Of a DNA stretch of 64,000 bases, positions 1 through 64,000 are shown one piece after another. The stretch's first letter is position 1; each line of letters starts with the position of its first letter. The DNA is from Moniliella sp. 'wahieum' (lineage: Eukaryota), in contig RSEE01000050.1 of assembly GCA_003971905.1 (NCBI GenBank), positions 372,001 to 436,000 of the forward strand, read 5' to 3'. Below the pieces are notes generated by a model that worked only from the letters and a program-made list of their open reading frames with translations, did no database searches and had not been told where the DNA came from. Made by a program: the position numbers and the translations under genes.

Positions 1-2611
1 GACTTCCAGGTCCGCCACACTGACAAGGGCGTACAGTCGGGTTCAACCGCTTTGAGTGCGCGCTGGGCCCATCGACCCGTACGCCAGTATGCCGTTGTTG
101 AGCCTCCGGCCCCCAACCAGGATGTCAGGCGCGCGGCTCCCTCTTCACGGTCTCCTGCTCGTGTCCAAAAAACTGCCTTTCTTGAGTCCATCTGGCGTGC
201 CCAGGCCCGTAAACTCGCCTGCACATCGCAGTCGGTAAGGCGAGAAGTTCCCCCGCCACCTTTGACCCTGTAACTGGCGTCCCCATCCGTCCACGACAGA
301 TCATTTACTTTCTTGTGTATCGCCGCACAGCCTGGGAACCCATCGTTCGCAAAACCCCCGTTGCGCTTCATGTCAACATTGCCAGCACCCATGGCCGCTT
401 GCATGTTCCAGATCATCGCGTGCCTTCGTCAGGCCCCCATGCGGTGGTGGAGCTGACGGCAATCGATAAGCAGGGTCGCTGCTTTGTCCGCACCCAGTTG
501 CCTGGCCAGGTTCAGAGTGACGAGGAGGTGGTTCCGTTGGGCATGATTACCGAGTACGTCCAGAGAGTTCACCAACGCCTCCCGCCCTCCCTGGCTACCA
601 GCTTTGTCTCCCCGCGTGTTCGTTTGGTGAGCATCAATTCATTGGGGCCCCTCACGCCCCCGCGGGGGTGACAGCACAAGGACACGGCTTCCCAGGCACA
701 AACTCTGCAAGTTCTAACAACAGCCCCCGCGTCTACGCGATGTGGGTCGTCACCTTCTCTCGGCTGGAATGACTACGCTTCGTCGTTCCGCCTCGCCCGT
801 AGTCGAGTGGACCAAACGAATTTGCCTCGATGGGGCATCGCCGGCACCGCTCCCGCGCCGGATCATCCACCGGTGGTACTGCGACCTCCAGCGTCTTTGG
901 TGGATCCATCTCCACCTCCAACTGGGGATCGACGATGACTTCGTCGGACCACACTCGAGGTACGGTTGCAACCACGTTAAGCGCCGCCAGCTCCTCCTCT
1001 GCCCACTCGAGCCCCAAGCGCGGACAGGCCAAGCGTTCTTTCCACCTTCTAAACCGGACACGTGCGGGCCCGAACAGTTCGGAGCACAAAACTGAGCCTG
1101 CCCCAGACTGAAGGGACCTTGGGCCACCTCCGCTCCCCGAGAAGGAGGTTGGAGAAAAATCAAATGGCTCGGTTACGCCCACTCCGAGCCCTTGTCCCTC
1201 CTACGGCAAACCCATTGAGCCAACTCTCGAAGCTGCTGCTGTCCCAGAAGTCAATACGACCATGGGTGGACATGACGTTGAAGATGATGGGGAGCACGCC
1301 AGCCACCAGCCTGCCCGGTGCAGCACTCTTCTTCCTAGAGCCCAGCGCGGGCTCGACCGTCGCGAAACGACCATGGGTCCCCGCCCGCTCCGCTCGACTC
1401 GTCTGCGAGCCCATCCTCCTGCGCCCGTTCCCTCGGTCCCATCCAGCTGTCAGACGCAGCCAGCACCAATTCGAAGCGGGTGGCGTCGGACCGTTTTGCT
1501 GACGAAGTAGATGAAAACGAGGGCATGGATGACCGTCCGTCCAAGCGCGTTTCGGTTCGGTCCAATCGCTCCAATCCTTCGGCCAACAGTCGCTCCTCCT
1601 CTCTCCGCAATAGCTCCGACAGTGCCCCTCCCCGTTCGGCCAATGCAAGGATGGCCAAGACCGACGGATTCGTCGCGCCCTCTCCCGGGCCAGCAAGCGC
1701 CCGCAAGCGTTTTGCGATATGCGCAAGTATCTCACTGATGTGCGGCAACAACATGACCAGGAAGCCTTGGATCCCCAATACCTCTCCACCCTTCTCGCGC
1801 AACTGACAAACTGGCTGCAAGATGCCGAAGCCGACTCGGTAGCGGATAAGGAAGAGCTCGATCTGCTCGTCTCTTCGGCCCTTGCCCCATCTTCCTTGTC
1901 TGATCCAGCTTCGGAGGGACAACTGGAAGTGGAAAACGCTAAACTTCGTGCAGAGCGGGCAGCGCTACAGAAGCATGAGCAGGAGCGGTTGAAGGAACTT
2001 GAAGGGCTGTACGCTCGCGAAAGTGAACGTGCCGCCGAGTGGCTCAATTGCACGAACAATTGGCTACCTTGGAGAACGACAAGCATTGTCTCCAGTCCCA
2101 GAATCACAATTTGGCCGTGGAGCTGGACACTATGGCGACGACGAATGGAGGCTCGGAGGTCTTGCAAGTTCAAAATGCCGAGTTGGCTACAACTGTCAAG
2201 GCACTCGAGTCTGCCAATCAAGACCTCGAAGCACGTTTGGAGGTGGCGCGCGCCAAGCCGAAGTCGCGCACCGTCTCGATGAGGAACTTGAGATGGCGCG
2301 TCAACTCAATGCTGAACTCCAAGCCCGTTGTGCTCAGTTAGAGCAAGCAGAACGAGCTGCGTTGACGGCCAACGCCGAGCTCCATGCGGCGTTTAACGAA
2401 GAGTTGGACAACATGTGGCGTGACGCCACGGTGCAAACGGAAAACGAACAGATCAATTCGTTGCGCAGCAAGCTTCAAGCCGCTCTGCCGAACGGAACCA
2501 GCTTCGAGCGGATCTTCAGTAAGTTCCCACTTCCCCTTTCTACCCTGATCTGGCTCTGACAATCGTACCAGATCCTTCCGAGCTCAGATGGAGCAGGAGA
2601 TTGGTTTCTGA
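1..2611 (+). CDS. Large hypothetical protein (5' end outside window) with Ser-rich middle and C-terminal coiled coil
   Basis: Consecutive + strand ORF pieces (315-671, 830-1111, 1480-1806, 1719-2282, 2039-2341, 1999-2559) join by frameshifts into a heptad-rich tail (ELHAAFNEELDNMWRDA...). Intron GT 2519-AG 2571; last exon SFRAQMEQEIGF*, TGA 2609-2611. Confidence 0.7.
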
Positions 2612-2866
2612 TATATCTGTACATGTACCCTTACATTGCCTCCTATACGACTTGACGTCCTGTCCCCCACTCATTCGCCTTCATTCCCTCTCTTTGCGCA
2701 CGGACGTTACGCCCACGCTTCCACCACTTGTCCATTCTTCTTTAGTTTTGGAAACTGTGCCATGCTGCACGAATCAATATTGCTGTTCATATCAGGACGA
2801 GTGGTGATGATTGAAGATGCAACGACCTGCATCGGCCATTGGCGAAGAGGACAAGAGGAGCGAGGA

Positions 2867-3739
2867 TCAACGCTTCTTGGCAGCTTCGAGGAGGTCGTAG
2901 GTTCCATGGAAGATTGCCTCCTCCCGCTCAGCGTCCAGGCCTGGCACGTTCGATTGACCAAATTGCGGCGTGAAGCCAGAACAGCGACTCTTGAAAACCC
3001 GAAGAGTCTTTGCGCACGATTTGCTCTACGCCCAGCTCAATGTTGAACTGGCGGTGCTGCAAAGTGCACAGTGGGAGGAGGAAAGGTCAGGAATTTTGGT
3101 TGGCCAAGGCGGACCCAAGCAAAGCAGAGTGTACACGTACCACAAATTCGCGCGCATCTTCTGCTCGGGTAGGTCGTTCGTCAAACACGTCCCTGACTTG
3201 CGATTGGACCAGCCCAGGTTGCCCGAATCGGGAACACCCTGGGAACTCAGGTCCGCATCCAGCCCTTCTCGATTCCGCTGGCCTTTTCGCGTTGCCGCGA
3301 TGCCTGCTCGGCCGCTTGACGTGTCACATCAATGCAGTACCAAATGGAACGTTCCCTCCCCATCCACACGTTCATCATTTCCTGCCACAGCGAGGCGCAC
3401 GCGGCCCGTCGACACTGCGTACGTCGAGGTACCTAGATCCAACAGGGCGGACGAGGTGCCCTTGCTACTAAGCAGACTGGGGGAGGACGTGATGTGCAAG
3501 TCGCGGTCGCGGGCTACGAGGCGGTTGATCCGGTTGATCATGCCATCGTCCATGCGCCGGTACTGCCGCATGACATCTGGATGGACAGCACCGAGTCAGA
3601 ACCCAGAGGCAGCGTTCCGGGAAAGGAGGTACGTACCGCGGAAGTGGGTGATGTCGAGGCATATGGAGGGCGAAAGGTTCTCGACTTCTGGCGGAGTATC
3701 CAGACCGGCAAGAGTGTTCCCGGTAGAGCGCCAGGACAT
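2867..3739 (-). CDS. MIX23: Mix23/Cid2 family mitochondrial intermembrane-space protein
   Basis: N-terminal SPSICLDITHFR / MRQYRRMDDGMINRINR and C-terminal ELGVEQIVRK..LRVFKSRC match the Mix23 (caffeine-induced death 2) family pattern from memory. Contains introns and frameshifts. Confidence 0.75.
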
Positions 3740-3833
3740 GGTTGAAGATGGTGTGGGTGCCGAAGAAGAGCCACGACTTGCTGTTCGGGCGCAGCCGCGA
3801 TGGAAGAATGATCGATGAACAGTGAATATGCAA

Positions 3834-3930
3834 TCAAGCTTCAACCTTCAAGCTTCAAGCTTCAAGCTCTTCAAGCTTCAAGCTCTTCAAGCTTCAATAT
3901 CCAACGTTCAACGTTCAAACGTCAAGTTGA
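3834..3930. promoter_or_regulatory. (TCAAGCT)n / (TCAACGT)n heptamer array upstream of MIX23
   Basis: tcaagcttcaaccttcaagcttcaagcttcaagct...caacgttcaacgttcaa, 95-190 bp upstream of the MIX23 ATG. The repeat is seen directly; a regulatory role is inferred. Confidence 0.6.
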
Positions 3931-4126
3931 ACATTAGGGAAAATGTTGAAACTACAGAGCACCTCCATCGCAACCAAGGCCTCGGGCAAGTGACCCTCCT
4001 GGTGACACCACTTCCATGTCATGTCACGATACCATGACTTGATCGGCCAAGGCGCTGGCAAGCGCTAGTAGCTGCCGTGTTGGTCCACCGCTCGCACGCT
4101 CGCCAATGGATGCCGTCGCACCTCAT

Positions 4127-4240
4127 TGTAGGGGCGATGCCCAATCATTAATCACGCCACCCTGCGTGAGAGGCATCACCGGCTCTTATCCGCCTAGACG
4201 CTCCCTCTGCTTCCCGATGTCCTCGCCTATATGAGGCCCT
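4127..4240 (+). mobile_element. Repeat family C copy 1, LTR-like relic
   Basis: Begins TGTAGGGGCGATGCCC. Shares CACGCCA(C/T)CCTGCGTGA..GCATC and CTCCCTCTGCTTCCC with the reverse complement of 46735-46838. TATA-like CCTATATGA. Confidence 0.55.
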
Positions 4241-4249
4241 ACCCTATCC

Positions 4250-4760
4250 TCAGGACTCAGACTGAGTACTGACCTGAGCCTCAGGCCTCAGTCTTAGTTC
4301 CCATAGCCTCCTGTACCTCTCCTCAGAACATCCTCGATTCTCCTTCTTTCGGCAGGTTATGAGCCCACGCCTGGGGGCGGCGCCTCTGCTAGCTGCCTCC
4401 CACCCGCCGCTGCGTCGCCCTGGCAGGCCACCGCGTTTCTTACTACCAGCGGCGGCCATTCAACCCACCCTCCCAGGAGCTCGGTGCTCCTCCCCTGCGA
4501 CAAAACTTACCCTGGCGGCCTGAAGACTCGCTGGTCGATACGAGACCTCCGCGAAGGCACCGGCTCTGTCCCGGCTCAGACCGCCAAGCCCTCCACGAGG
4601 CACTAGCCCTTCCACACGGCAAACATCTTCCTCACCTCGAGCTTGCTGCCACCGGCGTCAGCGCTCGCCCTCCTGCGGCCCAGCTACCCGACCTCGTCCA
4701 GGGAGAGGGGATCGACCTTTTCCCTCTGACTCCAATCCATTGCCTTCTCATCGATCTCAT
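4250..4760 (-). pseudogene. Possible degenerate retrotransposon gag remnant
   Basis: Stop-rich region next to an LTR-like relic. Fragments RIDQR and RRGLITCRKKENRGC loosely resemble Ty3/gypsy gag and a decayed zinc knuckle. Confidence 0.25.
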
Positions 4761-4973
4761 CTTGCTACCCGTCAAACTGAGCTCCGATAGCGCGGGAGGA
4801 AGTCAAACTCTTGACACGTTTCGAAATGGTTGTTGGAGCCAGCTGAGACGCGGGGGATCCCCTCCCCCACCAGCCTGGACGGGAACGAACGCTTCTGCCG
4901 TTCAAAAATGCTTCCGGAAGGGTACGGAGTCCCTTGGCGTGGTGGCTGGTTGGCGGCATTGGTGTGGCGACGG

Positions 4974-5182
4974 TGACTGACTAGTGACTTGAGGCTTGGA
5001 ATTTCAGCGTGAAGCTTGAAGCTCCAAGCTTGGCTGGTCGTGCATCGTGGAGCGCTTGCGTGTTACTATTGTTGTGCGTCACTTGACTAGCTGAACTAGC
5101 CAGTCACAGTCACATGACTGCATTCACATATTCACCGGTTCACCAATTCACTAGTCACTAGTAGTCACTAGCCCAGTCACTT
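4974..5182. promoter_or_regulatory. Mixed T[CG]A-N4 heptamer array (TGACTAG, TGAAGCT, TCACTAG, TCACCGG)
   Basis: tgactgactagtgact...tgaagcttgaagct...tcaccggttca...tcactagtcactagtagtcactag. A further (TGAAGCT)3 lies at 5482-5506. Confidence 0.55.
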
Positions 5183-6015
5183 ATACCCACAGTTCCGTCA
5201 CTTGACTCGTCCCCGGGCGTCGCCCAGGCTCCGCGGACTCCGAAGGCTGGTGGAGCCAGCCACATGAGCGCGGAAGCGCGCGGAAGCTCTGCTTGCCACC
5301 ACCAACGCGTATCTCTCGGGTCGCATGGATCCCCTACGCTGCTGTCCTAGATACGCTTGCGCATCCGTTGCGGGTTCCCTCGTCGCTGCCTGGGCGTGAT
5401 CTATGATGGACGGATGAGGCTGGAGAGGCCGAGGATGAGGATACTGAGTACCGAGTCGAGTTGAGTGAGAGTACTGGTGCTTGAAGCTTGAAGCTTGAAG
5501 CTTCAAGTGGTAGGCCGATCACGATCAGGTGGGGAGATGGAGAGGGCGGGCGCACGGCAAGGGCGAGGGGCAGTGCATGGGCGGGGCATGGGGCCAGCGT
5601 GACGTGTGTGTGACAGGGGAGGCAGGAGCGCTAGGAGGCGAGGGAGCAGGATGCGGATGGATGATGCATGTGCATGCATGGTGCCACACGTGACTGTGAT
5701 CTGGGGCAGGGGGCCAAGCCAGCGCCAGCCATGGGGCATGGATCGGTGTGGATAGGTAAGCGGTACGCCCGCCGGGGCTAGCCGGGCCTAAGTACTAAGT
5801 GCTAGGCTAAGCTTGCGCCAGACGCTGGGCGGCAGATGCAGCAGCCGAGCGTGGCGTGGCACTGGGTACTGGCGTGGCGGCAGGGCGGGTGGCAAGCGCC
5901 GGTGGCTGGTGCAGCAGGCGCACTGAGACTGCGGCTCAGCGCTGGCTTTGCTGGCTGGGCTGGCGCGTGCGCTTGGGCACCCGTGGCTGCAAATGGCCGA
6001 GCTGGCCGGCCCAGC

Positions 6016-6042
6016 GCAGCAGCAGCAGCAGCAGCAGCCGCC
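6016..6042. repeat. (GCA)n microsatellite
   Basis: gcagcagcagcagcagcagcagccgccgc. Confidence 0.8.
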
Positions 6043-6379
6043 GCATGCCGCAGCACGCAGCAGGCGGCTGCCTCTGCGCTGGCACGGGCGCACTGCGGTG
6101 CGGCTGCATGTGATCGATGATCGATGATCGGGCAGCGCCAGGCGGCAGAGCCTGCGCTGCGGTGCGTTCGGTGTTCGGTGCGCTGCGCTGCCCGTGCTGG
6201 CCACAGCCAGCCGTCCCCACGCGCCCCCGCCCTCCCAGCCAGTGCCAGCTGCCCTGCCCTCGGCCACAGCCGCCGTTTTCCTTCTTCCCCCTTGCCGCTC
6301 GCCTCTCTGTCTGTCCCCCTCGCAGCCCCCCACACCCGCTCTACCCCCCCCTCCGACCACCCCCCTGGACACGCCCCCC

Positions 6380-7838
6380 ATGACCTCTCCCTCCCCTGAG
6401 CCGTCCCCACCAGCCGCGGCGAGCCGCAGCCACCCCGCCCACACACACCGCCCGAGACGCCTCGCGCTCCCTCTCGACCGCCCCCCAGCCGGCGTCCCCG
6501 CCGCCTCCACCGCGCAGCCGTCTGCCGTCGCTTGTCGAGGGCTTTGGCTTTGCCCATGCCCCCCCCATCCCCATCCCCCGCCGACCACCCGCCTGCCTGG
6601 GCCCGCCTACTTCCCGCGACGAGCTCGCCGGCATCCGTCCGCTTGTCCCCCCACGCGCCTTGCCGCCGCCCCACCTCCGAGCCCCCTCGGCTACCCCCGC
6701 TCCAGCTTGTCTGGCCCCAGTGTGCTGAATGGCGACCGGCCTCGTCTGCCTCCGCTCACCAGCACCGCGCCTTCCTCTCGCCGCGGCAGTGCGTACGAGG
6801 CGTGCGACCCGCCTCCGTTTGACGTCGGCCGTCGCTTGTGCCTGCTGCGCCTGGCCCAGCACCCACCCTACGGGCTACGCCGTTCGCCCCCTCCGGACCC
6901 ATGGGAACCCCATGGGGGACGACGGCGGTCCTATGCCCCCCCGCACTCGGCACGAGTTCTGCCACCCTACCGCTCCCCTATGTACGGAGTAGCGTGTCCG
7001 GTCCCAGCCCTGACCCTTACTTCCACCCAGCTCGTCCCCCTCCTCAGCCTCTCGGGCAGCGTTCCCCTCACGCTTCCCATGAGGCACATGCTCATCTCCC
7101 CGCCCCCGATGGGCATGGAGCAGCGCGCGTCGGTTCCCTGGATCCATATGGACGACCTGCCACCGGGCGTGGTACCTTCTCCTGCCGGTCCACCACCGCA
7201 ACGCCCCCCGTGACCGCCCCCCCACCCCCCGGTCCTCCGCGTCCGTTCAAGTGCGCGTCGTGTGGCGCCGCGTTTGCGCGCAACCACGATCTGCGACGAC
7301 ACGCGCGCAAGCATCTGGGCAAACTGCCGTTCGAATGTCCCGAATGCCACAAACCCTTTTCGCGCAAAGATGCGCTGAACCGGCACATTCTCGTCAAGGT
7401 ACGTGTCTTGATGTCTTGATGAGGTGGGATTGTGGGGCTGGGCTAGCTTGCCTGGCCTGCGCTGTATACGCAACGAACGTACTAACGAATCCTGGTTGCT
7501 ATGTAGGGCTGTGCGGCGCGCAACGTCGGCGTGAATTTCGCGTTGATCCGGATCGACGGGCCAGTGTGGATGTGGTGAGCGCGGTAGCCGTCCCGGAACG
7601 CCCCAGTGGGAAAAAGTCCCCGTTCCTCGAAACCCACCGCCATTCCTGGGCGCCCCATCCTGAGCCGGGTCAAGGCAGCTCGCTCCTCTCCACTGCTGGC
7701 AAGTCACCGCCCCGAGGCGAGTGGAGGTGGGGCGAAGAGCAGCGCGGTGCGCCGCACCTCCCTTCCCCGCCTGAAGCGGATTTGCTCCCGCCCCCTCGTC
7801 CCTCGCTCGTGGCCTTTGCCGATCCTTGGAGACGGTAG
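6380..7838 (+). CDS. C2H2 zinc-finger transcription factor (Pro-rich N-terminus, two fingers)
   Basis: RPFKCASCGAAFARNHDLRRHARKHLGKLPFECPECHKPFSRKDALNRHILVK, then intron GT 7399 to AG 7506, continuing GC. ATG 6380 (MTSPSPEP). Frameshifts in the Pro-rich part. Confidence 0.85.
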
Positions 7839-8135
7839 CCGCTGGCTTATTCTTGTTTTTCTCCAGGGATGCAGATTGATCGTCGATTTTTGTTTTGTTT
7901 TGCTCTGTTATCTTCACCCCGTGTCTCGTATGGTCAGCAGGTCGCGGTCCCCCCCCCCTGCCCTTACTTTTGTTTCCCTTGAAGCTTGCTCGAGGATAGA
8001 TGATCTTGAACGGATCCGTGCTCATCCTGGGCGCTCGCGTTCGTTTTTTTTTTCTCACCTTCCAGCCGGCACCGGGACGCTCGGAAGGCCGGACTTGCAT
8101 TCCATATTCACGCACCTTGCGCATTCCAGCAGCAT

Positions 8136-8187
8136 GCGTCTTGTGTCTTGCGTCCTGCGTCCTGCGTCTTGCGTCTTGCGTCCTGCT
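8136..8187. repeat. 7-bp tandem repeat (TGCGTCY)x7, downstream of the C2H2 gene
   Basis: tgcgtcttgtgtcttgcgtcctgcgtcctgcgtcttgcgtcttgcgtcctgc. Confidence 0.8.
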
Positions 8188-9581
8188 TGCTTCCCCATCA
8201 TCTTAATCATACGAATCGACTGCATTCCAAGCTTTCCAGGCTACCGGAAAGATTGCCCTCGCATAGGCTTGTGACAGGGATGGGGAGCGGAGGCACCTGG
8301 GGCCCCTCTGCAAAGCAATGTTCTCCCCCCCCCCCATGTCACCGGTCACCCTCCGTGCCCCCCGCTTGAATCGTCCCCTTGTGGTAGCGTCGTTCCGATT
8401 CGGTTGTTTCTCCATGCTCTCCGGATACGTGGGTGCGCGCACAGGTTCCAGATTTCAGGATCCAGGTTCCCCCCCCCCCCCCCCGCCCGGCCATTTGGCT
8501 TCCCCGCAAGACGCGCGGGACTCTGATCCACTCGGGCTCCGTGACCTGGTGCCCGTCGTGGCTGTTTCCTCGTGGCGGAATGGAAATTACCAGGAGAGAC
8601 CCCACACCAAATGGGTGGGCTACTGGGCTACTCCCCCCCCCCCTCCCTGCGGCCGATACTGGTTTGAGTGTGGTGAGAGCTGGGGGTCTCGCCGTTGGGT
8701 CGACGGGGTAGAGATCGTTCACGACAAAAAAAAAACCATTTCTACATTGGGATGTGCCTGGCCAGGGTGTTCTCCTCTTCCTGGGCACACGGTTCCGTCT
8801 TGGGTCCGCAGAACGCACACCCCTATGCTATGCTGTGGTCCTTAGGATTCGTACGATCCCACACCCCTCTGTGCTAGCAATGAATGGCTTTGCTGGGATC
8901 AGGAAGGCGCATGCCCAGCGTGCCTGTACCATCGGCGGAAAGAACATTAGCTCCTACCCGGCTTGCTTATCTTGCACTGTTCGCCCGACGGCCTATCCAT
9001 ACACCCTACCGATCGATGTTATTTCCTCTGCCCTCTCTTGACACCCTTTAGGACCACGGGGAGCACACTTCTGCGTACCCTCGCCTCTTCCGCCATGATG
9101 ATTGATGATTGATGATTGATGGTCTCGACAATGCACCCAATCCCCTGATGGTCGTTGGCGACGTCGGTGCAGGGCCAACGTCTTGGCTGTGTCGCCATGT
9201 CACATGTCACGCCCCGCCGTGTTTCGTTTCTTTCCTCTCGCTTCCCCGGTTCGAGGCAGGCTCTTGAGACTCGACGCTCTGGACGGCAGCTGTAGTGACG
9301 AAAGAGGAGAGGGAGAGGGGCATCGTCTCGCTCTACGAATTATAGACCAGCCCAAGGGGAGCAATCGATTTCTAGCGTTTCTCTGGTGTTTTCTTTTCCT
9401 AGTCGTACTGGTTCGGGGTGTTGTGTACCGATGAGTACCGTGCGCATGAGTACTGAGTGCCCTCACCGGCATGGCTGGGACGAACACCAAGAGGTCCAAA
9501 CCGGACCTTGAACAGAAGAAAGGGCGGTGAGATTCTGAGAGCCAGAGCAGGTCAGAGTGCCCAGAATCGATGGGCCAGCTA

Positions 9582-9990
9582 TGATTCGATGATCGATGAT
9601 CGATGATCGATGATCCCGTTGAAATGAAATTGAAATGTATCTTCTTGGCTGCAGCCGAAGTTTGAAAATGGAAGAGGGTCCGTGCGCTGAGGGGGGAGGA
9701 GAGGAACATCACGTGTCATGCGTGACGCGTCATGCATCATGGATGTTTTGTCCTGCTGGTCAGAGTGGGGATGCTGGCCATCCCGCCGCTGCCCTCCCCA
9801 GCCGTGATGACGTGGCCCACGGGGTGGGAGCTGGTTGCTGCCGCCCCAGCGCCCCCAGCACGCTCCAGCGGCCCTCGAGCCACCCTGGCCCTGTCCACGC
9901 AGCCACCGCACAATGAATGACGCATGACGCGTGAGGTCCGGGGCGGAGCATGATCCACGACGCGTGACGCGTGGATGACTCGATGACGTC
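9582..9990. promoter_or_regulatory. (TGATCGA)n and (TGACGCG)n heptamer arrays upstream of the phosphatase gene
   Basis: tgatcgatgatcgatgatcgatgatc (9590-9615); tgacgcgtcatgcatca (~9723-9739); tgacgcatgacgcgtga (~9918-9934). Confidence 0.55.
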
Positions 9991-10164
9991 GGCTCCCCCG
10001 TGGCTTCTCCCCGCCCGCTCCACAGCGCCAAACCACCAGAACCCACAGCGCGGCGCGAGTGGGTAGGCACTGCAGCAGCCGCCGGCGAGAAACCGGGCGC
10101 CAGCTCGTCGTTCCTCCTGTCGCACCACCACCTTCTCTTCGCATCCTACACCCCCCCCACCCCC

Positions 10165-11362
10165 ATGACCAAGACCATCTATCTCTGCCGCCACGCCCAG
10201 GCGGAACATGTCAGTGCTTCCTCCCCCCTCGCCTGCGTGCCTGCTACGCACCGCCCTGCTGACGCCTAGGCTAGAACGTGCGGACGACTACTCGATCCCC
10301 GATGCGCCTCTCACTGCGCTCGGCAAGGCGCAAGCTGCCGCGCTTGCCAAGGATCCTAAGGCTGCCCTGGCCCGGGCGCAGGTGAAGCTCGTGGCGTCCA
10401 GTGCGCTCAAGCGGACGTTGCAGACCACGTTGATTGGCTGGGGGAGACGGTGGCGCGGCTAGGCGACGCGCGACGATTGCGGCCATGCCTCAGTTGCAGG
10501 AGTGCAATGCGTTTCCGTGCGACACAGGATCGCCCCGTGCGACGCTGGAGAAGGACTTGGAACTGGCCGGGGTGACTTTAGTCTGCTCACGCCAGACTGG
10601 ACGAGCAAGGCTGGGTTCTACGCATCGTCGCCAGCTGCCCTGGAGGCACGCGCGGCGTGGGTGCGCAACTGGCTCAAGAGCCGGCCCGAACCGGTCATCC
10701 TCCTCGTTGCCCATGGCGACTTTTTGCGCCGCTTGACTGGCTCGTCTCATCCGTGGAAGAATACCGAACTGCAGGAATGGAGCCTGGACGAAACGGATGC
10801 GACGTATGCACGCCGCTTGAATTTCGAGCCTACGTCACGGCCGATGGCGCCGACGCACCCACCTCCTCCGACCCGGCCTTTGCCGCTCACGCATCCCACC
10901 CTACCAACGGCTTGCCCGCCGTCCAAGCTTCTGGGTTCGACATTCAAGGTGATTTGCATGCAGCTGCGGATCGCTCCGTTGCGGAGCTAGAGAAGCGGGT
11001 TCACACCAAGTACGTTGTCACCTCTTACCCTTTTGCTTCTCATCCCCTCCCCCCCCTCTACCGCCCTACCGCCCCATGTGCTCGACTTTGGACAGGTGGT
11101 GCTGATTACTGATGTTGTGCATTGCTACCTAGGGCGACCGACCTGCAGTCTCAAGCGCAGGAGCTGGAAGAACTGGAAGCTCGTCTTGCGCAGGCGGAAA
11201 AGCGCAAACAACAAGTACGTCATGCCTTGATCTGTAGCTTTTGTACGTTGTTGCGATATTGACCATCTCTACCTCTGTCTCTTGTGTTTATCCTTGTCCC
11301 TGTCCCTGTTTCTGTCTCGGCCTCTTTGTATGTAGCTCGAAGCGGCGGGGTACAGCGTCTAG
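10165..11362 (+). CDS. Histidine phosphatase / phosphoglycerate mutase-like protein with C-terminal coiled-coil extension
   Basis: MTKTIYLCRHAQAEH (RHxQ motif), IPDAPLTALG, SSALKRTLQT, PQLQEC..FPCDTGS, LVAHGDFLR. Several GT-AG introns; last exon LEAAGYSV*. Confidence 0.85.
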
Positions 11363-11377
11363 TCCAATGCATTGCCT

Positions 11378-12283
11378 TCAATCGGGTTCGTATTGAGCCG
11401 GAGGACAGCGTAGGCGAAGACCAGGGAGCCGTTGGCGATGGATCGACGAACGACAGCTATCTTGAAGTCCCAGGCGGATGCAGCGCTGGCACGGACGTTG
11501 ATCCGAACACCCTTTCTTGGCGATCCGTTGGCAGTTGGTACACGCGTTGCGGACTTGCTTGCGTTTAGGCTTGCCTGTCTCGCGCTCGCGCTCACGCTCA
11601 CCATCGCGCTCACCCTCGCCCATCTCCTCGTTCTTGCCCACCAGAGTAACAGGCACAGGGACAGAAGTAGCGGCAGGCAGAGCCACGGGCTCTGCTAACT
11701 CAGTAGGCGCATGGTCGGTCAAGGGGATCAAGGGAGCTTGCAGCACGCCCCCTTGTACTGTAAATCCTAGCTCCTCGTCCGCGTCCAGTGCTGCGGTACT
11801 GATGCGCAGCCAAACAGCCCTTGCGAGGCAGGCTGGTCTGGCTCGTCACTTTGGTAGGGCAAGGGGGAACCTCTGCGGTTGGTGGGGAGAAGCGGACCAG
11901 GTCGCAGAGGGCCAGGAAGGTGGGGGGACATGGTCTCGGCGCCTGTCCTCTTGGCCGTGAGGGGGAAGCCGAGCATTTGGCGTCACAGGGTCCGTCCCAG
12001 AGCCAGGCAGGCGACCAAGTGGAGGCGAGAGCGCTTCGAGGAGACGGTCGGACGTGGTTGGCAGCCGGGATTCTCGGCCATGCCAATGGGTGTAAACAAG
12101 TTAGGATGGTTGTGGTTCAGGCTGTACGTGTCAGCCGTCTGAGCCCAGGACGGGTCCAGGCTCGGTCTCTCCCATGCAGCAGGTGATATGAGGGACTGGT
12201 CGTGAGAAGTGGGAGGCGAGCCACGGTGTGTATACGGGGGCGGATGATGCTGGGCGCATAGGCGCTGCGCACGGGTTCACTCA
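11378..12283 (-). CDS. Zn(II)2Cys6 cluster protein with C-terminal cluster (start uncertain)
   Basis: KRKQVRNACTNCQRIAKKGCSDQRPCQRCIRLGLQDSC in ORF 11378-11746. Upstream Pro/Ser-rich pieces are frameshifted. Confidence 0.7.
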
Positions 12284-13505
12284 TCTCAAGTGGGTGATGC
12301 AAAGAGACAGGGAGAGCGGAGAGGGTGCTCGTAGAGGGTGCTAGCTCCAGGACGGGTCGGCTGGTTTTCAAGGTGATGGTAAGGAGGAGGAAATGACCGT
12401 CTAGACCCGCGATCAGCCCCACCGACTGTGGAGAACAGCTAGCAAAAAAAGCTTGATTGCCCCTGCCGGTCCGACCCAAAGATTGGGTACAGCGAGCGCG
12501 CAGCACTATAAGTCTGTTCCCTACTAGGAGGGGGGCCAAGCTATATATATTCTGTCCGACTTTTGGCCGGTGGCCAGGGGATTGCGTGTGGGATGGAGTA
12601 GGCATGGTTTGTCATACGATGACGAGAAGTGCAGTCGCATGGGCCAAGCGCGTCGCGTATACTTGGACCGGCTCGTCTCTAACACGGTCGTCAAATGCAA
12701 AGAGCCGGACAGGCAGGCCCTCACAACGGTGTGCAATATCCTACTTCTCCGGCGCCACATCCGTTTTCTTTCTTACTGTGACCGACTCCGCCTAGCCTGG
12801 GTCTCGCCTATGTTGCCACATGTGCACATGAGCCTCTCGCACAGTACAAGTGCTACTACATAGTCCGCCCTCATATCACCCTGTCATCCGGACGCCCGGC
12901 CATATATAGGCGTCGGCGGCGGCTGCATTATGCATTACATGTTACATCACTGGGTGGTAGGTAGCGCAGAGGCGGAGATGCCCCACATTGCCGTGGTTGC
13001 CAGCGCAATGCATAATGGATGATGGGCTGGGGGCTGCACAGCCGAAAGCACTCGCTAGTTAGTCACTAGTCGCTTTTGTCACTGTGAGTGAAAAGGGAGC
13101 AAAGGGCCCCAGCCCGGAAATAAGATCGAAGAGGAGACAACAGCTGCCACAGGCGCCTATGTTATTACGAGAGAAAATGGGCAGAGCACGACTAACCGGT
13201 AACCTATGTGATAGTAGTAACTGTGTCTCGAGTACTAGGTACTATATTCATGCAACTGCGTCACTGCGTGATGGCCGATCACTTTTTTTCAGCGGGGTAC
13301 AGCCATCGTGCAACGCACAGCCGAAACAAAACCCTCTTTCTGTGGAGTTCCTATTGTACCGCTCGGGGCGGGGGCTTCCCAGACCTGATATATGATACCG
13401 GGTATCGCCTCGGAGATATCTTCCCGTTTTCATGCTCTTACTCCCTGCTCCTCGATGGTTGATGAAGGGAAGTGTAGTGTCGGCATCTCTATACTGCATC
13501 CATAT

Positions 13506-13695
13506 CATTGACAGAGCTTAAGGCTGGGACAGGGGAAAGCTACGCCTAAACCGACCCGTTCATCTTGCGTGTGTTGCTTGGTAGCGCCACCCCTCTTAGG
13601 GATCCAGGGGAATCGCCGGGATATCAGGACCCTCTGGTGCCCGCCATCCGTTCCCACACCCGATGTATAGCGCGTGTGGACACGGATGAACGTGA
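13506..13695 (+). repeat. Repeat family A copy 1 (degenerate, solo-LTR-like)
   Basis: Aligns by eye with the reverse complements of 42248-42463 and 43828-44058 (AAGGCTGGGACAGGGGAA.GCTACG.CTAAACC, GATATCAGGACCCTC, CCATCCGTTCCCA.ACCCGA, GGATGAACG). Confidence 0.85.
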
Positions 13696-14419
13696 TATAA
13701 TAAACGGGGAGCAGCTGGCAATAGAGCAAGACATCGGATGTGGATCTTGGTCTCTGAAGCAAGGCACAACAAGTACAACCATTAGATGAAGCAGAGACGG
13801 GAGAACAATATGAGGAGTGGCGCATGATGCGGAAATGGACAACGTATTCAAATTTGAGTCACCTATATGGAGAGGCCAAGAGCGACAAGACCCTACTGTG
13901 AGCCTCATCTCTACAACTCCGGGACGAAGACAGGAGAAAGAACAGCATGCATCTTCTGCCCCAAGGCTGAGAGTGCGTGTCAATGGGTCATGACAATCTC
14001 CACCGTTGCCTACCCGCGAAATTCAAAACATATCGTTCATGCCCAATTGGCACGAGCTCCGCATTCTATCCAAACACCCATAAGCAAGGAAATGCTCATA
14101 TGCAAGGGGGAGCCGCCAAGATGGAAGTCCTGGCTGGACCACAAAGACGTGTCCACTGTTCGAGCCGATATCAAAGGAACTCACCTCCTTCTCGCCGCAG
14201 GTTTCATCAGGGGTCCTCATTGAAGCTTGACGGCGGCCAGACTGGGAGTTGGGTATAGATTCAACGTTCACGTCGGCCCATCGTGATCGAGTGTTCTGAA
14301 GTCCAAGGAGTACAACTACCATCCCATGCGAACTTTTTGTGCGCATCGGCAACATTCTGGAGAAGCAGGAAGGCGGTGGAGACAAACGGAGGAGGTGGCG
14401 GTAGATGGTGTTGGCATTG

Positions 14420-14695
14420 CTAGTCGAGAGCTAGTCAAGCATTCATTAATCATTCAAAGCTTCACTTCGAAACCACTAGCTAGTAGTCACTAGTGACTAG
14501 TGAAGCTTGAAGCCATAAGTCACTAGTCACTTATGGTCATGCATGGTCATGTTGCTCGCTGCCCCCGGGGCCCCAAGCGCCAATCAACCCGTCAGCGCCG
14601 TCAGCGTACGGGGTTGAACGTTTGAACGTTGAACGTGCGTTGTACATAGTACGACCATCGACCATCGATCATCGATCACCGGTCACCGGCACCGA
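14420..14695. promoter_or_regulatory. Dense mixed heptamer array upstream of SEM1
   Basis: tcactagtgactagtgaagcttgaagc...tcactagtca...tgaacgttgaacgt...catcgatcatcgatcaccggtcaccgg. Confidence 0.6.
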
Positions 14696-14833
14696 CTACC
14701 ATCTGTCACTTACATACTTTCAAGTTTGGGCGGAACTTGCAGGCGGAAATCGAATGCAGCCACGCGTGGGCTGCCTCACCATTGGGGACGCGACATTTGG
14801 CTTAGTCCGAGGTAGCCGGCAGCCCCACCAACC

Positions 14834-15242
14834 ATGGCAATGGCCAGCACGAGTGCCTTCCCCCCGCCCCAATTTTCCGCCGAGGCCTCCCCCCTCTTGG
14901 TGTTAGATGAGGACGACGAGTTCGAGGAGTTTGATGCCCAAGATTGGAACGATACCGATACGGCTCTTGCCCATTTTCGGGCAAGAACGTCTACATCTCG
15001 AATGGCACAGCAGCCCCCTCTGCACCGGGCAGTGCAGTAGGCCTGTCGATCGTTGGTGGCGCCTCGGGTCGGACTGGGGAAGATCACCTATGGGCGGACA
15101 ATTGGGACGATGATGATGTGGAGGATGACTTTAACAAAGCTTTGAGGTACGCGTGTTTTCGTTTTCTGGCAACTTGCTCCCGTAGGTGTTCTAATGGTTG
15201 TTTTATCTGCGTAGGGCTGAGCTGGAAAAGGCGCCCAAGTGA
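14834..15242 (+). CDS. SEM1: 26S proteasome / TREX-2 subunit Sem1 (DSS1)
   Basis: LDEDDEFEEFDAQDW...HLWADNWDDDDVEDDFNKALR-intron-AELEKAPK*. One frameshift near 14975. Confidence 0.92.
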
Positions 15243-15277
15243 TCCACGCCCAAATGATCCACGCCCAAGTGGTCCAC
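15232..15277. repeat. 15-bp tandem repeat x3 spanning the SEM1 stop codon
   Basis: cgcccaagtgatcca cgcccaaatgatcca cgcccaagtggtcca. Confidence 0.8.
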
Positions 15278-17049
15278 CTGATCCCTTGCTCATTCTGTTT
15301 CTCTGGGGGTATCATCGGGCCTGTTGGCTATAGAATGACACCCCCCGGATGCCACGTTGAGATGCTCATGAAAGAGTTGCCGATAATGCCGATATGGGCT
15401 GTGTGCTGGTGGCTGATGTATCCCCAAGTCCACGAACATCCAGGGCGCTGTCCAACGCGGCAGCCTCTTCATGCTTGCATGGCAAATTCAGTGTCTCGAC
15501 GTGAGGCCCGTGAGGCTTGAACAACTTGGACATGATGCGTCAATTATAAACGTTTTGAGCTATATGCCGGAGGCCCGCTTCTTTCAGGGTGCTTGGGCCG
15601 CCCATGGCTGTGCGAGGAACAAACGATCCCCCACTGCCCCCTGTATTGCACTGCCCTTTGGGACTGAGTAACGGGTGCTGTCTTCCCTCGGGTTTGCCAG
15701 GATGACCTCTCTCAAGCAGCTGCGACAGCTTCCTCTCGTATGCCATGGACTCGCAACGGCGTCGACGTTTAACATTTAACCTTCAATATTATGATCACTA
15801 ACTCCGAACAGCCCGCTCTGGATGTGGATCTGACAATATCTCCCAGGGTAGCAACACCAGTAACACGAATACCATTAATGACCAGGGTGCGTTCTGCCCC
15901 AGGGGACAGACACAAAAGCCTCACTCGGCATCCTGATACTCCCACAACCTAAACTTATAATATTCCAACCCATGTTGGCGCCTTGCGTTTTTATATAGTG
16001 GAGGCCCCGGCTGTGGAGGCAAAGGACGAGAAGCGGCGTGTGGGAGGAAGGCCAGGGGTACTACGGACTCCCGAATTACGGGAACACGTACCAGGAACGG
16101 AGGTGGGCCCCACCCTAAGGGATTCAGGCAAATAGGGCTGAGGCTAATGATGGCTGTGCTCCGGTTGGGGTGGTACACGAGGAAACCCAAGACGCCTGTT
16201 GTGGAATGTCAGAAGGATGAGTTGCTCTGACTGGTGGAGCAAGCAGAATAGGACAAGAAGGCCATTAGGCCTTAGGGGGGGCCAGAGGGCCCTGACCTGT
16301 CGGCAACTCTCCTCTTCTAGTATAATTTTGGCTTTTTGGCGCTAGCAAACGCACGCGCTGAACGATCGGGAGAACCTGATATACTAGGTGCCGAGAGTTT
16401 CTTTGTCCCATTGCATCAACCATCGTGCATCAGCGCCATCAGCGGCTCAGCGCCATGAGCGCATGAGCGCACAGCCATCAGCTTGATGCTTACGCTCTGT
16501 ACGTGGCATGTAATAAGAGCGCTGAGGCTCAGTGCCCATTCTATGTTTCGGGTTTACCACGTTTACCGCCTCTCCTTTTGGGCGCAACGATTGTGTGGCA
16601 GTATTATGCGACCCACATTTACCGTGCCAGCTCTGGGATATTGTACTAACCCTAAGGTATTATAAGTCTGCCTGCAATTTTCTTCCATCTCGACTGTAAA
16701 CATGTAAACGGCATTGGCACACCAGTGCTCAATCCACTGGCTTCGATGTTGGCGGGATGAAGAGGGCGAAGATGATCGACGAGGGATGATCGATGAGGCT
16801 CGTCTTGAGGCCGCGAGGTCCGAGGGCGCCCAGTATGCGAACGTGCAAACGACGAACTGCGCCCAGCAGCGCCGACTGACCGGGGCCTCCTTGGGCCTGT
16901 GCCCGTGAGCGCGTGAGCCGTCGTCAGTGTACTGGGGCGAAAGCGCTCAAGGGGAAAGTAGGGTTGCGGCCAGGGTCTGGGGGGAACTGCTCTTGTGCGT
17001 CTCCCCTCCCCGCAACGTGGAGGCGGAGCCAGGAGGCGCATCATGCTTC

Positions 17050-20000
17050 ATGCACCAGAGCTCATCACGTGATGGCTGTGGGTTGGAGGCCCGAGGGCAG
17101 TGTGGGGCCCAGACTGGCCGCGACGCGGCGTGGCGAGGCAGCGGCGGCGGCCCCAGGCTTCACCCTACCAACCGCCTCGCACGCCCTCCATGGCGAAGCG
17201 CAGCGCCACCCCAACGTATCCGAGAGTGCGTTGATGAGGTGCTGCTGGGCCCGCATGCGCCTCCCCCTGAGGCGCTGATGGCGGACAAGCTGCGGCCAGC
17301 GATCCATGGCGGCTTGCTCCCCCCGGAGCAACTGACCGACACGCAGGCCGCGCTCGTCCGCACCGAGAGGCGAGTCAAGCACCTGCAACAGCGCCATCGA
17401 TTGGAGTCGGCCCTACGCAACGCATACGATACTCTGCATGGCACCTTTCCACCCAGTGCGGATCAGCTAGCGACGATGCCTCTTCTCCGTCCACGTCACG
17501 ATTGACGTTCCAGCTGCTGGAGGCTACGGAGGAGGCATCCAGGTTGCGTTCAGATGTACTGCAGCACCACATTTCCGCTTTGGCTGCCCACAATTCTTAC
17601 CTCCAGCATCAGAGGGACCAGGCACTGCAGCGTTCCCCGGCTTGATTCGGCACTTCTTCTTGCAGCCAGAGGGAACGTGATGAGGCACAGACTCAACTGG
17701 CGCGAGTCCGGATGAGCTGAGCCAAATCCAAACGCAGCACTCCACTGAACTGGCTGATCTTCGCTCTACGCACCAGGAACAGCTTACCTCCCGCTTAGCC
17801 CAGCAGGAACGTTCTATGGCGCCTAAGATTCCCAAGCGGTGGCTGAAGCAACAAGAACGGTCGAGGCTGAAGCTCAAGCCCAGTACGCGGTGGTGGTGCA
17901 AGAACGAGACATGGCTCAAAAGCAGGCACAGGATGCCCGTAGAGATCTCAGTATCGCGCAGCAAGAAATGGAGCAAGCGAGGCAGATGGCTGATCGCTTC
18001 GAACGGGAGCTCGAAGCGCCCGTTTAGCGGCCCCCAAGCGCAAAAAGAAGCCCAGTCGGCCCGGGTGATCTGGAGCGTGCATTGGCCGACAGGAGAGATA
18101 TGGAGCGGACTTTGTCCTCGAGTGCTTCCGACCAAACCGCAATTGAGGCTGCTTTGGCCGAGTCAGCTACTCTGAGGGCTGAGGTACAGCAAGCACCATG
18201 ATGACGGAGACCATTCAAGCCCATTGGTTGCGCAAGAGGGTGCTAGGAGGAGGGCCGAAGTTCAGCTGTCCCAGAAATCCGACGAGTTGATTGCCCTTCA
18301 AACGAAGGATGAGGTCAGGGAACCACTCATTTCACTCTTTGCGGATCGCTTGCTGCAGGCCGAAGAAGGATTGCGAGATGTGGAAAAGTCGGCAGCGCGG
18401 GCATTGGGCAAGGTGGATGGCCGGGATGAGATGGATATGCTCTTGTCCCAGATTAAGATGGGGCAAGCTTTACCGCGCAAAGACGAGGATACGGGCGCAG
18501 ATATCGAGCAGTTGGTCGATCGCCTCTCAACTCACTTTGCCGACTTGCTCGATGATTGGAGCGGATCAAGGCTGCTTTTGCGCCGAGCCGTTCCCTCCAA
18601 TCTCTCTCTGATCAACTGAGCCCCAAACCTGTCGAGCATGTCGAACCTTCAACAGAAGGACGCGCAACTGAGGAAGTACTCTCGGATCCACCAGCACCCA
18701 AGATTCCACCAGCTTTACCGCCTCGAAAGACACCCCTCAACATTCCTTCTTTGATCCGTACGGGTTCGTTGAGAGATACAAGACCCAGCGCACCTCCCCC
18801 GTTGAACTTATCGTCCTCACCGCGGCAGTTGTACATGGAGCATGTTCAAGTCGACGGGTCACCCTCCGTTGGTGCGCTGCCGGACCTCTCCACCCTCCAG
18901 ACCGAACTTGCTTTAATCCGTTCGGCACTTGCTCACCTCGGCGACCCAGAACTTCCATCACCTCCTGCTGATCCTTCTACGACCCTGGACCTTACCCGCC
19001 CCAGTCCACTGGACACCAATTTGGCTCTCGACACTCGTTCCGATGAGGAGGCTTACTCCCTCTTCTGCACACTCTTCCCCAGGGGCTGTGCGTCTGCACA
19101 TCTCGGATCGTCATCTACCAAGCCGCAGCCTTCATCTGGGGAACCAAAGGCGAAGAATGCCCGCTTTGCTGCACTAGCGGCCCAGTTTGAAACCATGTCG
19201 ACCTCTCCAATCTCGCCTACGTCTAACTCGCCTCATCCATTGGAACATGGGACGGTAACTTCTCGCTATCACTCCGCTGGGCGGCTGTGACGCCGCATAT
19301 TATGGATTTGATTCAGCGTGTCCACCAGGCCGAGGAAATTGCTAAGGCTCTACAGGAGCATTGGCAAGCCTATTGCTCGATGTTGCATGCCAGTGCTCCA
19401 CGCCGTTCAAGTTCCCTCGCTGAAATCCACACAGCCTTGAAAATTGAAGCGATTGTCCAAAAGAGCTGGACTCATCCTCTCCCATCGGCGTCTATATCAG
19501 CCTCCCCATCTCCGGGTGCGGGTTCGCCCCAACCGTGGCCAGGGGTAATTTCTTCCTCTCCCGTGGCTTCTCCCATGACAAGCTCTATTCGCTTCCCTTC
19601 CGCCCCAATGGCCTCTCCCCATTCTGTTAATGGCGGGCTTCCGACCACCACTCCTTCCGCCGAGGGGCTGGGCATGGGCATGCCCCGCCGTCGCGCTCAG
19701 ACTTTATCCTCAGCAAGCAAAGGCCCCGTGTCCTCCTCCCGTCGGAAAGGGCGGAGACCTGTCACGCCTTCCCGCCCTACGACTCCTGCACGTCCCACGA
19801 CTCCTTCCCGTGCCGGGCTGAGGACAGTAACGTTGGGAATGGACCCTGCTGCGCTCTCGATGAGGGTGAAAGACCTCGAAATGGAGCTGAGCGAATTGCA
19901 TAGGCAAGCGCAACGGGCTCCCACGACCCAACTCTCTTCCGAACTTCTCCAGGCGCAGAAGGAAGCGGAGCAAGCCCGGACGGAGGCCCAAACGGTCAAA

Positions 20001-20356
20001 GAGGCAATGGAGAGCCAAGTTTCTGGTCTCCTGGAGGAGCTGAATGCCTTACAGGCCCAGTTGGCCAGTTTCCGCTCCCGTGTACAGGAAGAAGAGCATA
20101 ATCGTGTTTTGTGGCAGGACAAGTACACTAAATTGCTTGAAGCACAGGCCGACCAAGCCCTGCTTGGCTCCACCGCCAAGCAACCTGGTCTGTCCGGATC
20201 CTCTGCCGCGCTCCTCTCAGACACGAGCTTGGTTCCCCTTGCCTCCACCCAACCTGCGCAGGCGCCGGCTCCGCCCCTCAGGCGATGCGCTGGCTGTCCC
20301 GCGCACCCTAGTCGATTCTACTCGATCAGCTTCAAGCCGATATTTACTTCTGGTGA
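17050..20356 (+). CDS. Large coiled-coil protein with Uds1-like (up-regulated during septation 1) N-terminal domain
   Basis: ERRVKHLQQRHRLESALRNAYDTL...DVLQHHISALA resembles the Uds1 domain. It is followed by long E/Q/A heptad and Pro/Ser segments (ORFs 18224, 18556, 19287). Many frameshifts; start uncertain. Confidence 0.6.
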
Positions 20357-20867
20357 CCGTCGTTACTCGTTGGGAAAAAGTCTTGATACCCTTCCTAGCC
20401 CTGTGCTTCTCCCACACCCCACACCCCACACTAGCTCTCTATCCCCTGCTTCGCGAGCGCTCGTTTGTGGTGACAAACGTTCCCTTTCGCCTTTCGTTGT
20501 ATTGCGCTCATTTATTGTCTGCGGTTCTGTACTTGGAAAGGTGCTCTTTCTGATCATGACGATTCCCGCGCAGGGCGTTAAAGTACCCGAGAATGTAGCA
20601 CCTTTCCGTCTTAATTGGGCTCAGAACCTAGCCAACGGCCAAGGGTAACCGGTTAACGTGGTAACGCGTGTCACGCTGCAGCTATATCAGCCCTGCAACA
20701 GCTCAAGGAAAAGCGTGTGGCCCTAGCGCCTGTTGAGGATGATCTGTCGGTTCGCCGAGTATTTGCTTAAAAAACCTACCCTGGTTTGCATTGACACTTG
20801 TTCGGTCATGTGGGGGCAAGTGCAGCATAGCAGTAGGATGTAGGACATGAACATGACAAATGGTTCT

Positions 20868-22129
20868 TCAGTAGCGCCTGAGCTCAGCTCCTGTCCGTGC
20901 TCGCACACGGGCTGCCCATACATCCCTCCGTGCAGATGTCCATGTATCCTCTTGAGCGTTTGCAGGTCGGGTCTCATGCAGACTAGGTGTTGACTTGGGT
21001 AGGGGGTCAAGAGAAGAAGGGGGATAAATAAGTCGATGACCAATGTTCCGCCCGATGGGGGACGGGGCGAGGGGGGTTCTTGTACCCAGGGGAAGTGGAG
21101 GGTTGGGTGTGTTGGGCCCATACAGGCGAGTTAGACGTGCCCCATCTGTACATTTGGGCGTAGTATGGTTCCGTAGGGCATTCCGCCGCCTCCCATTCTC
21201 CCCGCGCCCGGAGCTCCGATCATGGCCAATGGGGGTGTCGGCTCCTATGCGGTTGTACCGCGCCCGTTCTTGGAAGGCGCTTTGACCCGTGCCTGAATAG
21301 GAAATGCCTCCTCGTGCAGGTCTTCGTTGGGGCGAGACAACATTAAGGGGAGCATCCCTTCTGCTTGGTGAGGGTCCGACTTGCCATCGGTGGTTGCTAC
21401 GCCGCTGGAACTGTCCATTTGACACGCTCTTCCTTTTCGGGTACGGCAGGTATCGCGCACGCGCTAGGCGAACTTCAGTCTCAGCAACCACATGAGCGGC
21501 AACGGGGCCCAATGCTTTCGAATTGGAATTTCGCCTTCTCCTTGGCAATGTTTGAACTTCCTGAGGGCTGACCCTCCGAGGCGAGGGTTCCCTTGTGGGA
21601 TCCAATTCCTCTTCTGGCGGAGTACGGGGCCATGAGCCAGGAATGGGGCTCCGATCTTGAGAAGAGCAGAGAGTTGTTGACGTGAGTTTAGAGGGACATG
21701 ATGAGGGCTGGTTTGCTAGAGGCAGGTACGCAAAGGTGCGAAAGGTGGGTGTTCGGGGCAGGTGTTGCGAGCCCAGGGACTTTTCACTGGGAGAAACCGA
21801 TGGAGAATGTGAGGGTGAGGAGCGCCCAATCGGCGGTGATGACGGCTTTTCGGGGCGGTACTCCGGGAAGAGTTCTCTGAGTACCCGTGTAAACGGGCTG
21901 GGGGAGCGGCGATGCCTATGATCCTTTCCCTCCGGGGATAACCGTCGATCCAAGCCGACCGTGCCCCCGCCGCTCTCGCGCATGTTGACGGAAGATGGCG
22001 AAGACGAGGAATTCGCTTTGGAGCGTGGGGTGAAGCGATGGGGAAGAGACTGTCGAACGACACGCTCTCATTCTCCGAGAGTGGCGATCGAGGAACACGG
22101 CCTGGTGAGCGACGAGGTCGAGCAGACAT
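20868..22129 (-). CDS. Hypothetical Ser/Pro/Arg-rich disordered protein
   Basis: ORF 21716-22129 (MSARPRRSPGRVPRSPLSENE) frameshifts into the 371-aa ORF 20868-21983. Confidence 0.55.
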
Positions 22130-22669
22130 GACGACTGTTGAGCGTGAGGTCGGAGACTGGTGGGAGTAGGATATGTGCCGGATAGAACTTCATCGTACTT
22201 GGGGCTGATCGATCGTTCAATGTTGTTGGTCTTTCTCAGCTGACTTTTGTAATTTCAGCTCTGCGCCAACGAGCGTCGCGTGTTGAGTGATTTCACTGTG
22301 AAGTGACAAGCCCCCGGAGAAATGAAATTACACCCGCCTGGAGCTCTGGCAACGAAGCGACCACCACACCAACCTCAGCCGAACATCCCTTTCGTCCTTC
22401 GGTGGGGACGGGGGTCCTGTTGCTTGTCCAAGGCGCCCCATTTGGTCTCACCCTCACCAACCCTACGCAGGGAGTATCCCGCATAAGGCCTAATACAGAG
22501 ATATTCGCTTCATGCGGGTTCCGTCAAGTGCCGGATTACAGGGGACAAACAAACAGTACGAGAGGTCCCGCGATCTGGAAGAAAGTATCACCAGGGCGGG
22601 AAAGACTGCTAGGACACGCTAGATTGGGTTTGAATATGATGAAGTGACGAAGAAATGCAAAGAGGAGAC

Positions 22670-23190
22670 TTATCCCTCGAACAAGGCCAGCAAACTCGAT
22701 GGCACCCATGAGTTGGTGGGGAAGTACCCTCTCAATCCCCAAAAGGAGGAGGTGAAACCATACAGCTGCCACCTAGTAAACACTTTTCGTGAAGCCATGT
22801 ATCAGCATCACCAGCACGTAGTATTCACACACAAGCTCGGGTAGAACATACCATAGTATCCAAATCGTCGGCCATAGAATTTGCCCAGGTAAGGCAGAAG
22901 CACTACCTGGACGATCGTCTTAATTGTCGTACAGACGCTTCCCATTCTTCCTGGAGAAGTCTTTCCTCCTCATCCGAGTCGTATTCGAAGTCTGAATCCT
23001 CCGCTTCGCTCAGCCAAACTTCCTCCCCTCCCGACAGATAGCCGCTCGATGCGGAGGCACGATCCCCAACTCCGTCCCCTTCTTCATCCCCCCAGTTGGG
23101 CAGAGCACTCTCATGCCTCAACGCCAGAGATTCGCGCCACTGCTCCAATGCAGAGGATGTGCCTTGCAGGGTTGATGCTGGGTCGTTCAT
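22670..23190 (-). CDS. MIM2: Mitochondrial import protein Mim2
   Basis: Acidic DSDEEERLLQEEWEASVRQL then VVLLPYLGKFYGRRFGYY, intron, FTRWQLYG...; matches the Mim2 pattern EW..S..QL...V.LP..GK..GRR. Confidence 0.8.
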
Positions 23191-23400
23191 GTTGCGATGG
23201 AAGAAGGGCACTTGCCTCAGCCCTACTGGCAGCGAACCCAAAGCGGATGGAGTAGAGGTGGGGCCAAGTTACGAATGGATGTGGCGGCAATCGTAAGGGC
23301 GGAATTGCGGTTCCGCAACACAAGTGTTAATTTAAACTCTCGCCATCTCCAGAAAACGCACCCATCGAGTAGCTTCCTCTCCACCACTTTACACACCCTG

Positions 23401-24342
23401 ATGAAGTGAGTCACGCTCCCTTGGGTATTGGCGTCTATTAACTTCGACATGCAGCAACGTGCGTGCGGTCCAAAAGCTCAACGAGCGCGAACTTGAACTC
23501 GCTGTTGCGGGGGGGCGGGGGAGCTGGCACGAAGACTACAAGGACAGCGCGTACATTTTCCTCGGTGGTCTACCCAAGCAGTTGACCGAGGGAGACGTGA
23601 TTACCATCTTTTCCCAGTTCGGAGAGGTGCTAGATATTAATCTCCCGCGAGACAAGGAAAAGGGAGAACGCCGCGGGTTCGGCTTTTTGATGTACGAGGA
23701 TCAGCGGTCCACCATCCTCGCCGTTGATAACCTCAATGGAGCCGTTGTCCTTGGTCGCACGCTGCGGGTGGACCACGTTAAGGGGTACAAACAGCCCAAA
23801 AACGTGGGAAGGATGGAAAGCTGCACGAGGCGGAGGAACAAAGCTTGAACGCTGCTCCTCGACTTTTGTCGCCGGGCCAAGCACGATCCCTGAACCCGAA
23901 GGAGACCTTGAAGACCCCCTCCTGATGTTCAAGGACAACCTCTCGGATGGAGAGGAACAGCGCAAGGAAGAAAAGAGGATTAGAAAAGCGGAGCGAGCTA
24001 AAATTCGTGAAGAAAGAGCAAGCCGGAGGGAACGGCATGGCTCATCCCATTCCCACTCCCACTCCCGCTCCCATTCGCATCGTGAATCGGCATGACCGCC
24101 CCCGCTCCCCTCGCGACGACCGCACGGACAACAAAGATCATCATCGCAGCCGCTCTGAGCATCACAGTAGGCACGATCGTGAGCCTGATCGCCGGCATTC
24201 CCATCGGCCACGAGAAGAACGCCCACGTTCCTACCGTGATGAGCACCGGACCAGGACAGGTCCCGCTCGCGTTCTCCCGCCGGTCCACAGAGGCGCGTCG
24301 GTGATAACTGAAACCCCTTATCATTGTGCCGTTCAAGCTTGA
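23401..24342 (+). CDS. IST3: RES complex / U2 snRNP RRM protein Ist3/Snu17 (RBMX2)
   Basis: ATG 23401, short first exon and intron, then VRAVQKLNERELE..SWHEDYKDSAYIFLGGLP..LTEGDVITIFSQFGE..GFGFLMYEDQRSTILAVDNLNG..LRVDHV. Arg/His/Asp-rich tail; end approximate. Confidence 0.92.
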
Positions 24343-24885
24343 TCATCATGGGATGGACGTTCTTTCATTCGTCATACACCAAGGGCATGTCAGGGCTTGG
24401 GCTCAGCAACAATGGGTCGCGCCAGTAAAGGCTAACTTTCAGAAACCACACATTGCCGCTGATAGGAGAGGATAGGTGACTGTTATCGACAACTGGTCAT
24501 GCTTTAGTCGGTCGATCAACCACTTGACCTGCACTTATACTGTCACAATAACCATCGTCAGGACCAACGCGTTCGTTCAGACCGAGACACACGTGGCTGG
24601 CACAATTGGTGGTATACGGGTGGACGTGACACGGATCCGAGGGTCGACAGCAGCCACACCATCTCGTCTGGCGCAGGTGGAAAAATAACAGGTGTAGCAA
24701 CCCACATATGGGAGACACTGCGGCTTCCCTTGTTTGAGGAACGTTTGGTCGGACTGAACCGTCTCGTGGCCGGGTGAAGTCATTGTTTGCCCACAGCACA
24801 TGCTAGAAGAGAAAGAGGGGGATGAGCGTGTCATTTGTAGAGTGTACAAGAGAGCCAAGGGGGTTCTACACGGAGTATGTGTGCG

Positions 24886-27097
24886 CTAGATGCGACGTAG
24901 CAGCCCCAAACTATATAACCACCCGTTGGTAGACCCGTATAGCCCTGCCACCTCTTTGCCGGCAAAAGAAAGGTGCGTTCCCCGCCTCCACCTCCCCCGT
25001 ACCAGTCGCTCTTGCGCCCACTTGTTAGTTCCAGCTGGAGAGCATCGATCCATGCTCCACTCCGCACATTGATGGCAGCGAGGTACTCACCCGGATGGAC
25101 TTCAAACCGGTAGGCTGTGCCTCCACCGCCTGAAAGCTCGCTCCAACGCGTGCCATCCGAGTATTCGACCTCCAGTCCATCCACATAGGCGCCTGCACGT
25201 ACAATGAACGCAGTCATTGAACAGCCGAGTAGCTGTTTTTAAAGACATGCAGACACTCTGGGCCAGCCATTTGGCCTGAGAAGGAGCCCTTGGCAAGTCC
25301 AAAGGGAACGTCGGCCAGATGAATGGGCACTGCAAAAGCTTGTGTGCGATAATTCTCAACTGTCGTCTGCCGTAGGTTGCAGGCCACGACGTTGATCCTC
25401 ACCGTGCGCGCCGAGGGATCAAGCACGTCGTATCCCACCAGCGATGACATCCACTTGGAATCGAGCAACAAGGACGACGGAGGGGCATGCCCCCCCTGCA
25501 GCCCCGTAAATTCGATATGCGTGGTCAAATCACCGTCCCCCCCCTCGCCTTGGGGCTTGGTATAGATCTCGATCGCACCAACTCCACAGGGAGCATTGAC
25601 CTCCAAACCGTTGACCCCAGCTTCATACGTGGGCTCGGCAGAGCACCAGAGGCGGTAAGCTTCGGGCCCGGCATTGGAGTTGTAAAAGGGAAGAGGCGGG
25701 TCCGTGGGAAGAGCTTGGGATGGATGCCAGCGTCCCCTCACCGCCTGCAGTCGGTGGAGGTAATTCATGCCACTGTCGTTTGCTGGGGTAATGGGGTTCA
25801 CGTTCTCTTCGCCTGGGGCGTGCCGCTGGGTGCGGGCACCCTCACAGGTCATAAACGCTCTGTTCCACTCAACGTACCCACGAAGCATGATTCCCCCCGG
25901 CCAATGGGGGTTATTGAACGCATGGCCCACTTCGTGCACAAACGCGCCCGAACCAATGTTGAGCGTCTCGAATGTACCCACATTCGCCTACATCATTAAC
26001 ACAAAACTGCTCATCCGTCCGTTCGTGACTTTGCATCGCTTCCGTTAGCTCATCAAGCCCATGTGGTGCGGCCCAGATCCAGTGACTCCCCATTACGCCA
26101 AACGATAGACCCCCCGGATCGGCGGACCCGACTGCCGCGTGACCACGGAGCAGAGGAATAGAAGGATCCCAGTGCGTGTCAAGCACCAGAACTGCGATCG
26201 GGCCTTTGGTGGCCTGCCTAATGGCCTGGGGCACTGAGGCGAAGAAAGGCTTCGTAGGCGAAGGTGTGCATTGCCCCATCATTCTTGGCATTGGGGTTCT
26301 GCTGAGCATTGTCGGGGTCGAGGAACTCGGCCACCGAATGGTCGGAGACAAGCACGTGCACGGTGGGGTACTCACTCACCTCACGCTGCCGGTGACCCAT
26401 CTTGGGTTGATCGTCGCCGTCGTTGTCATCAAGGGCAAACGTGCGCCGGCCCAGGCCCTGACGGTGCATCTGCTCCCCTTGAAACGCCTGCCACAGGTAT
26501 GCCTGCAGAGCAAAGCGGCGCTTAACTTCGTTCATTGAGCGCAGACGGTTTGCCTGTTCTCCCGGAGGCGCATCTACCAAGGCGCGTGAGGGTGTCCCGG
26601 CGCTGGTGGGCTAGCGAGCTTGCGTCCCAACTGGCTCAACAAGCCTGAATGAGACGACGTTGGAGCCTCATCCGGGGCGCGGAGGGAAGGACTGTCCTTG
26701 GCGACTAGTATTGCGAGATGAAGCGGTGGAGTTCCACGGTCGTCGCGCTGGTACCAAATGCTGAAGGGCAGCTGGGCAACGCTTCGCTCATGCTGTTGCC
26801 ACGCTCGGCCGTCATAGTGCAGAATCTGGAAGCGTGGGTGTACTCTCCGTTAAACAACTGAAGAGTCAGTTCATTCGGGCCGGGAGAGAGCGGGACAATC
26901 GCCTTGAAGTGCCCATGATTGATTTGCCAGACAAGTGGGTCATATTTGCCGTCGGCAGCGGCGACCAGAAGCGTGCCCCGAGGGGCAGTATAGTTCTCTA
27001 CTACACCTTGAAGAATCAGTACACGCTGGTATACTGTTTCCCGGTTCGCCACATTCTGCACCACAATCTGCGGCGCTGCGTTCTTGGAGCCAAACAT
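24886..27097 (-). CDS. Putative zinc metalloprotease with C-terminal jacalin-like lectin domain (YIL108W-like)
   Basis: FKAIVPLSPGPNEL; AYLWQAF.GEQM.R.GLGRRTF; VLDTHWDP..LRGHAAVG; FVHEVGHAFNNPH..GIMLRGY (HExxH); jacalin VRSGAWIDALQ..SGRKSDWYGG. Confidence 0.88.
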
Positions 27098-27271
27098 GTT
27101 GTCTAGAGTTGAAGGTCGAACGGCGAGGGAAGAACACGAGTCCTTCGCAGTTCAGGCCGTTCAAGATGCTCATGTTATGTATGTAGTACATATGGCCGGG
27201 TGACTTGCCGTGCGATCTTGGTGTTGGGTGGCCGCGGTGGCCGTGGCCCGTGTCAGGCCTCAGGGTAGGCG

Positions 27272-27607
27272 TGTGACATGTGACGTGACATGTGACATGC
27301 ATCATTGAATCGTGTGACGCGTGCCGTGTGATAACACGTCGCGGTGGTCGTGCTCTCAGATCAGAGATCTCATGTACCATTGCACCTTCCGGTATATGCG
27401 GCCTGCGCCTTGTGAGTTCCCGAGTCGCGCAGCGTGTGGTCCATCCTCCTCCACGGTCGGCTCTCGTTGAGAATATGGGGGTCACATGGATGGAAGAGAG
27501 TGCGCAAGGGTCAATGACCACGACCGCATGTCACACCCCCTTCTCATCTCGATCTCATCCAACTGTCTCTTCAAGCTTCACTAGCTTCACTAGCTTCACT
27601 AGCTTCA
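27272..27607. promoter_or_regulatory. (TGACATG)n array and (TTCACTAGC)n repeat upstream of the metalloprotease gene
   Basis: tgacatgtgacgtgacatgtgacatgcatca (27274-27304); tcaagcttcactagcttcactagcttcactagcttca (27572-27607). Confidence 0.55.
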
Positions 27608-28962
27608 CTTTTGGGTTATTGGGTGCCAGGGTAAAAAGCCATATGATGTGCTCAAACGATGTCGATGACACGCATGTGACATCCGACCACACCTGCAGTT
27701 GCTAGTTGCTGCGCGATGATTGATGAACGGGGGGGGCACAGGGTACAGAGTTGGAGACCAATGTGAACCTCTGTTTTTCGGTGAGCTCGAAAGGCACTCA
27801 AGTGGCTGCGGACATACAGGAAAGCTCAGTGCTCAGTCTGAGCGCGGCTCAGCTCAGTACCCACAGTGGAGTTATTGAACGTTTCCCATGTATTCCCTTT
27901 TCCTATCAGTGTATCAATATCCAATTGATAACCCACGGAAAGGGGCCGGTGAGGGGCCGGGTGACGCTCCTCCCGTGCCTCTCTCTGTTCCCGCCCCCCC
28001 CCCCGCTGCCCTCGCTCCTTTTTTGTTTTGCCATTCGCGCTGCCCCCCCCTTGCCCCTTTGCCCCCTTTTCGTTGTGCGCGCAACACACCCGCACACCCG
28101 CCCCGTAGACGCACAGGCCGGTTCACGTAGCTGTCCATCCGCAGCGCGACGACAGTCCAAAAGATTGAAGGATCCACAGAGTATGCCAAACAAGGGCAAC
28201 GTGCGCTACTGCCATCATTGTGGACGTTGCAGGGATGTTGATGGACGACAACCGAGGGGAGAGAGACAGAGTCCCTAGCCCATAGCGGTGATGCCAGGAG
28301 CCCATAGGCCATCATGCATCACTTCCGTCCAGCAGATGCTGCGACCCATATTGGCTCTTGTTTTGCCTGGGAAAGCGGGACCACATCTACAAACGTGTGC
28401 CTGATGTGCGGCGGAGACCCTCTTGGTGTCCAGACCCACTCTTGTGAATCGTAAAAAAGGGGGCTCTGTCCCGGCTTGTGCCGTGCACCTCGGCTGTGTG
28501 GGCCTCTGGCCGTGTAAGACGGTAAAAAACACAACGCACATCGACGTAACGCGTAACGTAACATCAGTTTTGTTGGAGGATTCCATAGCCCGTTCGGCTG
28601 TGTCATCCGGGCGTGCCTCTCTGTCGTCGACTGGATCTGACAAGCGCTCCTACAGTCCTCTAGGCCATTCTATCAAAAGCGTCAACCCCTGAACCAGATC
28701 CCTTATTTCCCCTTTTCTTGTCCACCCACAAACAGACAGCATGTTGATGCGCCGCACACAGTGCACCCACTTCTCAAAAATTGAGTATTACTTAGTAGCG
28801 CTGCTCCCCACCGACGCGTCCTATATCCTCCACATATATAGCCCACTGTCCTTTTCAGTGTAGATGCCCATACGGTAACCTCCTCTTTTCGCTCCCTCGC
28901 CTCCTCTTCTCGCTCCGTCTCCTCCGCCCATTGCGCCTCTCTTCCCTCCCCATACCACCAGC

Positions 28963-29353
28963 ATGACAACCCTCCCTGCTTCCAACTCCACCACTCCATC
29001 CCCCCGGATGGGCCTCACCGCTTCCCCCTCCTCCTCTTTCTCCCCGCTTCGGCCTCTTCCGCCTCTTCATCCTCAATCACATCGCCCCCTAGCAGCATTA
29101 TGCTCGCCCCGCCCCACTCGCCCGTCGCCACCTCCCTCCTGCGCGCCACCCTGACATGCACCCCCCGCACCTGCACCGGCCCTTACATCGGATGGTAAGC
29201 CCCCCCCTCCGCCATGCGCACCTGTACGCGCCCCACGCCCAGCTAACGCAATGCTTCTTCCCCTTGATCGCACAGGTCAAGCAATCGAATCAAGAACATG
29301 CAATGTTCGCAGTGCGACGTGTTTTGCCAGTTGGCCTACCGCCGTCAGAATGA
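28963..29353 (+). CDS. Small spliced hypothetical protein (38 aa from ATG 29156, or about 100 aa from ATG 28963 if frameshifted)
   Basis: Canonical intron GTAAGC (29195)...GCTAAC...CACAG (29275) joins MHPPHLHRPLHRM to VKQSNQEHAMFAVRRVLPVGLPPSE*. Confidence 0.5.
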
Positions 29354-30261
29354 ATTCGCGCAGCGTACTGCTCCACCTGCTGGAACGCGCGGCGATCTTC
29401 CTTGCCTTCCTTGCTTTAACGCCTTTACCACCTCTCATCTACGGCTGTGGTGGCTCTACACCCTCCCCTCCGCCGCTTCCGCCGCCTACTATCTATATAC
29501 CTCACCACACAGACGTGTTGTTTTGTATTGTTTTGTTTGGTTCCACACTTGTTGTCCATATCCGCCTCCTCCCCTCCTCCTGCCTCCTCGTACGTTGTTT
29601 CAATAAGCATATCCTTGTTGAGGGCCCACAGGCCCTATTGTTGTTCCTCCTCAACACTTGCCCCATCCATCGAGAGCTCGTTGCGCTCCCAGCCTCAGTG
29701 CACCCTGCTGTCGCTTGCCCGCTCCCAGGCCAAAGTACCTCAGTATTGTACCGCGCCCACCCATTGACCCACGAACTCAGCCCAAGTGCTGCTGCCTCAG
29801 CTCTCCTCTCGTCGTAGGTACCGGGTTAAGACGGGCGGGGCATGACACTACGCTGTACCTCCTCCCCGGCTCACCTCGCAGAGATGTGATGGACGTCGCG
29901 GAACCCATCTCTGGTCTCTCGTGCACTCCTCCAGCTGTTGATTCACAAGATTGCATTTGCCATTGGAGTGCATTGTGAGGTTTCCCCTTCCCCTCTACTC
30001 CTAGAGTGATGAGCGAGAGAGATAGAGAGAAGGAAAGGACAAGGCACAGTTACTCTGCTACCCATGGCGTACGAGAGCAACAGACTGAGGACAAAGAGCA
30101 AAAGGCGAAATGGCAGAGCGGCGTGGCCAACCCAACGGGTGTGGTGGCCGGGAACCAAGCTACTCTTCGAGCGCAGCAGAACGGTAGGGCTGCAATATGG
30201 AGAGTGCACCGTCTTGATGGGGAAGCGGTCCCAGTTGGGACAGAGACCTTCAATGTACGTG

Positions 30262-30550
30262 CCCGCTACAATGATGAAGGGAGCAGTGTGTATGTTGCAA
30301 TATGGCTGCCGTAGCTACCACCTCTCCACCCGCCTCGATCCCCTTGGCGCCATGGGCCAAGAAAATTCCCACCGACTGAGCAATAGTAGGTTGCTCATCT
30401 TTCCCATCCACGCGTATAAAAACTGGCATCCGGATGAGCAGCGTATCGATCCCCGCCTTGGCTCTAGGTTGGACGCCGTGCTGTGGCGCCCCCATATGCC
30501 CGGGGCACCTTCCAGTACCAGAAGGGAAAAGTGCGGTGTTTGGCTGCCGT
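30262..30550 (+). pseudogene. Degenerate Ulp1-like (peptidase C48) fragment, probably transposon-derived
   Basis: Collinear motifs in shifting frames: YNDEG..VY, WAKKI, LLIFPIH...W, CGVW, compared with Ulp1 LNDE..NFY / WTKK / IPIH...HW / CGVF. Confidence 0.4.
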
Positions 30551-30762
30551 TGAGGAGTGCTTCCACCACCGACGACTGAGGATTATGAGATGTGAGTTCG
30601 CTTCAGCACACCGGACGGCTCTGTCTTGCGCTGTGCGGATAAGCGAAGTGAGGGGGGTGGGTTTCCCACAGAGTGCACCTGCTGTTTAGCCAGCTTGGAG
30701 ATGTTTTGGACTTGGTCAATTCTCCACCTCGCCATCTTTTCCTGCATCAAACTGTGGAGCTA

Positions 30763-30969
30763 GATGCAATTGCACTTGTGGTAGTGGTGGTCTAACAGCC
30801 AACCAGCAACACCTACTACAGAGGAACATCAAAAGCACTGGGGGAGTCGTCACCAGGGGCTAAGCTGCGGAACAAAGACAAACAGGAGAGAAAATACAAC
30901 AGAATTCCTAGGCCTGAGGAACGACTGAAGGGGCTTGGGCCCAAGCACGAGCGCCCCGGTGGCCCAACA
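30763..30969 (+). repeat. Repeat family B copy 1
   Basis: Direct repeat of 62065-62252 (GTGGTGGTCTAA, GCCAACCAGCAAC, CACCAGGGGCTAAGCTGCGGAACAA, AGGCCTGAG, ACTGAAGGG, AAGCACGAGC). Confidence 0.88.
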
Positions 30970-31454
30970 GGACTGATGAAAGGGAGGTGGAGACGCCAAT
31001 GAATCTTTTGGGAAAGCTACTCAAAAGATGCGTATAGGGACGTTGGTGGCCGCTTTGGCCACGCCGGACATAACCAGCCCGTTCCGGTCCGATCGGCCTG
31101 ATAGTGACTAGTGACTACGCTTCCGCGGCATTTGGGGGGCGGACGAAAGCGGAGGCCCGCGTATAACCTGTAACACTAGTAGGGAGAGTTGGTCGCTCAC
31201 AGAGGGAGACGAAGGCTTGAGTGGAAGTGGTTTCGGTCGGTAGCACCGGAGTCCACAGCAAGGCGCAGCCGGGGATAAGCACGCCAGGGAGCCACAGTGC
31301 TATACGATGGCGGTCACCGGTCACCGGTCACCCTGCCTGCTCCACGTCATCACCCGCAAATAAACATATCAGCGCTCGGATGACTGCCGAAGGAATGCAG
31401 ATCTCGCCTCTTAGCTGCCCCCACAACTTCCACCACCACGCCCCTCTCCACACC

Positions 31455-32044
31455 ATGTCGCTCGCTGTTTCTCTTCCCAAGACTATGGTTTCGTCGCCAT
31501 CGCCGTCGCTGCCTCCTCCTTGTTGACTTTTTGGCAATGCACCGTCGTCGGAAAAGCCCGCAAGGCTGCCGGCGTGCCCTACCCCTACACCATGGCCGAG
31601 AGGAGCGTGGCTGAGGCCGATCCCAAGGCCAACATCTTCAATTGCGCCCAGCGTGCTGTATGTATCCGTCTCTTGTGGACACCCCTTCTGTTTGCTAACC
31701 TCCTCCTGTTCTACCTGAACATGTAGCACCAGAACACGCTCGAAAACGTATGTCCTCGTCCTTATCCTACCGGGGAATGATCATCCTTCCTTGTATTGTA
31801 ACTGACACGCTTCTTCGTCCAGTACCCTTCTGTCTTGGCCACGACCATCATCTCGGGCCTGGTTCACCCACGTATCGCGGCTGCTGCTGCCTTTGTTTGG
31901 ATTGTTGGTCGCGTGGCCTACACACTTGGGTATAGCACTGGCAAGCCCGCTGGCCGCTACCACGGCTTCGTCATTTCTACACTCGGCCAGTTCGCTTTGA
32001 CTGGCACTACGGTGTACGCGGGCTACGAGCTCTTGACTGCTTAA
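31455..32044 (+). CDS. MGST3: MAPEG family microsomal glutathione S-transferase 3-like
   Basis: VGKARKAAGVPYP...FNCAQRA-HQNTLEN...GLVHPR..AA...WIVGRVAYTLGYSTG.P..R. Two introns; (TCACCGG)3 array at 31314-31331 upstream. Confidence 0.92.
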
Positions 32045-32572
32045 GCTTGCGCTTGCGGCAAGATCCTTTTATCTCTTGTCCACACTTCCCCTGCCCACTT
32101 CAGATGGCTTAGCTCCTTACCTTCCCCCCTTTTTTTACTCACCGCTCGTGTCAACGTACAGTAGTACCCAAACTGTAACCTTCCATGACGGACCTCTACA
32201 CCGTCAGGACACTAGGTTCATGACCATACACCCATGAGTTGGCCATAGATCCAGGGCATTGCCTTGACCGTATCTGCCGCGAATGGTTTCTCCGCTATTG
32301 GCCCTCACGCCTCACTATATAACTGCCAGTCTCCATACTCTTCAGCACCTACATTCCGGCCAACGTGTACACTAAGGCAGTCGCAAGACTAGCATCTCAT
32401 GGTCTGGATGACATTCCAGCCCCCATCTAAGGCGACGGGCCCAAACCCCGACTGCAACGAAGCAACACAATTGCTGTTTGGCACCATTCCTGGAAAGGGC
32501 TTTGTTGAGCGCCAGGCTGGCCAAACGTTCAAGATGAATCTTGAGATTAGGACAACGGGTACAATGAATTGC

Positions 32573-32990
32573 TTACTGCATGCGCCAGAGCGTCGACTGT
32601 GAGTCGACGGCATGAAACTCTGGCGGGGCCTCGGGGTCTGTCTGCAAAGAGTCACAGGGGTTAGTGTCTGTCCAGTCGGTAACAGCAGAGGGAGGGTGGG
32701 GAGCGGGGACGCGGAGTCGCAGTCATGAACGTACCCGTTGACCTCGATATGTGTTTGTCAGGCTCCGGTCTCGACTCATCATGATGTCGATCCACTTGTC
32801 ATGCTTGATGCGCGGGTTCTGCAAGAGGGAAAAGCGGTTACGAGTTAGACGGCGCATGATGGTGCAGGGGAGACAACACATACCTTGCCTTCGTTGGCAA
32901 ACCGGGCTCCTTGGTACTGGGCCTGGCCCCAGACACCATAGAAGGCAAGGATGATGCCGCAAGGCAGGAGAGCGTCCAGGGAACAGGCAT
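32573..32990 (-). CDS. NDUFA1: Complex I MWFE subunit (NDUFA1/NIMM)
   Basis: MPVPW(D)ALLPCGIILAFYGV...NEGK-intron-NPRIKHDKWIDIMMSRDRSLTNTYRGQR-intron-TDPEAPPEF matches the fungal MWFE pattern (MM.RD..LT...RGQ.D.P.AP..F). Confidence 0.85.
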
Positions 32991-33208
32991 GCTTGGTCGT
33001 CGTGCAGCGGCTGGTGGTCGACAGAACGAGGCGGTCCCCCACCAGCAGGACTGGGATTACTAACGCTCCCCGCTCGGTGCAACCCATCAAACATCGCCTT
33101 CCGCTTGGGCGGAATAACATCCCCGGCCGGAAGCGGAACCAGATTCGGGCTTGCATTTCAATCTCTCAACCATCTACGCCCCCCCCCCCCCCCACCACCA
33201 CCGTCGCT

Positions 33209-34451
33209 ATGTCCACCCTGGCCGGCGCGTACCCTGCCTCGGCGCTTGTCAAACGCGCCCGCGTCGATGACGACCCCGAGGATGCACCTGCCTCCAAGCA
33301 GATGGCGCTCACCACCGCCCAGGGTGGCAAGGCTAAGGGCCCCGTCCACACGGTCAAGCGGCTGAGCCATCTGCAGGCACCTATTGTGTCCCTCACGGAG
33401 GCCATTCAGTATGTTGCGATTTGGGGCCATACTGGTTTTGTAGGTATTGTACTAACCTCTTTTGCTCCTCAGGCCGAGATTCTTGATTGCAAATTTTCTC
33501 CCGATGGCCAATTCATTGCTGCCGCTGGCGGGGATCACTTCATCTGTGAGCAGCATTCATCCCTCCCCTCATTTGCGGAAGAGACAGCCACTAACCACGC
33601 CTACCATTAGCACTATGGGAGACGTTTGGCGAAAATCGCAATATTGGTCGTTTGCAAGGCCACAAAGGCGGTCACTGCCTGTGTTGGTCGCCTACGGCGC
33701 CAAGGTTACAACCCCGTCTCTACAGTGCCTCTGCCGACTCAACAATCATTGTGTGGAACGGGGCGACGGGGGAGAAGGTGCGCCGTCTGCGCTCGCACAA
33801 GGACGTGGTCAATTGTGTGGCGTGCACCCGAGGGCTGGACCGGGAACTGCTTGTGTCGGGGGGCAACGATGGGTGGGTGCTTGTGTGGGATCCCGAGGGG
33901 GAGCGATGGCCATTGGAACGCATTCGTGTTGGCTACCCGGTTACCTCGGTCGAGTTTTCGAACGATGGAATGCAAGTCTATGTTTCGGGTGTAGACAACG
34001 AAGTGCACGCCTACGATCTGAGTCGCAAGCTCATCAGTTTCAATCTGCAAGGCCATACCGACACCATCCTCTCTTCCTCCCTCAGCCCCAATGGCTCCTT
34101 CCTCGCCACGTATTCGCTCGACTCGACGGTGCGGATCTGGTGTGCGTCCTTTTGTCCCAGAACCTGCAGCGGGTCACGTGGGCCCCCCGACTGGTCCGCT
34201 CGCTCGAAGGCGCTCCTGCTGGATTTGAGGGTCTGCTGATCCGCATTGCCTGGAGCGCCGACAACACCAAGATCAGCTGTGGCGGAGCGGATCGGACGTC
34301 CACGATCTGGGACGTAGAGAGCGGAAAGACACTGTACAAACTCCCTGGCCACAGAGGTACCTGCACCGCCGTCGCCTTCCACCCTGCTGAGCCCATCTTG
34401 CTGTCCAGCTCGACGGATATGACCATGTTCCTGGGTGAGGTGGAGCTGTGA
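33209..34451 (+). CDS. SNRNP40: U5 snRNP 40-kDa WD40 protein (Spf38/Cwf17)
   Basis: VKRLSHLQAPIVSLT, EILDCKFSPDGQ, LYSASADSTI.VW, GHTDTI..LSPNGS.L...DSTVRIW, LYKLPGHRG...V.FHP.EPI.LS.S.D.T.FLGE. Confidence 0.9.
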
Positions 34452-35535
34452 CATGTGATGGGTGAGATGCGAGGAGCGAGGAGCGAGGAGCTTGGGGGTT
34501 CAGCGTTGGAACATGGAAGCTTGAAGCTTGAATGCGTTGAGGCGAGGCGGGGTTGGGGGGCAGCCACGCTGTTGCCTGTAGAACTCAACGTTGCTGACGG
34601 TGGATGCACGCTCAACTTTGATGCATGATGCACAGCGATCGGTGATTGACCCGGGTGGCTGGTGAGATCGAGCTTGAGGTTGGTCTTCTGTATTGGCAAA
34701 ACTGCGCCAAAACGCCTTCTGGCTTCCTAGTACGAACGAAGTGCATGTCTGTCTGTACAAACACGTGAGCTCAGGCAGTGCCTGGCGAAGGACCGACAGG
34801 GACGCAGATGGGATGGGTGGGACAGCACGTGGCTTTGTGCAGGCCGCCATTCAATATTCAGTGGAAGGGTGGTGCTTGGCGCTGGAGTTGGAGCCTGCTG
34901 GGCGCTGGAGCTGGATCTGCGGGGAGCTGGTCTCATTAGCGCGTGGCAAGCCAATATGACGGGATGGGGGGACCGATGGGGATCAAGCTTCAAGTGGCTG
35001 AGTCTGGGGCTGTCCGCTGAGCCAGCCTGAGTACAGTGGCTGGGTGGCTTCGTTGCATGTTGACTGGTGGGCCCTGGCGCGACGTGGGAGGGCGGGGCGG
35101 GGCGGAGGGGCAGTGGCCGCGGGGTCGGAGGGAGGATGTTACGAGGACCGCTGCTGGCTCTTGTCGTGTGGGATGGATGATGGATGATGGATGAGGGTCA
35201 TCCATCCAGCGGAGCATCCGCCTGGCACAGCGCGTGCGTGGGGGCATGTGCGGGAGCGAGCAGGCTCAAAAGTGGAGCCTGGCTGGGAGCGAGCCCTTAG
35301 ACCAAGCGAGCGAGCTGCCTGCGCTCCATGCGCTCCATCCGTCCAGCTGCGGCAGACCGCCCGCGAGCACCAGCATGCAGCCTCCCCGCACCGCCGCCTC
35401 CGTCGCCCCGCTCCCCACCGGCCCCCATCACCTCCTCTTCCACCCGATACTTCTCCTTCTCCTTCTCCATCCCCTTTTCCGTCTCCTCCCCGCGTCCAGC
35501 CCCGTGTATCTGCGGCCGCGGTTCATCTCGCCATC

Positions 35536-38500
35536 ATGGTCAGGCATGCCGCTGCCGCTGCTGCAACGCTGGCCGCCACCCTCCTTTCTCTGTCTCTGGG
35601 CCCGGCGCCCGTGGCAGCCCAACAAGTAACGCTCACCCCACCAGCGACCATCAACGGCATGGCCAAGGGTGTCTCCCCCGTCATCGACGCCACCTTCATG
35701 GGCGTTGGCATCGAGCCCAGCAACCTCCTCGCCTTTACTGCCGCCGATGCTCCCAACCCGCTCACCAACCAGCTGCTAGGCAACATTGCTACCTACATGG
35801 GTGCGCCCCCCCATATTCGAGTAGGAGGCAACAGCGGCGACAACATGCTCTACGACCCATCCAACACTTCTCTTGGTATCGAGAACAACCCCAACGCGCA
35901 AGGCCCAGGTAAAAAGGGTTCCCAAACAGATAGTTGGACCTATGGCCCGGCTTACTACCAAGCCATGGACAACTTCCCCAAGGGCACTCCAATTACATTT
36001 GGCCTCAACCTCGCCTACAATGCCAACGACTCAATCTCGAGGGTGATTGACCAGACCACCTCTTTATTTTCTTCCATCAAAAAGGTCAGCATCAATTCGC
36101 TTGAGATTGGAAACGAGCCCGACCTGTACTTGGTCAATCAGTACCGTCCTGCCTCATGGACTGTGGACGACTACGGTAATGAGTGGCTCGCCAAAGCCAA
36201 TGCTGTGTACCAGCAAGTGATCAAGCCTCGAAAGCTGCGCCAAGACATGTTTGAGGCGGCCAGCACGGCGACAACGGCCACCAAAAACGGCCATCCGTAT
36301 CGCATCTCCAACTTGATGAGCACAGCCGTCGCTTCGTCCAATGGTCAATACCTCAAGGGCTGGTCTCAACACGACTATATTGTGAGTTGCGCCCCTTCTC
36401 TTGTGCGATTCCAAAGGACCAAACTGACCCCAGTGTGTGTATCGAACAAGTTTACGTCGGCGTCTCGAACTCCCAACTGACCATCGACAGGCTGCTTAAC
36501 CTCCCGGCCACGGCCCAGCAATTTTCAGAGTGGAGCAGCCAAGCGCAACACAAGCCAACCAAACTGGCAAGCCGTATTATATCCGAGAGATGGGATCGGT
36601 TGGACCTACAGGCATTAAGGGCATCAGTGATACGTTTGGTACGCTTCCCCCTCCCCCCCGCTTATGCCGCCTCTTTGTTCCGGGAAGGCGTGAAAACGAA
36701 AAGAATACTGATTGGATCGATGTATTTGCGTTTGACAGCCAACTCGCTTTGGACGTTCAACTTCTTCTTGTATGCTTCAACCGTGGGAGTATCGAGCGTG
36801 CAAATGCACATGACAATTCCTATGCCGCCCCTGGCAGCCCAACATGCAAGGAACACTGGCCCTCATGTGCGGTCGAGCTACTATGCCTTTGCAGCTATGA
36901 GCCAGATTCTTGGGACAGGTTGCAATACAAACATTGCCACTGTTGACCTCACATGTTCAACACAATGTTCCCGGCAACTACAACAACCGTTTGGCTGCGT
37001 ACGCAGTGTACCGCCAAAACAAGCTTCAAAGCATCGTTCTCTTCAATGCCAACCCTGTGGGTGCCAATGTTAATACGCCCCCTCCCCAGAAGCGCCAACA
37101 AAGCACGGCATTTCCCTCTGGCAAGCGCCAGGCTCCACCCGGTGCCTCATTCAGTATCTCCGTACCGAACCTCAAAGGGAAAACGTTTTTTCTCTCGGCA
37201 CTAGAGGCGGCATCATCAACCGCAACCCAAAACACTACCTGGAACGGCCTGGACTTTGAATCGAAGGGGACGGGCGCACCCCACCAGATCAATCAAACCG
37301 ACGCTAGCAAGAAACAGCAGACTGCTACTGTTGGTCCAGATGGCACGTTGTCTGTCACCGTTCCTGACAGCTCGGCCATGGTAGCCAATCTCAACGTCGT
37401 TTTGGGGGCCGACGATGGTTCCAAAAGTCTGTGTTCCGCCAATGGTTCGTCGGCTTCCAATACACCCACCGGGTCTTCCCCTGGTGGGTTCACTGGTCAC
37501 GTATCGTCTCACTCTTCGTCCTCCAAAAAGATCATCATCATTGCGGCTGCTGCGGGCGGAGGGGGGCCTTGGCTGCGATCATCGCCGCTGCCATTGCTGT
37601 GGCTTGCATCCGTAAGAAGAGACGGGCCAAGACGACGCTGTTAGCCGGCCGCATGGGACGGTATGACAGTACGCCCCTACCTTTAGGTTCAGAGTTTGGG
37701 GTGGGCAAGTCCTATGGCAATAGCCGCATCACTCCAAGCAGCACACACCTTATGCAAGACGACGAGTACGCCATGGCCGATCGTGCAGGTACCCGCATGG
37801 GCCCCTCATCGCATGGGCTCCAACGCGGTTCGAGTGCCGCTGCGGCAGGATACGAGTACGCGGTGGCTCACAGCAAGAAAGTGTCCTCGACCACCATCAG
37901 TACGATGGGCGATAATAAGGAGGGCTTTATGGAGGGGGAAAGCAAACAGGTGGATCCCACTGGGTATGTTTACGGATACGACGTGGGTGCTCGCCATACC
38001 CGCGACATCTCTACCGATACCTTTGCTGATGGCACGACACGCAACCTTGCCTTAGCCGAGCTGGGCGGAACAGCTTTCCGAGGCACTGGTCAAAACCAAT
38101 ACGCGTATGTCCCCTATGCCCCCGGGTATGGGTCCTATTATTCTCAGCCATCCCAGGAACAGCCCGTGCCTCGGCCAACCCAACCACCCAACCCGCGTGC
38201 CCAGCCATCTTATGCGAACGCCCCGATTCCAACCCACACCCAGTCCGCCTCAAACTGGAGGGCAGCTAATCAGCCTGGGCGGGCCACCCAACAACCCGCT
38301 TCAACGATGCATCGCAGTGCCAGTCGCACCCTCCTTGAACCTCCCAACCAGCAAGACAGCTGGGCTGGCGCTCGCCCTGACAGTTTGGCGCCTTCGGATG
38401 CCGCGGGTGCAATTGGCGCCTTGGCCTTGACGGACGGCTCTGGACACGAGTCCGCCACAGACAACAGCACCACCGGGTGGGGCGCGTCGCCCCTCCCACG

Positions 38501-39251
38501 TCGCGGACGCCCACGCGAAGCCGAATTAACTGATGTCAGGCCAGACTGGCAAGTGTATGGTCATCCAAGCGCACAACGACGTGGGTATGCTGAACCAAGA
38601 ACGCAACCCCCTGTCCCCTTCCCCCTACGCGGCCTCGCTCTCGATCCCAGCCTGGCAGGGCAGAGCCTTTCCCGAGCACAGATGTACCTGTCCCCCCTCC
38701 CAGCCAGAGGTACCCTCAAGGCTCGCGGGCTGCAGCACTAGGGGCGGCGCACCAAGCTGCTCGGGCAAGGGACCGGCCACGTGCTCAGTCGGCCTCGTGT
38801 GGCTGCATCCAATCCAAGGGTTACCGAGACAGACGGTGAGAGTTCCCAGGCGGAGCGCCAAGCGTACAACCAATGGTACCACCAGCACTACGCCCCGCGT
38901 CCAGCTGCACAGCCTGCCTCGGCAATGCCACCAGCGCTGCCTTCCCCCTCGGAAAGGAGGGACAATCCATGGTACGCCTATGCAGGTCCGGCCCAAGCTC
39001 GGGCAGCACCTCCCTCGCACCCCCGAGCCCCCTTGGGCCCACGCCCGCCGCCCTCAGCTCCGCAGTACGCTACCGGCTCGACGGCCCAGGGACCTACGGG
39101 CTACGGCCAGTATCCTTCATCATCCCAATCCAACTTGAGCGGATGGTACACATACACGCACCCTTCCCAAAACGCTCCTTCCTCTGGATCACGCGGCGCC
39201 GTGCGTCAAGCTCGTGCGGACGCCCAAGCGCGGTCCGGATACCAATGGTGA
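35536..39251 (+). CDS. Secreted-type GH79 glycoside hydrolase with TM helix and long cytoplasmic tail
   Basis: Signal peptide; GVGIEPSNL, HIRVGGNSGD, TFGLNL, EIGNEPDLY, YYIREMGS, SDTFG. TM IIIIAAAAGG..LAAIIAAAIAVACIRKKRR near 37530-37620. About 540-aa low-complexity tail ending GYQW*. Confidence 0.82.
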
Positions 39252-40409
39252 TTGGCGATTGTTTCCAGTTTCCCATCAACTCTGAGACGTTGGCGATGAC
39301 CCACATTTCTTCCCGTGGATTCAGTCTCGTCTCGCCTTACCTATCCCCCCACACTCGCTCGCACCTTAATTGAAGGTTCTTCCTGTTCCCCCCCCCCCCC
39401 CGCTCCTTATCTTGTTTTGCTGTTGGCCTCTTTCCTGCCTTACTCCCTGGTCTATACTACTTCGTATCTGGCTCGAATTTGCTCTACCCTCTTGGATTTT
39501 GCAGGCGCACCACACCGCGCAACCGAATGTCAGTGCCGTGTCGGGTCGGGTCAGGTCGGTTCCTAAAGACCATTGGTCTTCCGTCCCGTCCTCGTGTCTT
39601 GATTCTCCCTGTTACGGTCCAGGTCAGCCAGGCGCGCCGCACGGAACGTAGAAGGTTTAGTCTAGGTTTGCTTGTGCCCTGGAGGCTCACAATGTATCCC
39701 TTCTACTGTTACACTTATATTGCCTGCAACGCTGGATGTACAGCCGTTTGTTCTAGGGATCATATGATGCACATAATGTTTGTTGACTGTTAGTTATTGT
39801 TCCTGTTCTCTACTAATTCCATGAACCCCCTTCGCACCCACGTGTCGAGCAGACATACCCCCCTCCCTTCCCCTACTACGCCATCCATCCGCACAGAGAT
39901 GCCTCGGCCGACCGTAATGGAGCCTGTACTAACTGCGCGTGGGCACTCTAGGCTAACCATCAAACTAAAGGGGAGATGTAAGGGATAATGGGGGGATGTG
40001 GAGGGGGAGATGTGTGTGGCCAAGTCGGATCTGGATCTTCAACTTCACCCTTCAAGCTTCACCGGCTTCACCTCCCTCTCTTCGAGAAGGCCTTGGTGCG
40101 GAAGGTAAAAACGACAAAAAGATAAAACCTGACCAGCATATACATCAACTGCTCTCTATTGCGCCGTTTCCCCTTGCGACCAGAGGGCACAGTGATTGCA
40201 ACGAGGACATGATGCTTTGTGAAAGAAAAAAAACACAGAAAATGGGCAAGACAAACATAACATGGTGGTACCCGGGCCTACTTTGCTTACGCCAGCCGTT
40301 GCAATAAAGACTCGAAACTGGCGAGAACGAGGAGTGAGCGCGCTGAGTGTTGAATGTAGAGCGTTAAGCGTTTAACGGGGTGCGGGGAGCAATCCGGTAT
40401 GCGCTCATA

Positions 40410-41476
40410 TCATATGTACCCAGACTCGGTGGTCAACCCACTGAACTTGGTATCGGTGCGAATGGGGTTGTATTCGCTGAACGAAGGCGCAGCGTACGAG
40501 TCTGAAAGGGAAATGGGCCGAGGCACGGCGCGGCCAGTGGACATGTACTGCGAAAGCGATTGTGCTTGCTCTTCGTTCTCAAAGGGCTCCGGAGCGTAGT
40601 GAATCGGAATGCCAGCGCCCGGTGGGGCAGAAAACACTTTCTTGGTCACCTTGAGCATCCGCTTGCCTAGTCCTTTGTTGCCCGCCTCACCCCGATCCAG
40701 GTCCCGACTGCCAATCGTCGATGCGTAGTCGGGGGGCAACCCACGAGCACGCAAGTCTTTCCGTTCGTCGCGGCGTTGTTGTTGGATGTGGAGGGGCAAG
40801 TGGGAAAGACGAGGACCTTGAGACGCAGCCTGACCAAAGTACCATACAAAACGCGATACGTCCTTAGCGTACACCCCATCTTCCCGTCGCATCGTCACGC
40901 TCACCGTGATGGAGGAGCAGACGACATCGGGAATCTCCTCGTTGCTCAAATCAATCACAACGGGTACCGTTACCTTGGCAAGCATCTGCTGCGGCACGTA
41001 CTTGTACCGCATGTCGGACGTGAACGTCTCGGTAGGCACCCCCGTGCGCTCATTGATGTGCAATGGGTTGATGATAACTTGCAGATCGTTGTCCATTACC
41101 ACATCGACGCATTCCTCACGCAGCTCCAGCTGGTTGTTGCGACCACAAAAAAACAGAGACTTCGTTGGGGTGGTGAGTACAGCAAGAATTCAATGGGAAA
41201 AGATGGTGGGGCCGCTGCAAGAGCAAAAAAGCAAGAGCAAGGGAGAGTCTAGGAAGGGGAGCAAGGGCGTACCTCGAATGCAACGCGGTCGCCATCGCTG
41301 TTCTTGAGCATGCGGCAACGGCACGGACTGTTGGTGGTGGACCAAGCAGTGGCCTCGCCATTGTGGCGGAAGAAGTAGGGCGCTTGGTAGAGCTCGTCGG
41401 GCTGCTTGAGCGTGTGCACTACGTGGCTCTTGGGCACAGGCAGCTTGGCGGCGAGTTTGTCGAGGGTGGCGCTCAT
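40410..41476 (-). CDS. Conserved-looking hypothetical protein
   Basis: MSATLDKLAAKLP...GDRVAFE-intron (GTACGC)-...VVMDNDLQVIINP...ESGYI*. The 230-aa final ORF has a globular beta-rich composition. Confidence 0.7.
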
Positions 41477-42247
41477 GGTGGGCAGGGGGGCGAGCGGTGG
41501 AGAGAAGGCAGATGGGTCGCTGGGATGGAGGAGGGGAGAGGGGAGAAGGGCCACCTGGGAGGACCAGTGGGGGGAAAACCGAGCCAAACCGCATGCTTTG
41601 GCTGTCACTAGTGTCACTGGCGGGCTGGGCACCAGCAGGGGCACAGGCGCTGTGCCAGAATGTGCCAGGGTTGGCGGTGGCCTGGGATGCATGTGGTGTG
41701 CTATAGCGTGTGCTGCGTCGCCATCGCCAGGCACAGCAGCACACCCAGACTGCCGCCCTGCCACTCCGATAGCCGATACGCTGGCGCACTGCGCCCCAGG
41801 CTGCGCGCTTTGCCCCCCACACAGGCGCCGTGCCCCATGCGTCCAGTGTGCCGAGCCCCAGGCGGCGCACCTGCCCAGTGTCTCCGTCCCCCGGCGCCTT
41901 ATCGCCGCCCAGGCCGACGGGCCCCTGCCCGTTTGGGCGAGCAGTGCGCCCCCAGACCGTCTCTCGGCCGGAGCTACGCCGACCGCTGATCCCCGATCGA
42001 TGACCAGGGGAGAGTATATATTTAGGTCGCAGATCGCTGGCTGGTACAGCAATTGGTGCGATGTGGTTGGGACAGAGCAGACGCCCAGACACGCATCCTC
42101 AGTTCTTGCCTTCCTTCTGGGGGAACGCAGAAGAGCAACGAGGAAGAGGTTCCCTCTGCGCCCGCGCGTCGCAAAACGTGCGAGGAAGAACAGAGTAACA
42201 GAGACATCTAGCGCGATCTAGGAACCGGAAGTAATTATTGCCTACTT

Positions 42248-42463
42248 TACTGAGTCCCAATGGAGATGGTTCACCGCTCGGATGTCTATATACTACGTTC
42301 ATCCGTATCCATACGCGCTTCCTCGGGTATGGGAACGGATGGCGGGCCCCAGAGGGCCCTGATCTCCTGGCGTTTCTCCTGGTTCCTTAAACGAGGTTGG
42401 CTAACCAGCAGCACATGCTGGATGAACGGGTTATTAGTTAGCCTTAAAAGCTCTGTCACTGAT
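42248..42463 (-). repeat. Repeat family A copy 2
   Basis: Homologous to 43828-44058 (same orientation) and 13506-13695 (inverted). Confidence 0.85.
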
Positions 42464-42737
42464 GTGGTTACGGTATAGAGGCTTTTTGCCAAACGGAGCA
42501 ATTCTGGACCAAATGCGCTAAGATGAAATACATTCGAGGCAAAGGATCCCCAAAGGTGACTAAAAGGAAGAGAAAAGAAGAATCGAAGAGGCCTGGGGGC
42601 GCAATCAAGCGGAGGTATTCACCCATGTCGCGAAAGATGTACAGATGTCAACTCAATTTGAGAGTAGTATAAGGTGTGCGAGACACACCCGTCCACTCTC
42701 ATAACAAAACAGATCCACTGCATAGCAGGGAGAGGGT

Positions 42738-43267
42738 TTATGCCGCCCTACTGGCTAGCAACCGAACGAGCTCGATCACTTGATCCGGGTCTTTCCGCAT
42801 CAGGTAGCGCAATTCCTGCTCGGTGCTTTGCTCTGCAGAACTGGGCGAGAGGGTAAAGCTGGTCTTGGGAACCTTGCGATGCTCTTCATGCACTTCAACG
42901 TTTCCATCAGGGTAGATTGACAACGCCCCACTTAAGCGTGCCTTGACCATGCTGGGGGATGCGCTGCTGCGGTCATTGCACACATAGCCTGTAAAGACCG
43001 TGTAAGACTGTGATGCGCTAGAGGTGCGAGACCAGCACCAAGAGGGCGAAGAAGGGGCTCGGGCGTGAGAGTATGATGTGGACGAGGGGTAGTCAAGTAC
43101 CAAGTCAGACTCTGCGAATAAACCAAGAAAGCAAACAGAGTGTCAGTACTCGCTCTTCTTGGTTTCTGGAGAGAGAAGAGGGAACAGACTTCTGCCTTGC
43201 AGCAGAGGACGTGCAAGACCGGAAGCCAACAGAGAAAAGGATTGGTGATATAGCGATACTAACCATG
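42738..43267 (-). CDS. Orphan small protein, possibly secreted (5' structure uncertain)
   Basis: 121-aa exon ORF preceded by CTGAC...CGCAG branch/acceptor. Upstream hydrophobic piece SFSLLASGLARP. (TCATGCA)n array at 43544-43620 upstream. Confidence 0.4.
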
Positions 43268-43827
43268 TTTGCTCAACGGCTGAATCGCAGATGGAGATGA
43301 AGAGGAAGGATGGGCACAATGTTTCTTGTGTCGGCGTTGTTGATGGCGCAGAACTGTATACACGAGAGTGCAGACAACAAAGGAGCGATATGGGTATCTT
43401 CAATGATCCATGTATGGCTCCTCTTTATATATACAATTGCACATTCACATCAGCATTCGATTCTTGGCCCCTTCTTCCCGGGGTTTCCCCTTTTCATCCA
43501 TTGGCGCAAGTTGTCTATACCTGATGAAAAGGTGTTGGTGTGGTATCAATATCATGCATCATGCATCATGTATCATGTGACCGCAGCGAAGGGTTAGGAT
43601 TCAATCATTAATCATGCATCTTCGTTCTTCCCTGAGACATCAAAAGGGGGAGTTACCCTCAGCTTCGGAGTTCTCGGGCCTTCTCATCGGCTTGAATTTG
43701 CTCATGGCTTATTGATTGATTGATCGCACCTAATCTCTGCAATTGTAGTAGCTATCCATTTTGACGACGCGAGGATACTACGGCACCAAGACGGCGAGCA
43801 AGTTGTTTGCGCATTGGAAGGAGTTGG

Positions 43828-44058
43828 CTACTAAGTCTCAGTGGAAATGGTTCCTCGCTCGGATGTCAACCACGTTCCTCCGTGTCCATACGCGCTTCCT
43901 AGGGTACGGACCGGATGGCATGAGCCGGAGGGTCCTGATATCCTGGCGATCCCCCTGGTTCCTTGACCCTGGTGGCGCCCCTAAGTAACCCCCGCAAGAT
44001 GAACGGTTAGGTTTAGACGTAGCGTTCCCCTGTCCCAGCCTTCTTAAGTCTGCCAATG
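43828..44058 (-). repeat. Repeat family A copy 3
   Basis: Homologous to copies 1 and 2. Confidence 0.85.
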
Positions 44059-44783
44059 AAATGGACGTTATCTAAAGGGGCATTTTGTAAGCAGGGGTAA
44101 CATATGCTTTCCTATACATTAGAGTGCCAGGGCAGAACCCTATCGGATATAGGCGAGCTAGACTGGCTTTGGTGAGATCTGAGATGCGAGTGGCTGATCG
44201 TCGTTGGTCGTAGAGATATAGTTCACGCCTGTCAAATGTCACAGGGCTGAGTGGCTGGGCCGCAAACCGTGTTCGCTTCATACCTTCCTTTCCCTTCCGA
44301 GCCACGGTTCTATAACTAGCTGGTATATCGCACCAGAACTAAGAGCTATTAGGGGAGGTATGGGGGCTTCGTCTATGCCCCCCCCTTCAAGATGCTTCAA
44401 GGCCAGTAGGATGCTGGAAACCATCGGAACCTCCGAGTTGTGTTGTTAAGAAGCGGTGACCGGTGACCGGGGCGGCGTGGCATATAATGCAGATGGGCAC
44501 TGAACCTGAACGCACTGCGGTGTGGTCACGGCACGGTGATCATCTGTTTCATTTTAGGGGGTGGGTGTAACATGCCTATTAAGGGTCGGGCGATACGAGT
44601 GAGACTAAGTACCAAAAGGGAAGCAAAGGATGCACTGGTATTAGGGGAAAGGAAACAGGAACAGCGAAGAGCAGTGAAGAGACGATTTACCCGATTAGCT
44701 ATGAGGACCGTGACAGATGTGGATATTGTCACGGGCGAAGACGGTCTGGCAATAAGCCGGGCGGAGTTTACGCGCACCCTTTG

Positions 44784-44856
44784 CCTTCCTAACGCCCTTC
44801 CCCTTCCTAATGCCCTCCCCCTTTCTAACGCTCTTCCCCTTCCTAATCCCGTCCCA
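44784..44856. repeat. 18-bp tandem repeat x4 (CCTTCCTAAYGCCCTTCC)
   Basis: ccttcctaacgcccttccccttcctaatgccctccccctttctaacgctcttccccttcctaatccc. Confidence 0.8.
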
Positions 44857-45811
44857 GATTGATCAGTGGGTCAGATTCGATCCGATCCGATTTCAGCTGA
44901 GGCGCGCTGAGGGCCGCCCGCTCCACCCAATAACAGAGCGCGCCCTCTGATTCAATTCAGTTCTCCATCGCGACTAGCTCAACCGCCAGCGCGATTATCA
45001 GTCTACGTATCCAAGCAACAATAGCCGCCTTACGCCCCAGTGAATCGAGAACCCCAGTTTCGTGGTTCCCCCGTTTTCATTGCCCTTGCGACGCCAGTCG
45101 CCCCGGGATTGTTTATCTGACTTCTCTGTGTCGCGCTTGTAGCAACCCCTTTACGACATCAGTCGCCCCACGCCTGTTTACCTTACCTTTCTAGGCTGTC
45201 CGTGTGGTACAGCTGTCTTCCCTGTGTCTTCCCTGGTTTCCCCTGTTCTCCATTCTTCCTCCGTTGCTTTGTTTCCCCTTTAGTCCCTATCTGTTAGCAA
45301 TGATTCGTGGCTTTCCCCCACGGTCCATTGGCGTCTCCCCCTACTCTCTTCGCCAATTCTAGTTGCTCCTCCAACTCCCGTCTTCAGCTCTCAGTTTCCC
45401 CAGCCCAAGTCCAGCCCAGTTCAGCCGCGTGTGATCCCGCCTACAGCCGCGCGCCCCCGGTCTCAGTCAGGCCCTAGGCCAGCAGCGTGAAACCTCCGCT
45501 GTCTCCTCCCCGTCCCTGAGCCCGAAGGCTTCAGACACGCTACTGCCGCCCAAGCCGGTACTACGCGGCCTTGCCATGCATAACTACACAATCTGTCCCC
45601 TTCCAGATCGATTTGGATCTCAGATATATGCTGAGGGCCTGAGTTAGTATTAGCTAGTTAGCTAGTTAGTCCCCAAAGACGAATGCATATATTTTAGGAG
45701 ATAGTCATAGTTACACGGGGTTTTTTTCGGCGCCAAAAACTATTATTTATCCCCTATGTATAGGTTCCCACCACGTGCAGCTTTTTGCTCTCGGCCCTAT
45801 ACAATGTCACC

Positions 45812-46298
45812 TGTCATGGGGGGAGTCCCGAGGTGGGACCCCCTCTGTAGGATAAGGGTATAAACCCTGGACAGGGCAATCGGTGTCTCGTACGTTAGGT
45901 CCTACTTCAAATCCTGTGGTTGAACCGAGCGGGTGTAGAGGCGAGGGAGAGACCCCTGCTCTAGTTAGGCCTTAGGGTGGCTGCGTGCAAAGACCGCAGC
46001 TCAGACCCTCCGAGGTAGGAGCCGCGTACGTAGGTCGTCAGACCAGTTGAAGGGGTCGAGGATCTCCGACGTTACTCTGTTCCTCAGCGTTACCACACTC
46101 GGTACCCTACCCTGTCGACAAGTCCATGGACCATGGCGGCCGCGGATGATCGATAATATCCGCAGCAGGATGATAATCGATAACGTGTCGACTGGCTCTC
46201 TCCTCGCTAGTCTAACAGTATTGACGCGTGTTGGGCTGAGATATCTAGGACATGCGGGGTTCAGCGTGCGGAGGAGATAGCCGGTGCACCCCGTAACA
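45812..46298. mobile_element. 487-bp non-coding TG...CA element (solo LTR or MITE) with 10-bp imperfect inverted ends
   Basis: Starts TGTCATGGGG and ends CCCCGTAACA (reverse complement TGTTACGGGG, 8/10). Internal TATAAA near 45859. Flanked by TACAATGTCACC (45800-45811) and TACAATGCCATC (46299-46310). Confidence 0.65.
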
Positions 46299-46734
46299 TA
46301 CAATGCCATCTCACCTCTCACATATCTTTCCCTTCTTGCGCTGAGGAACGGTGTACCTTTTATAGCTATGGACAGACCGAAGGGTTTTTCCGGGGCTATA
46401 ACGGGAGGTTATTCGGCTGTGTAACAATTCCTAACCCACGTGCACACATACACACATCTTAAAAGGGGGGACCCTATAGTCTCTGTGGGTTCTTTTTACC
46501 CGTATCCGACTTGCTCCCGCCGCAGAGGGCAGTCTTTTTCCTCCCCCTTTAGCCCCCCCAGCACACTCCGCATGCCTACTGCAACCTTTTACTTGCGCAC
46601 CTTGTTTCTTGCAGCCGTGTTGATTGTCACCGCCGACCCTTGAGGGCAAAAGGCAAATATCACAAAAGCCTGATGGAGGGCAATAGAGGACGTGTTGGTT
46701 CTGAGAATAAGTCCAGGAGGCTATTATGAGAAGG

Positions 46735-46838
46735 GGAACCTTGTACAGCCGAGGGTACTGGGAAGCAGAGGGAGAGTCCGAGATAATAGGGGGGATGCAT
46801 ATCACGCAGGATGGCGTGGTGGGGGCGATGCCCCAACA
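46735..46838 (-). mobile_element. Repeat family C copy 2, LTR-like relic
   Basis: Reverse complement begins TGTTGGGGCATCGCCCC...CACGCCATCCTGCGTGA...CTCCCTCTGCTTCCC, homologous to 4127-4240. Confidence 0.55.
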
Positions 46839-47106
46839 CAAAAGGCCTACGATCTGTAGCAAAAGGTCTCTATTCCTCCATACAGGATAGCTCCAATTGA
46901 TTATAGTTTCGCGATAAGAGTTGTGATGTACAGAGATATGGAGAGCCCCAAGCATCGGGGCTCCAGAACGTGTGCGCGTTTTGGAAGAAAGATGGGGAGC
47001 CAAGTGATCATGGTTACGAAGCAGGTCTCCTATCATGACCAAAGTGCTCCAGAATGCAAGCAGACGAAAAGGGGAAGGGTCGCGCAGCAGCCCCCCATCC
47101 CCTGCT

Positions 47107-48645
47107 TTACAACCGAGCCGTGTCGGGCGAATCAGGTGCCGGAGGCGCATCGTCGTGCTGGTCCTTACTCTGTGCCTTCTCTTCGTCCTTACTGGGTGAT
47201 GGCGTCTTGCCCTCGTAATCGTCGGCAAAGGCCTGAAGGATCTCCTTTTGCTTCGATGTGAGTGCCCGAGGCATCCGGACGTTGAACTGGACAAGCAGGT
47301 CGCCCTTGCGCACCTTTGATGTTGGGGTAGCGTATGGGTTCAGCACAGGAATGCCTCGGCCCTCAATGAGCAGTTGGTCCGATGGCTGAGTGCCTGGCGG
47401 AACACGAAGGTCCACCGTTCCATCCAGTGTCGGGATCTTAACCCGCCCCCCACATGGCAGTGTAAAAGGGGATCTGAGCGTTGTACAGCAAATTGCTACT
47501 TGTCGGCGCCATGTTTTTGCTCGGCTGCACCCCAATGCGGACGTACAAATTCCCCTTGGGCCCTTGCCTTCCAGCGGCGCATGACCCAGGCCGTCGAGAC
47601 GGATCTTGACGCCATCGTCAACACCGGCAGGAACTTTGACTTCTTCGGTGAGTGTCTTGCGCACTCGTCCCAAACCAGAGCAGGAGGTACAGTTATCCTT
47701 GGGGTCGTGACTTTCGCCAGACCCATGGCAGGCCGGCAGGTAGTCGCCATCTGGAACCCGTTGAGGACAAAGGTCTTGGACCCCGAGCCATTGCACTCCT
47801 TGCACTTGTTTTCTTCGCTCCCTCCTTCAAACCAGAGCCATGGCAGGTCCCGCACTCACTTAGTGCACTAACCGAAACCTTCTGGTGGTACCGCGCGCCG
47901 CTTCCTCGAACGACAATGTTATGCGGGCATCAATGTCATCACCGCCACGTTCACGGGACCTTGGCCGCCACGGGAACGACCCCCTGCACCAAAGTTCCCA
48001 AACAATGGTCAAAGATCGACTCGGCACCCCCATCCCGCCCATGTTCTGGAAACCCCAAAGCCGCCAAAGCCACCAGCGCCAGCCCCACCCATGCCTCCAT
48101 ATCCTGGAACCGGCTGATCCATCAGTGGTGCCGTATTGGTCGTACATGGAGCGTTTTTTCTCGTCAGAGGACCTGGGTACAAGGCAAATGTTGTCGTTGT
48201 CAGTGAACCCGCATGGGCAGAGGCACGAAGATTGAGAGATGGGAAAAACGTACATCGTACGCTTCCTGGATCTGCATAAACTGGTCCTTGGCCTTCGCAT
48301 CCGGGTTGGTGTCGGGATGAAGCTTCTTGGCTAGGCCATAGTATGCGGACTTGTCTCCTTGGCCGAGGCAACCTTCTGACACCGAGAGAGCGTACAGATC
48401 CTTCGCTGCGGAAGCGGAGGCGCGGACGAGGAGGTGAAGGTGCGGGCATCCATGCGGGCGGGCGCCCAAGCGCTGGCGCGCGCGGGGGAGGCAATGGGGC
48501 GGGCGGGGCGAGGGCGCAGAGGGAAGGTGGTGTGGGCGTAGGTGCGGGTGCGGGTGCCCGCCGCCGCCGCAGCGCCGGTGGCAGCGAGGTGGGCGTGCAC
48601 GGCGATGGTGCTGGCAGGGGCAGAGAGAGCAGTGGTGGGCAGCAT
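47107..48645 (-). CDS. MDJ1: Mitochondrial type I DnaJ chaperone
   Basis: Arg/Ala-rich presequence; J domain [32 protein letters not shown] region; [13 protein letters not shown] and CTSCSGLG repeats; [24 protein letters not shown]. Confidence 0.9.
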
Positions 48646-48901
48646 GCCTGGTCCAGCGGGTGGAAGAAGGAGCAAGGGGAGAGCGGCGGCAGGCACCAAG
48701 GAAGCGCTGCGATTGATTGCTGCCGAGGCGGAGCGAAAGGACAAGTCTTCGATAAATTTCGGGCCGCCACCAGCACGTGCCGGCACACTGGCGCTGTGCC
48801 GGGGGTGATCCCAGCGGCCCAAGAAAATTCCTCCGCCTTCCGCCCGGCGGCTGCCATGCTGACCCGCCCGGTTAGACAGGCGCCGTGGGCCGACACCGCC
48901 C

Positions 48902-49150
48902 AGTCACCCACCGTCACCCACCGCTCACCGGTCCCTGCTCAGCCGCTCAGCCGCAGTGCCTGGGGCTCAGCTGAGCTCAGCCTCTCAGTGGCTCACCGCT
49001 CACCGTATCCGACAATCTGACACAGCCTCGCTGAGTAACCAGTACGCAGTATGCAGTACGGGCCATCCATCAATATTCAATCACCGATCACGCGACAACA
49101 CGGACCACGGATGCTTACCACACGTCATTGATCATCGATCATCATGATCA
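48902..49150. promoter_or_regulatory. Heptamer arrays upstream of MDJ1
   Basis: tcagccgctcagccg, tcagctgagctcagcctctca, tcaccgatca, tgatcatcgatcatcatgatca. Confidence 0.5.
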
Positions 49151-49573
49151 CCTGTTACATGCTGGTAGCAAGCCGCCTTTCAGATCCCAGATAGCTCCTC
49201 CTTCTGCCAGCCCCCCTTCGCATCCTTGGGCGCCGCCTCGCTACTGCCGTTTCCTCTCAGTCATCCTCTCCACCGTCTTGACACAGGCTCAGCTGGCACA
49301 CCTTTGAGCGTGTGTCGCCGAACAAATAGCCGCGCAAGAGTCGATGCCAAGATGCGCGTTCTGAACTGCAGGCTATGGCGTCGATGATCCATGAGGAAGA
49401 AGGACAAAAAGTGGTTTCGCCGGAAAGCACAACCAAGTTCACCATAGGGCTAACCCGCCCCGCGCGCGCTTCTCTTACGCCTGGACCCACCTTAAGCAAA
49501 GGCGAGAGCATGCGCGAGGGGGGAATGGACGGCAGTCGGCTGAGGGTGGGTCTTGCGCGTAAGGCAGGCTGCC

Positions 49574-50648
<1,075 letters not shown>

Positions 50649-51357
50649 TCACGTTGAGTGGCACCACTGATGCATGATGTATGATGTATGATGCGCGGAT
50701 GCACCGATTGTACCGATCGCACTGGAAATGAATCGAGTCGACCATTGCATGAGCCGGAGGGCGCCTGGACGCCGTTGTCTCCACCGTTGGTGCGGGGGAG
50801 CGAACGAGTGTTGGTGGGGCTAGTGTGAGCCTGGACGTTCAATGTCACAAGTAGCAGGCTGTAGCAATCCCCCCTCCCAGTGAAATGGTCTTTTCCTCCC
50901 GACAGCCTACTGAAGAGACGAAGCGAATCAGCATATAACCCGCCACTAAGCAATCCTATCAAGATGCCTTGGTATCAATTAATACGAGGCTGCGAGCACG
51001 GTGGCCAGCAGGGTGGATGAGAGCGCGGAGGCGGCATCCTGGGCCGTGCCGGGTCAAGTGGAAGCTCATGGACCAGGCAGTTCCGCATAGCGGGGGCGGT
51101 AGTGGCGTAGGGGGCAGGGGGTTCTCACTCCAGGCCCCATTTCACACTTGGGTCCTTGAGGAGGGATGGGTCCAGGATCGCGAGAGCGCAGTACTCGAGC
51201 CCAAAATAGTGAGTTGCGCGAATGAAACGAGGCGCGGCATTCTCGTTACGAATGATCATAATCATTGGTCACTTGCCATCTGCCAATGATGGCTCAAGTC
51301 AGACGATGCCTGCAAACCCGGTTCCGACAAGCCCGTATGGATCCACACCTCAAGAGT

Positions 51358-52688
51358 TCAGCCACGCGCAACGCCAGATACACCATGACCACAGCGGAGG
51401 CACGTCCAGGGTGCTTCACCCGGGTCCGCCGCAGCCTGGTCCGCCGTTTCCTCTGCCAGCAAGGCGGAGGCAAGACAGTAAAATCGTATGCACACCCACA
51501 CGGCATGCTGTGCTGGGAGGGAGATAACCGATTCGGCTTCGACCTGGGCGAGACCAGGGGTGGCCAGCACCTCTCCGCTTCCCTCCTCGGTTCATCCACA
51601 TCCGCCACTGCCGCCCTGGCAAATGCGAGGGGTCAAGCGGGTTGGCAGAAAGGCCGTCGCTCAAGTGAAAGTTGGGTCGAGTATGCTCACTTGCCTCTGG
51701 TGCGATTGCAGAGCCGGTCCTCCCGCCCGTACCCAACACAATGGGCAGAGGTGAGAGTCCAGGCTTGAGCTGGGGGTAAATCTTGTGTTTCCTCGGCCGC
51801 CGGCCCACCAGCGCCCATAATCTGCTTGACTCGGGCTGTCTGGGTTTCGGAAAGGTGACGGACGCGCTTGATGATCCTTTTGGCGCGCAGGAGAGGAAGC
51901 AGAAGACAAGAAACTCGGTGAGGGCCTGCCAAACCAATTGTCGATTGAGAAATTCAAACGATACGTTTCGGGCCGCGGACCGGTGGCGTACACAAGGCGG
52001 AGATGCCCAGCACGCGGTCCGCAAGAGAGCGGTATTTCCCATTGACAAGGAATGCCGAAGATTGAGAATTGAGAAAAGAGCCCACGACTAGCAGACGCCT
52101 CGCCGTGTCACTGAGTTGCTCTGTGAGCCGAGCGAGCCGGGAAAGAGAAAGGGCATTGTCGGAGGGATAGACGTCACGCTCGGTGGCAGCCGCAGCGGCG
52201 GCGGCAAGGCGGGAGTGGAGGTAGGAGAAGGATAGCAGTAATGAGCGGGTAGGCAGCCTTCTGCACTAGACTCAAGGGAGCGTCAACAGCTGCACCCGTA
52301 AAGGAAGCGCCATGGGCACGCTCATTGCGATAACGCAGATTTTGCATTGAGGCCCCATAGTAGCAGCACGCGGGGCCCATATGGCAAGGCGACAGAGGGC
52401 AAGACGGAGAACAAGCAGCAGTTCAGGCTGCCATGCCACCGCGAGTCCTGATTGCAACGTGTCCAGAGCGGAGCGGAGGGGAGCGAGGAGCATGGTTTGC
52501 AGCTCGTCGTCGAGCAGCTCCGCGTCAAGTTGGCCAACACGGGCTACCCGCAGGGCGGGTGCATTCACCTCGCCCTGGCGCAGGGCACGGTGGATGGAGC
52601 GCACATCAGGAGCAGCCTCTCTGGCGGAGGCAGCCCAGAACGGCTCGAGAGGCGATGTGGCAGCACTGGGCGAAGGAGGTCGACGCAT
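51358..52688 (-). CDS. PEX2: Peroxisomal RING peroxin Pex2
   Basis: RVGQLDAELLDDEL, YGASMQNLRY, RNVSFEFLNRQLVWQALTEFL; C-terminal YCL...WTCLRCG. Confidence 0.92.
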
Positions 52689-52824
52689 AGCGGGCGCTGA
52701 TGGATGGAGCTTGGTTGCGGCAGAGCGGCGATTCACGCTCCAGACAGGGTAAATGGGGTTTCCCGGCTGCCTTGGCGGTGTGGGGAAACGGGGGCTTGAG
52801 GCGGAAATGCATGGGGCGGAATGC

Positions 52825-52915
52825 CATCACCGATCACCGATCACCGATGGTTCCCGCCTAAGGCCTAAAGTTAGGCCTAACGTAACGTCCAAGCTTCAAG
52901 CTTCAGCGCTTCAGC
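52825..52915. promoter_or_regulatory. Heptamer array upstream of PEX2
   Basis: tcaccgatcaccgatcaccga...cctaaggcctaaagttaggcctaa...caagcttcaagcttcagcgcttca. Confidence 0.55.
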
Positions 52916-53192
52916 AAGGGAGCTGTGGCGTTTCAACTTTGCAATTCCAGCGCGCTGCTTCCGGCACACATCGGACTGCGTGGACTGTGGAGCGGCGGGG
53001 CGGCGCCTTCGCACACGACCCCACAACACGCGGGACGTTGCACGTGAGCATCGAACAAAGCGGAGGCAACAATGCCAATACCTGGCGGGTCATCGCCATT
53101 CCTACCTCTCCTACTTGTGCTGCATCAGTTCTGCGTGTGGTACTAGACGAAGAGCTAGGAGAGGGGAGGGGAGGGAAGGGAGGTGTGGATTT

Positions 53193-56058
53193 TTAGAGGG
53201 CAGGGCTAGGAAGGGGACAGTGCTCGCTGTCCCGGGCTGGATTGAGGAACCAGTGGGGAACGGAGATGACCTTGAGGACACTGATCGTCAACAGGAAGCA
53301 GGCTAGCGCATTGATGCTCGCGCCGGCATCCAGAGCAGCACTGAGGACATAGTTGTACCGCTCAAACCATTGCGGGTGGCGCTTGCGGGCCCATTGTTGC
53401 GACAACCAAGCGACAATGAACCTGTCGTGATGATCTGAATAAGACATGATAGGTGGGCAGGTCAGTAGGAGAACCGCACACACACACCAACAAGGGCTGG
53501 ACGTACATTGGTGGGCACTTGGGGTGGCGTACCCGCGCCATGAATGAGGATGGGGAAGGCGATGTGTTTGAGCCACTGGGTTCCGTAGCGCTTGTGGAGC
53601 ACCCAAGGGATCAAAGGCAGCACAGCCCCCAAGAGGAAGCCCCAGTACAAGATGTGGTATTTTCCAGCGAAAAACTCGGCAGGGCCCACCACTCCCCAGA
53701 TGATCGAGGCACTATAAAAAATGTGGAGTTTGCGGCCGGTCCACTGGCCTGTAGGGTCCTCCTCGGTACCGTCAAGGAATTGACGGTAGCTGTTCGAGGG
53801 TGAAAGGACAATCCGCAACACGATCAAGTTCACCACACACCCAACCACCGTGCCCCACAACTGGACAATGGCCATACTGAACGATCGCAGTCCAAAGTCA
53901 GAGTGGATGCATGGGAGGTAATAGCGGTAGAGGAAGGACGTACCTTTTGGGTGGAACCTTCATGTAATGCGCCAGCTTGAGATCGGCAAGAAGGTCTTGC
54001 GCCTGGGACATGCTCATATAGCCGTAGCACTTGATGAGCACATTGGCGATTGGCTTACCGGAAAACGTAGCCAGCAACAAACTCATAATCACGTTTAGCC
54101 CAATCCCGGTATTGCTCACCGCCTTGAGCACTCCCACGGGTACGACGAAGATGGCACCAATTGCGATGGCAAGAAACAGGCCCCAGAGGGGCAACTGCAG
54201 TTCAGGGTGGGTCCAAATCAGCCAAATCGAGCCGGTCAAAGAAGCGCCCAAAGTCCACATGTACCACGAATGGGGCACATCATCGTATGCGCGCATCAGC
54301 CGGTTGTGCACATCCTCTGTCGGAGGGTAGAAAATGGCACGGCGAATATCGTCCCAATGCCAGAGGGCGACGTGGGTGAGCATCGAGGTTAGCACAGCAA
54401 AGCTCAAACCGTAGGTCATGGCGAAAAAGGGTGTTAAAAGCAACGGCCGTTTTGCTCCCAGGCAGCCCGGTCCAAGGTTTTGTCGTGCGGCACAAGGACA
54501 CTTTCCACGTCAAAGGGTAGGTACGACGCATTGTACAGCTGCGAGCCAATAGCAGAGGGAAACGATTTCGCATCCCAAAATTGCTGAAGTACAGAAGGGG
54601 GGCGATGATATACATCATGCCTGCGATTCCCACGAAAAAGTTGACATTGGCTGGAGGAAAACAGAGAGGTAAGTATGATTAATCAAGAGAGACACAAAGA
54701 GGAGTACACATACCCCACTATGCAAGAAGAAGATTACATTGGGAACAGCACAAATCAAGAGATACGGTCAGAGAAGAAAGGCAAGCTAGAACGGAGAACG
54801 CACCCAAGGTGTGAAGAGTGGTCCACTGTCGCCAATGGCGTTCCAGTCAAAGCTCAAGTCGAGGAAACCGAAACCTTTGTACCCGCTAGACAAACGCGGA
54901 GTGTGCTGCTCCTATTGTTGAAAAGACAGAGGAGAGCGATGCTGGACAGAGTCGGTGCCAACAGTGAAGGAAGGAACTGGTAGACAAAGATGGCGATAAA
55001 CACAGCATTGAACACACGCAAGCGGGCTTGAGTAAGCCACCCATGGCGGTCGCCGTGCAGGGTGTAAAACAAGGAGCAGGTGACAAGGTTTCCAGGGTAG
55101 ATCATCGCGACAGGCCGAACAAGAATGTCGTGGACCATGCCGGCGAAGCCAAAGCCCAGAGTCTGGGTTGTTATGAGTAGGATCGAGGCGGCTGTGTTGG
55201 AGAGTTTTTGGTGGAAGAAGAGATCTTGGATGTTGATGATGTCAGATGCGTATGCCGATGATGCCCTGAAGAGGCCAAGACAGCGATCAACAGATGTTCT
55301 CTGTTCATCAACAAGGTCAGAATGCAAAGGTCAGCCGGCAAAAGCCCATATAAGAGGCAGCTCGATGTAGGCACAGGGAGACGAACTTGACATTGAATGG
55401 ACCCGGATTGAGCTCAAACGAGCCCAAGAAGGGTACATGGATGCTGAGGCGGGGCAGAGCGCGAGCCATCCACTGGCCCAAGGGCAGGGAAGCGAGGATG
55501 ACAAAGTAAGGTGAAAAAGAAGGGCTGTGGAACGGGGGAGAGGGCCGGCAGGGGGTCAGGACTAGGTCGACGCATAAGAGCAAGAAAAACGAACGAGTTA
55601 CTGCGATAAAAGAAGAGCTATCATATATCAAGCAAGACTTGTAATTCGTATCCAAACTGAGCTGGCTGAGGGAAGGAATAACGTACCTGGCTAACGGCGG
55701 CGCCGGTGATGCAGAAAGCCGTGCCAATCAACATCACTCGGAACGTAAGTGCAGGAAGACTGGGGTCGTCCGTCTCGGGCACAGCTTGTGCAATTAGGCG
55801 CATCGGGTCATCCTCATCATCTTCGTCGATTGTGACGCCGGGCTGCTCGAGATCCACGTCATGCGGGCGGGACCCGCTGGGGAGGAGGTGCTGGAGCTGA
55901 ATCGCGTCGGACGGCTCGGTGAGATCATCGTTATCGGCATCGTCGAGGTCGTCGGCGTCGACAGCATACGCGTATTCGTCTTGGTACATGTCATTACTGG
56001 CGCTGCCGGGACGCTTGCCGGGCGGGAGGGGGGATTTCTGGCCGGACCGGCTGGCCAT
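53193..56058 (-). CDS. OPT family oligopeptide transporter
   Basis: VPETDDPSLPALTFR, LNPGPFNVK, TTQTLGFGFAG, DVHNRLMRAYDDVPHSWY, DLKLAHYMKVPP, YSASIIWGVVGP, YNYVLSAALDAG. Multiple introns. Confidence 0.95.
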
Positions 56059-57499
56059 GGTGCTGGGCAAGGAGGCGAAGCGCTGATGCAGCACCTCGGA
56101 CACGGGCGCAGACGCAGACGTGAGAGCAGACACAGCCACGTGGCGGGGGGAGGAGGCGTCGGGGCCATGAAAGCCAGAGCGGAGGAGGCGAGGCTGGATG
56201 CTGGCTGAGGCGGAGCAGTGCGGAGCTGGCCGGACAGACGGCCGGCTGACTGCTCGCTGCGGCGACGAGCAGCCGCTGGCTTCGACCGGTGCAGCCCGCA
56301 TAACCCTCACCCATGCCCGTCCACGTGGAGCCCAGGTGGCCTCTGCCGCTGCACCCGCCAGGGCACGTGACGTCACCCGTCACGCTCTTCCCGAGTACTC
56401 CGTCTACTGAGTTTTATTGTGCAGCCGCCAAGGGAACATTGAAATTGTGCCCCAGCGATGCCACCTACCACAAACCGCTTGACAGGCAGAATTGCGGCCC
56501 CACTGGTCTCGATACTTAGAGACGACTCTCTTGTAAGTACTGAGTGCACTGTCTCCTGTCCAGCATGCCTCACCTCTTGGATCTTAGCCCCGCCAACGAA
56601 TGATCCTTCCTCTCGTTCGCAATTGACTGCTTTCGTTGATGGCTTTGAGGCGCCGTGGAAAATGCTGAAGTGCTGAGTCATGTAGACTCTCGGATCAGAT
56701 CGATCAGATGCAGATCTCGACACGTGCTACTTAGTGAGAAAGCAGAGGAGCACGAGGAATGCGCGACCCTGATAGGCGCGACGTTTCTTTGTGCCTACTG
56801 TCTACTAGTCAGTTGCTAGATAAATCCAGTTAACTACCAGTTGAAATCGCTCTCCTCCGTTTTTCTGTCGAATGTTGATCGTCAGAAAAAGGGAGTTGCT
56901 CCCCTTCGTCGGAAACTCATTGTCTTCCTGACAGGTACCATCATAATTCTGAAGAACTGTCAGGAGTTGGCATATTCACCTCACCGCGGCCAATGGCATG
57001 TGTAAAAGATAAGGCAGATGCATGACGGAGGGAGCTAGACAAGAGAGTGTGGATACAGTGGGTGAAATGGTGAAAAAACGCAGATCAGACACGTAGAGGG
57101 ATAATCGATAATCGATGACATGTGAAACGAGGGTTCCACCCCAGACGCGGAACCGTCGACTGGGCAACCGGGAGAGAAGCCAAAAGGGAGGGTGTGGGTC
57201 CGGTCGAACTGTCATCGGGACCTTTTGGTGAAGTAGGATTCATATGGTGCGAAAGGAGAATGCCTACCCCCAAAAAGCCCAAACAAGTCCGACCGGATTA
57301 ACAGACTGAACGTAATACGTCGATGAAGCAAGCAGGTGCAGCAGGGCTCTTATTGACGCCCATTTCCCACTGTGGCTCCCCGGCGATTCTTGTGGCCGCG
57401 GGTAGGGAGATGAGACTGGGCGCGACCGAAGAAGAGCTTGGAGGATTTCGGATGCAGCTCTGGTCTTGAATATGACCATCGCTCGGAAGCCAGATGTGG

Positions 57500-58478
57500 T
57501 CATTACGTTCCCACAGGGCTGCTGCCTCGGCGTCAGTGCCGACGGCAGGCAGAAGCGAACGTTTGCTCGTCTCATTCCCAACGGAACCTTGCGGGGAGGT
57601 GGAGTTCGAATGTTGGGAAAGGGGATGCCAACCCCCAAGCCCACAGCCAGTCCAACAATCAGGAAGATAACGACGAAAATGCAAATGCGCATGGTGCGAA
57701 TGGCGTTTTGGTGAGAACGCACGTACTTCTCACTCTGTTCCGTAAGTGGATCGGACTTGTCCTGGGCATGATGTTGCGCCAAGGAAAATCGTTTCCAAAA
57801 CGCAGCACCAGATCCTTGTACGTCCCATTCAGCCCCGTCCCCGTTGAATCCCCAGAAGGCTTCTCCGGCTTGAGCTTGACGAAATTGCTTCTCAGTGCTG
57901 AGATTGGGACTATCGCCCATGCCCGGAGCGATGCGGACCGGCCCGGGAGTGATTGGCTGGCCTACAAGCGAGCCATGGTCCTGCGCAGCGTCGAGGGTTT
58001 ACGCTGCATATTGCTAGCACCCATATACGACTGGAGCGAACCTTGACTAGGCTGCGCATGGTGGCGAGAGGAGAAAGCGTGTAAGCTGCGTCGGAGAAGG
58101 GAGGCTTACGAGCCGGCCGTTGCGCCGGTGCCTGTGCCTGGGCAGGCAACCCATGTCCCATTTCATGCTGAGGGCTGGACTGAAATTGCTGGGCGTAAGC
58201 CGAAGGAGACACCACCCCAGCCCGTCCAACGGCAGCCGACGGCATAGCCACCCCCCCGGGCACGCGTCCTCCTGCCCCACTAAACCCGGCTGGGCTGGGT
58301 GGTTGCACTCCGGGCGGCCTGGAGCGCAGGGTGACTCGCCTGGCGTGCCACAGCAAAGGCATAGGTTCCACGAATGCGTCTTTAGAAGTGATGGAAGACT
58401 CGGAGCTGGAAGAGTAAAGATTGAGGTTTTCCAGCAGCTCCCCTGGCGGTCGCGGTGGTGCGCATGGGCGCAGACATG
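57500..58478 (-). CDS. Hypothetical protein with C-terminal transmembrane helix (ends approximate)
   Basis: Frameshifted ORFs 57910-58686 and 57264-57920; WDVQGSGAAFWKRFS followed by TM ICIFVVIFLIVGLAVGLGVGI. Confidence 0.6.
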
Positions 58479-58785
58479 GTAAAGAGCGTGGTGGGTGTGG
58501 AAAGAGAGGGGAAGGGGGGGGGGCTGGGAGAAGAAAGAAAGAAAACAAGAAAGAAAGGAAAGGTGGTGGTGAAGCTTGAAGGAGAAGAAGGTGTTCTCGA
58601 AGCTGAAGTGATCTGCAGACGGTAGTTGAAGCTGCCCTGTACGCGGGCTCACACTGCCGCCCTCGACGCAACTGAGGACCACGCATACAGGCGAACGGCC
58701 AGTACAGGGCCTGCGCTTCTCTCCAGTGTACTGCAATTCCCTCAGCGTATTACAATTCCCTCGACATGTGATCGAGGGGGGGGTA

Positions 58786-59515
58786 GATGATCGATGATCG
58801 ATGATGCAGATGATGGACAATCTGCGATCTTCAGGTCCAGCGCCCAGCCTTGAGCCAGCATCCGCGACAGACCAGCACCAGGCCACAGACTGACAACCGG
58901 CGACTGAGCTCAGCAGCATCGCACAGGGCGAGTGACCCCGGCCCACAGCAGCCTTCCGCCAAGACGGTCCTCTCTGCCGCCGTGCGGATTGCAACCGCAC
59001 ACGGCCAAACGCTAGCCGCATGCGGCAAATTAGGCGCGGGGACAGTGTTGGCTGGAACACAGATCGACGTAGCAGGCTTTCATGCTTGCAGCTCCCGGCG
59101 GCAGTCATGCACTCAGCAAGGATGTCGACGGCACCATCATCGATCGCTGATCATCGAACGGTCATCGAGGTCATCGCCCGCACTACCACGCAGTGCCGGG
59201 CCGTGCCTTCAGAGCTTCAGCGCTCCAACGCAACGGAATTTAATGTTCACTTTCAATCACCCACTCCATCACCTTACCAGTCCTTAGGCCTTAGGCCTTG
59301 GGCCTTATAACCGGTCGTGTGCACCACCGGCCGTTCAATCAATGATTCGGGATTCAATTTGAATTTACTTGCTGGCAGTCACTAGCTAGTCACTAGCCAT
59401 GTAGACAGCTTCTTTCGGCAAGTGGGGTCGGCATGTCGCTAGTCACTACTAGTCAACCCAGTCAACACCACACGCCTTCATCGACTTCATCAGCGATGAT
59501 CGATCGATGACCGAT
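58786..59515. promoter_or_regulatory. Cluster of heptamer arrays upstream of the TM-protein gene
   Basis: tgatcgatgatcgatgatgca (58787-58807); tcatcgatcg (~59138); ccttaggccttaggcctt (59282-59299); tcactagctagtcactag (~59379); tgatcgatcgatgaccgatg (~59497). Confidence 0.5.
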
Positions 59516-59949
59516 GTTACTGCTCTAGTATAGTTAGTAGTTGCTTTGTCATTATATGCATAACCCCTCTCAGATCTCACACCTTCCACTCGTTCAGCAC
59601 CACTACACATACCACAACTTATGTGTGAGAGCGCTTACCAATAATCTATAGTCGATCCAATGGTGAAGTCCCCGTTCGCTCGTGCGGTAGGTGAGGAAAG
59701 CGGAGACGGAGGATGCTGCCATTTAAGTGCCGGCGCGTTGGTTCTCGATGACGAATGTAACAGCTGTATTTGGTAGGCATGCGCTTTTGACGGATCAAGA
59801 AAAATGATCGGGCTAGCAAGTACTACATTACCCTCTTCATGCTGTGTACGCTGATGATGACCTCCGTCACAATGGGACCGTGATAGATATTGTGGGCATG
59901 AGAGACTACCCGACCAGGCGCTCAAGTACTGGCCAATGATGCGGCCTAA

Positions 59950-60649
<700 letters not shown>

Positions 60650-61040
60650 GGCGAAGATGCTGGCAATGGTGATGGTGATGGTGGTATGTGGTGAGACGCA
60701 ACATGAAAAGCTGGCGCAAGGCCGGCAACTTGGACACCCACTCAAAGACAAAGGATGGAGACGTAGTACATTTCCAGTTGCGCCACATGGGCTGTCCCAC
60801 ACTGCCCCCACGCTGGCCACCGTCCCCGCGCAACGGCCTGAGGCGCTTCGGCTGAATTGGCCCATGGAGCTAGGAGGGGCAAATTGCAATGTTCAAATGC
60901 GCGCGCGCATGGACTGGATTAGGTCATCCGCCAAAAATCGAAAATCAAAATCAAATCAAATTCAACCTCAACCACGCCCGCCCATTCTCGACGCGTCCAT
61001 TAACTCCACCTGCACCACCACTGCCCCCCGCCAGCACGTG

Positions 61041-61812
61041 ATGCCCGACACGCAATCGCCTGGCCTGCGCGCCGCGCGTCGCCGCACCCGCCGCACCCAA
61101 CAGCCGCGCCGCCAAGAGGCGCCCGTGCAGCCCCCCGAGCAGGCCGAGGCACACATGGGCCTCGGCCTTGCCATGGACGACAGCCACACCGAGCTGTCGC
61201 TCGACGAGCTGGATCGCCACACGCCGCGCGAGGTGGCCGGCATGCGGTTCCGGCGCACGCATGACCTGTTGGCGCTCGTGCTTGATGCACGCCGGGTCGG
61301 TGATCTCCGGCCGCGCCCCAGCCCCTACGCCCTCTTCAACCGCAAAGCCATCCAGGCCCATGCCCACGGCATGCGCCACAAGACCCAGCAGGAAGCCGAA
61401 GCCCATCGTGTGCGCATGCAGCGCTTGGAGAAGGCGTTTGCTCCCTTCGCACCGCAGCCTGCGCACACCTCCCCCAGCTCCAGTGCGCCCGCATTCCTGG
61501 GCACCAACATTATTCGTGCCCCTACGCCCGAGTGGGCCCGTCCGGCCCCCGTGCCCCAGCCCAGTGTCCCCGACCCCCCCGTCATGGGGTCGGACCCGCC
61601 CCCGCCCGTGCCACAACCAAGTGCAGAGCCCGTGCCGAATGGGACAGTGGACACTCCCAGGAGGCAGCCCCGCTTCCCCTGCCCAAGAACAACCGCAAGA
61701 GGGTGTGCAGGAGCCGCCTACGTCTGAGCCCCAGCCCCCGCCGCGGCTGCTGCTGCTGCCGCCGCAGCTCCCCCTGCCGATGACCAAGAAGCACAATCCA
61801 CTACAGACGTAG
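61041..61812 (+). CDS. Protein with Ssr4 C-terminal-like motif and Pro-rich tail
   Basis: DELDRHTPREVAGMRFRRTHDLLALVL resembles the SWI/SNF-RSC subunit Ssr4 C-terminal motif (D.LD..TPR.I...RY...H..M..I). Confidence 0.5.
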
Positions 61813-62064
61813 CAACTAGTAATTAGGATATGATTCAAGGCGTGGTTCGGGTCGAGCCATGATAGCCGACTGAGGATGTGGGGGCTAAGTGGGTTTTATG
61901 CGTTTTACCGGCCAACGGCAGCTCTGACGAGTTGCTGGTGTGTATAAGACTCTCCTCGGTTCTGAGGCGATGGAGGCGCACAGACCCCGCCGCGGGAAGA
62001 CAAGCGTGTTTCCATCCCATATGGACACTTGATGAGATCTGGAGTGCTGATGGTCCTCGAGGGT

Positions 62065-62252
62065 GATGCAATCGCACTGGCAGTGGTGGTGGTCTAAGCC
62101 AACCAGCAACGCCTACAGCAAGCAGCGAGTCGCCACCAGGGGCTAAGCTGCGGAACAAGGAAAAACAGGAGAGAGAAAACAACGGAACTCCCAGGCCTGA
62201 GAAGGAACTGAAGGGACATTGGCCAAAGCACGAGCCACCCGATGGCTCAACA
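62065..62252 (+). repeat. Repeat family B copy 2
   Basis: Direct repeat of 30763-30969. Confidence 0.88.
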
Positions 62253-62633
62253 ACACTGCCTTAGATTGCCAGGCACGACCATGACCTTCTACAGCAAAGC
62301 TAGTGGCAAGGAATAGCAATGGGAAACCCACTCAGAAATCACGGTGATGGCTAATGAGTTCTTCGACCGTGATGGGCGTAGCTAACTGTACTGGCTGGAG
62401 GTGCAAAGCGGGAATGACAACCCTCCCAGAACGGTGGCCAGCATCAACCTGAGGATGCCTCCGTGCTTTATTGCCAGTGGAGCCAGCTTATCTTTATCTG
62501 TGTTTACAAAGGGTTTGGACCCACGTTAGGCCGGATGTGGTAGAACGTGCGTATTCATCATTCAGAAAGAAAATGTCGGAGGGATGTTGGCCATAGTGGC
62601 CATGATCCTTTATCAAAGGGGAAAAGGGTATCA

Positions 62634-64000
62634 TCAAAACCAGATCCAACTCACGAGACGAATCCAACCCGTGGGCGGTGACTCGACAGGTTCAGGGTTC
62701 TGGCGGTACTGAGTGATCCAAGGCTGGATGGGGACCTCACTGAGTGGGATCCACAGAGGTGTTTTTGTGACGAATTTGTATCCCAACAAGAGAAGCACAT
62801 TAACAATCGGGCAGCAATAGGCCGAGATGAACGTCTGGGCCTCCTGGTTGCCTGTAACAAAAAACTCGAACCCCCCTGTCAAAAGACAGAAAGAAGAACC
62901 AAGCAATCCGATCCAGGCCAGGTACGGCTGGAACCAGCTCTGCCACGGCAGCGAGGACCGCGGGATGCCCTGTTTCCGCATAGCGTAGTACACACGCAGA
63001 AAAATCAGGCATGTGACAGCCCATTGGTACAAGGCCAGCGAAGAGACCACACTCTGCAAGTATCCAAATACCTGCGTCGCACTCGAACTCACCACAGTGT
63101 ATCCCAGTGGGAACCCAGAGGTGACAACGAGCACGGCAACCCAAGGAACACCCCATCTGTGGGTCTTGAGAAACGCCTTGGGAGCAAACCCCATGTTTGC
63201 TAGGGCCATTGCTGAGCGGGACGCAGCGAGCGTACCTGCCGCACCAGAGCTGTACGCAGATGTGATACAAACTGCGTTGATGATCGAGGGTAACACTTTG
63301 ACGCCTGCATTGGAGGCGGCAACAACGTAGGGTGATGCGGAGGCGGTACCGGACGAGTTCAAGAGACGAGTATCATTGTAGGGCACAACAAGCCCGACAC
63401 AAAAGACGAGCAGAACGTAAATCCCGCCCACCCGGATAAACACACGCTTGGCTGCGCGAGGCAACGCCTGGCGTGGGTTGCGCGTTTCAGCAGCTGCGGC
63501 GCAGATCGTCTCAATTCCTTGGTAGCTGTACGCAGCGTTTGTGAGTGTGTACCAGAAGCCGAACCAGCGACCCTGGCACCCTTCAGCAGATACTCTGCCA
63601 TTGGGCCAGGATTGCGCCAATACTGAAACCCTGTCATGTGGCCGTGGGGGCCGGCTCCAAGGTCAATACAGATGCAAAAGATGACGAGTCCAATTGCTGT
63701 TGTGAGCTTGAGGATGGAAAACCCGTACTCTGTCTCGCTGTACAAACGAGTAAATGTCAAGTTGGTTGCAAGGAGAACAACGCCAAAGATGGTAATAAAC
63801 ACAGCAGGGGAGATGCTGTCGTTCCAGTATTGAACCAGAGTCGCTGCTGCCGTAAACTCAGCCGGAAGACTGACAAAATTGCCGTACAACATGGCCCAGC
63901 CACTTGCAAACGCCAATCCCTGAGAGACAAACATACCACTGTGGCGGACGTAGTAGCGCTCACTGGTGCCAAAGTGGAAAGCTGACCAGTGTCAGCAGGG
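62634..64000 (-). CDS. Amino-acid permease (APC/YAT family), 5' end outside window
   Basis: LAFASGW, PAEFTAA...VQYW, YSETEYGFSILK, GFQYWRNPGP, NAAYSYQGIE...AAETRNPR..LPRA.KRVFIR, ASPYVVA, FQPYLAW. Confidence 0.95.

Follow-up and report, generated by a model that had tools for sequence, protein, structure and literature searches.

Known footprints of hairpin-forming transposons and 7-bp target-site duplications

Classical footprints of Ac/Ds and Tam3 keep the target-site duplication (TSD), the bases at the junction being replaced or extended by an inverted copy of the flank. Excision of hAT, Transib and MULE transposons, like cleavage by RAG, generates hairpins on the flanking DNA that are opened by host enzymes such as Artemis and end-joined, leaving footprints (PMC5499845). 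In basidiomycetes, Kyakuja from Agaricomycotina and hAT7 from Pucciniales are DNA transposons with 7-bp TSDs (PMC12730594). Hermes, a hAT element, inserts at a target with the symmetric consensus nTnnnnAn (PMC10512250).

Here, we analyzed a window of 64,000 nucleotides (the whole stretch of DNA under study) from Moniliella sp. 'wahieum', whose non-coding DNA carries many short repeats with a 7-bp period built on a T-N-A triplet (TNA). These repeats resemble the footprints of hAT-type elements (Ac/Ds, Tam3, Hermes), MULEs and Transib, and V(D)J coding joints, in: (i) a retained TSD, (ii) a junction that carries an inverted copy of the flank (P nucleotides) with variable addition and loss of bases (PMC5499845) and (iii) a symmetric target consensus. 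They differ from hAT scars in that the duplication is 7 bp long with T/A at positions 3 and 5, whereas that of hAT is 8 bp long (nTnnnnAn; PMC10512250). Unlike hAT-type footprints, they are found at about one per kb of intergenic DNA, have grown into tandem arrays and would derive from an element that is putative. Compared on TSD length, Kyakuja (KDZ) and hAT7 are similar systems within Basidiomycota, reported from Agaricomycotina and Pucciniales, not from Ustilaginomycotina (PMC12730594). The latter group seems to be the origin of the window, since all the best named matches of its GH79 ORF belong to it (43-54% identity), and for this group the literature surveyed reports no transposon family with a 7-bp TSD. 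Searches for heptads like those that the original prediction on this DNA had mentioned for Ustilago found nothing. Galileo, a Drosophila element of the P superfamily, is also described as making a 7-bp duplication, and its target consensus is palindromic. P-type excision leaves long 3' overhangs, not hairpins.

Period, anchor and spacer of the repeats

Perfect tandem repeats (at least two copies) with a period of 7 bp occur 51 times in the window versus 3.2 on average over 20 dinucleotide shuffles, the corresponding values being 52 versus 13.0 for period 6, 11 versus 0.75 for period 8 and 8 versus 0.2 for period 9. The original prediction had proposed to compare spacings of n = 0 to 12 between T[CG]A triplets. 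Among same-strand pairs (TCA..TCA plus TGA..TGA), n = 4 comes first with 120 versus 31.2 (sd 5.2, z = 17.1, 50 shuffles), followed by n = 11 (61 versus 30.5, z = 5.3), and none of the remaining spacings exceeds z = 3.9. All 11 heptad types that had been listed were found within a few bases of where they had been placed. Hence, the heptad observation in itself is real.

A TNA followed by a 4-bp palindrome and the same TNA occurs 78 times versus 2.18 in 100 shuffles, which confirms that the spacer is often palindromic. Enrichment is about 35-fold for each of the four N: TCA (33 versus 0.91), TGA (33 versus 0.93), TAA (7 versus 0.21) and TTA (5 versus 0.13). The idea of a fixed anchor therefore holds, but its restriction to C or G at the central position has to be dropped, since TAA and TTA are equally enriched. 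With control anchors around a palindromic spacer, enrichment is absent (ANT 0 versus 2.0, CNG 8 versus 6.1, GNC 7 versus 6.8). The T-N-A anchor, with any N, is a symmetric, enzyme-like target. When palindromic spacers are sorted by the N of the two anchors, the same N is found 78 times versus 2.43, complementary N 8 times versus 2.35 and other combinations 3 times versus 3.2; the identity of the two TNAs points to a direct duplication. The palindromes take 14 different values among 70 distinct loci and orientation is balanced between strands (30 TCA and 28 TGA loci). TGA-N4-TCA as a whole reaches 11 versus 15.8 (50 shuffles). The 51 perfect period-7 repeats comprise 31 with TNA and a palindrome, nine with TNA and a non-palindromic N4 and 11 without TNA. 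Perfect 10-mers such as TGAAGCTTCA, noted in the original prediction, are indeed present at 5496 and 14487, but they are a minor class only.

Anatomy of single events

The commonest form, found at 24 of the 70 loci, is a run of exactly 12 nt that reads TNAxy-y'x'-TNAxy (7% by chance, p = 3e-11), which indicates that the palindrome was copied from the flank. All 24 have two extra matching bases on one side and none on the other; by hand reading of the rows, the extra match lies on the right in 13 and on the left in 11. Runs of at least 12 nt account for 63 of the 70 loci versus 12% by chance (p = 8.5e-50). Non-palindromic TNA-N4-TNA runs have no peak at 12 nt (13 runs of 10 nt, 16 of 11 nt, nine of 12 nt and seven of 13 nt).

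In a second class, a 2-nt filler templated by the flank lies between the two copies of a complete, TNA-centred 7-bp direct repeat. This form (abTNAxy + y'x' + abTNAxy) gives 21 matches in 14 distinct runs versus 0.00 in 30 shuffles. Five runs repeat 7 nt, five 8 nt and three 9 nt, and one run is an array. For the same filler form, 7-mers that are not T.A-centred, although they represent 15/16 of sites, give just 13 raw matches from about six loci, one of them being a rotation of a TNA-centred array. PIF/Harbinger elements, which make 3-bp TWA duplications, share a T-N-A-shaped target. They were rejected as a source because 10-nt runs between unrelated flanks would be expected from a 3-bp duplication and leftover transposon ends, whereas 63 of the 70 runs extend by at least two flank-templated bases, and because 14 runs contain the full 7-bp repeat.

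Sorted by bases added and lost, the events fall into (2,2) with 91 versus 0.37, (0,0) with 60 versus 0.13, (2,1) with 11 versus 0.03, (1,0) with 9 versus 0.07, (3,0) with 2 versus 0.00 and (4,4) with 6 versus 0.53. This series is a graded family of enriched P-nucleotide-type variants. Two palindromes between TNAs occur twice versus 0.13. A weak mirror-symmetric preference is visible at the outer positions of the inferred 7-bp target: of 33 single events, 25 have C or A at -3 (p = 0.002) and 22 have G or T at +3 (p = 0.04). Symmetry between -2 and +2 is not clear (G is found at -2 in 15 of 33 events, and the complement of +2 is G in 6 of 33).

Distribution along the window

Of 67 loci, a single one (at 50597) lies inside confident coding ORFs, which cover 31.9% of the window (binomial p = 2e-10), so that the rarity of the arrays in CDS is borne out. 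The loci are clustered, 26 of 66 gaps being shorter than 150 bp versus 9.6 expected. Clusters are located directly upstream of ORFs matching C2H2, His_Phos_1, SEM1, Metallopep, MAPEG, GH79, DnaJ and GT2, and at least nine ORFs with a Pfam match have repeats upstream. Genes were positioned as ORFs with Pfam matches, so that distances run to ORF starts; upstream placement is retained from the original prediction, and its range of 100-400 bp 5' of the ATG was checked roughly, on these ORF starts.

The cluster at 3808..3922 includes a single TGA+TCGA event (3808-3818), a (TCAAGCT)n array that runs to about 8.6 copies and contains two 9-bp variants bearing CT (3860 and 3876), and an adjoining (CAACGTT) array. 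Three loci lie at 4143..4291, namely AATCATTAATCA and ACTGAGTACTGA, which are 12-nt single events, and GCCTCAGGCCTCAG. Within 4978..5507 are TGACTAGTGACT (12 nt), TGAAGCT x2, TCACTAG x2.1, which has a variant of 10-bp period at 5153, and (GCTTGAA) x3.6, which terminates in the 10-bp palindrome at 5496. The region 5788..6130 carries CTAAGTACTAAGT at 5788 and (TGATCGA) x2.9 at 6111-6130, immediately upstream of the C2H2 ORF start (6128). Upstream of the His_Phos_1 ORF, 9096..9973 contains (TGATGAT) x3.7 with a non-palindromic N4, CATGTCA x2.1, TGAGTACTGAGT, (TCGATGA) x4.3, TGACGCGTCA, TCATGCATCATG, TGACGCGTGA and GACGCGT x2.1. TWA-anchored and other single events are found at 12924..13397 (TGCATTA x2, TTACATGTTACAT, TAACCGGTAACC and TGATATATGATA). 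The densest cluster, with ten runs, is located upstream of SEM1 (14220..14694); it uses five palindromes (AGCT, ACGT, TTAA, CTAG and TCGA/CCGG), some of which share one TGA, and includes a 10-bp-period variant in which CAT separates two GGTCATG (14535) and a 9-bp-period variant (14589-14606). In 15500..16918, intact 7-bp repeats with filler (CGTGAGGCCCGTGAGG at 15500, CATCAGCGCCATCAGC at 16428 and GTTTACCACGTTTACC at 16552) accompany forms with an 8-bp period (16454, 16709 and 16904) and events of 12 nt (16265 and 16785).

Further along, 27253..27609 adjoins the start of the minus-strand Metallopep ORF and harbors TCAGGCCTCAGG, (GTGACAT) runs, CTTCAAGCTTCA and a four-copy 9-bp array, AGCTTCACT, which is an expanded 7-bp repeat plus 2-nt filler. 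(TAGTGAC) x2.3 and (CGGTCAC) x3.1 at 31102..31332 are upstream of the MAPEG ORF that starts at 31415. Between the end of the WD40 ORF and the start of the GH79 ORF, 34447..35194 carries TGTGACATGTGA, (GAAGCTT) x2.4, TGATGCA x2, ATTCAATATTCA, TCAAGCTTCAAG and the non-palindromic (GATGGAT) x3.3. At 40037..40072, which judging from ORF orientation is probably a convergent (3'-3') gap, CTTCAAGCTTCA is followed by the 9-bp-period form CTTCACCGGCTTCACC. A clean TCA-centred 7-bp direct repeat around a 2-nt flank-templated filler, TGTCACTAGTGTCACT, is found at 41603..41618, and 43551..44470 contains (ATCATGC) x3.9, AATCATTAATCAT, TGAGATCTGAGAT and (CGGTGAC) x2.4. Upstream of the minus-strand DnaJ gene, 48991..49143 carries GCTCACC x2.1 (TSD-framed, non-palindromic), TCAATATTCAAT and GATCATC x2, and 50593..50693, where the GT2 (DPM1-like) ORF of the minus strand starts, carries ACGTTGA x2 and (TGATGYA) x3.7. 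The region 52826..52915 includes (ATCACCG) x3.3, GCCTAAGGCCTAA, TTAGGCCTAA, CAAGCTT x2.3 and an 8-bp-period form at 52901. The last three regions combine 9-bp-period forms with other events: GATCAGATCGATCAGA (9-bp period), (GATAATC) x2.4 (TAA anchor) and TGACATGTGA at 56693..57125; TGAAGCTTGAAG, (GATGATC) x2.9 and GATGATGCAGATGATG (9-bp period) at 58570..58815; and, within 59160..59579, GGTCATCGAGGTCATC (9-bp period), (CCTTAGG) x3.7 (TWA anchor), CTTCATCGACTTCATC, TCTCAGATCTCA, TCGATCGA between two TGAs (59497) and, at 59379, CTAGCTAG between two TCAs, that is two palindromes with an 11-bp period.

Origin of the heptads

From the observed anatomy and statistics, we infer, with a probability of about 0.6, that the heptads represent excision scars (footprints) left by a putative cut-and-paste DNA transposon with a 7-bp TSD and hairpins as intermediates on the DNA that flanks it. 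Such an element would integrate by a 7-bp staggered cut centred on T-N-A in a target abTNAxy, where C/A at -3 and G/T at +3 are weakly favoured, and these 7 bp would be duplicated. At excision, the transposase would leave hairpin-capped flanks, as do hAT, MULE, Transib and RAG enzymes, and a host nuclease would cut each hairpin about 2 nt off the tip, giving 4-nt self-complementary 3' overhangs (xyy'x' and b'a'ab). End joining that retains one overhang and drops the other would produce abTNAxy-y'x'-TNAxy or its mirror image, i.e. a 4-bp palindrome between the same TNAs with a period of 7 and a perfect run of 12 nt. Retention of both repeat copies with two or three filler bases would lead to periods of 9 or 10, retention of both overhangs to a period of 11 and deeper hairpin opening to 10-bp palindromes. 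Since the scar would remake a TNA target every 7 bp, more hits, probably together with ordinary slippage, would build the arrays.

No transposon is recognisable in the window: when terminal inverted repeats bordered by 7-bp repeats were sought, four matches came up, two of them with a TNA-centred repeat, and both of these consist of the heptad arrays themselves. Moreover, no Pfam transposase domain was detected in 300 of the 305 ORFs with a length of 90 aa or more, nor any KDZ or hAT domain in the window. To our knowledge, about one scar per kb is also far above the scar density of any transposon. These points would fit a non-mobile origin, which we nevertheless consider rather unlikely, in which TNA sites in open chromatin are repeatedly broken with a 7-bp stagger by a nuclease of the host or by a domesticated transposase that forms hairpins. 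Both the duplication and the inverted copy of 2 nt would then arise, with no element inserting, from fill-in and hairpin opening or from snap-back (polymerase-theta-like) synthesis; the anatomy would be identical to that left by a transposon, and high density and clustering upstream of genes would be easier to obtain with a resident enzyme than with a mobile element. However, the combination of a fixed-length direct duplication and palindromic filler of the hairpin type is what textbooks describe for integration and subsequent excision, and the graded spectrum of added and lost bases suits variable hairpin opening at a donor site. No resident eukaryotic nuclease that cuts TNA with a stagger of 7 nt is known to us.

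Replication slippage alone is clearly unlikely. In this reading, quasi-palindromic heptamers (a 6-bp palindrome plus one base) would fold into slipped hairpins and for that reason expand more readily than others, with no site-specific enzyme involved. Slippage cannot make the single-event 12-nt form (24 of 70 loci) out of a unique TNAxy site, nor the 16-nt form in which two 7-bp repeats flank a 2-nt inverted filler (14 runs versus 0.00). Furthermore, hairpin stability gives no cause for inner T/A only (ANT, CNG and GNC are not enriched) and leaves unexplained why palindrome-plus-one units have a period of 7 over 5 or 9. The repeats do resemble microsatellites derived from transposons or slippage in being short non-coding tandem arrays of variable copy number, reaching 3 to 8.6 copies, and, from the sequence, an (A-palindrome-T-S)n strand pairs with itself except for one mismatch per unit. 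They differ from microsatellites in that their units are constrained in length and sequence (TNA plus palindrome in 31 of 51 perfect heptads) and in that single-step 7-bp births bear an inverted 2-nt copy. The original prediction was right to argue that slippage events independent of each other would not all arrive at a single period and a single anchor. In the array at 14652, a mutated unit without TNA was duplicated, and 11 of the 51 perfect heptads lack TNA, which suggests that slippage or another process also acts.

A regulatory code, read by a general DNA-binding factor that recognises T[CG]A spaced at 7 bp and forms multimers, for instance to keep promoters nucleosome-free, would account for the strict spacing and anchor, the clustering and the position upstream of at least nine ORFs with Pfam matches. 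Yet the 14 palindromic spacers are copied from the two adjacent bases (flank templating at 63 of 70 loci), the central anchor base is free, orientation is strand-symmetric (30/28) and most loci have two anchors only. The 9-, 10- and 11-bp-period variants violate the spacing but suit repair, and the code leaves the origin of the sites unexplained. It is thus very improbable, and a 7-bp DNA-binding code is not supported: flank templating, free N, varied N4 and strand balance are features of a DNA-breakage/repair product. The evidence speaks for the other option of the original prediction, mutation or repair linked to open chromatin. A sequencing or assembly artefact, in favour of which nothing was found, is extremely improbable, the pattern being sequence-specific, strand-symmetric and non-coding (1 of 67 loci in coding ORFs), with a flank-templated filler whose internal logic seems foreign to base-calling errors.

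If the heptads are excision scars of a transposon, their bias toward the upstream regions of genes may be due to a preference of the element for accessible DNA and/or to the lethality of 7-bp insertions for reading frames. Hermes reportedly prefers nucleosome-free DNA. Some of the regulatory reading could survive in this origin, as the scars may have been exapted as promoter elements.

Period-7 excess and structure of the repeat unit

Tandem Repeats Finder returned 123 rows for the window, many of them with a period of 7. Perfect tandem repeats of at least two copies number 51 at this period, against a mean of 3.2 in dinucleotide-shuffled controls (all pairs below are likewise observed vs shuffle mean, unless otherwise indicated), with 52 vs 13 for period 6, 11 vs 0.75 for period 8 and 8 vs 0.2 for period 9. 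The original prediction described these repeats as promoter-proximal T[CG]A-N4 heptads, and its example units are all present where they were expected. The spacing count that it proposed, carried out within the window, gave 120 vs 31.2 for T[CG]A triplets separated by 4 nt (z 17) and 61 vs 30.5 for a separation of 11 nt, other spacings having no comparable excess.

The anchor is broader than first thought. The same TNA on both sides of a palindromic N4 occurs 78 times vs 2.18. TCA (33 vs 0.91) and TGA (33 vs 0.93) do serve as anchors, but so do TAA (7 vs 0.21) and TTA (5 vs 0.13), enrichment being equal whichever the central base; ANT, CNG and GNC anchors around palindromic N4 are at background level. 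The 10-mer palindromes also put forward are enriched in their complementary-centre form (8 vs 2.35), but the mixed TGA-N4-TCA arrangement overall is not (11 vs 15.8), and pairs with any other central base are at 3 vs 3.2. Hence, a TNA followed by a 4-bp palindrome makes up the unit, with the TNA directly duplicated. Fourteen of the 16 possible 4-bp palindromes are in use as N4, AATT and GCGC being absent. The 51 perfect heptad repeats comprise 31 with TNA and a palindrome (about 2.7% expected by chance), 9 with TNA and a non-palindromic N4, and 11 devoid of TNA, which count against a TNA-centred model. Heptad arrays lacking a TNA anchor, namely TGCGTCY (about 6.4 copies, 8138-8182), CCCACAC (3 copies, 20411-20431) and GCGAGGA (3.3 copies, 34469-34491), lie outside such a model and may result from ordinary slippage or off-target events.

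Form of the single event

Around each of 70 distinct loci, we measured the maximal perfect period-7 run. The most frequent length is 12 nt (24 of 70 loci), neither 10 nor 14, and 63 of the 70 runs reach at least 12 nt. All 24 of the 12-nt runs carry two additional matching bases on one side (right in 13, left in 11) and none on the other, a form expected by chance in 7% of loci (p 3e-11). They can be written TNAxy-y'x'-TNAxy, where y'x' is the inverted copy of xy, or its reverse complement: the palindrome begins with the two flank bases that come after the anchor and ends with their inverted copy. Non-palindromic TNA-N4-TNA runs show a chance-like decay without a 12-nt peak. It follows that one event adds 7 nt to a unique TNAxy site, of which 5 nt are a direct copy and 2 nt an inverse copy.

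Evidence for a 7-bp target duplication

Both strands were searched for a 7-mer U centred on T.A, followed by the k leading bases of its reverse complement and then by U minus its first k' bases. The diagonal of this search (k = k', i.e. period 7) is dominant, with 91 vs 0.37 at (2,2); (4,4) gave 6 vs 0.53. Off-diagonal classes also exceed the shuffles: 21 vs 0.00 at (2,0), 11 vs 0.03 at (2,1), 9 vs 0.07 at (1,0) and 2 vs 0.00 at (3,0). The (2,0) class is a 7-bp TNA-centred repeat around a 2-nt filler, and its 21 hits correspond to 14 distinct runs, such as CGTGAGGCCCGTGAGG (15500), TGTCACTAGTGTCACT (41603) and GGTCATCGAGGTCATC (59160). The repeated part is 7 nt long in five runs, 8 nt in five and 9 nt in three, the last run being a 4-copy array of 9 bp (27574). 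Since the outer bases ab of the target abTNAxy are repeated although unrelated to xy, the duplication is 7 bp long and centred on TNA, rather than 5 or 3 bp long. Moreover, 7-mers not centred on T.A represent 15/16 of the sites, yet they gave 13 raw hits in about six loci, one of which is a rotation of the 27574 array. A mirror bias marks the outer positions of the target in 33 single events (C or A at -3 in 25, G or T at +3 in 22), with no clear symmetry at positions +/-2.

Other duplication models were considered and discarded. A PIF/Harbinger-like origin, with a 3-bp TNA duplication and 2 + 2 nt of transposon ends, would give a spacer that bears no relation to the flank; it is ruled out by the flank-templated 12-nt runs and by the 7-bp duplication. 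A 5-bp TNAxy duplication with two P nucleotides would give the same 12-mers, but the full 7-bp repeats and the -3/+3 mirror preference make it less likely. Fold-back copying through the anchor is ruled out by the scarcity of palindromes with complementary N (8, against 78 with the same N).

Genomic context

Genes are dense in this window of fungal DNA, whose G+C content is 51-68% per 2-kb step. Pfam searches covered 300 of the 305 ORFs with a length of 90 aa or more; the pieces identified, in short exons, belong to C2H2, His_Phos_1, SEM1, RRM, Jacalin, Metallopep, MAPEG, WD40, GH79, DnaJ, GT2, OPT, Ras and amino-acid permease. For the GH79 ORF, the best-matching named relatives all belong to Ustilaginomycotina (Thecaphora, Pseudozyma flocculosa, Violaceomyces, Ceraceosorus, Exobasidium and Ustilago); as they are just 43-54% identical, the lineage is thinly represented among public annotated genomes. 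The permease ORF has matches at 80% identity, solely to assembled contigs. The source thus appears to be a little-sampled relative of smut fungi. Neither tRNA genes (tRNA scan) nor Rfam families at gathering score were detected in the 64-kb window.

Several other repeats were also noted. Two copies of a sequence of about 154 nt lie 31 kb from each other (30822-30975 and 62105-62258), with 79% identity according to the repeat finder and a mean column identity of 83% when aligned. This sequence, which has no Rfam match and an unremarkable fold (z -0.75), could represent either a small dispersed repeat or an untranslated region shared by paralogues. A tandem repeat of unit CCTTCCTAACGCCCTTCC (18 bp x3.5 or 36 bp x2) lies at 44784-44855, in the gene-poor, lower-G+C 42-46 kb segment. 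ORF 14935-15330, which matches SEM1/DSS1, contains 3.1 tandem copies of a 15-bp unit (CGCCCAAGTGATCCA) at 15232-15277. In addition, a (CAG)17 tract (6012-6063) either falls within the C2H2 gene region or immediately precedes it, and 20 consecutive C residues are found at 8469-8488.

As for the TNA-palindrome loci, confident coding ORFs, which cover 31.9% of the window, contain only 1 of 67. The loci are clustered, 26 of 66 gaps being shorter than 150 bp vs 9.6 expected. Clusters adjoin the starts of the C2H2, His_Phos_1, SEM1, Metallopep, MAPEG, GH79, DnaJ, GT2 and 52275-52826 ORFs, and one locus (40052) occupies a gap between ORFs that are probably convergent. Because confident ORFs alone were used, the self-trained codon-usage map being too weak for gene models, 5' versus 3' placement rests on ORF orientation. 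The non-coding bias may reflect an insertion preference for open chromatin or selection; these are inseparable here, since nearly every intergenic gap of the compact window has a promoter and any 7-bp insertion breaks a reading frame. The transposon Hermes reportedly prefers nucleosome-free regions.

Comparison with metagenomic loci

A metagenome scan with the 21-nt (TCAAGCT)3 pattern returned 121 loci. Most carry the seeded array alone and some are bacterial, such as L073, which encodes SSB and ribosomal protein S6. TNA-palindrome loci other than the seed occur at 0.10/kb over 655 kb of metagenome vs 1.05/kb in the window. None of the loci returned is orthologous to the window, and the scan gave no independent replication of the pattern. 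One of them, L063 (1-20021), contains four tandem copies, spaced by about 5.6 kb, of a helicase gene with introns (AAA_11/AAA_12, Upf1/Sen1-like), and every spacer harbors TNA-palindrome heptad arrays (CTGAGAT, GGTAACC, TGAAGCT). Its seven loci resembled the pattern of the window but were rejected as a replicate because the arrays sit in tandem gene copies and hence are not independent.

Origin of the heptads

A fixed-length direct duplication at a symmetric target, a palindromic filler templated by the flank and a graded addition or loss of bases point to integration followed by hairpin-mediated excision, a reading to which we give a probability of about 60%. The heptads have two marks of hairpin-type footprints, namely a fixed-length direct repeat at the junction and an inverted copy of the flank (P nucleotides). 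hAT, Transib, MULE and RAG enzymes are described as leaving hairpins on the flanking DNA, which are opened by host nucleases such as Artemis before end joining produces footprints (PMC5499845). With both hairpins opened at a distance of about 2 nt from the tip, 4-nt self-complementary 3' overhangs would be left on the flanks. Keeping one and losing the other would yield exactly the two mirror forms observed, and the total would stay at 14 nt, hence the period of 7. Opening at 3 nt would give an identical product because T and A are complementary, whereas opening at 4 nt would give 10-bp palindromes. Retention of both overhangs would leave TNA, two palindromes and TNA, a form found at 59379 and 59497 (2 vs 0.13). 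As TNA would recur every 7 bp in the resulting scar, later hits could extend it in register. Slippage is probably a further contributor to array growth, given the duplication at 14652 of a mutated unit that lacks TNA.

The known products that come closest are the excision footprints of hAT-type elements and the coding joints of V(D)J recombination; the heptads differ from both by their 7-bp TNA-centred target, their density and their growth into promoter-proximal arrays. Among basidiomycete DNA transposons, 7-bp duplications are reported for the Kyakuja elements of Agaricomycotina and the hAT7 elements of Pucciniales (PMC12730594), and hAT families with 7-bp duplications are annotated in Repbase (PMC4455052). 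Hermes, a hAT element, has a symmetric nTnnnnAn target and an 8-bp duplication (PMC10512250). The 7-bp length is thus shared with Kyakuja (KDZ) and hAT7, and the Kyakuja family has CA..TG termini. In the 300 ORFs searched with Pfam, no transposase domain, whether KDZ, hAT or other, was found. No transposon was detected in the 64-kb window by scans for terminal inverted repeats with 7-bp duplications or for inverted and direct repeats in general. We found no earlier description of TNA-palindrome heptads in the open-access literature searched. To our knowledge, a density of about one scar per kb would be extraordinary for a transposon; like the negative transposon and transposase searches and the lack of replication among the metagenome loci, it speaks against the excision reading.

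The alternative that survives best, although unlikely, is a resident nuclease or domesticated transposase that would leave identical marks with no mobile element. In a more speculative reading, which we consider improbable, the scars would be more than relics: a resident and possibly domesticated hairpin-forming transposase would repeatedly hit TNA in nucleosome-free promoters of the fungal lineage; it would act as a promoter-specific mutator creating and resizing quasi-palindromic heptad arrays, co-opted as nucleosome-excluding or cruciform-forming promoter elements. Slippage alone is equally improbable: ordinary microsatellites are expected to have unconstrained units derived from chance proto-repeats, whereas 31 of the 51 heptads combine TNA with a palindrome and single-step forms occur, an anatomy that slippage does not explain. 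The binding code of the original prediction, read by a factor multimerising every 7 bp, is very unlikely, as it fails on the same anatomy and a transcription-factor array would need a conserved recognition sequence in a fixed position and orientation, whereas here only T and A are fixed, with 14 spacers and balanced strands.

Biological significance

If the excision reading is true, this genome holds an unusually dense and readable record of DNA-transposon traffic, with about one excision scar per kb, each preserving both the target (7 bp, TNA-centred) and the manner of hairpin opening. Target and chemistry would thereby be defined for a transposon family so far undescribed in Ustilaginomycotina. 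The scars would also trace a concrete path from transposon excision to the birth of heptanucleotide microsatellites, and caution against reading every periodic "motif code" in promoters as a set of binding sites, since such codes can be products of repair. Such excisions would be a steady source of indels in the promoters of a compact fungal genome.
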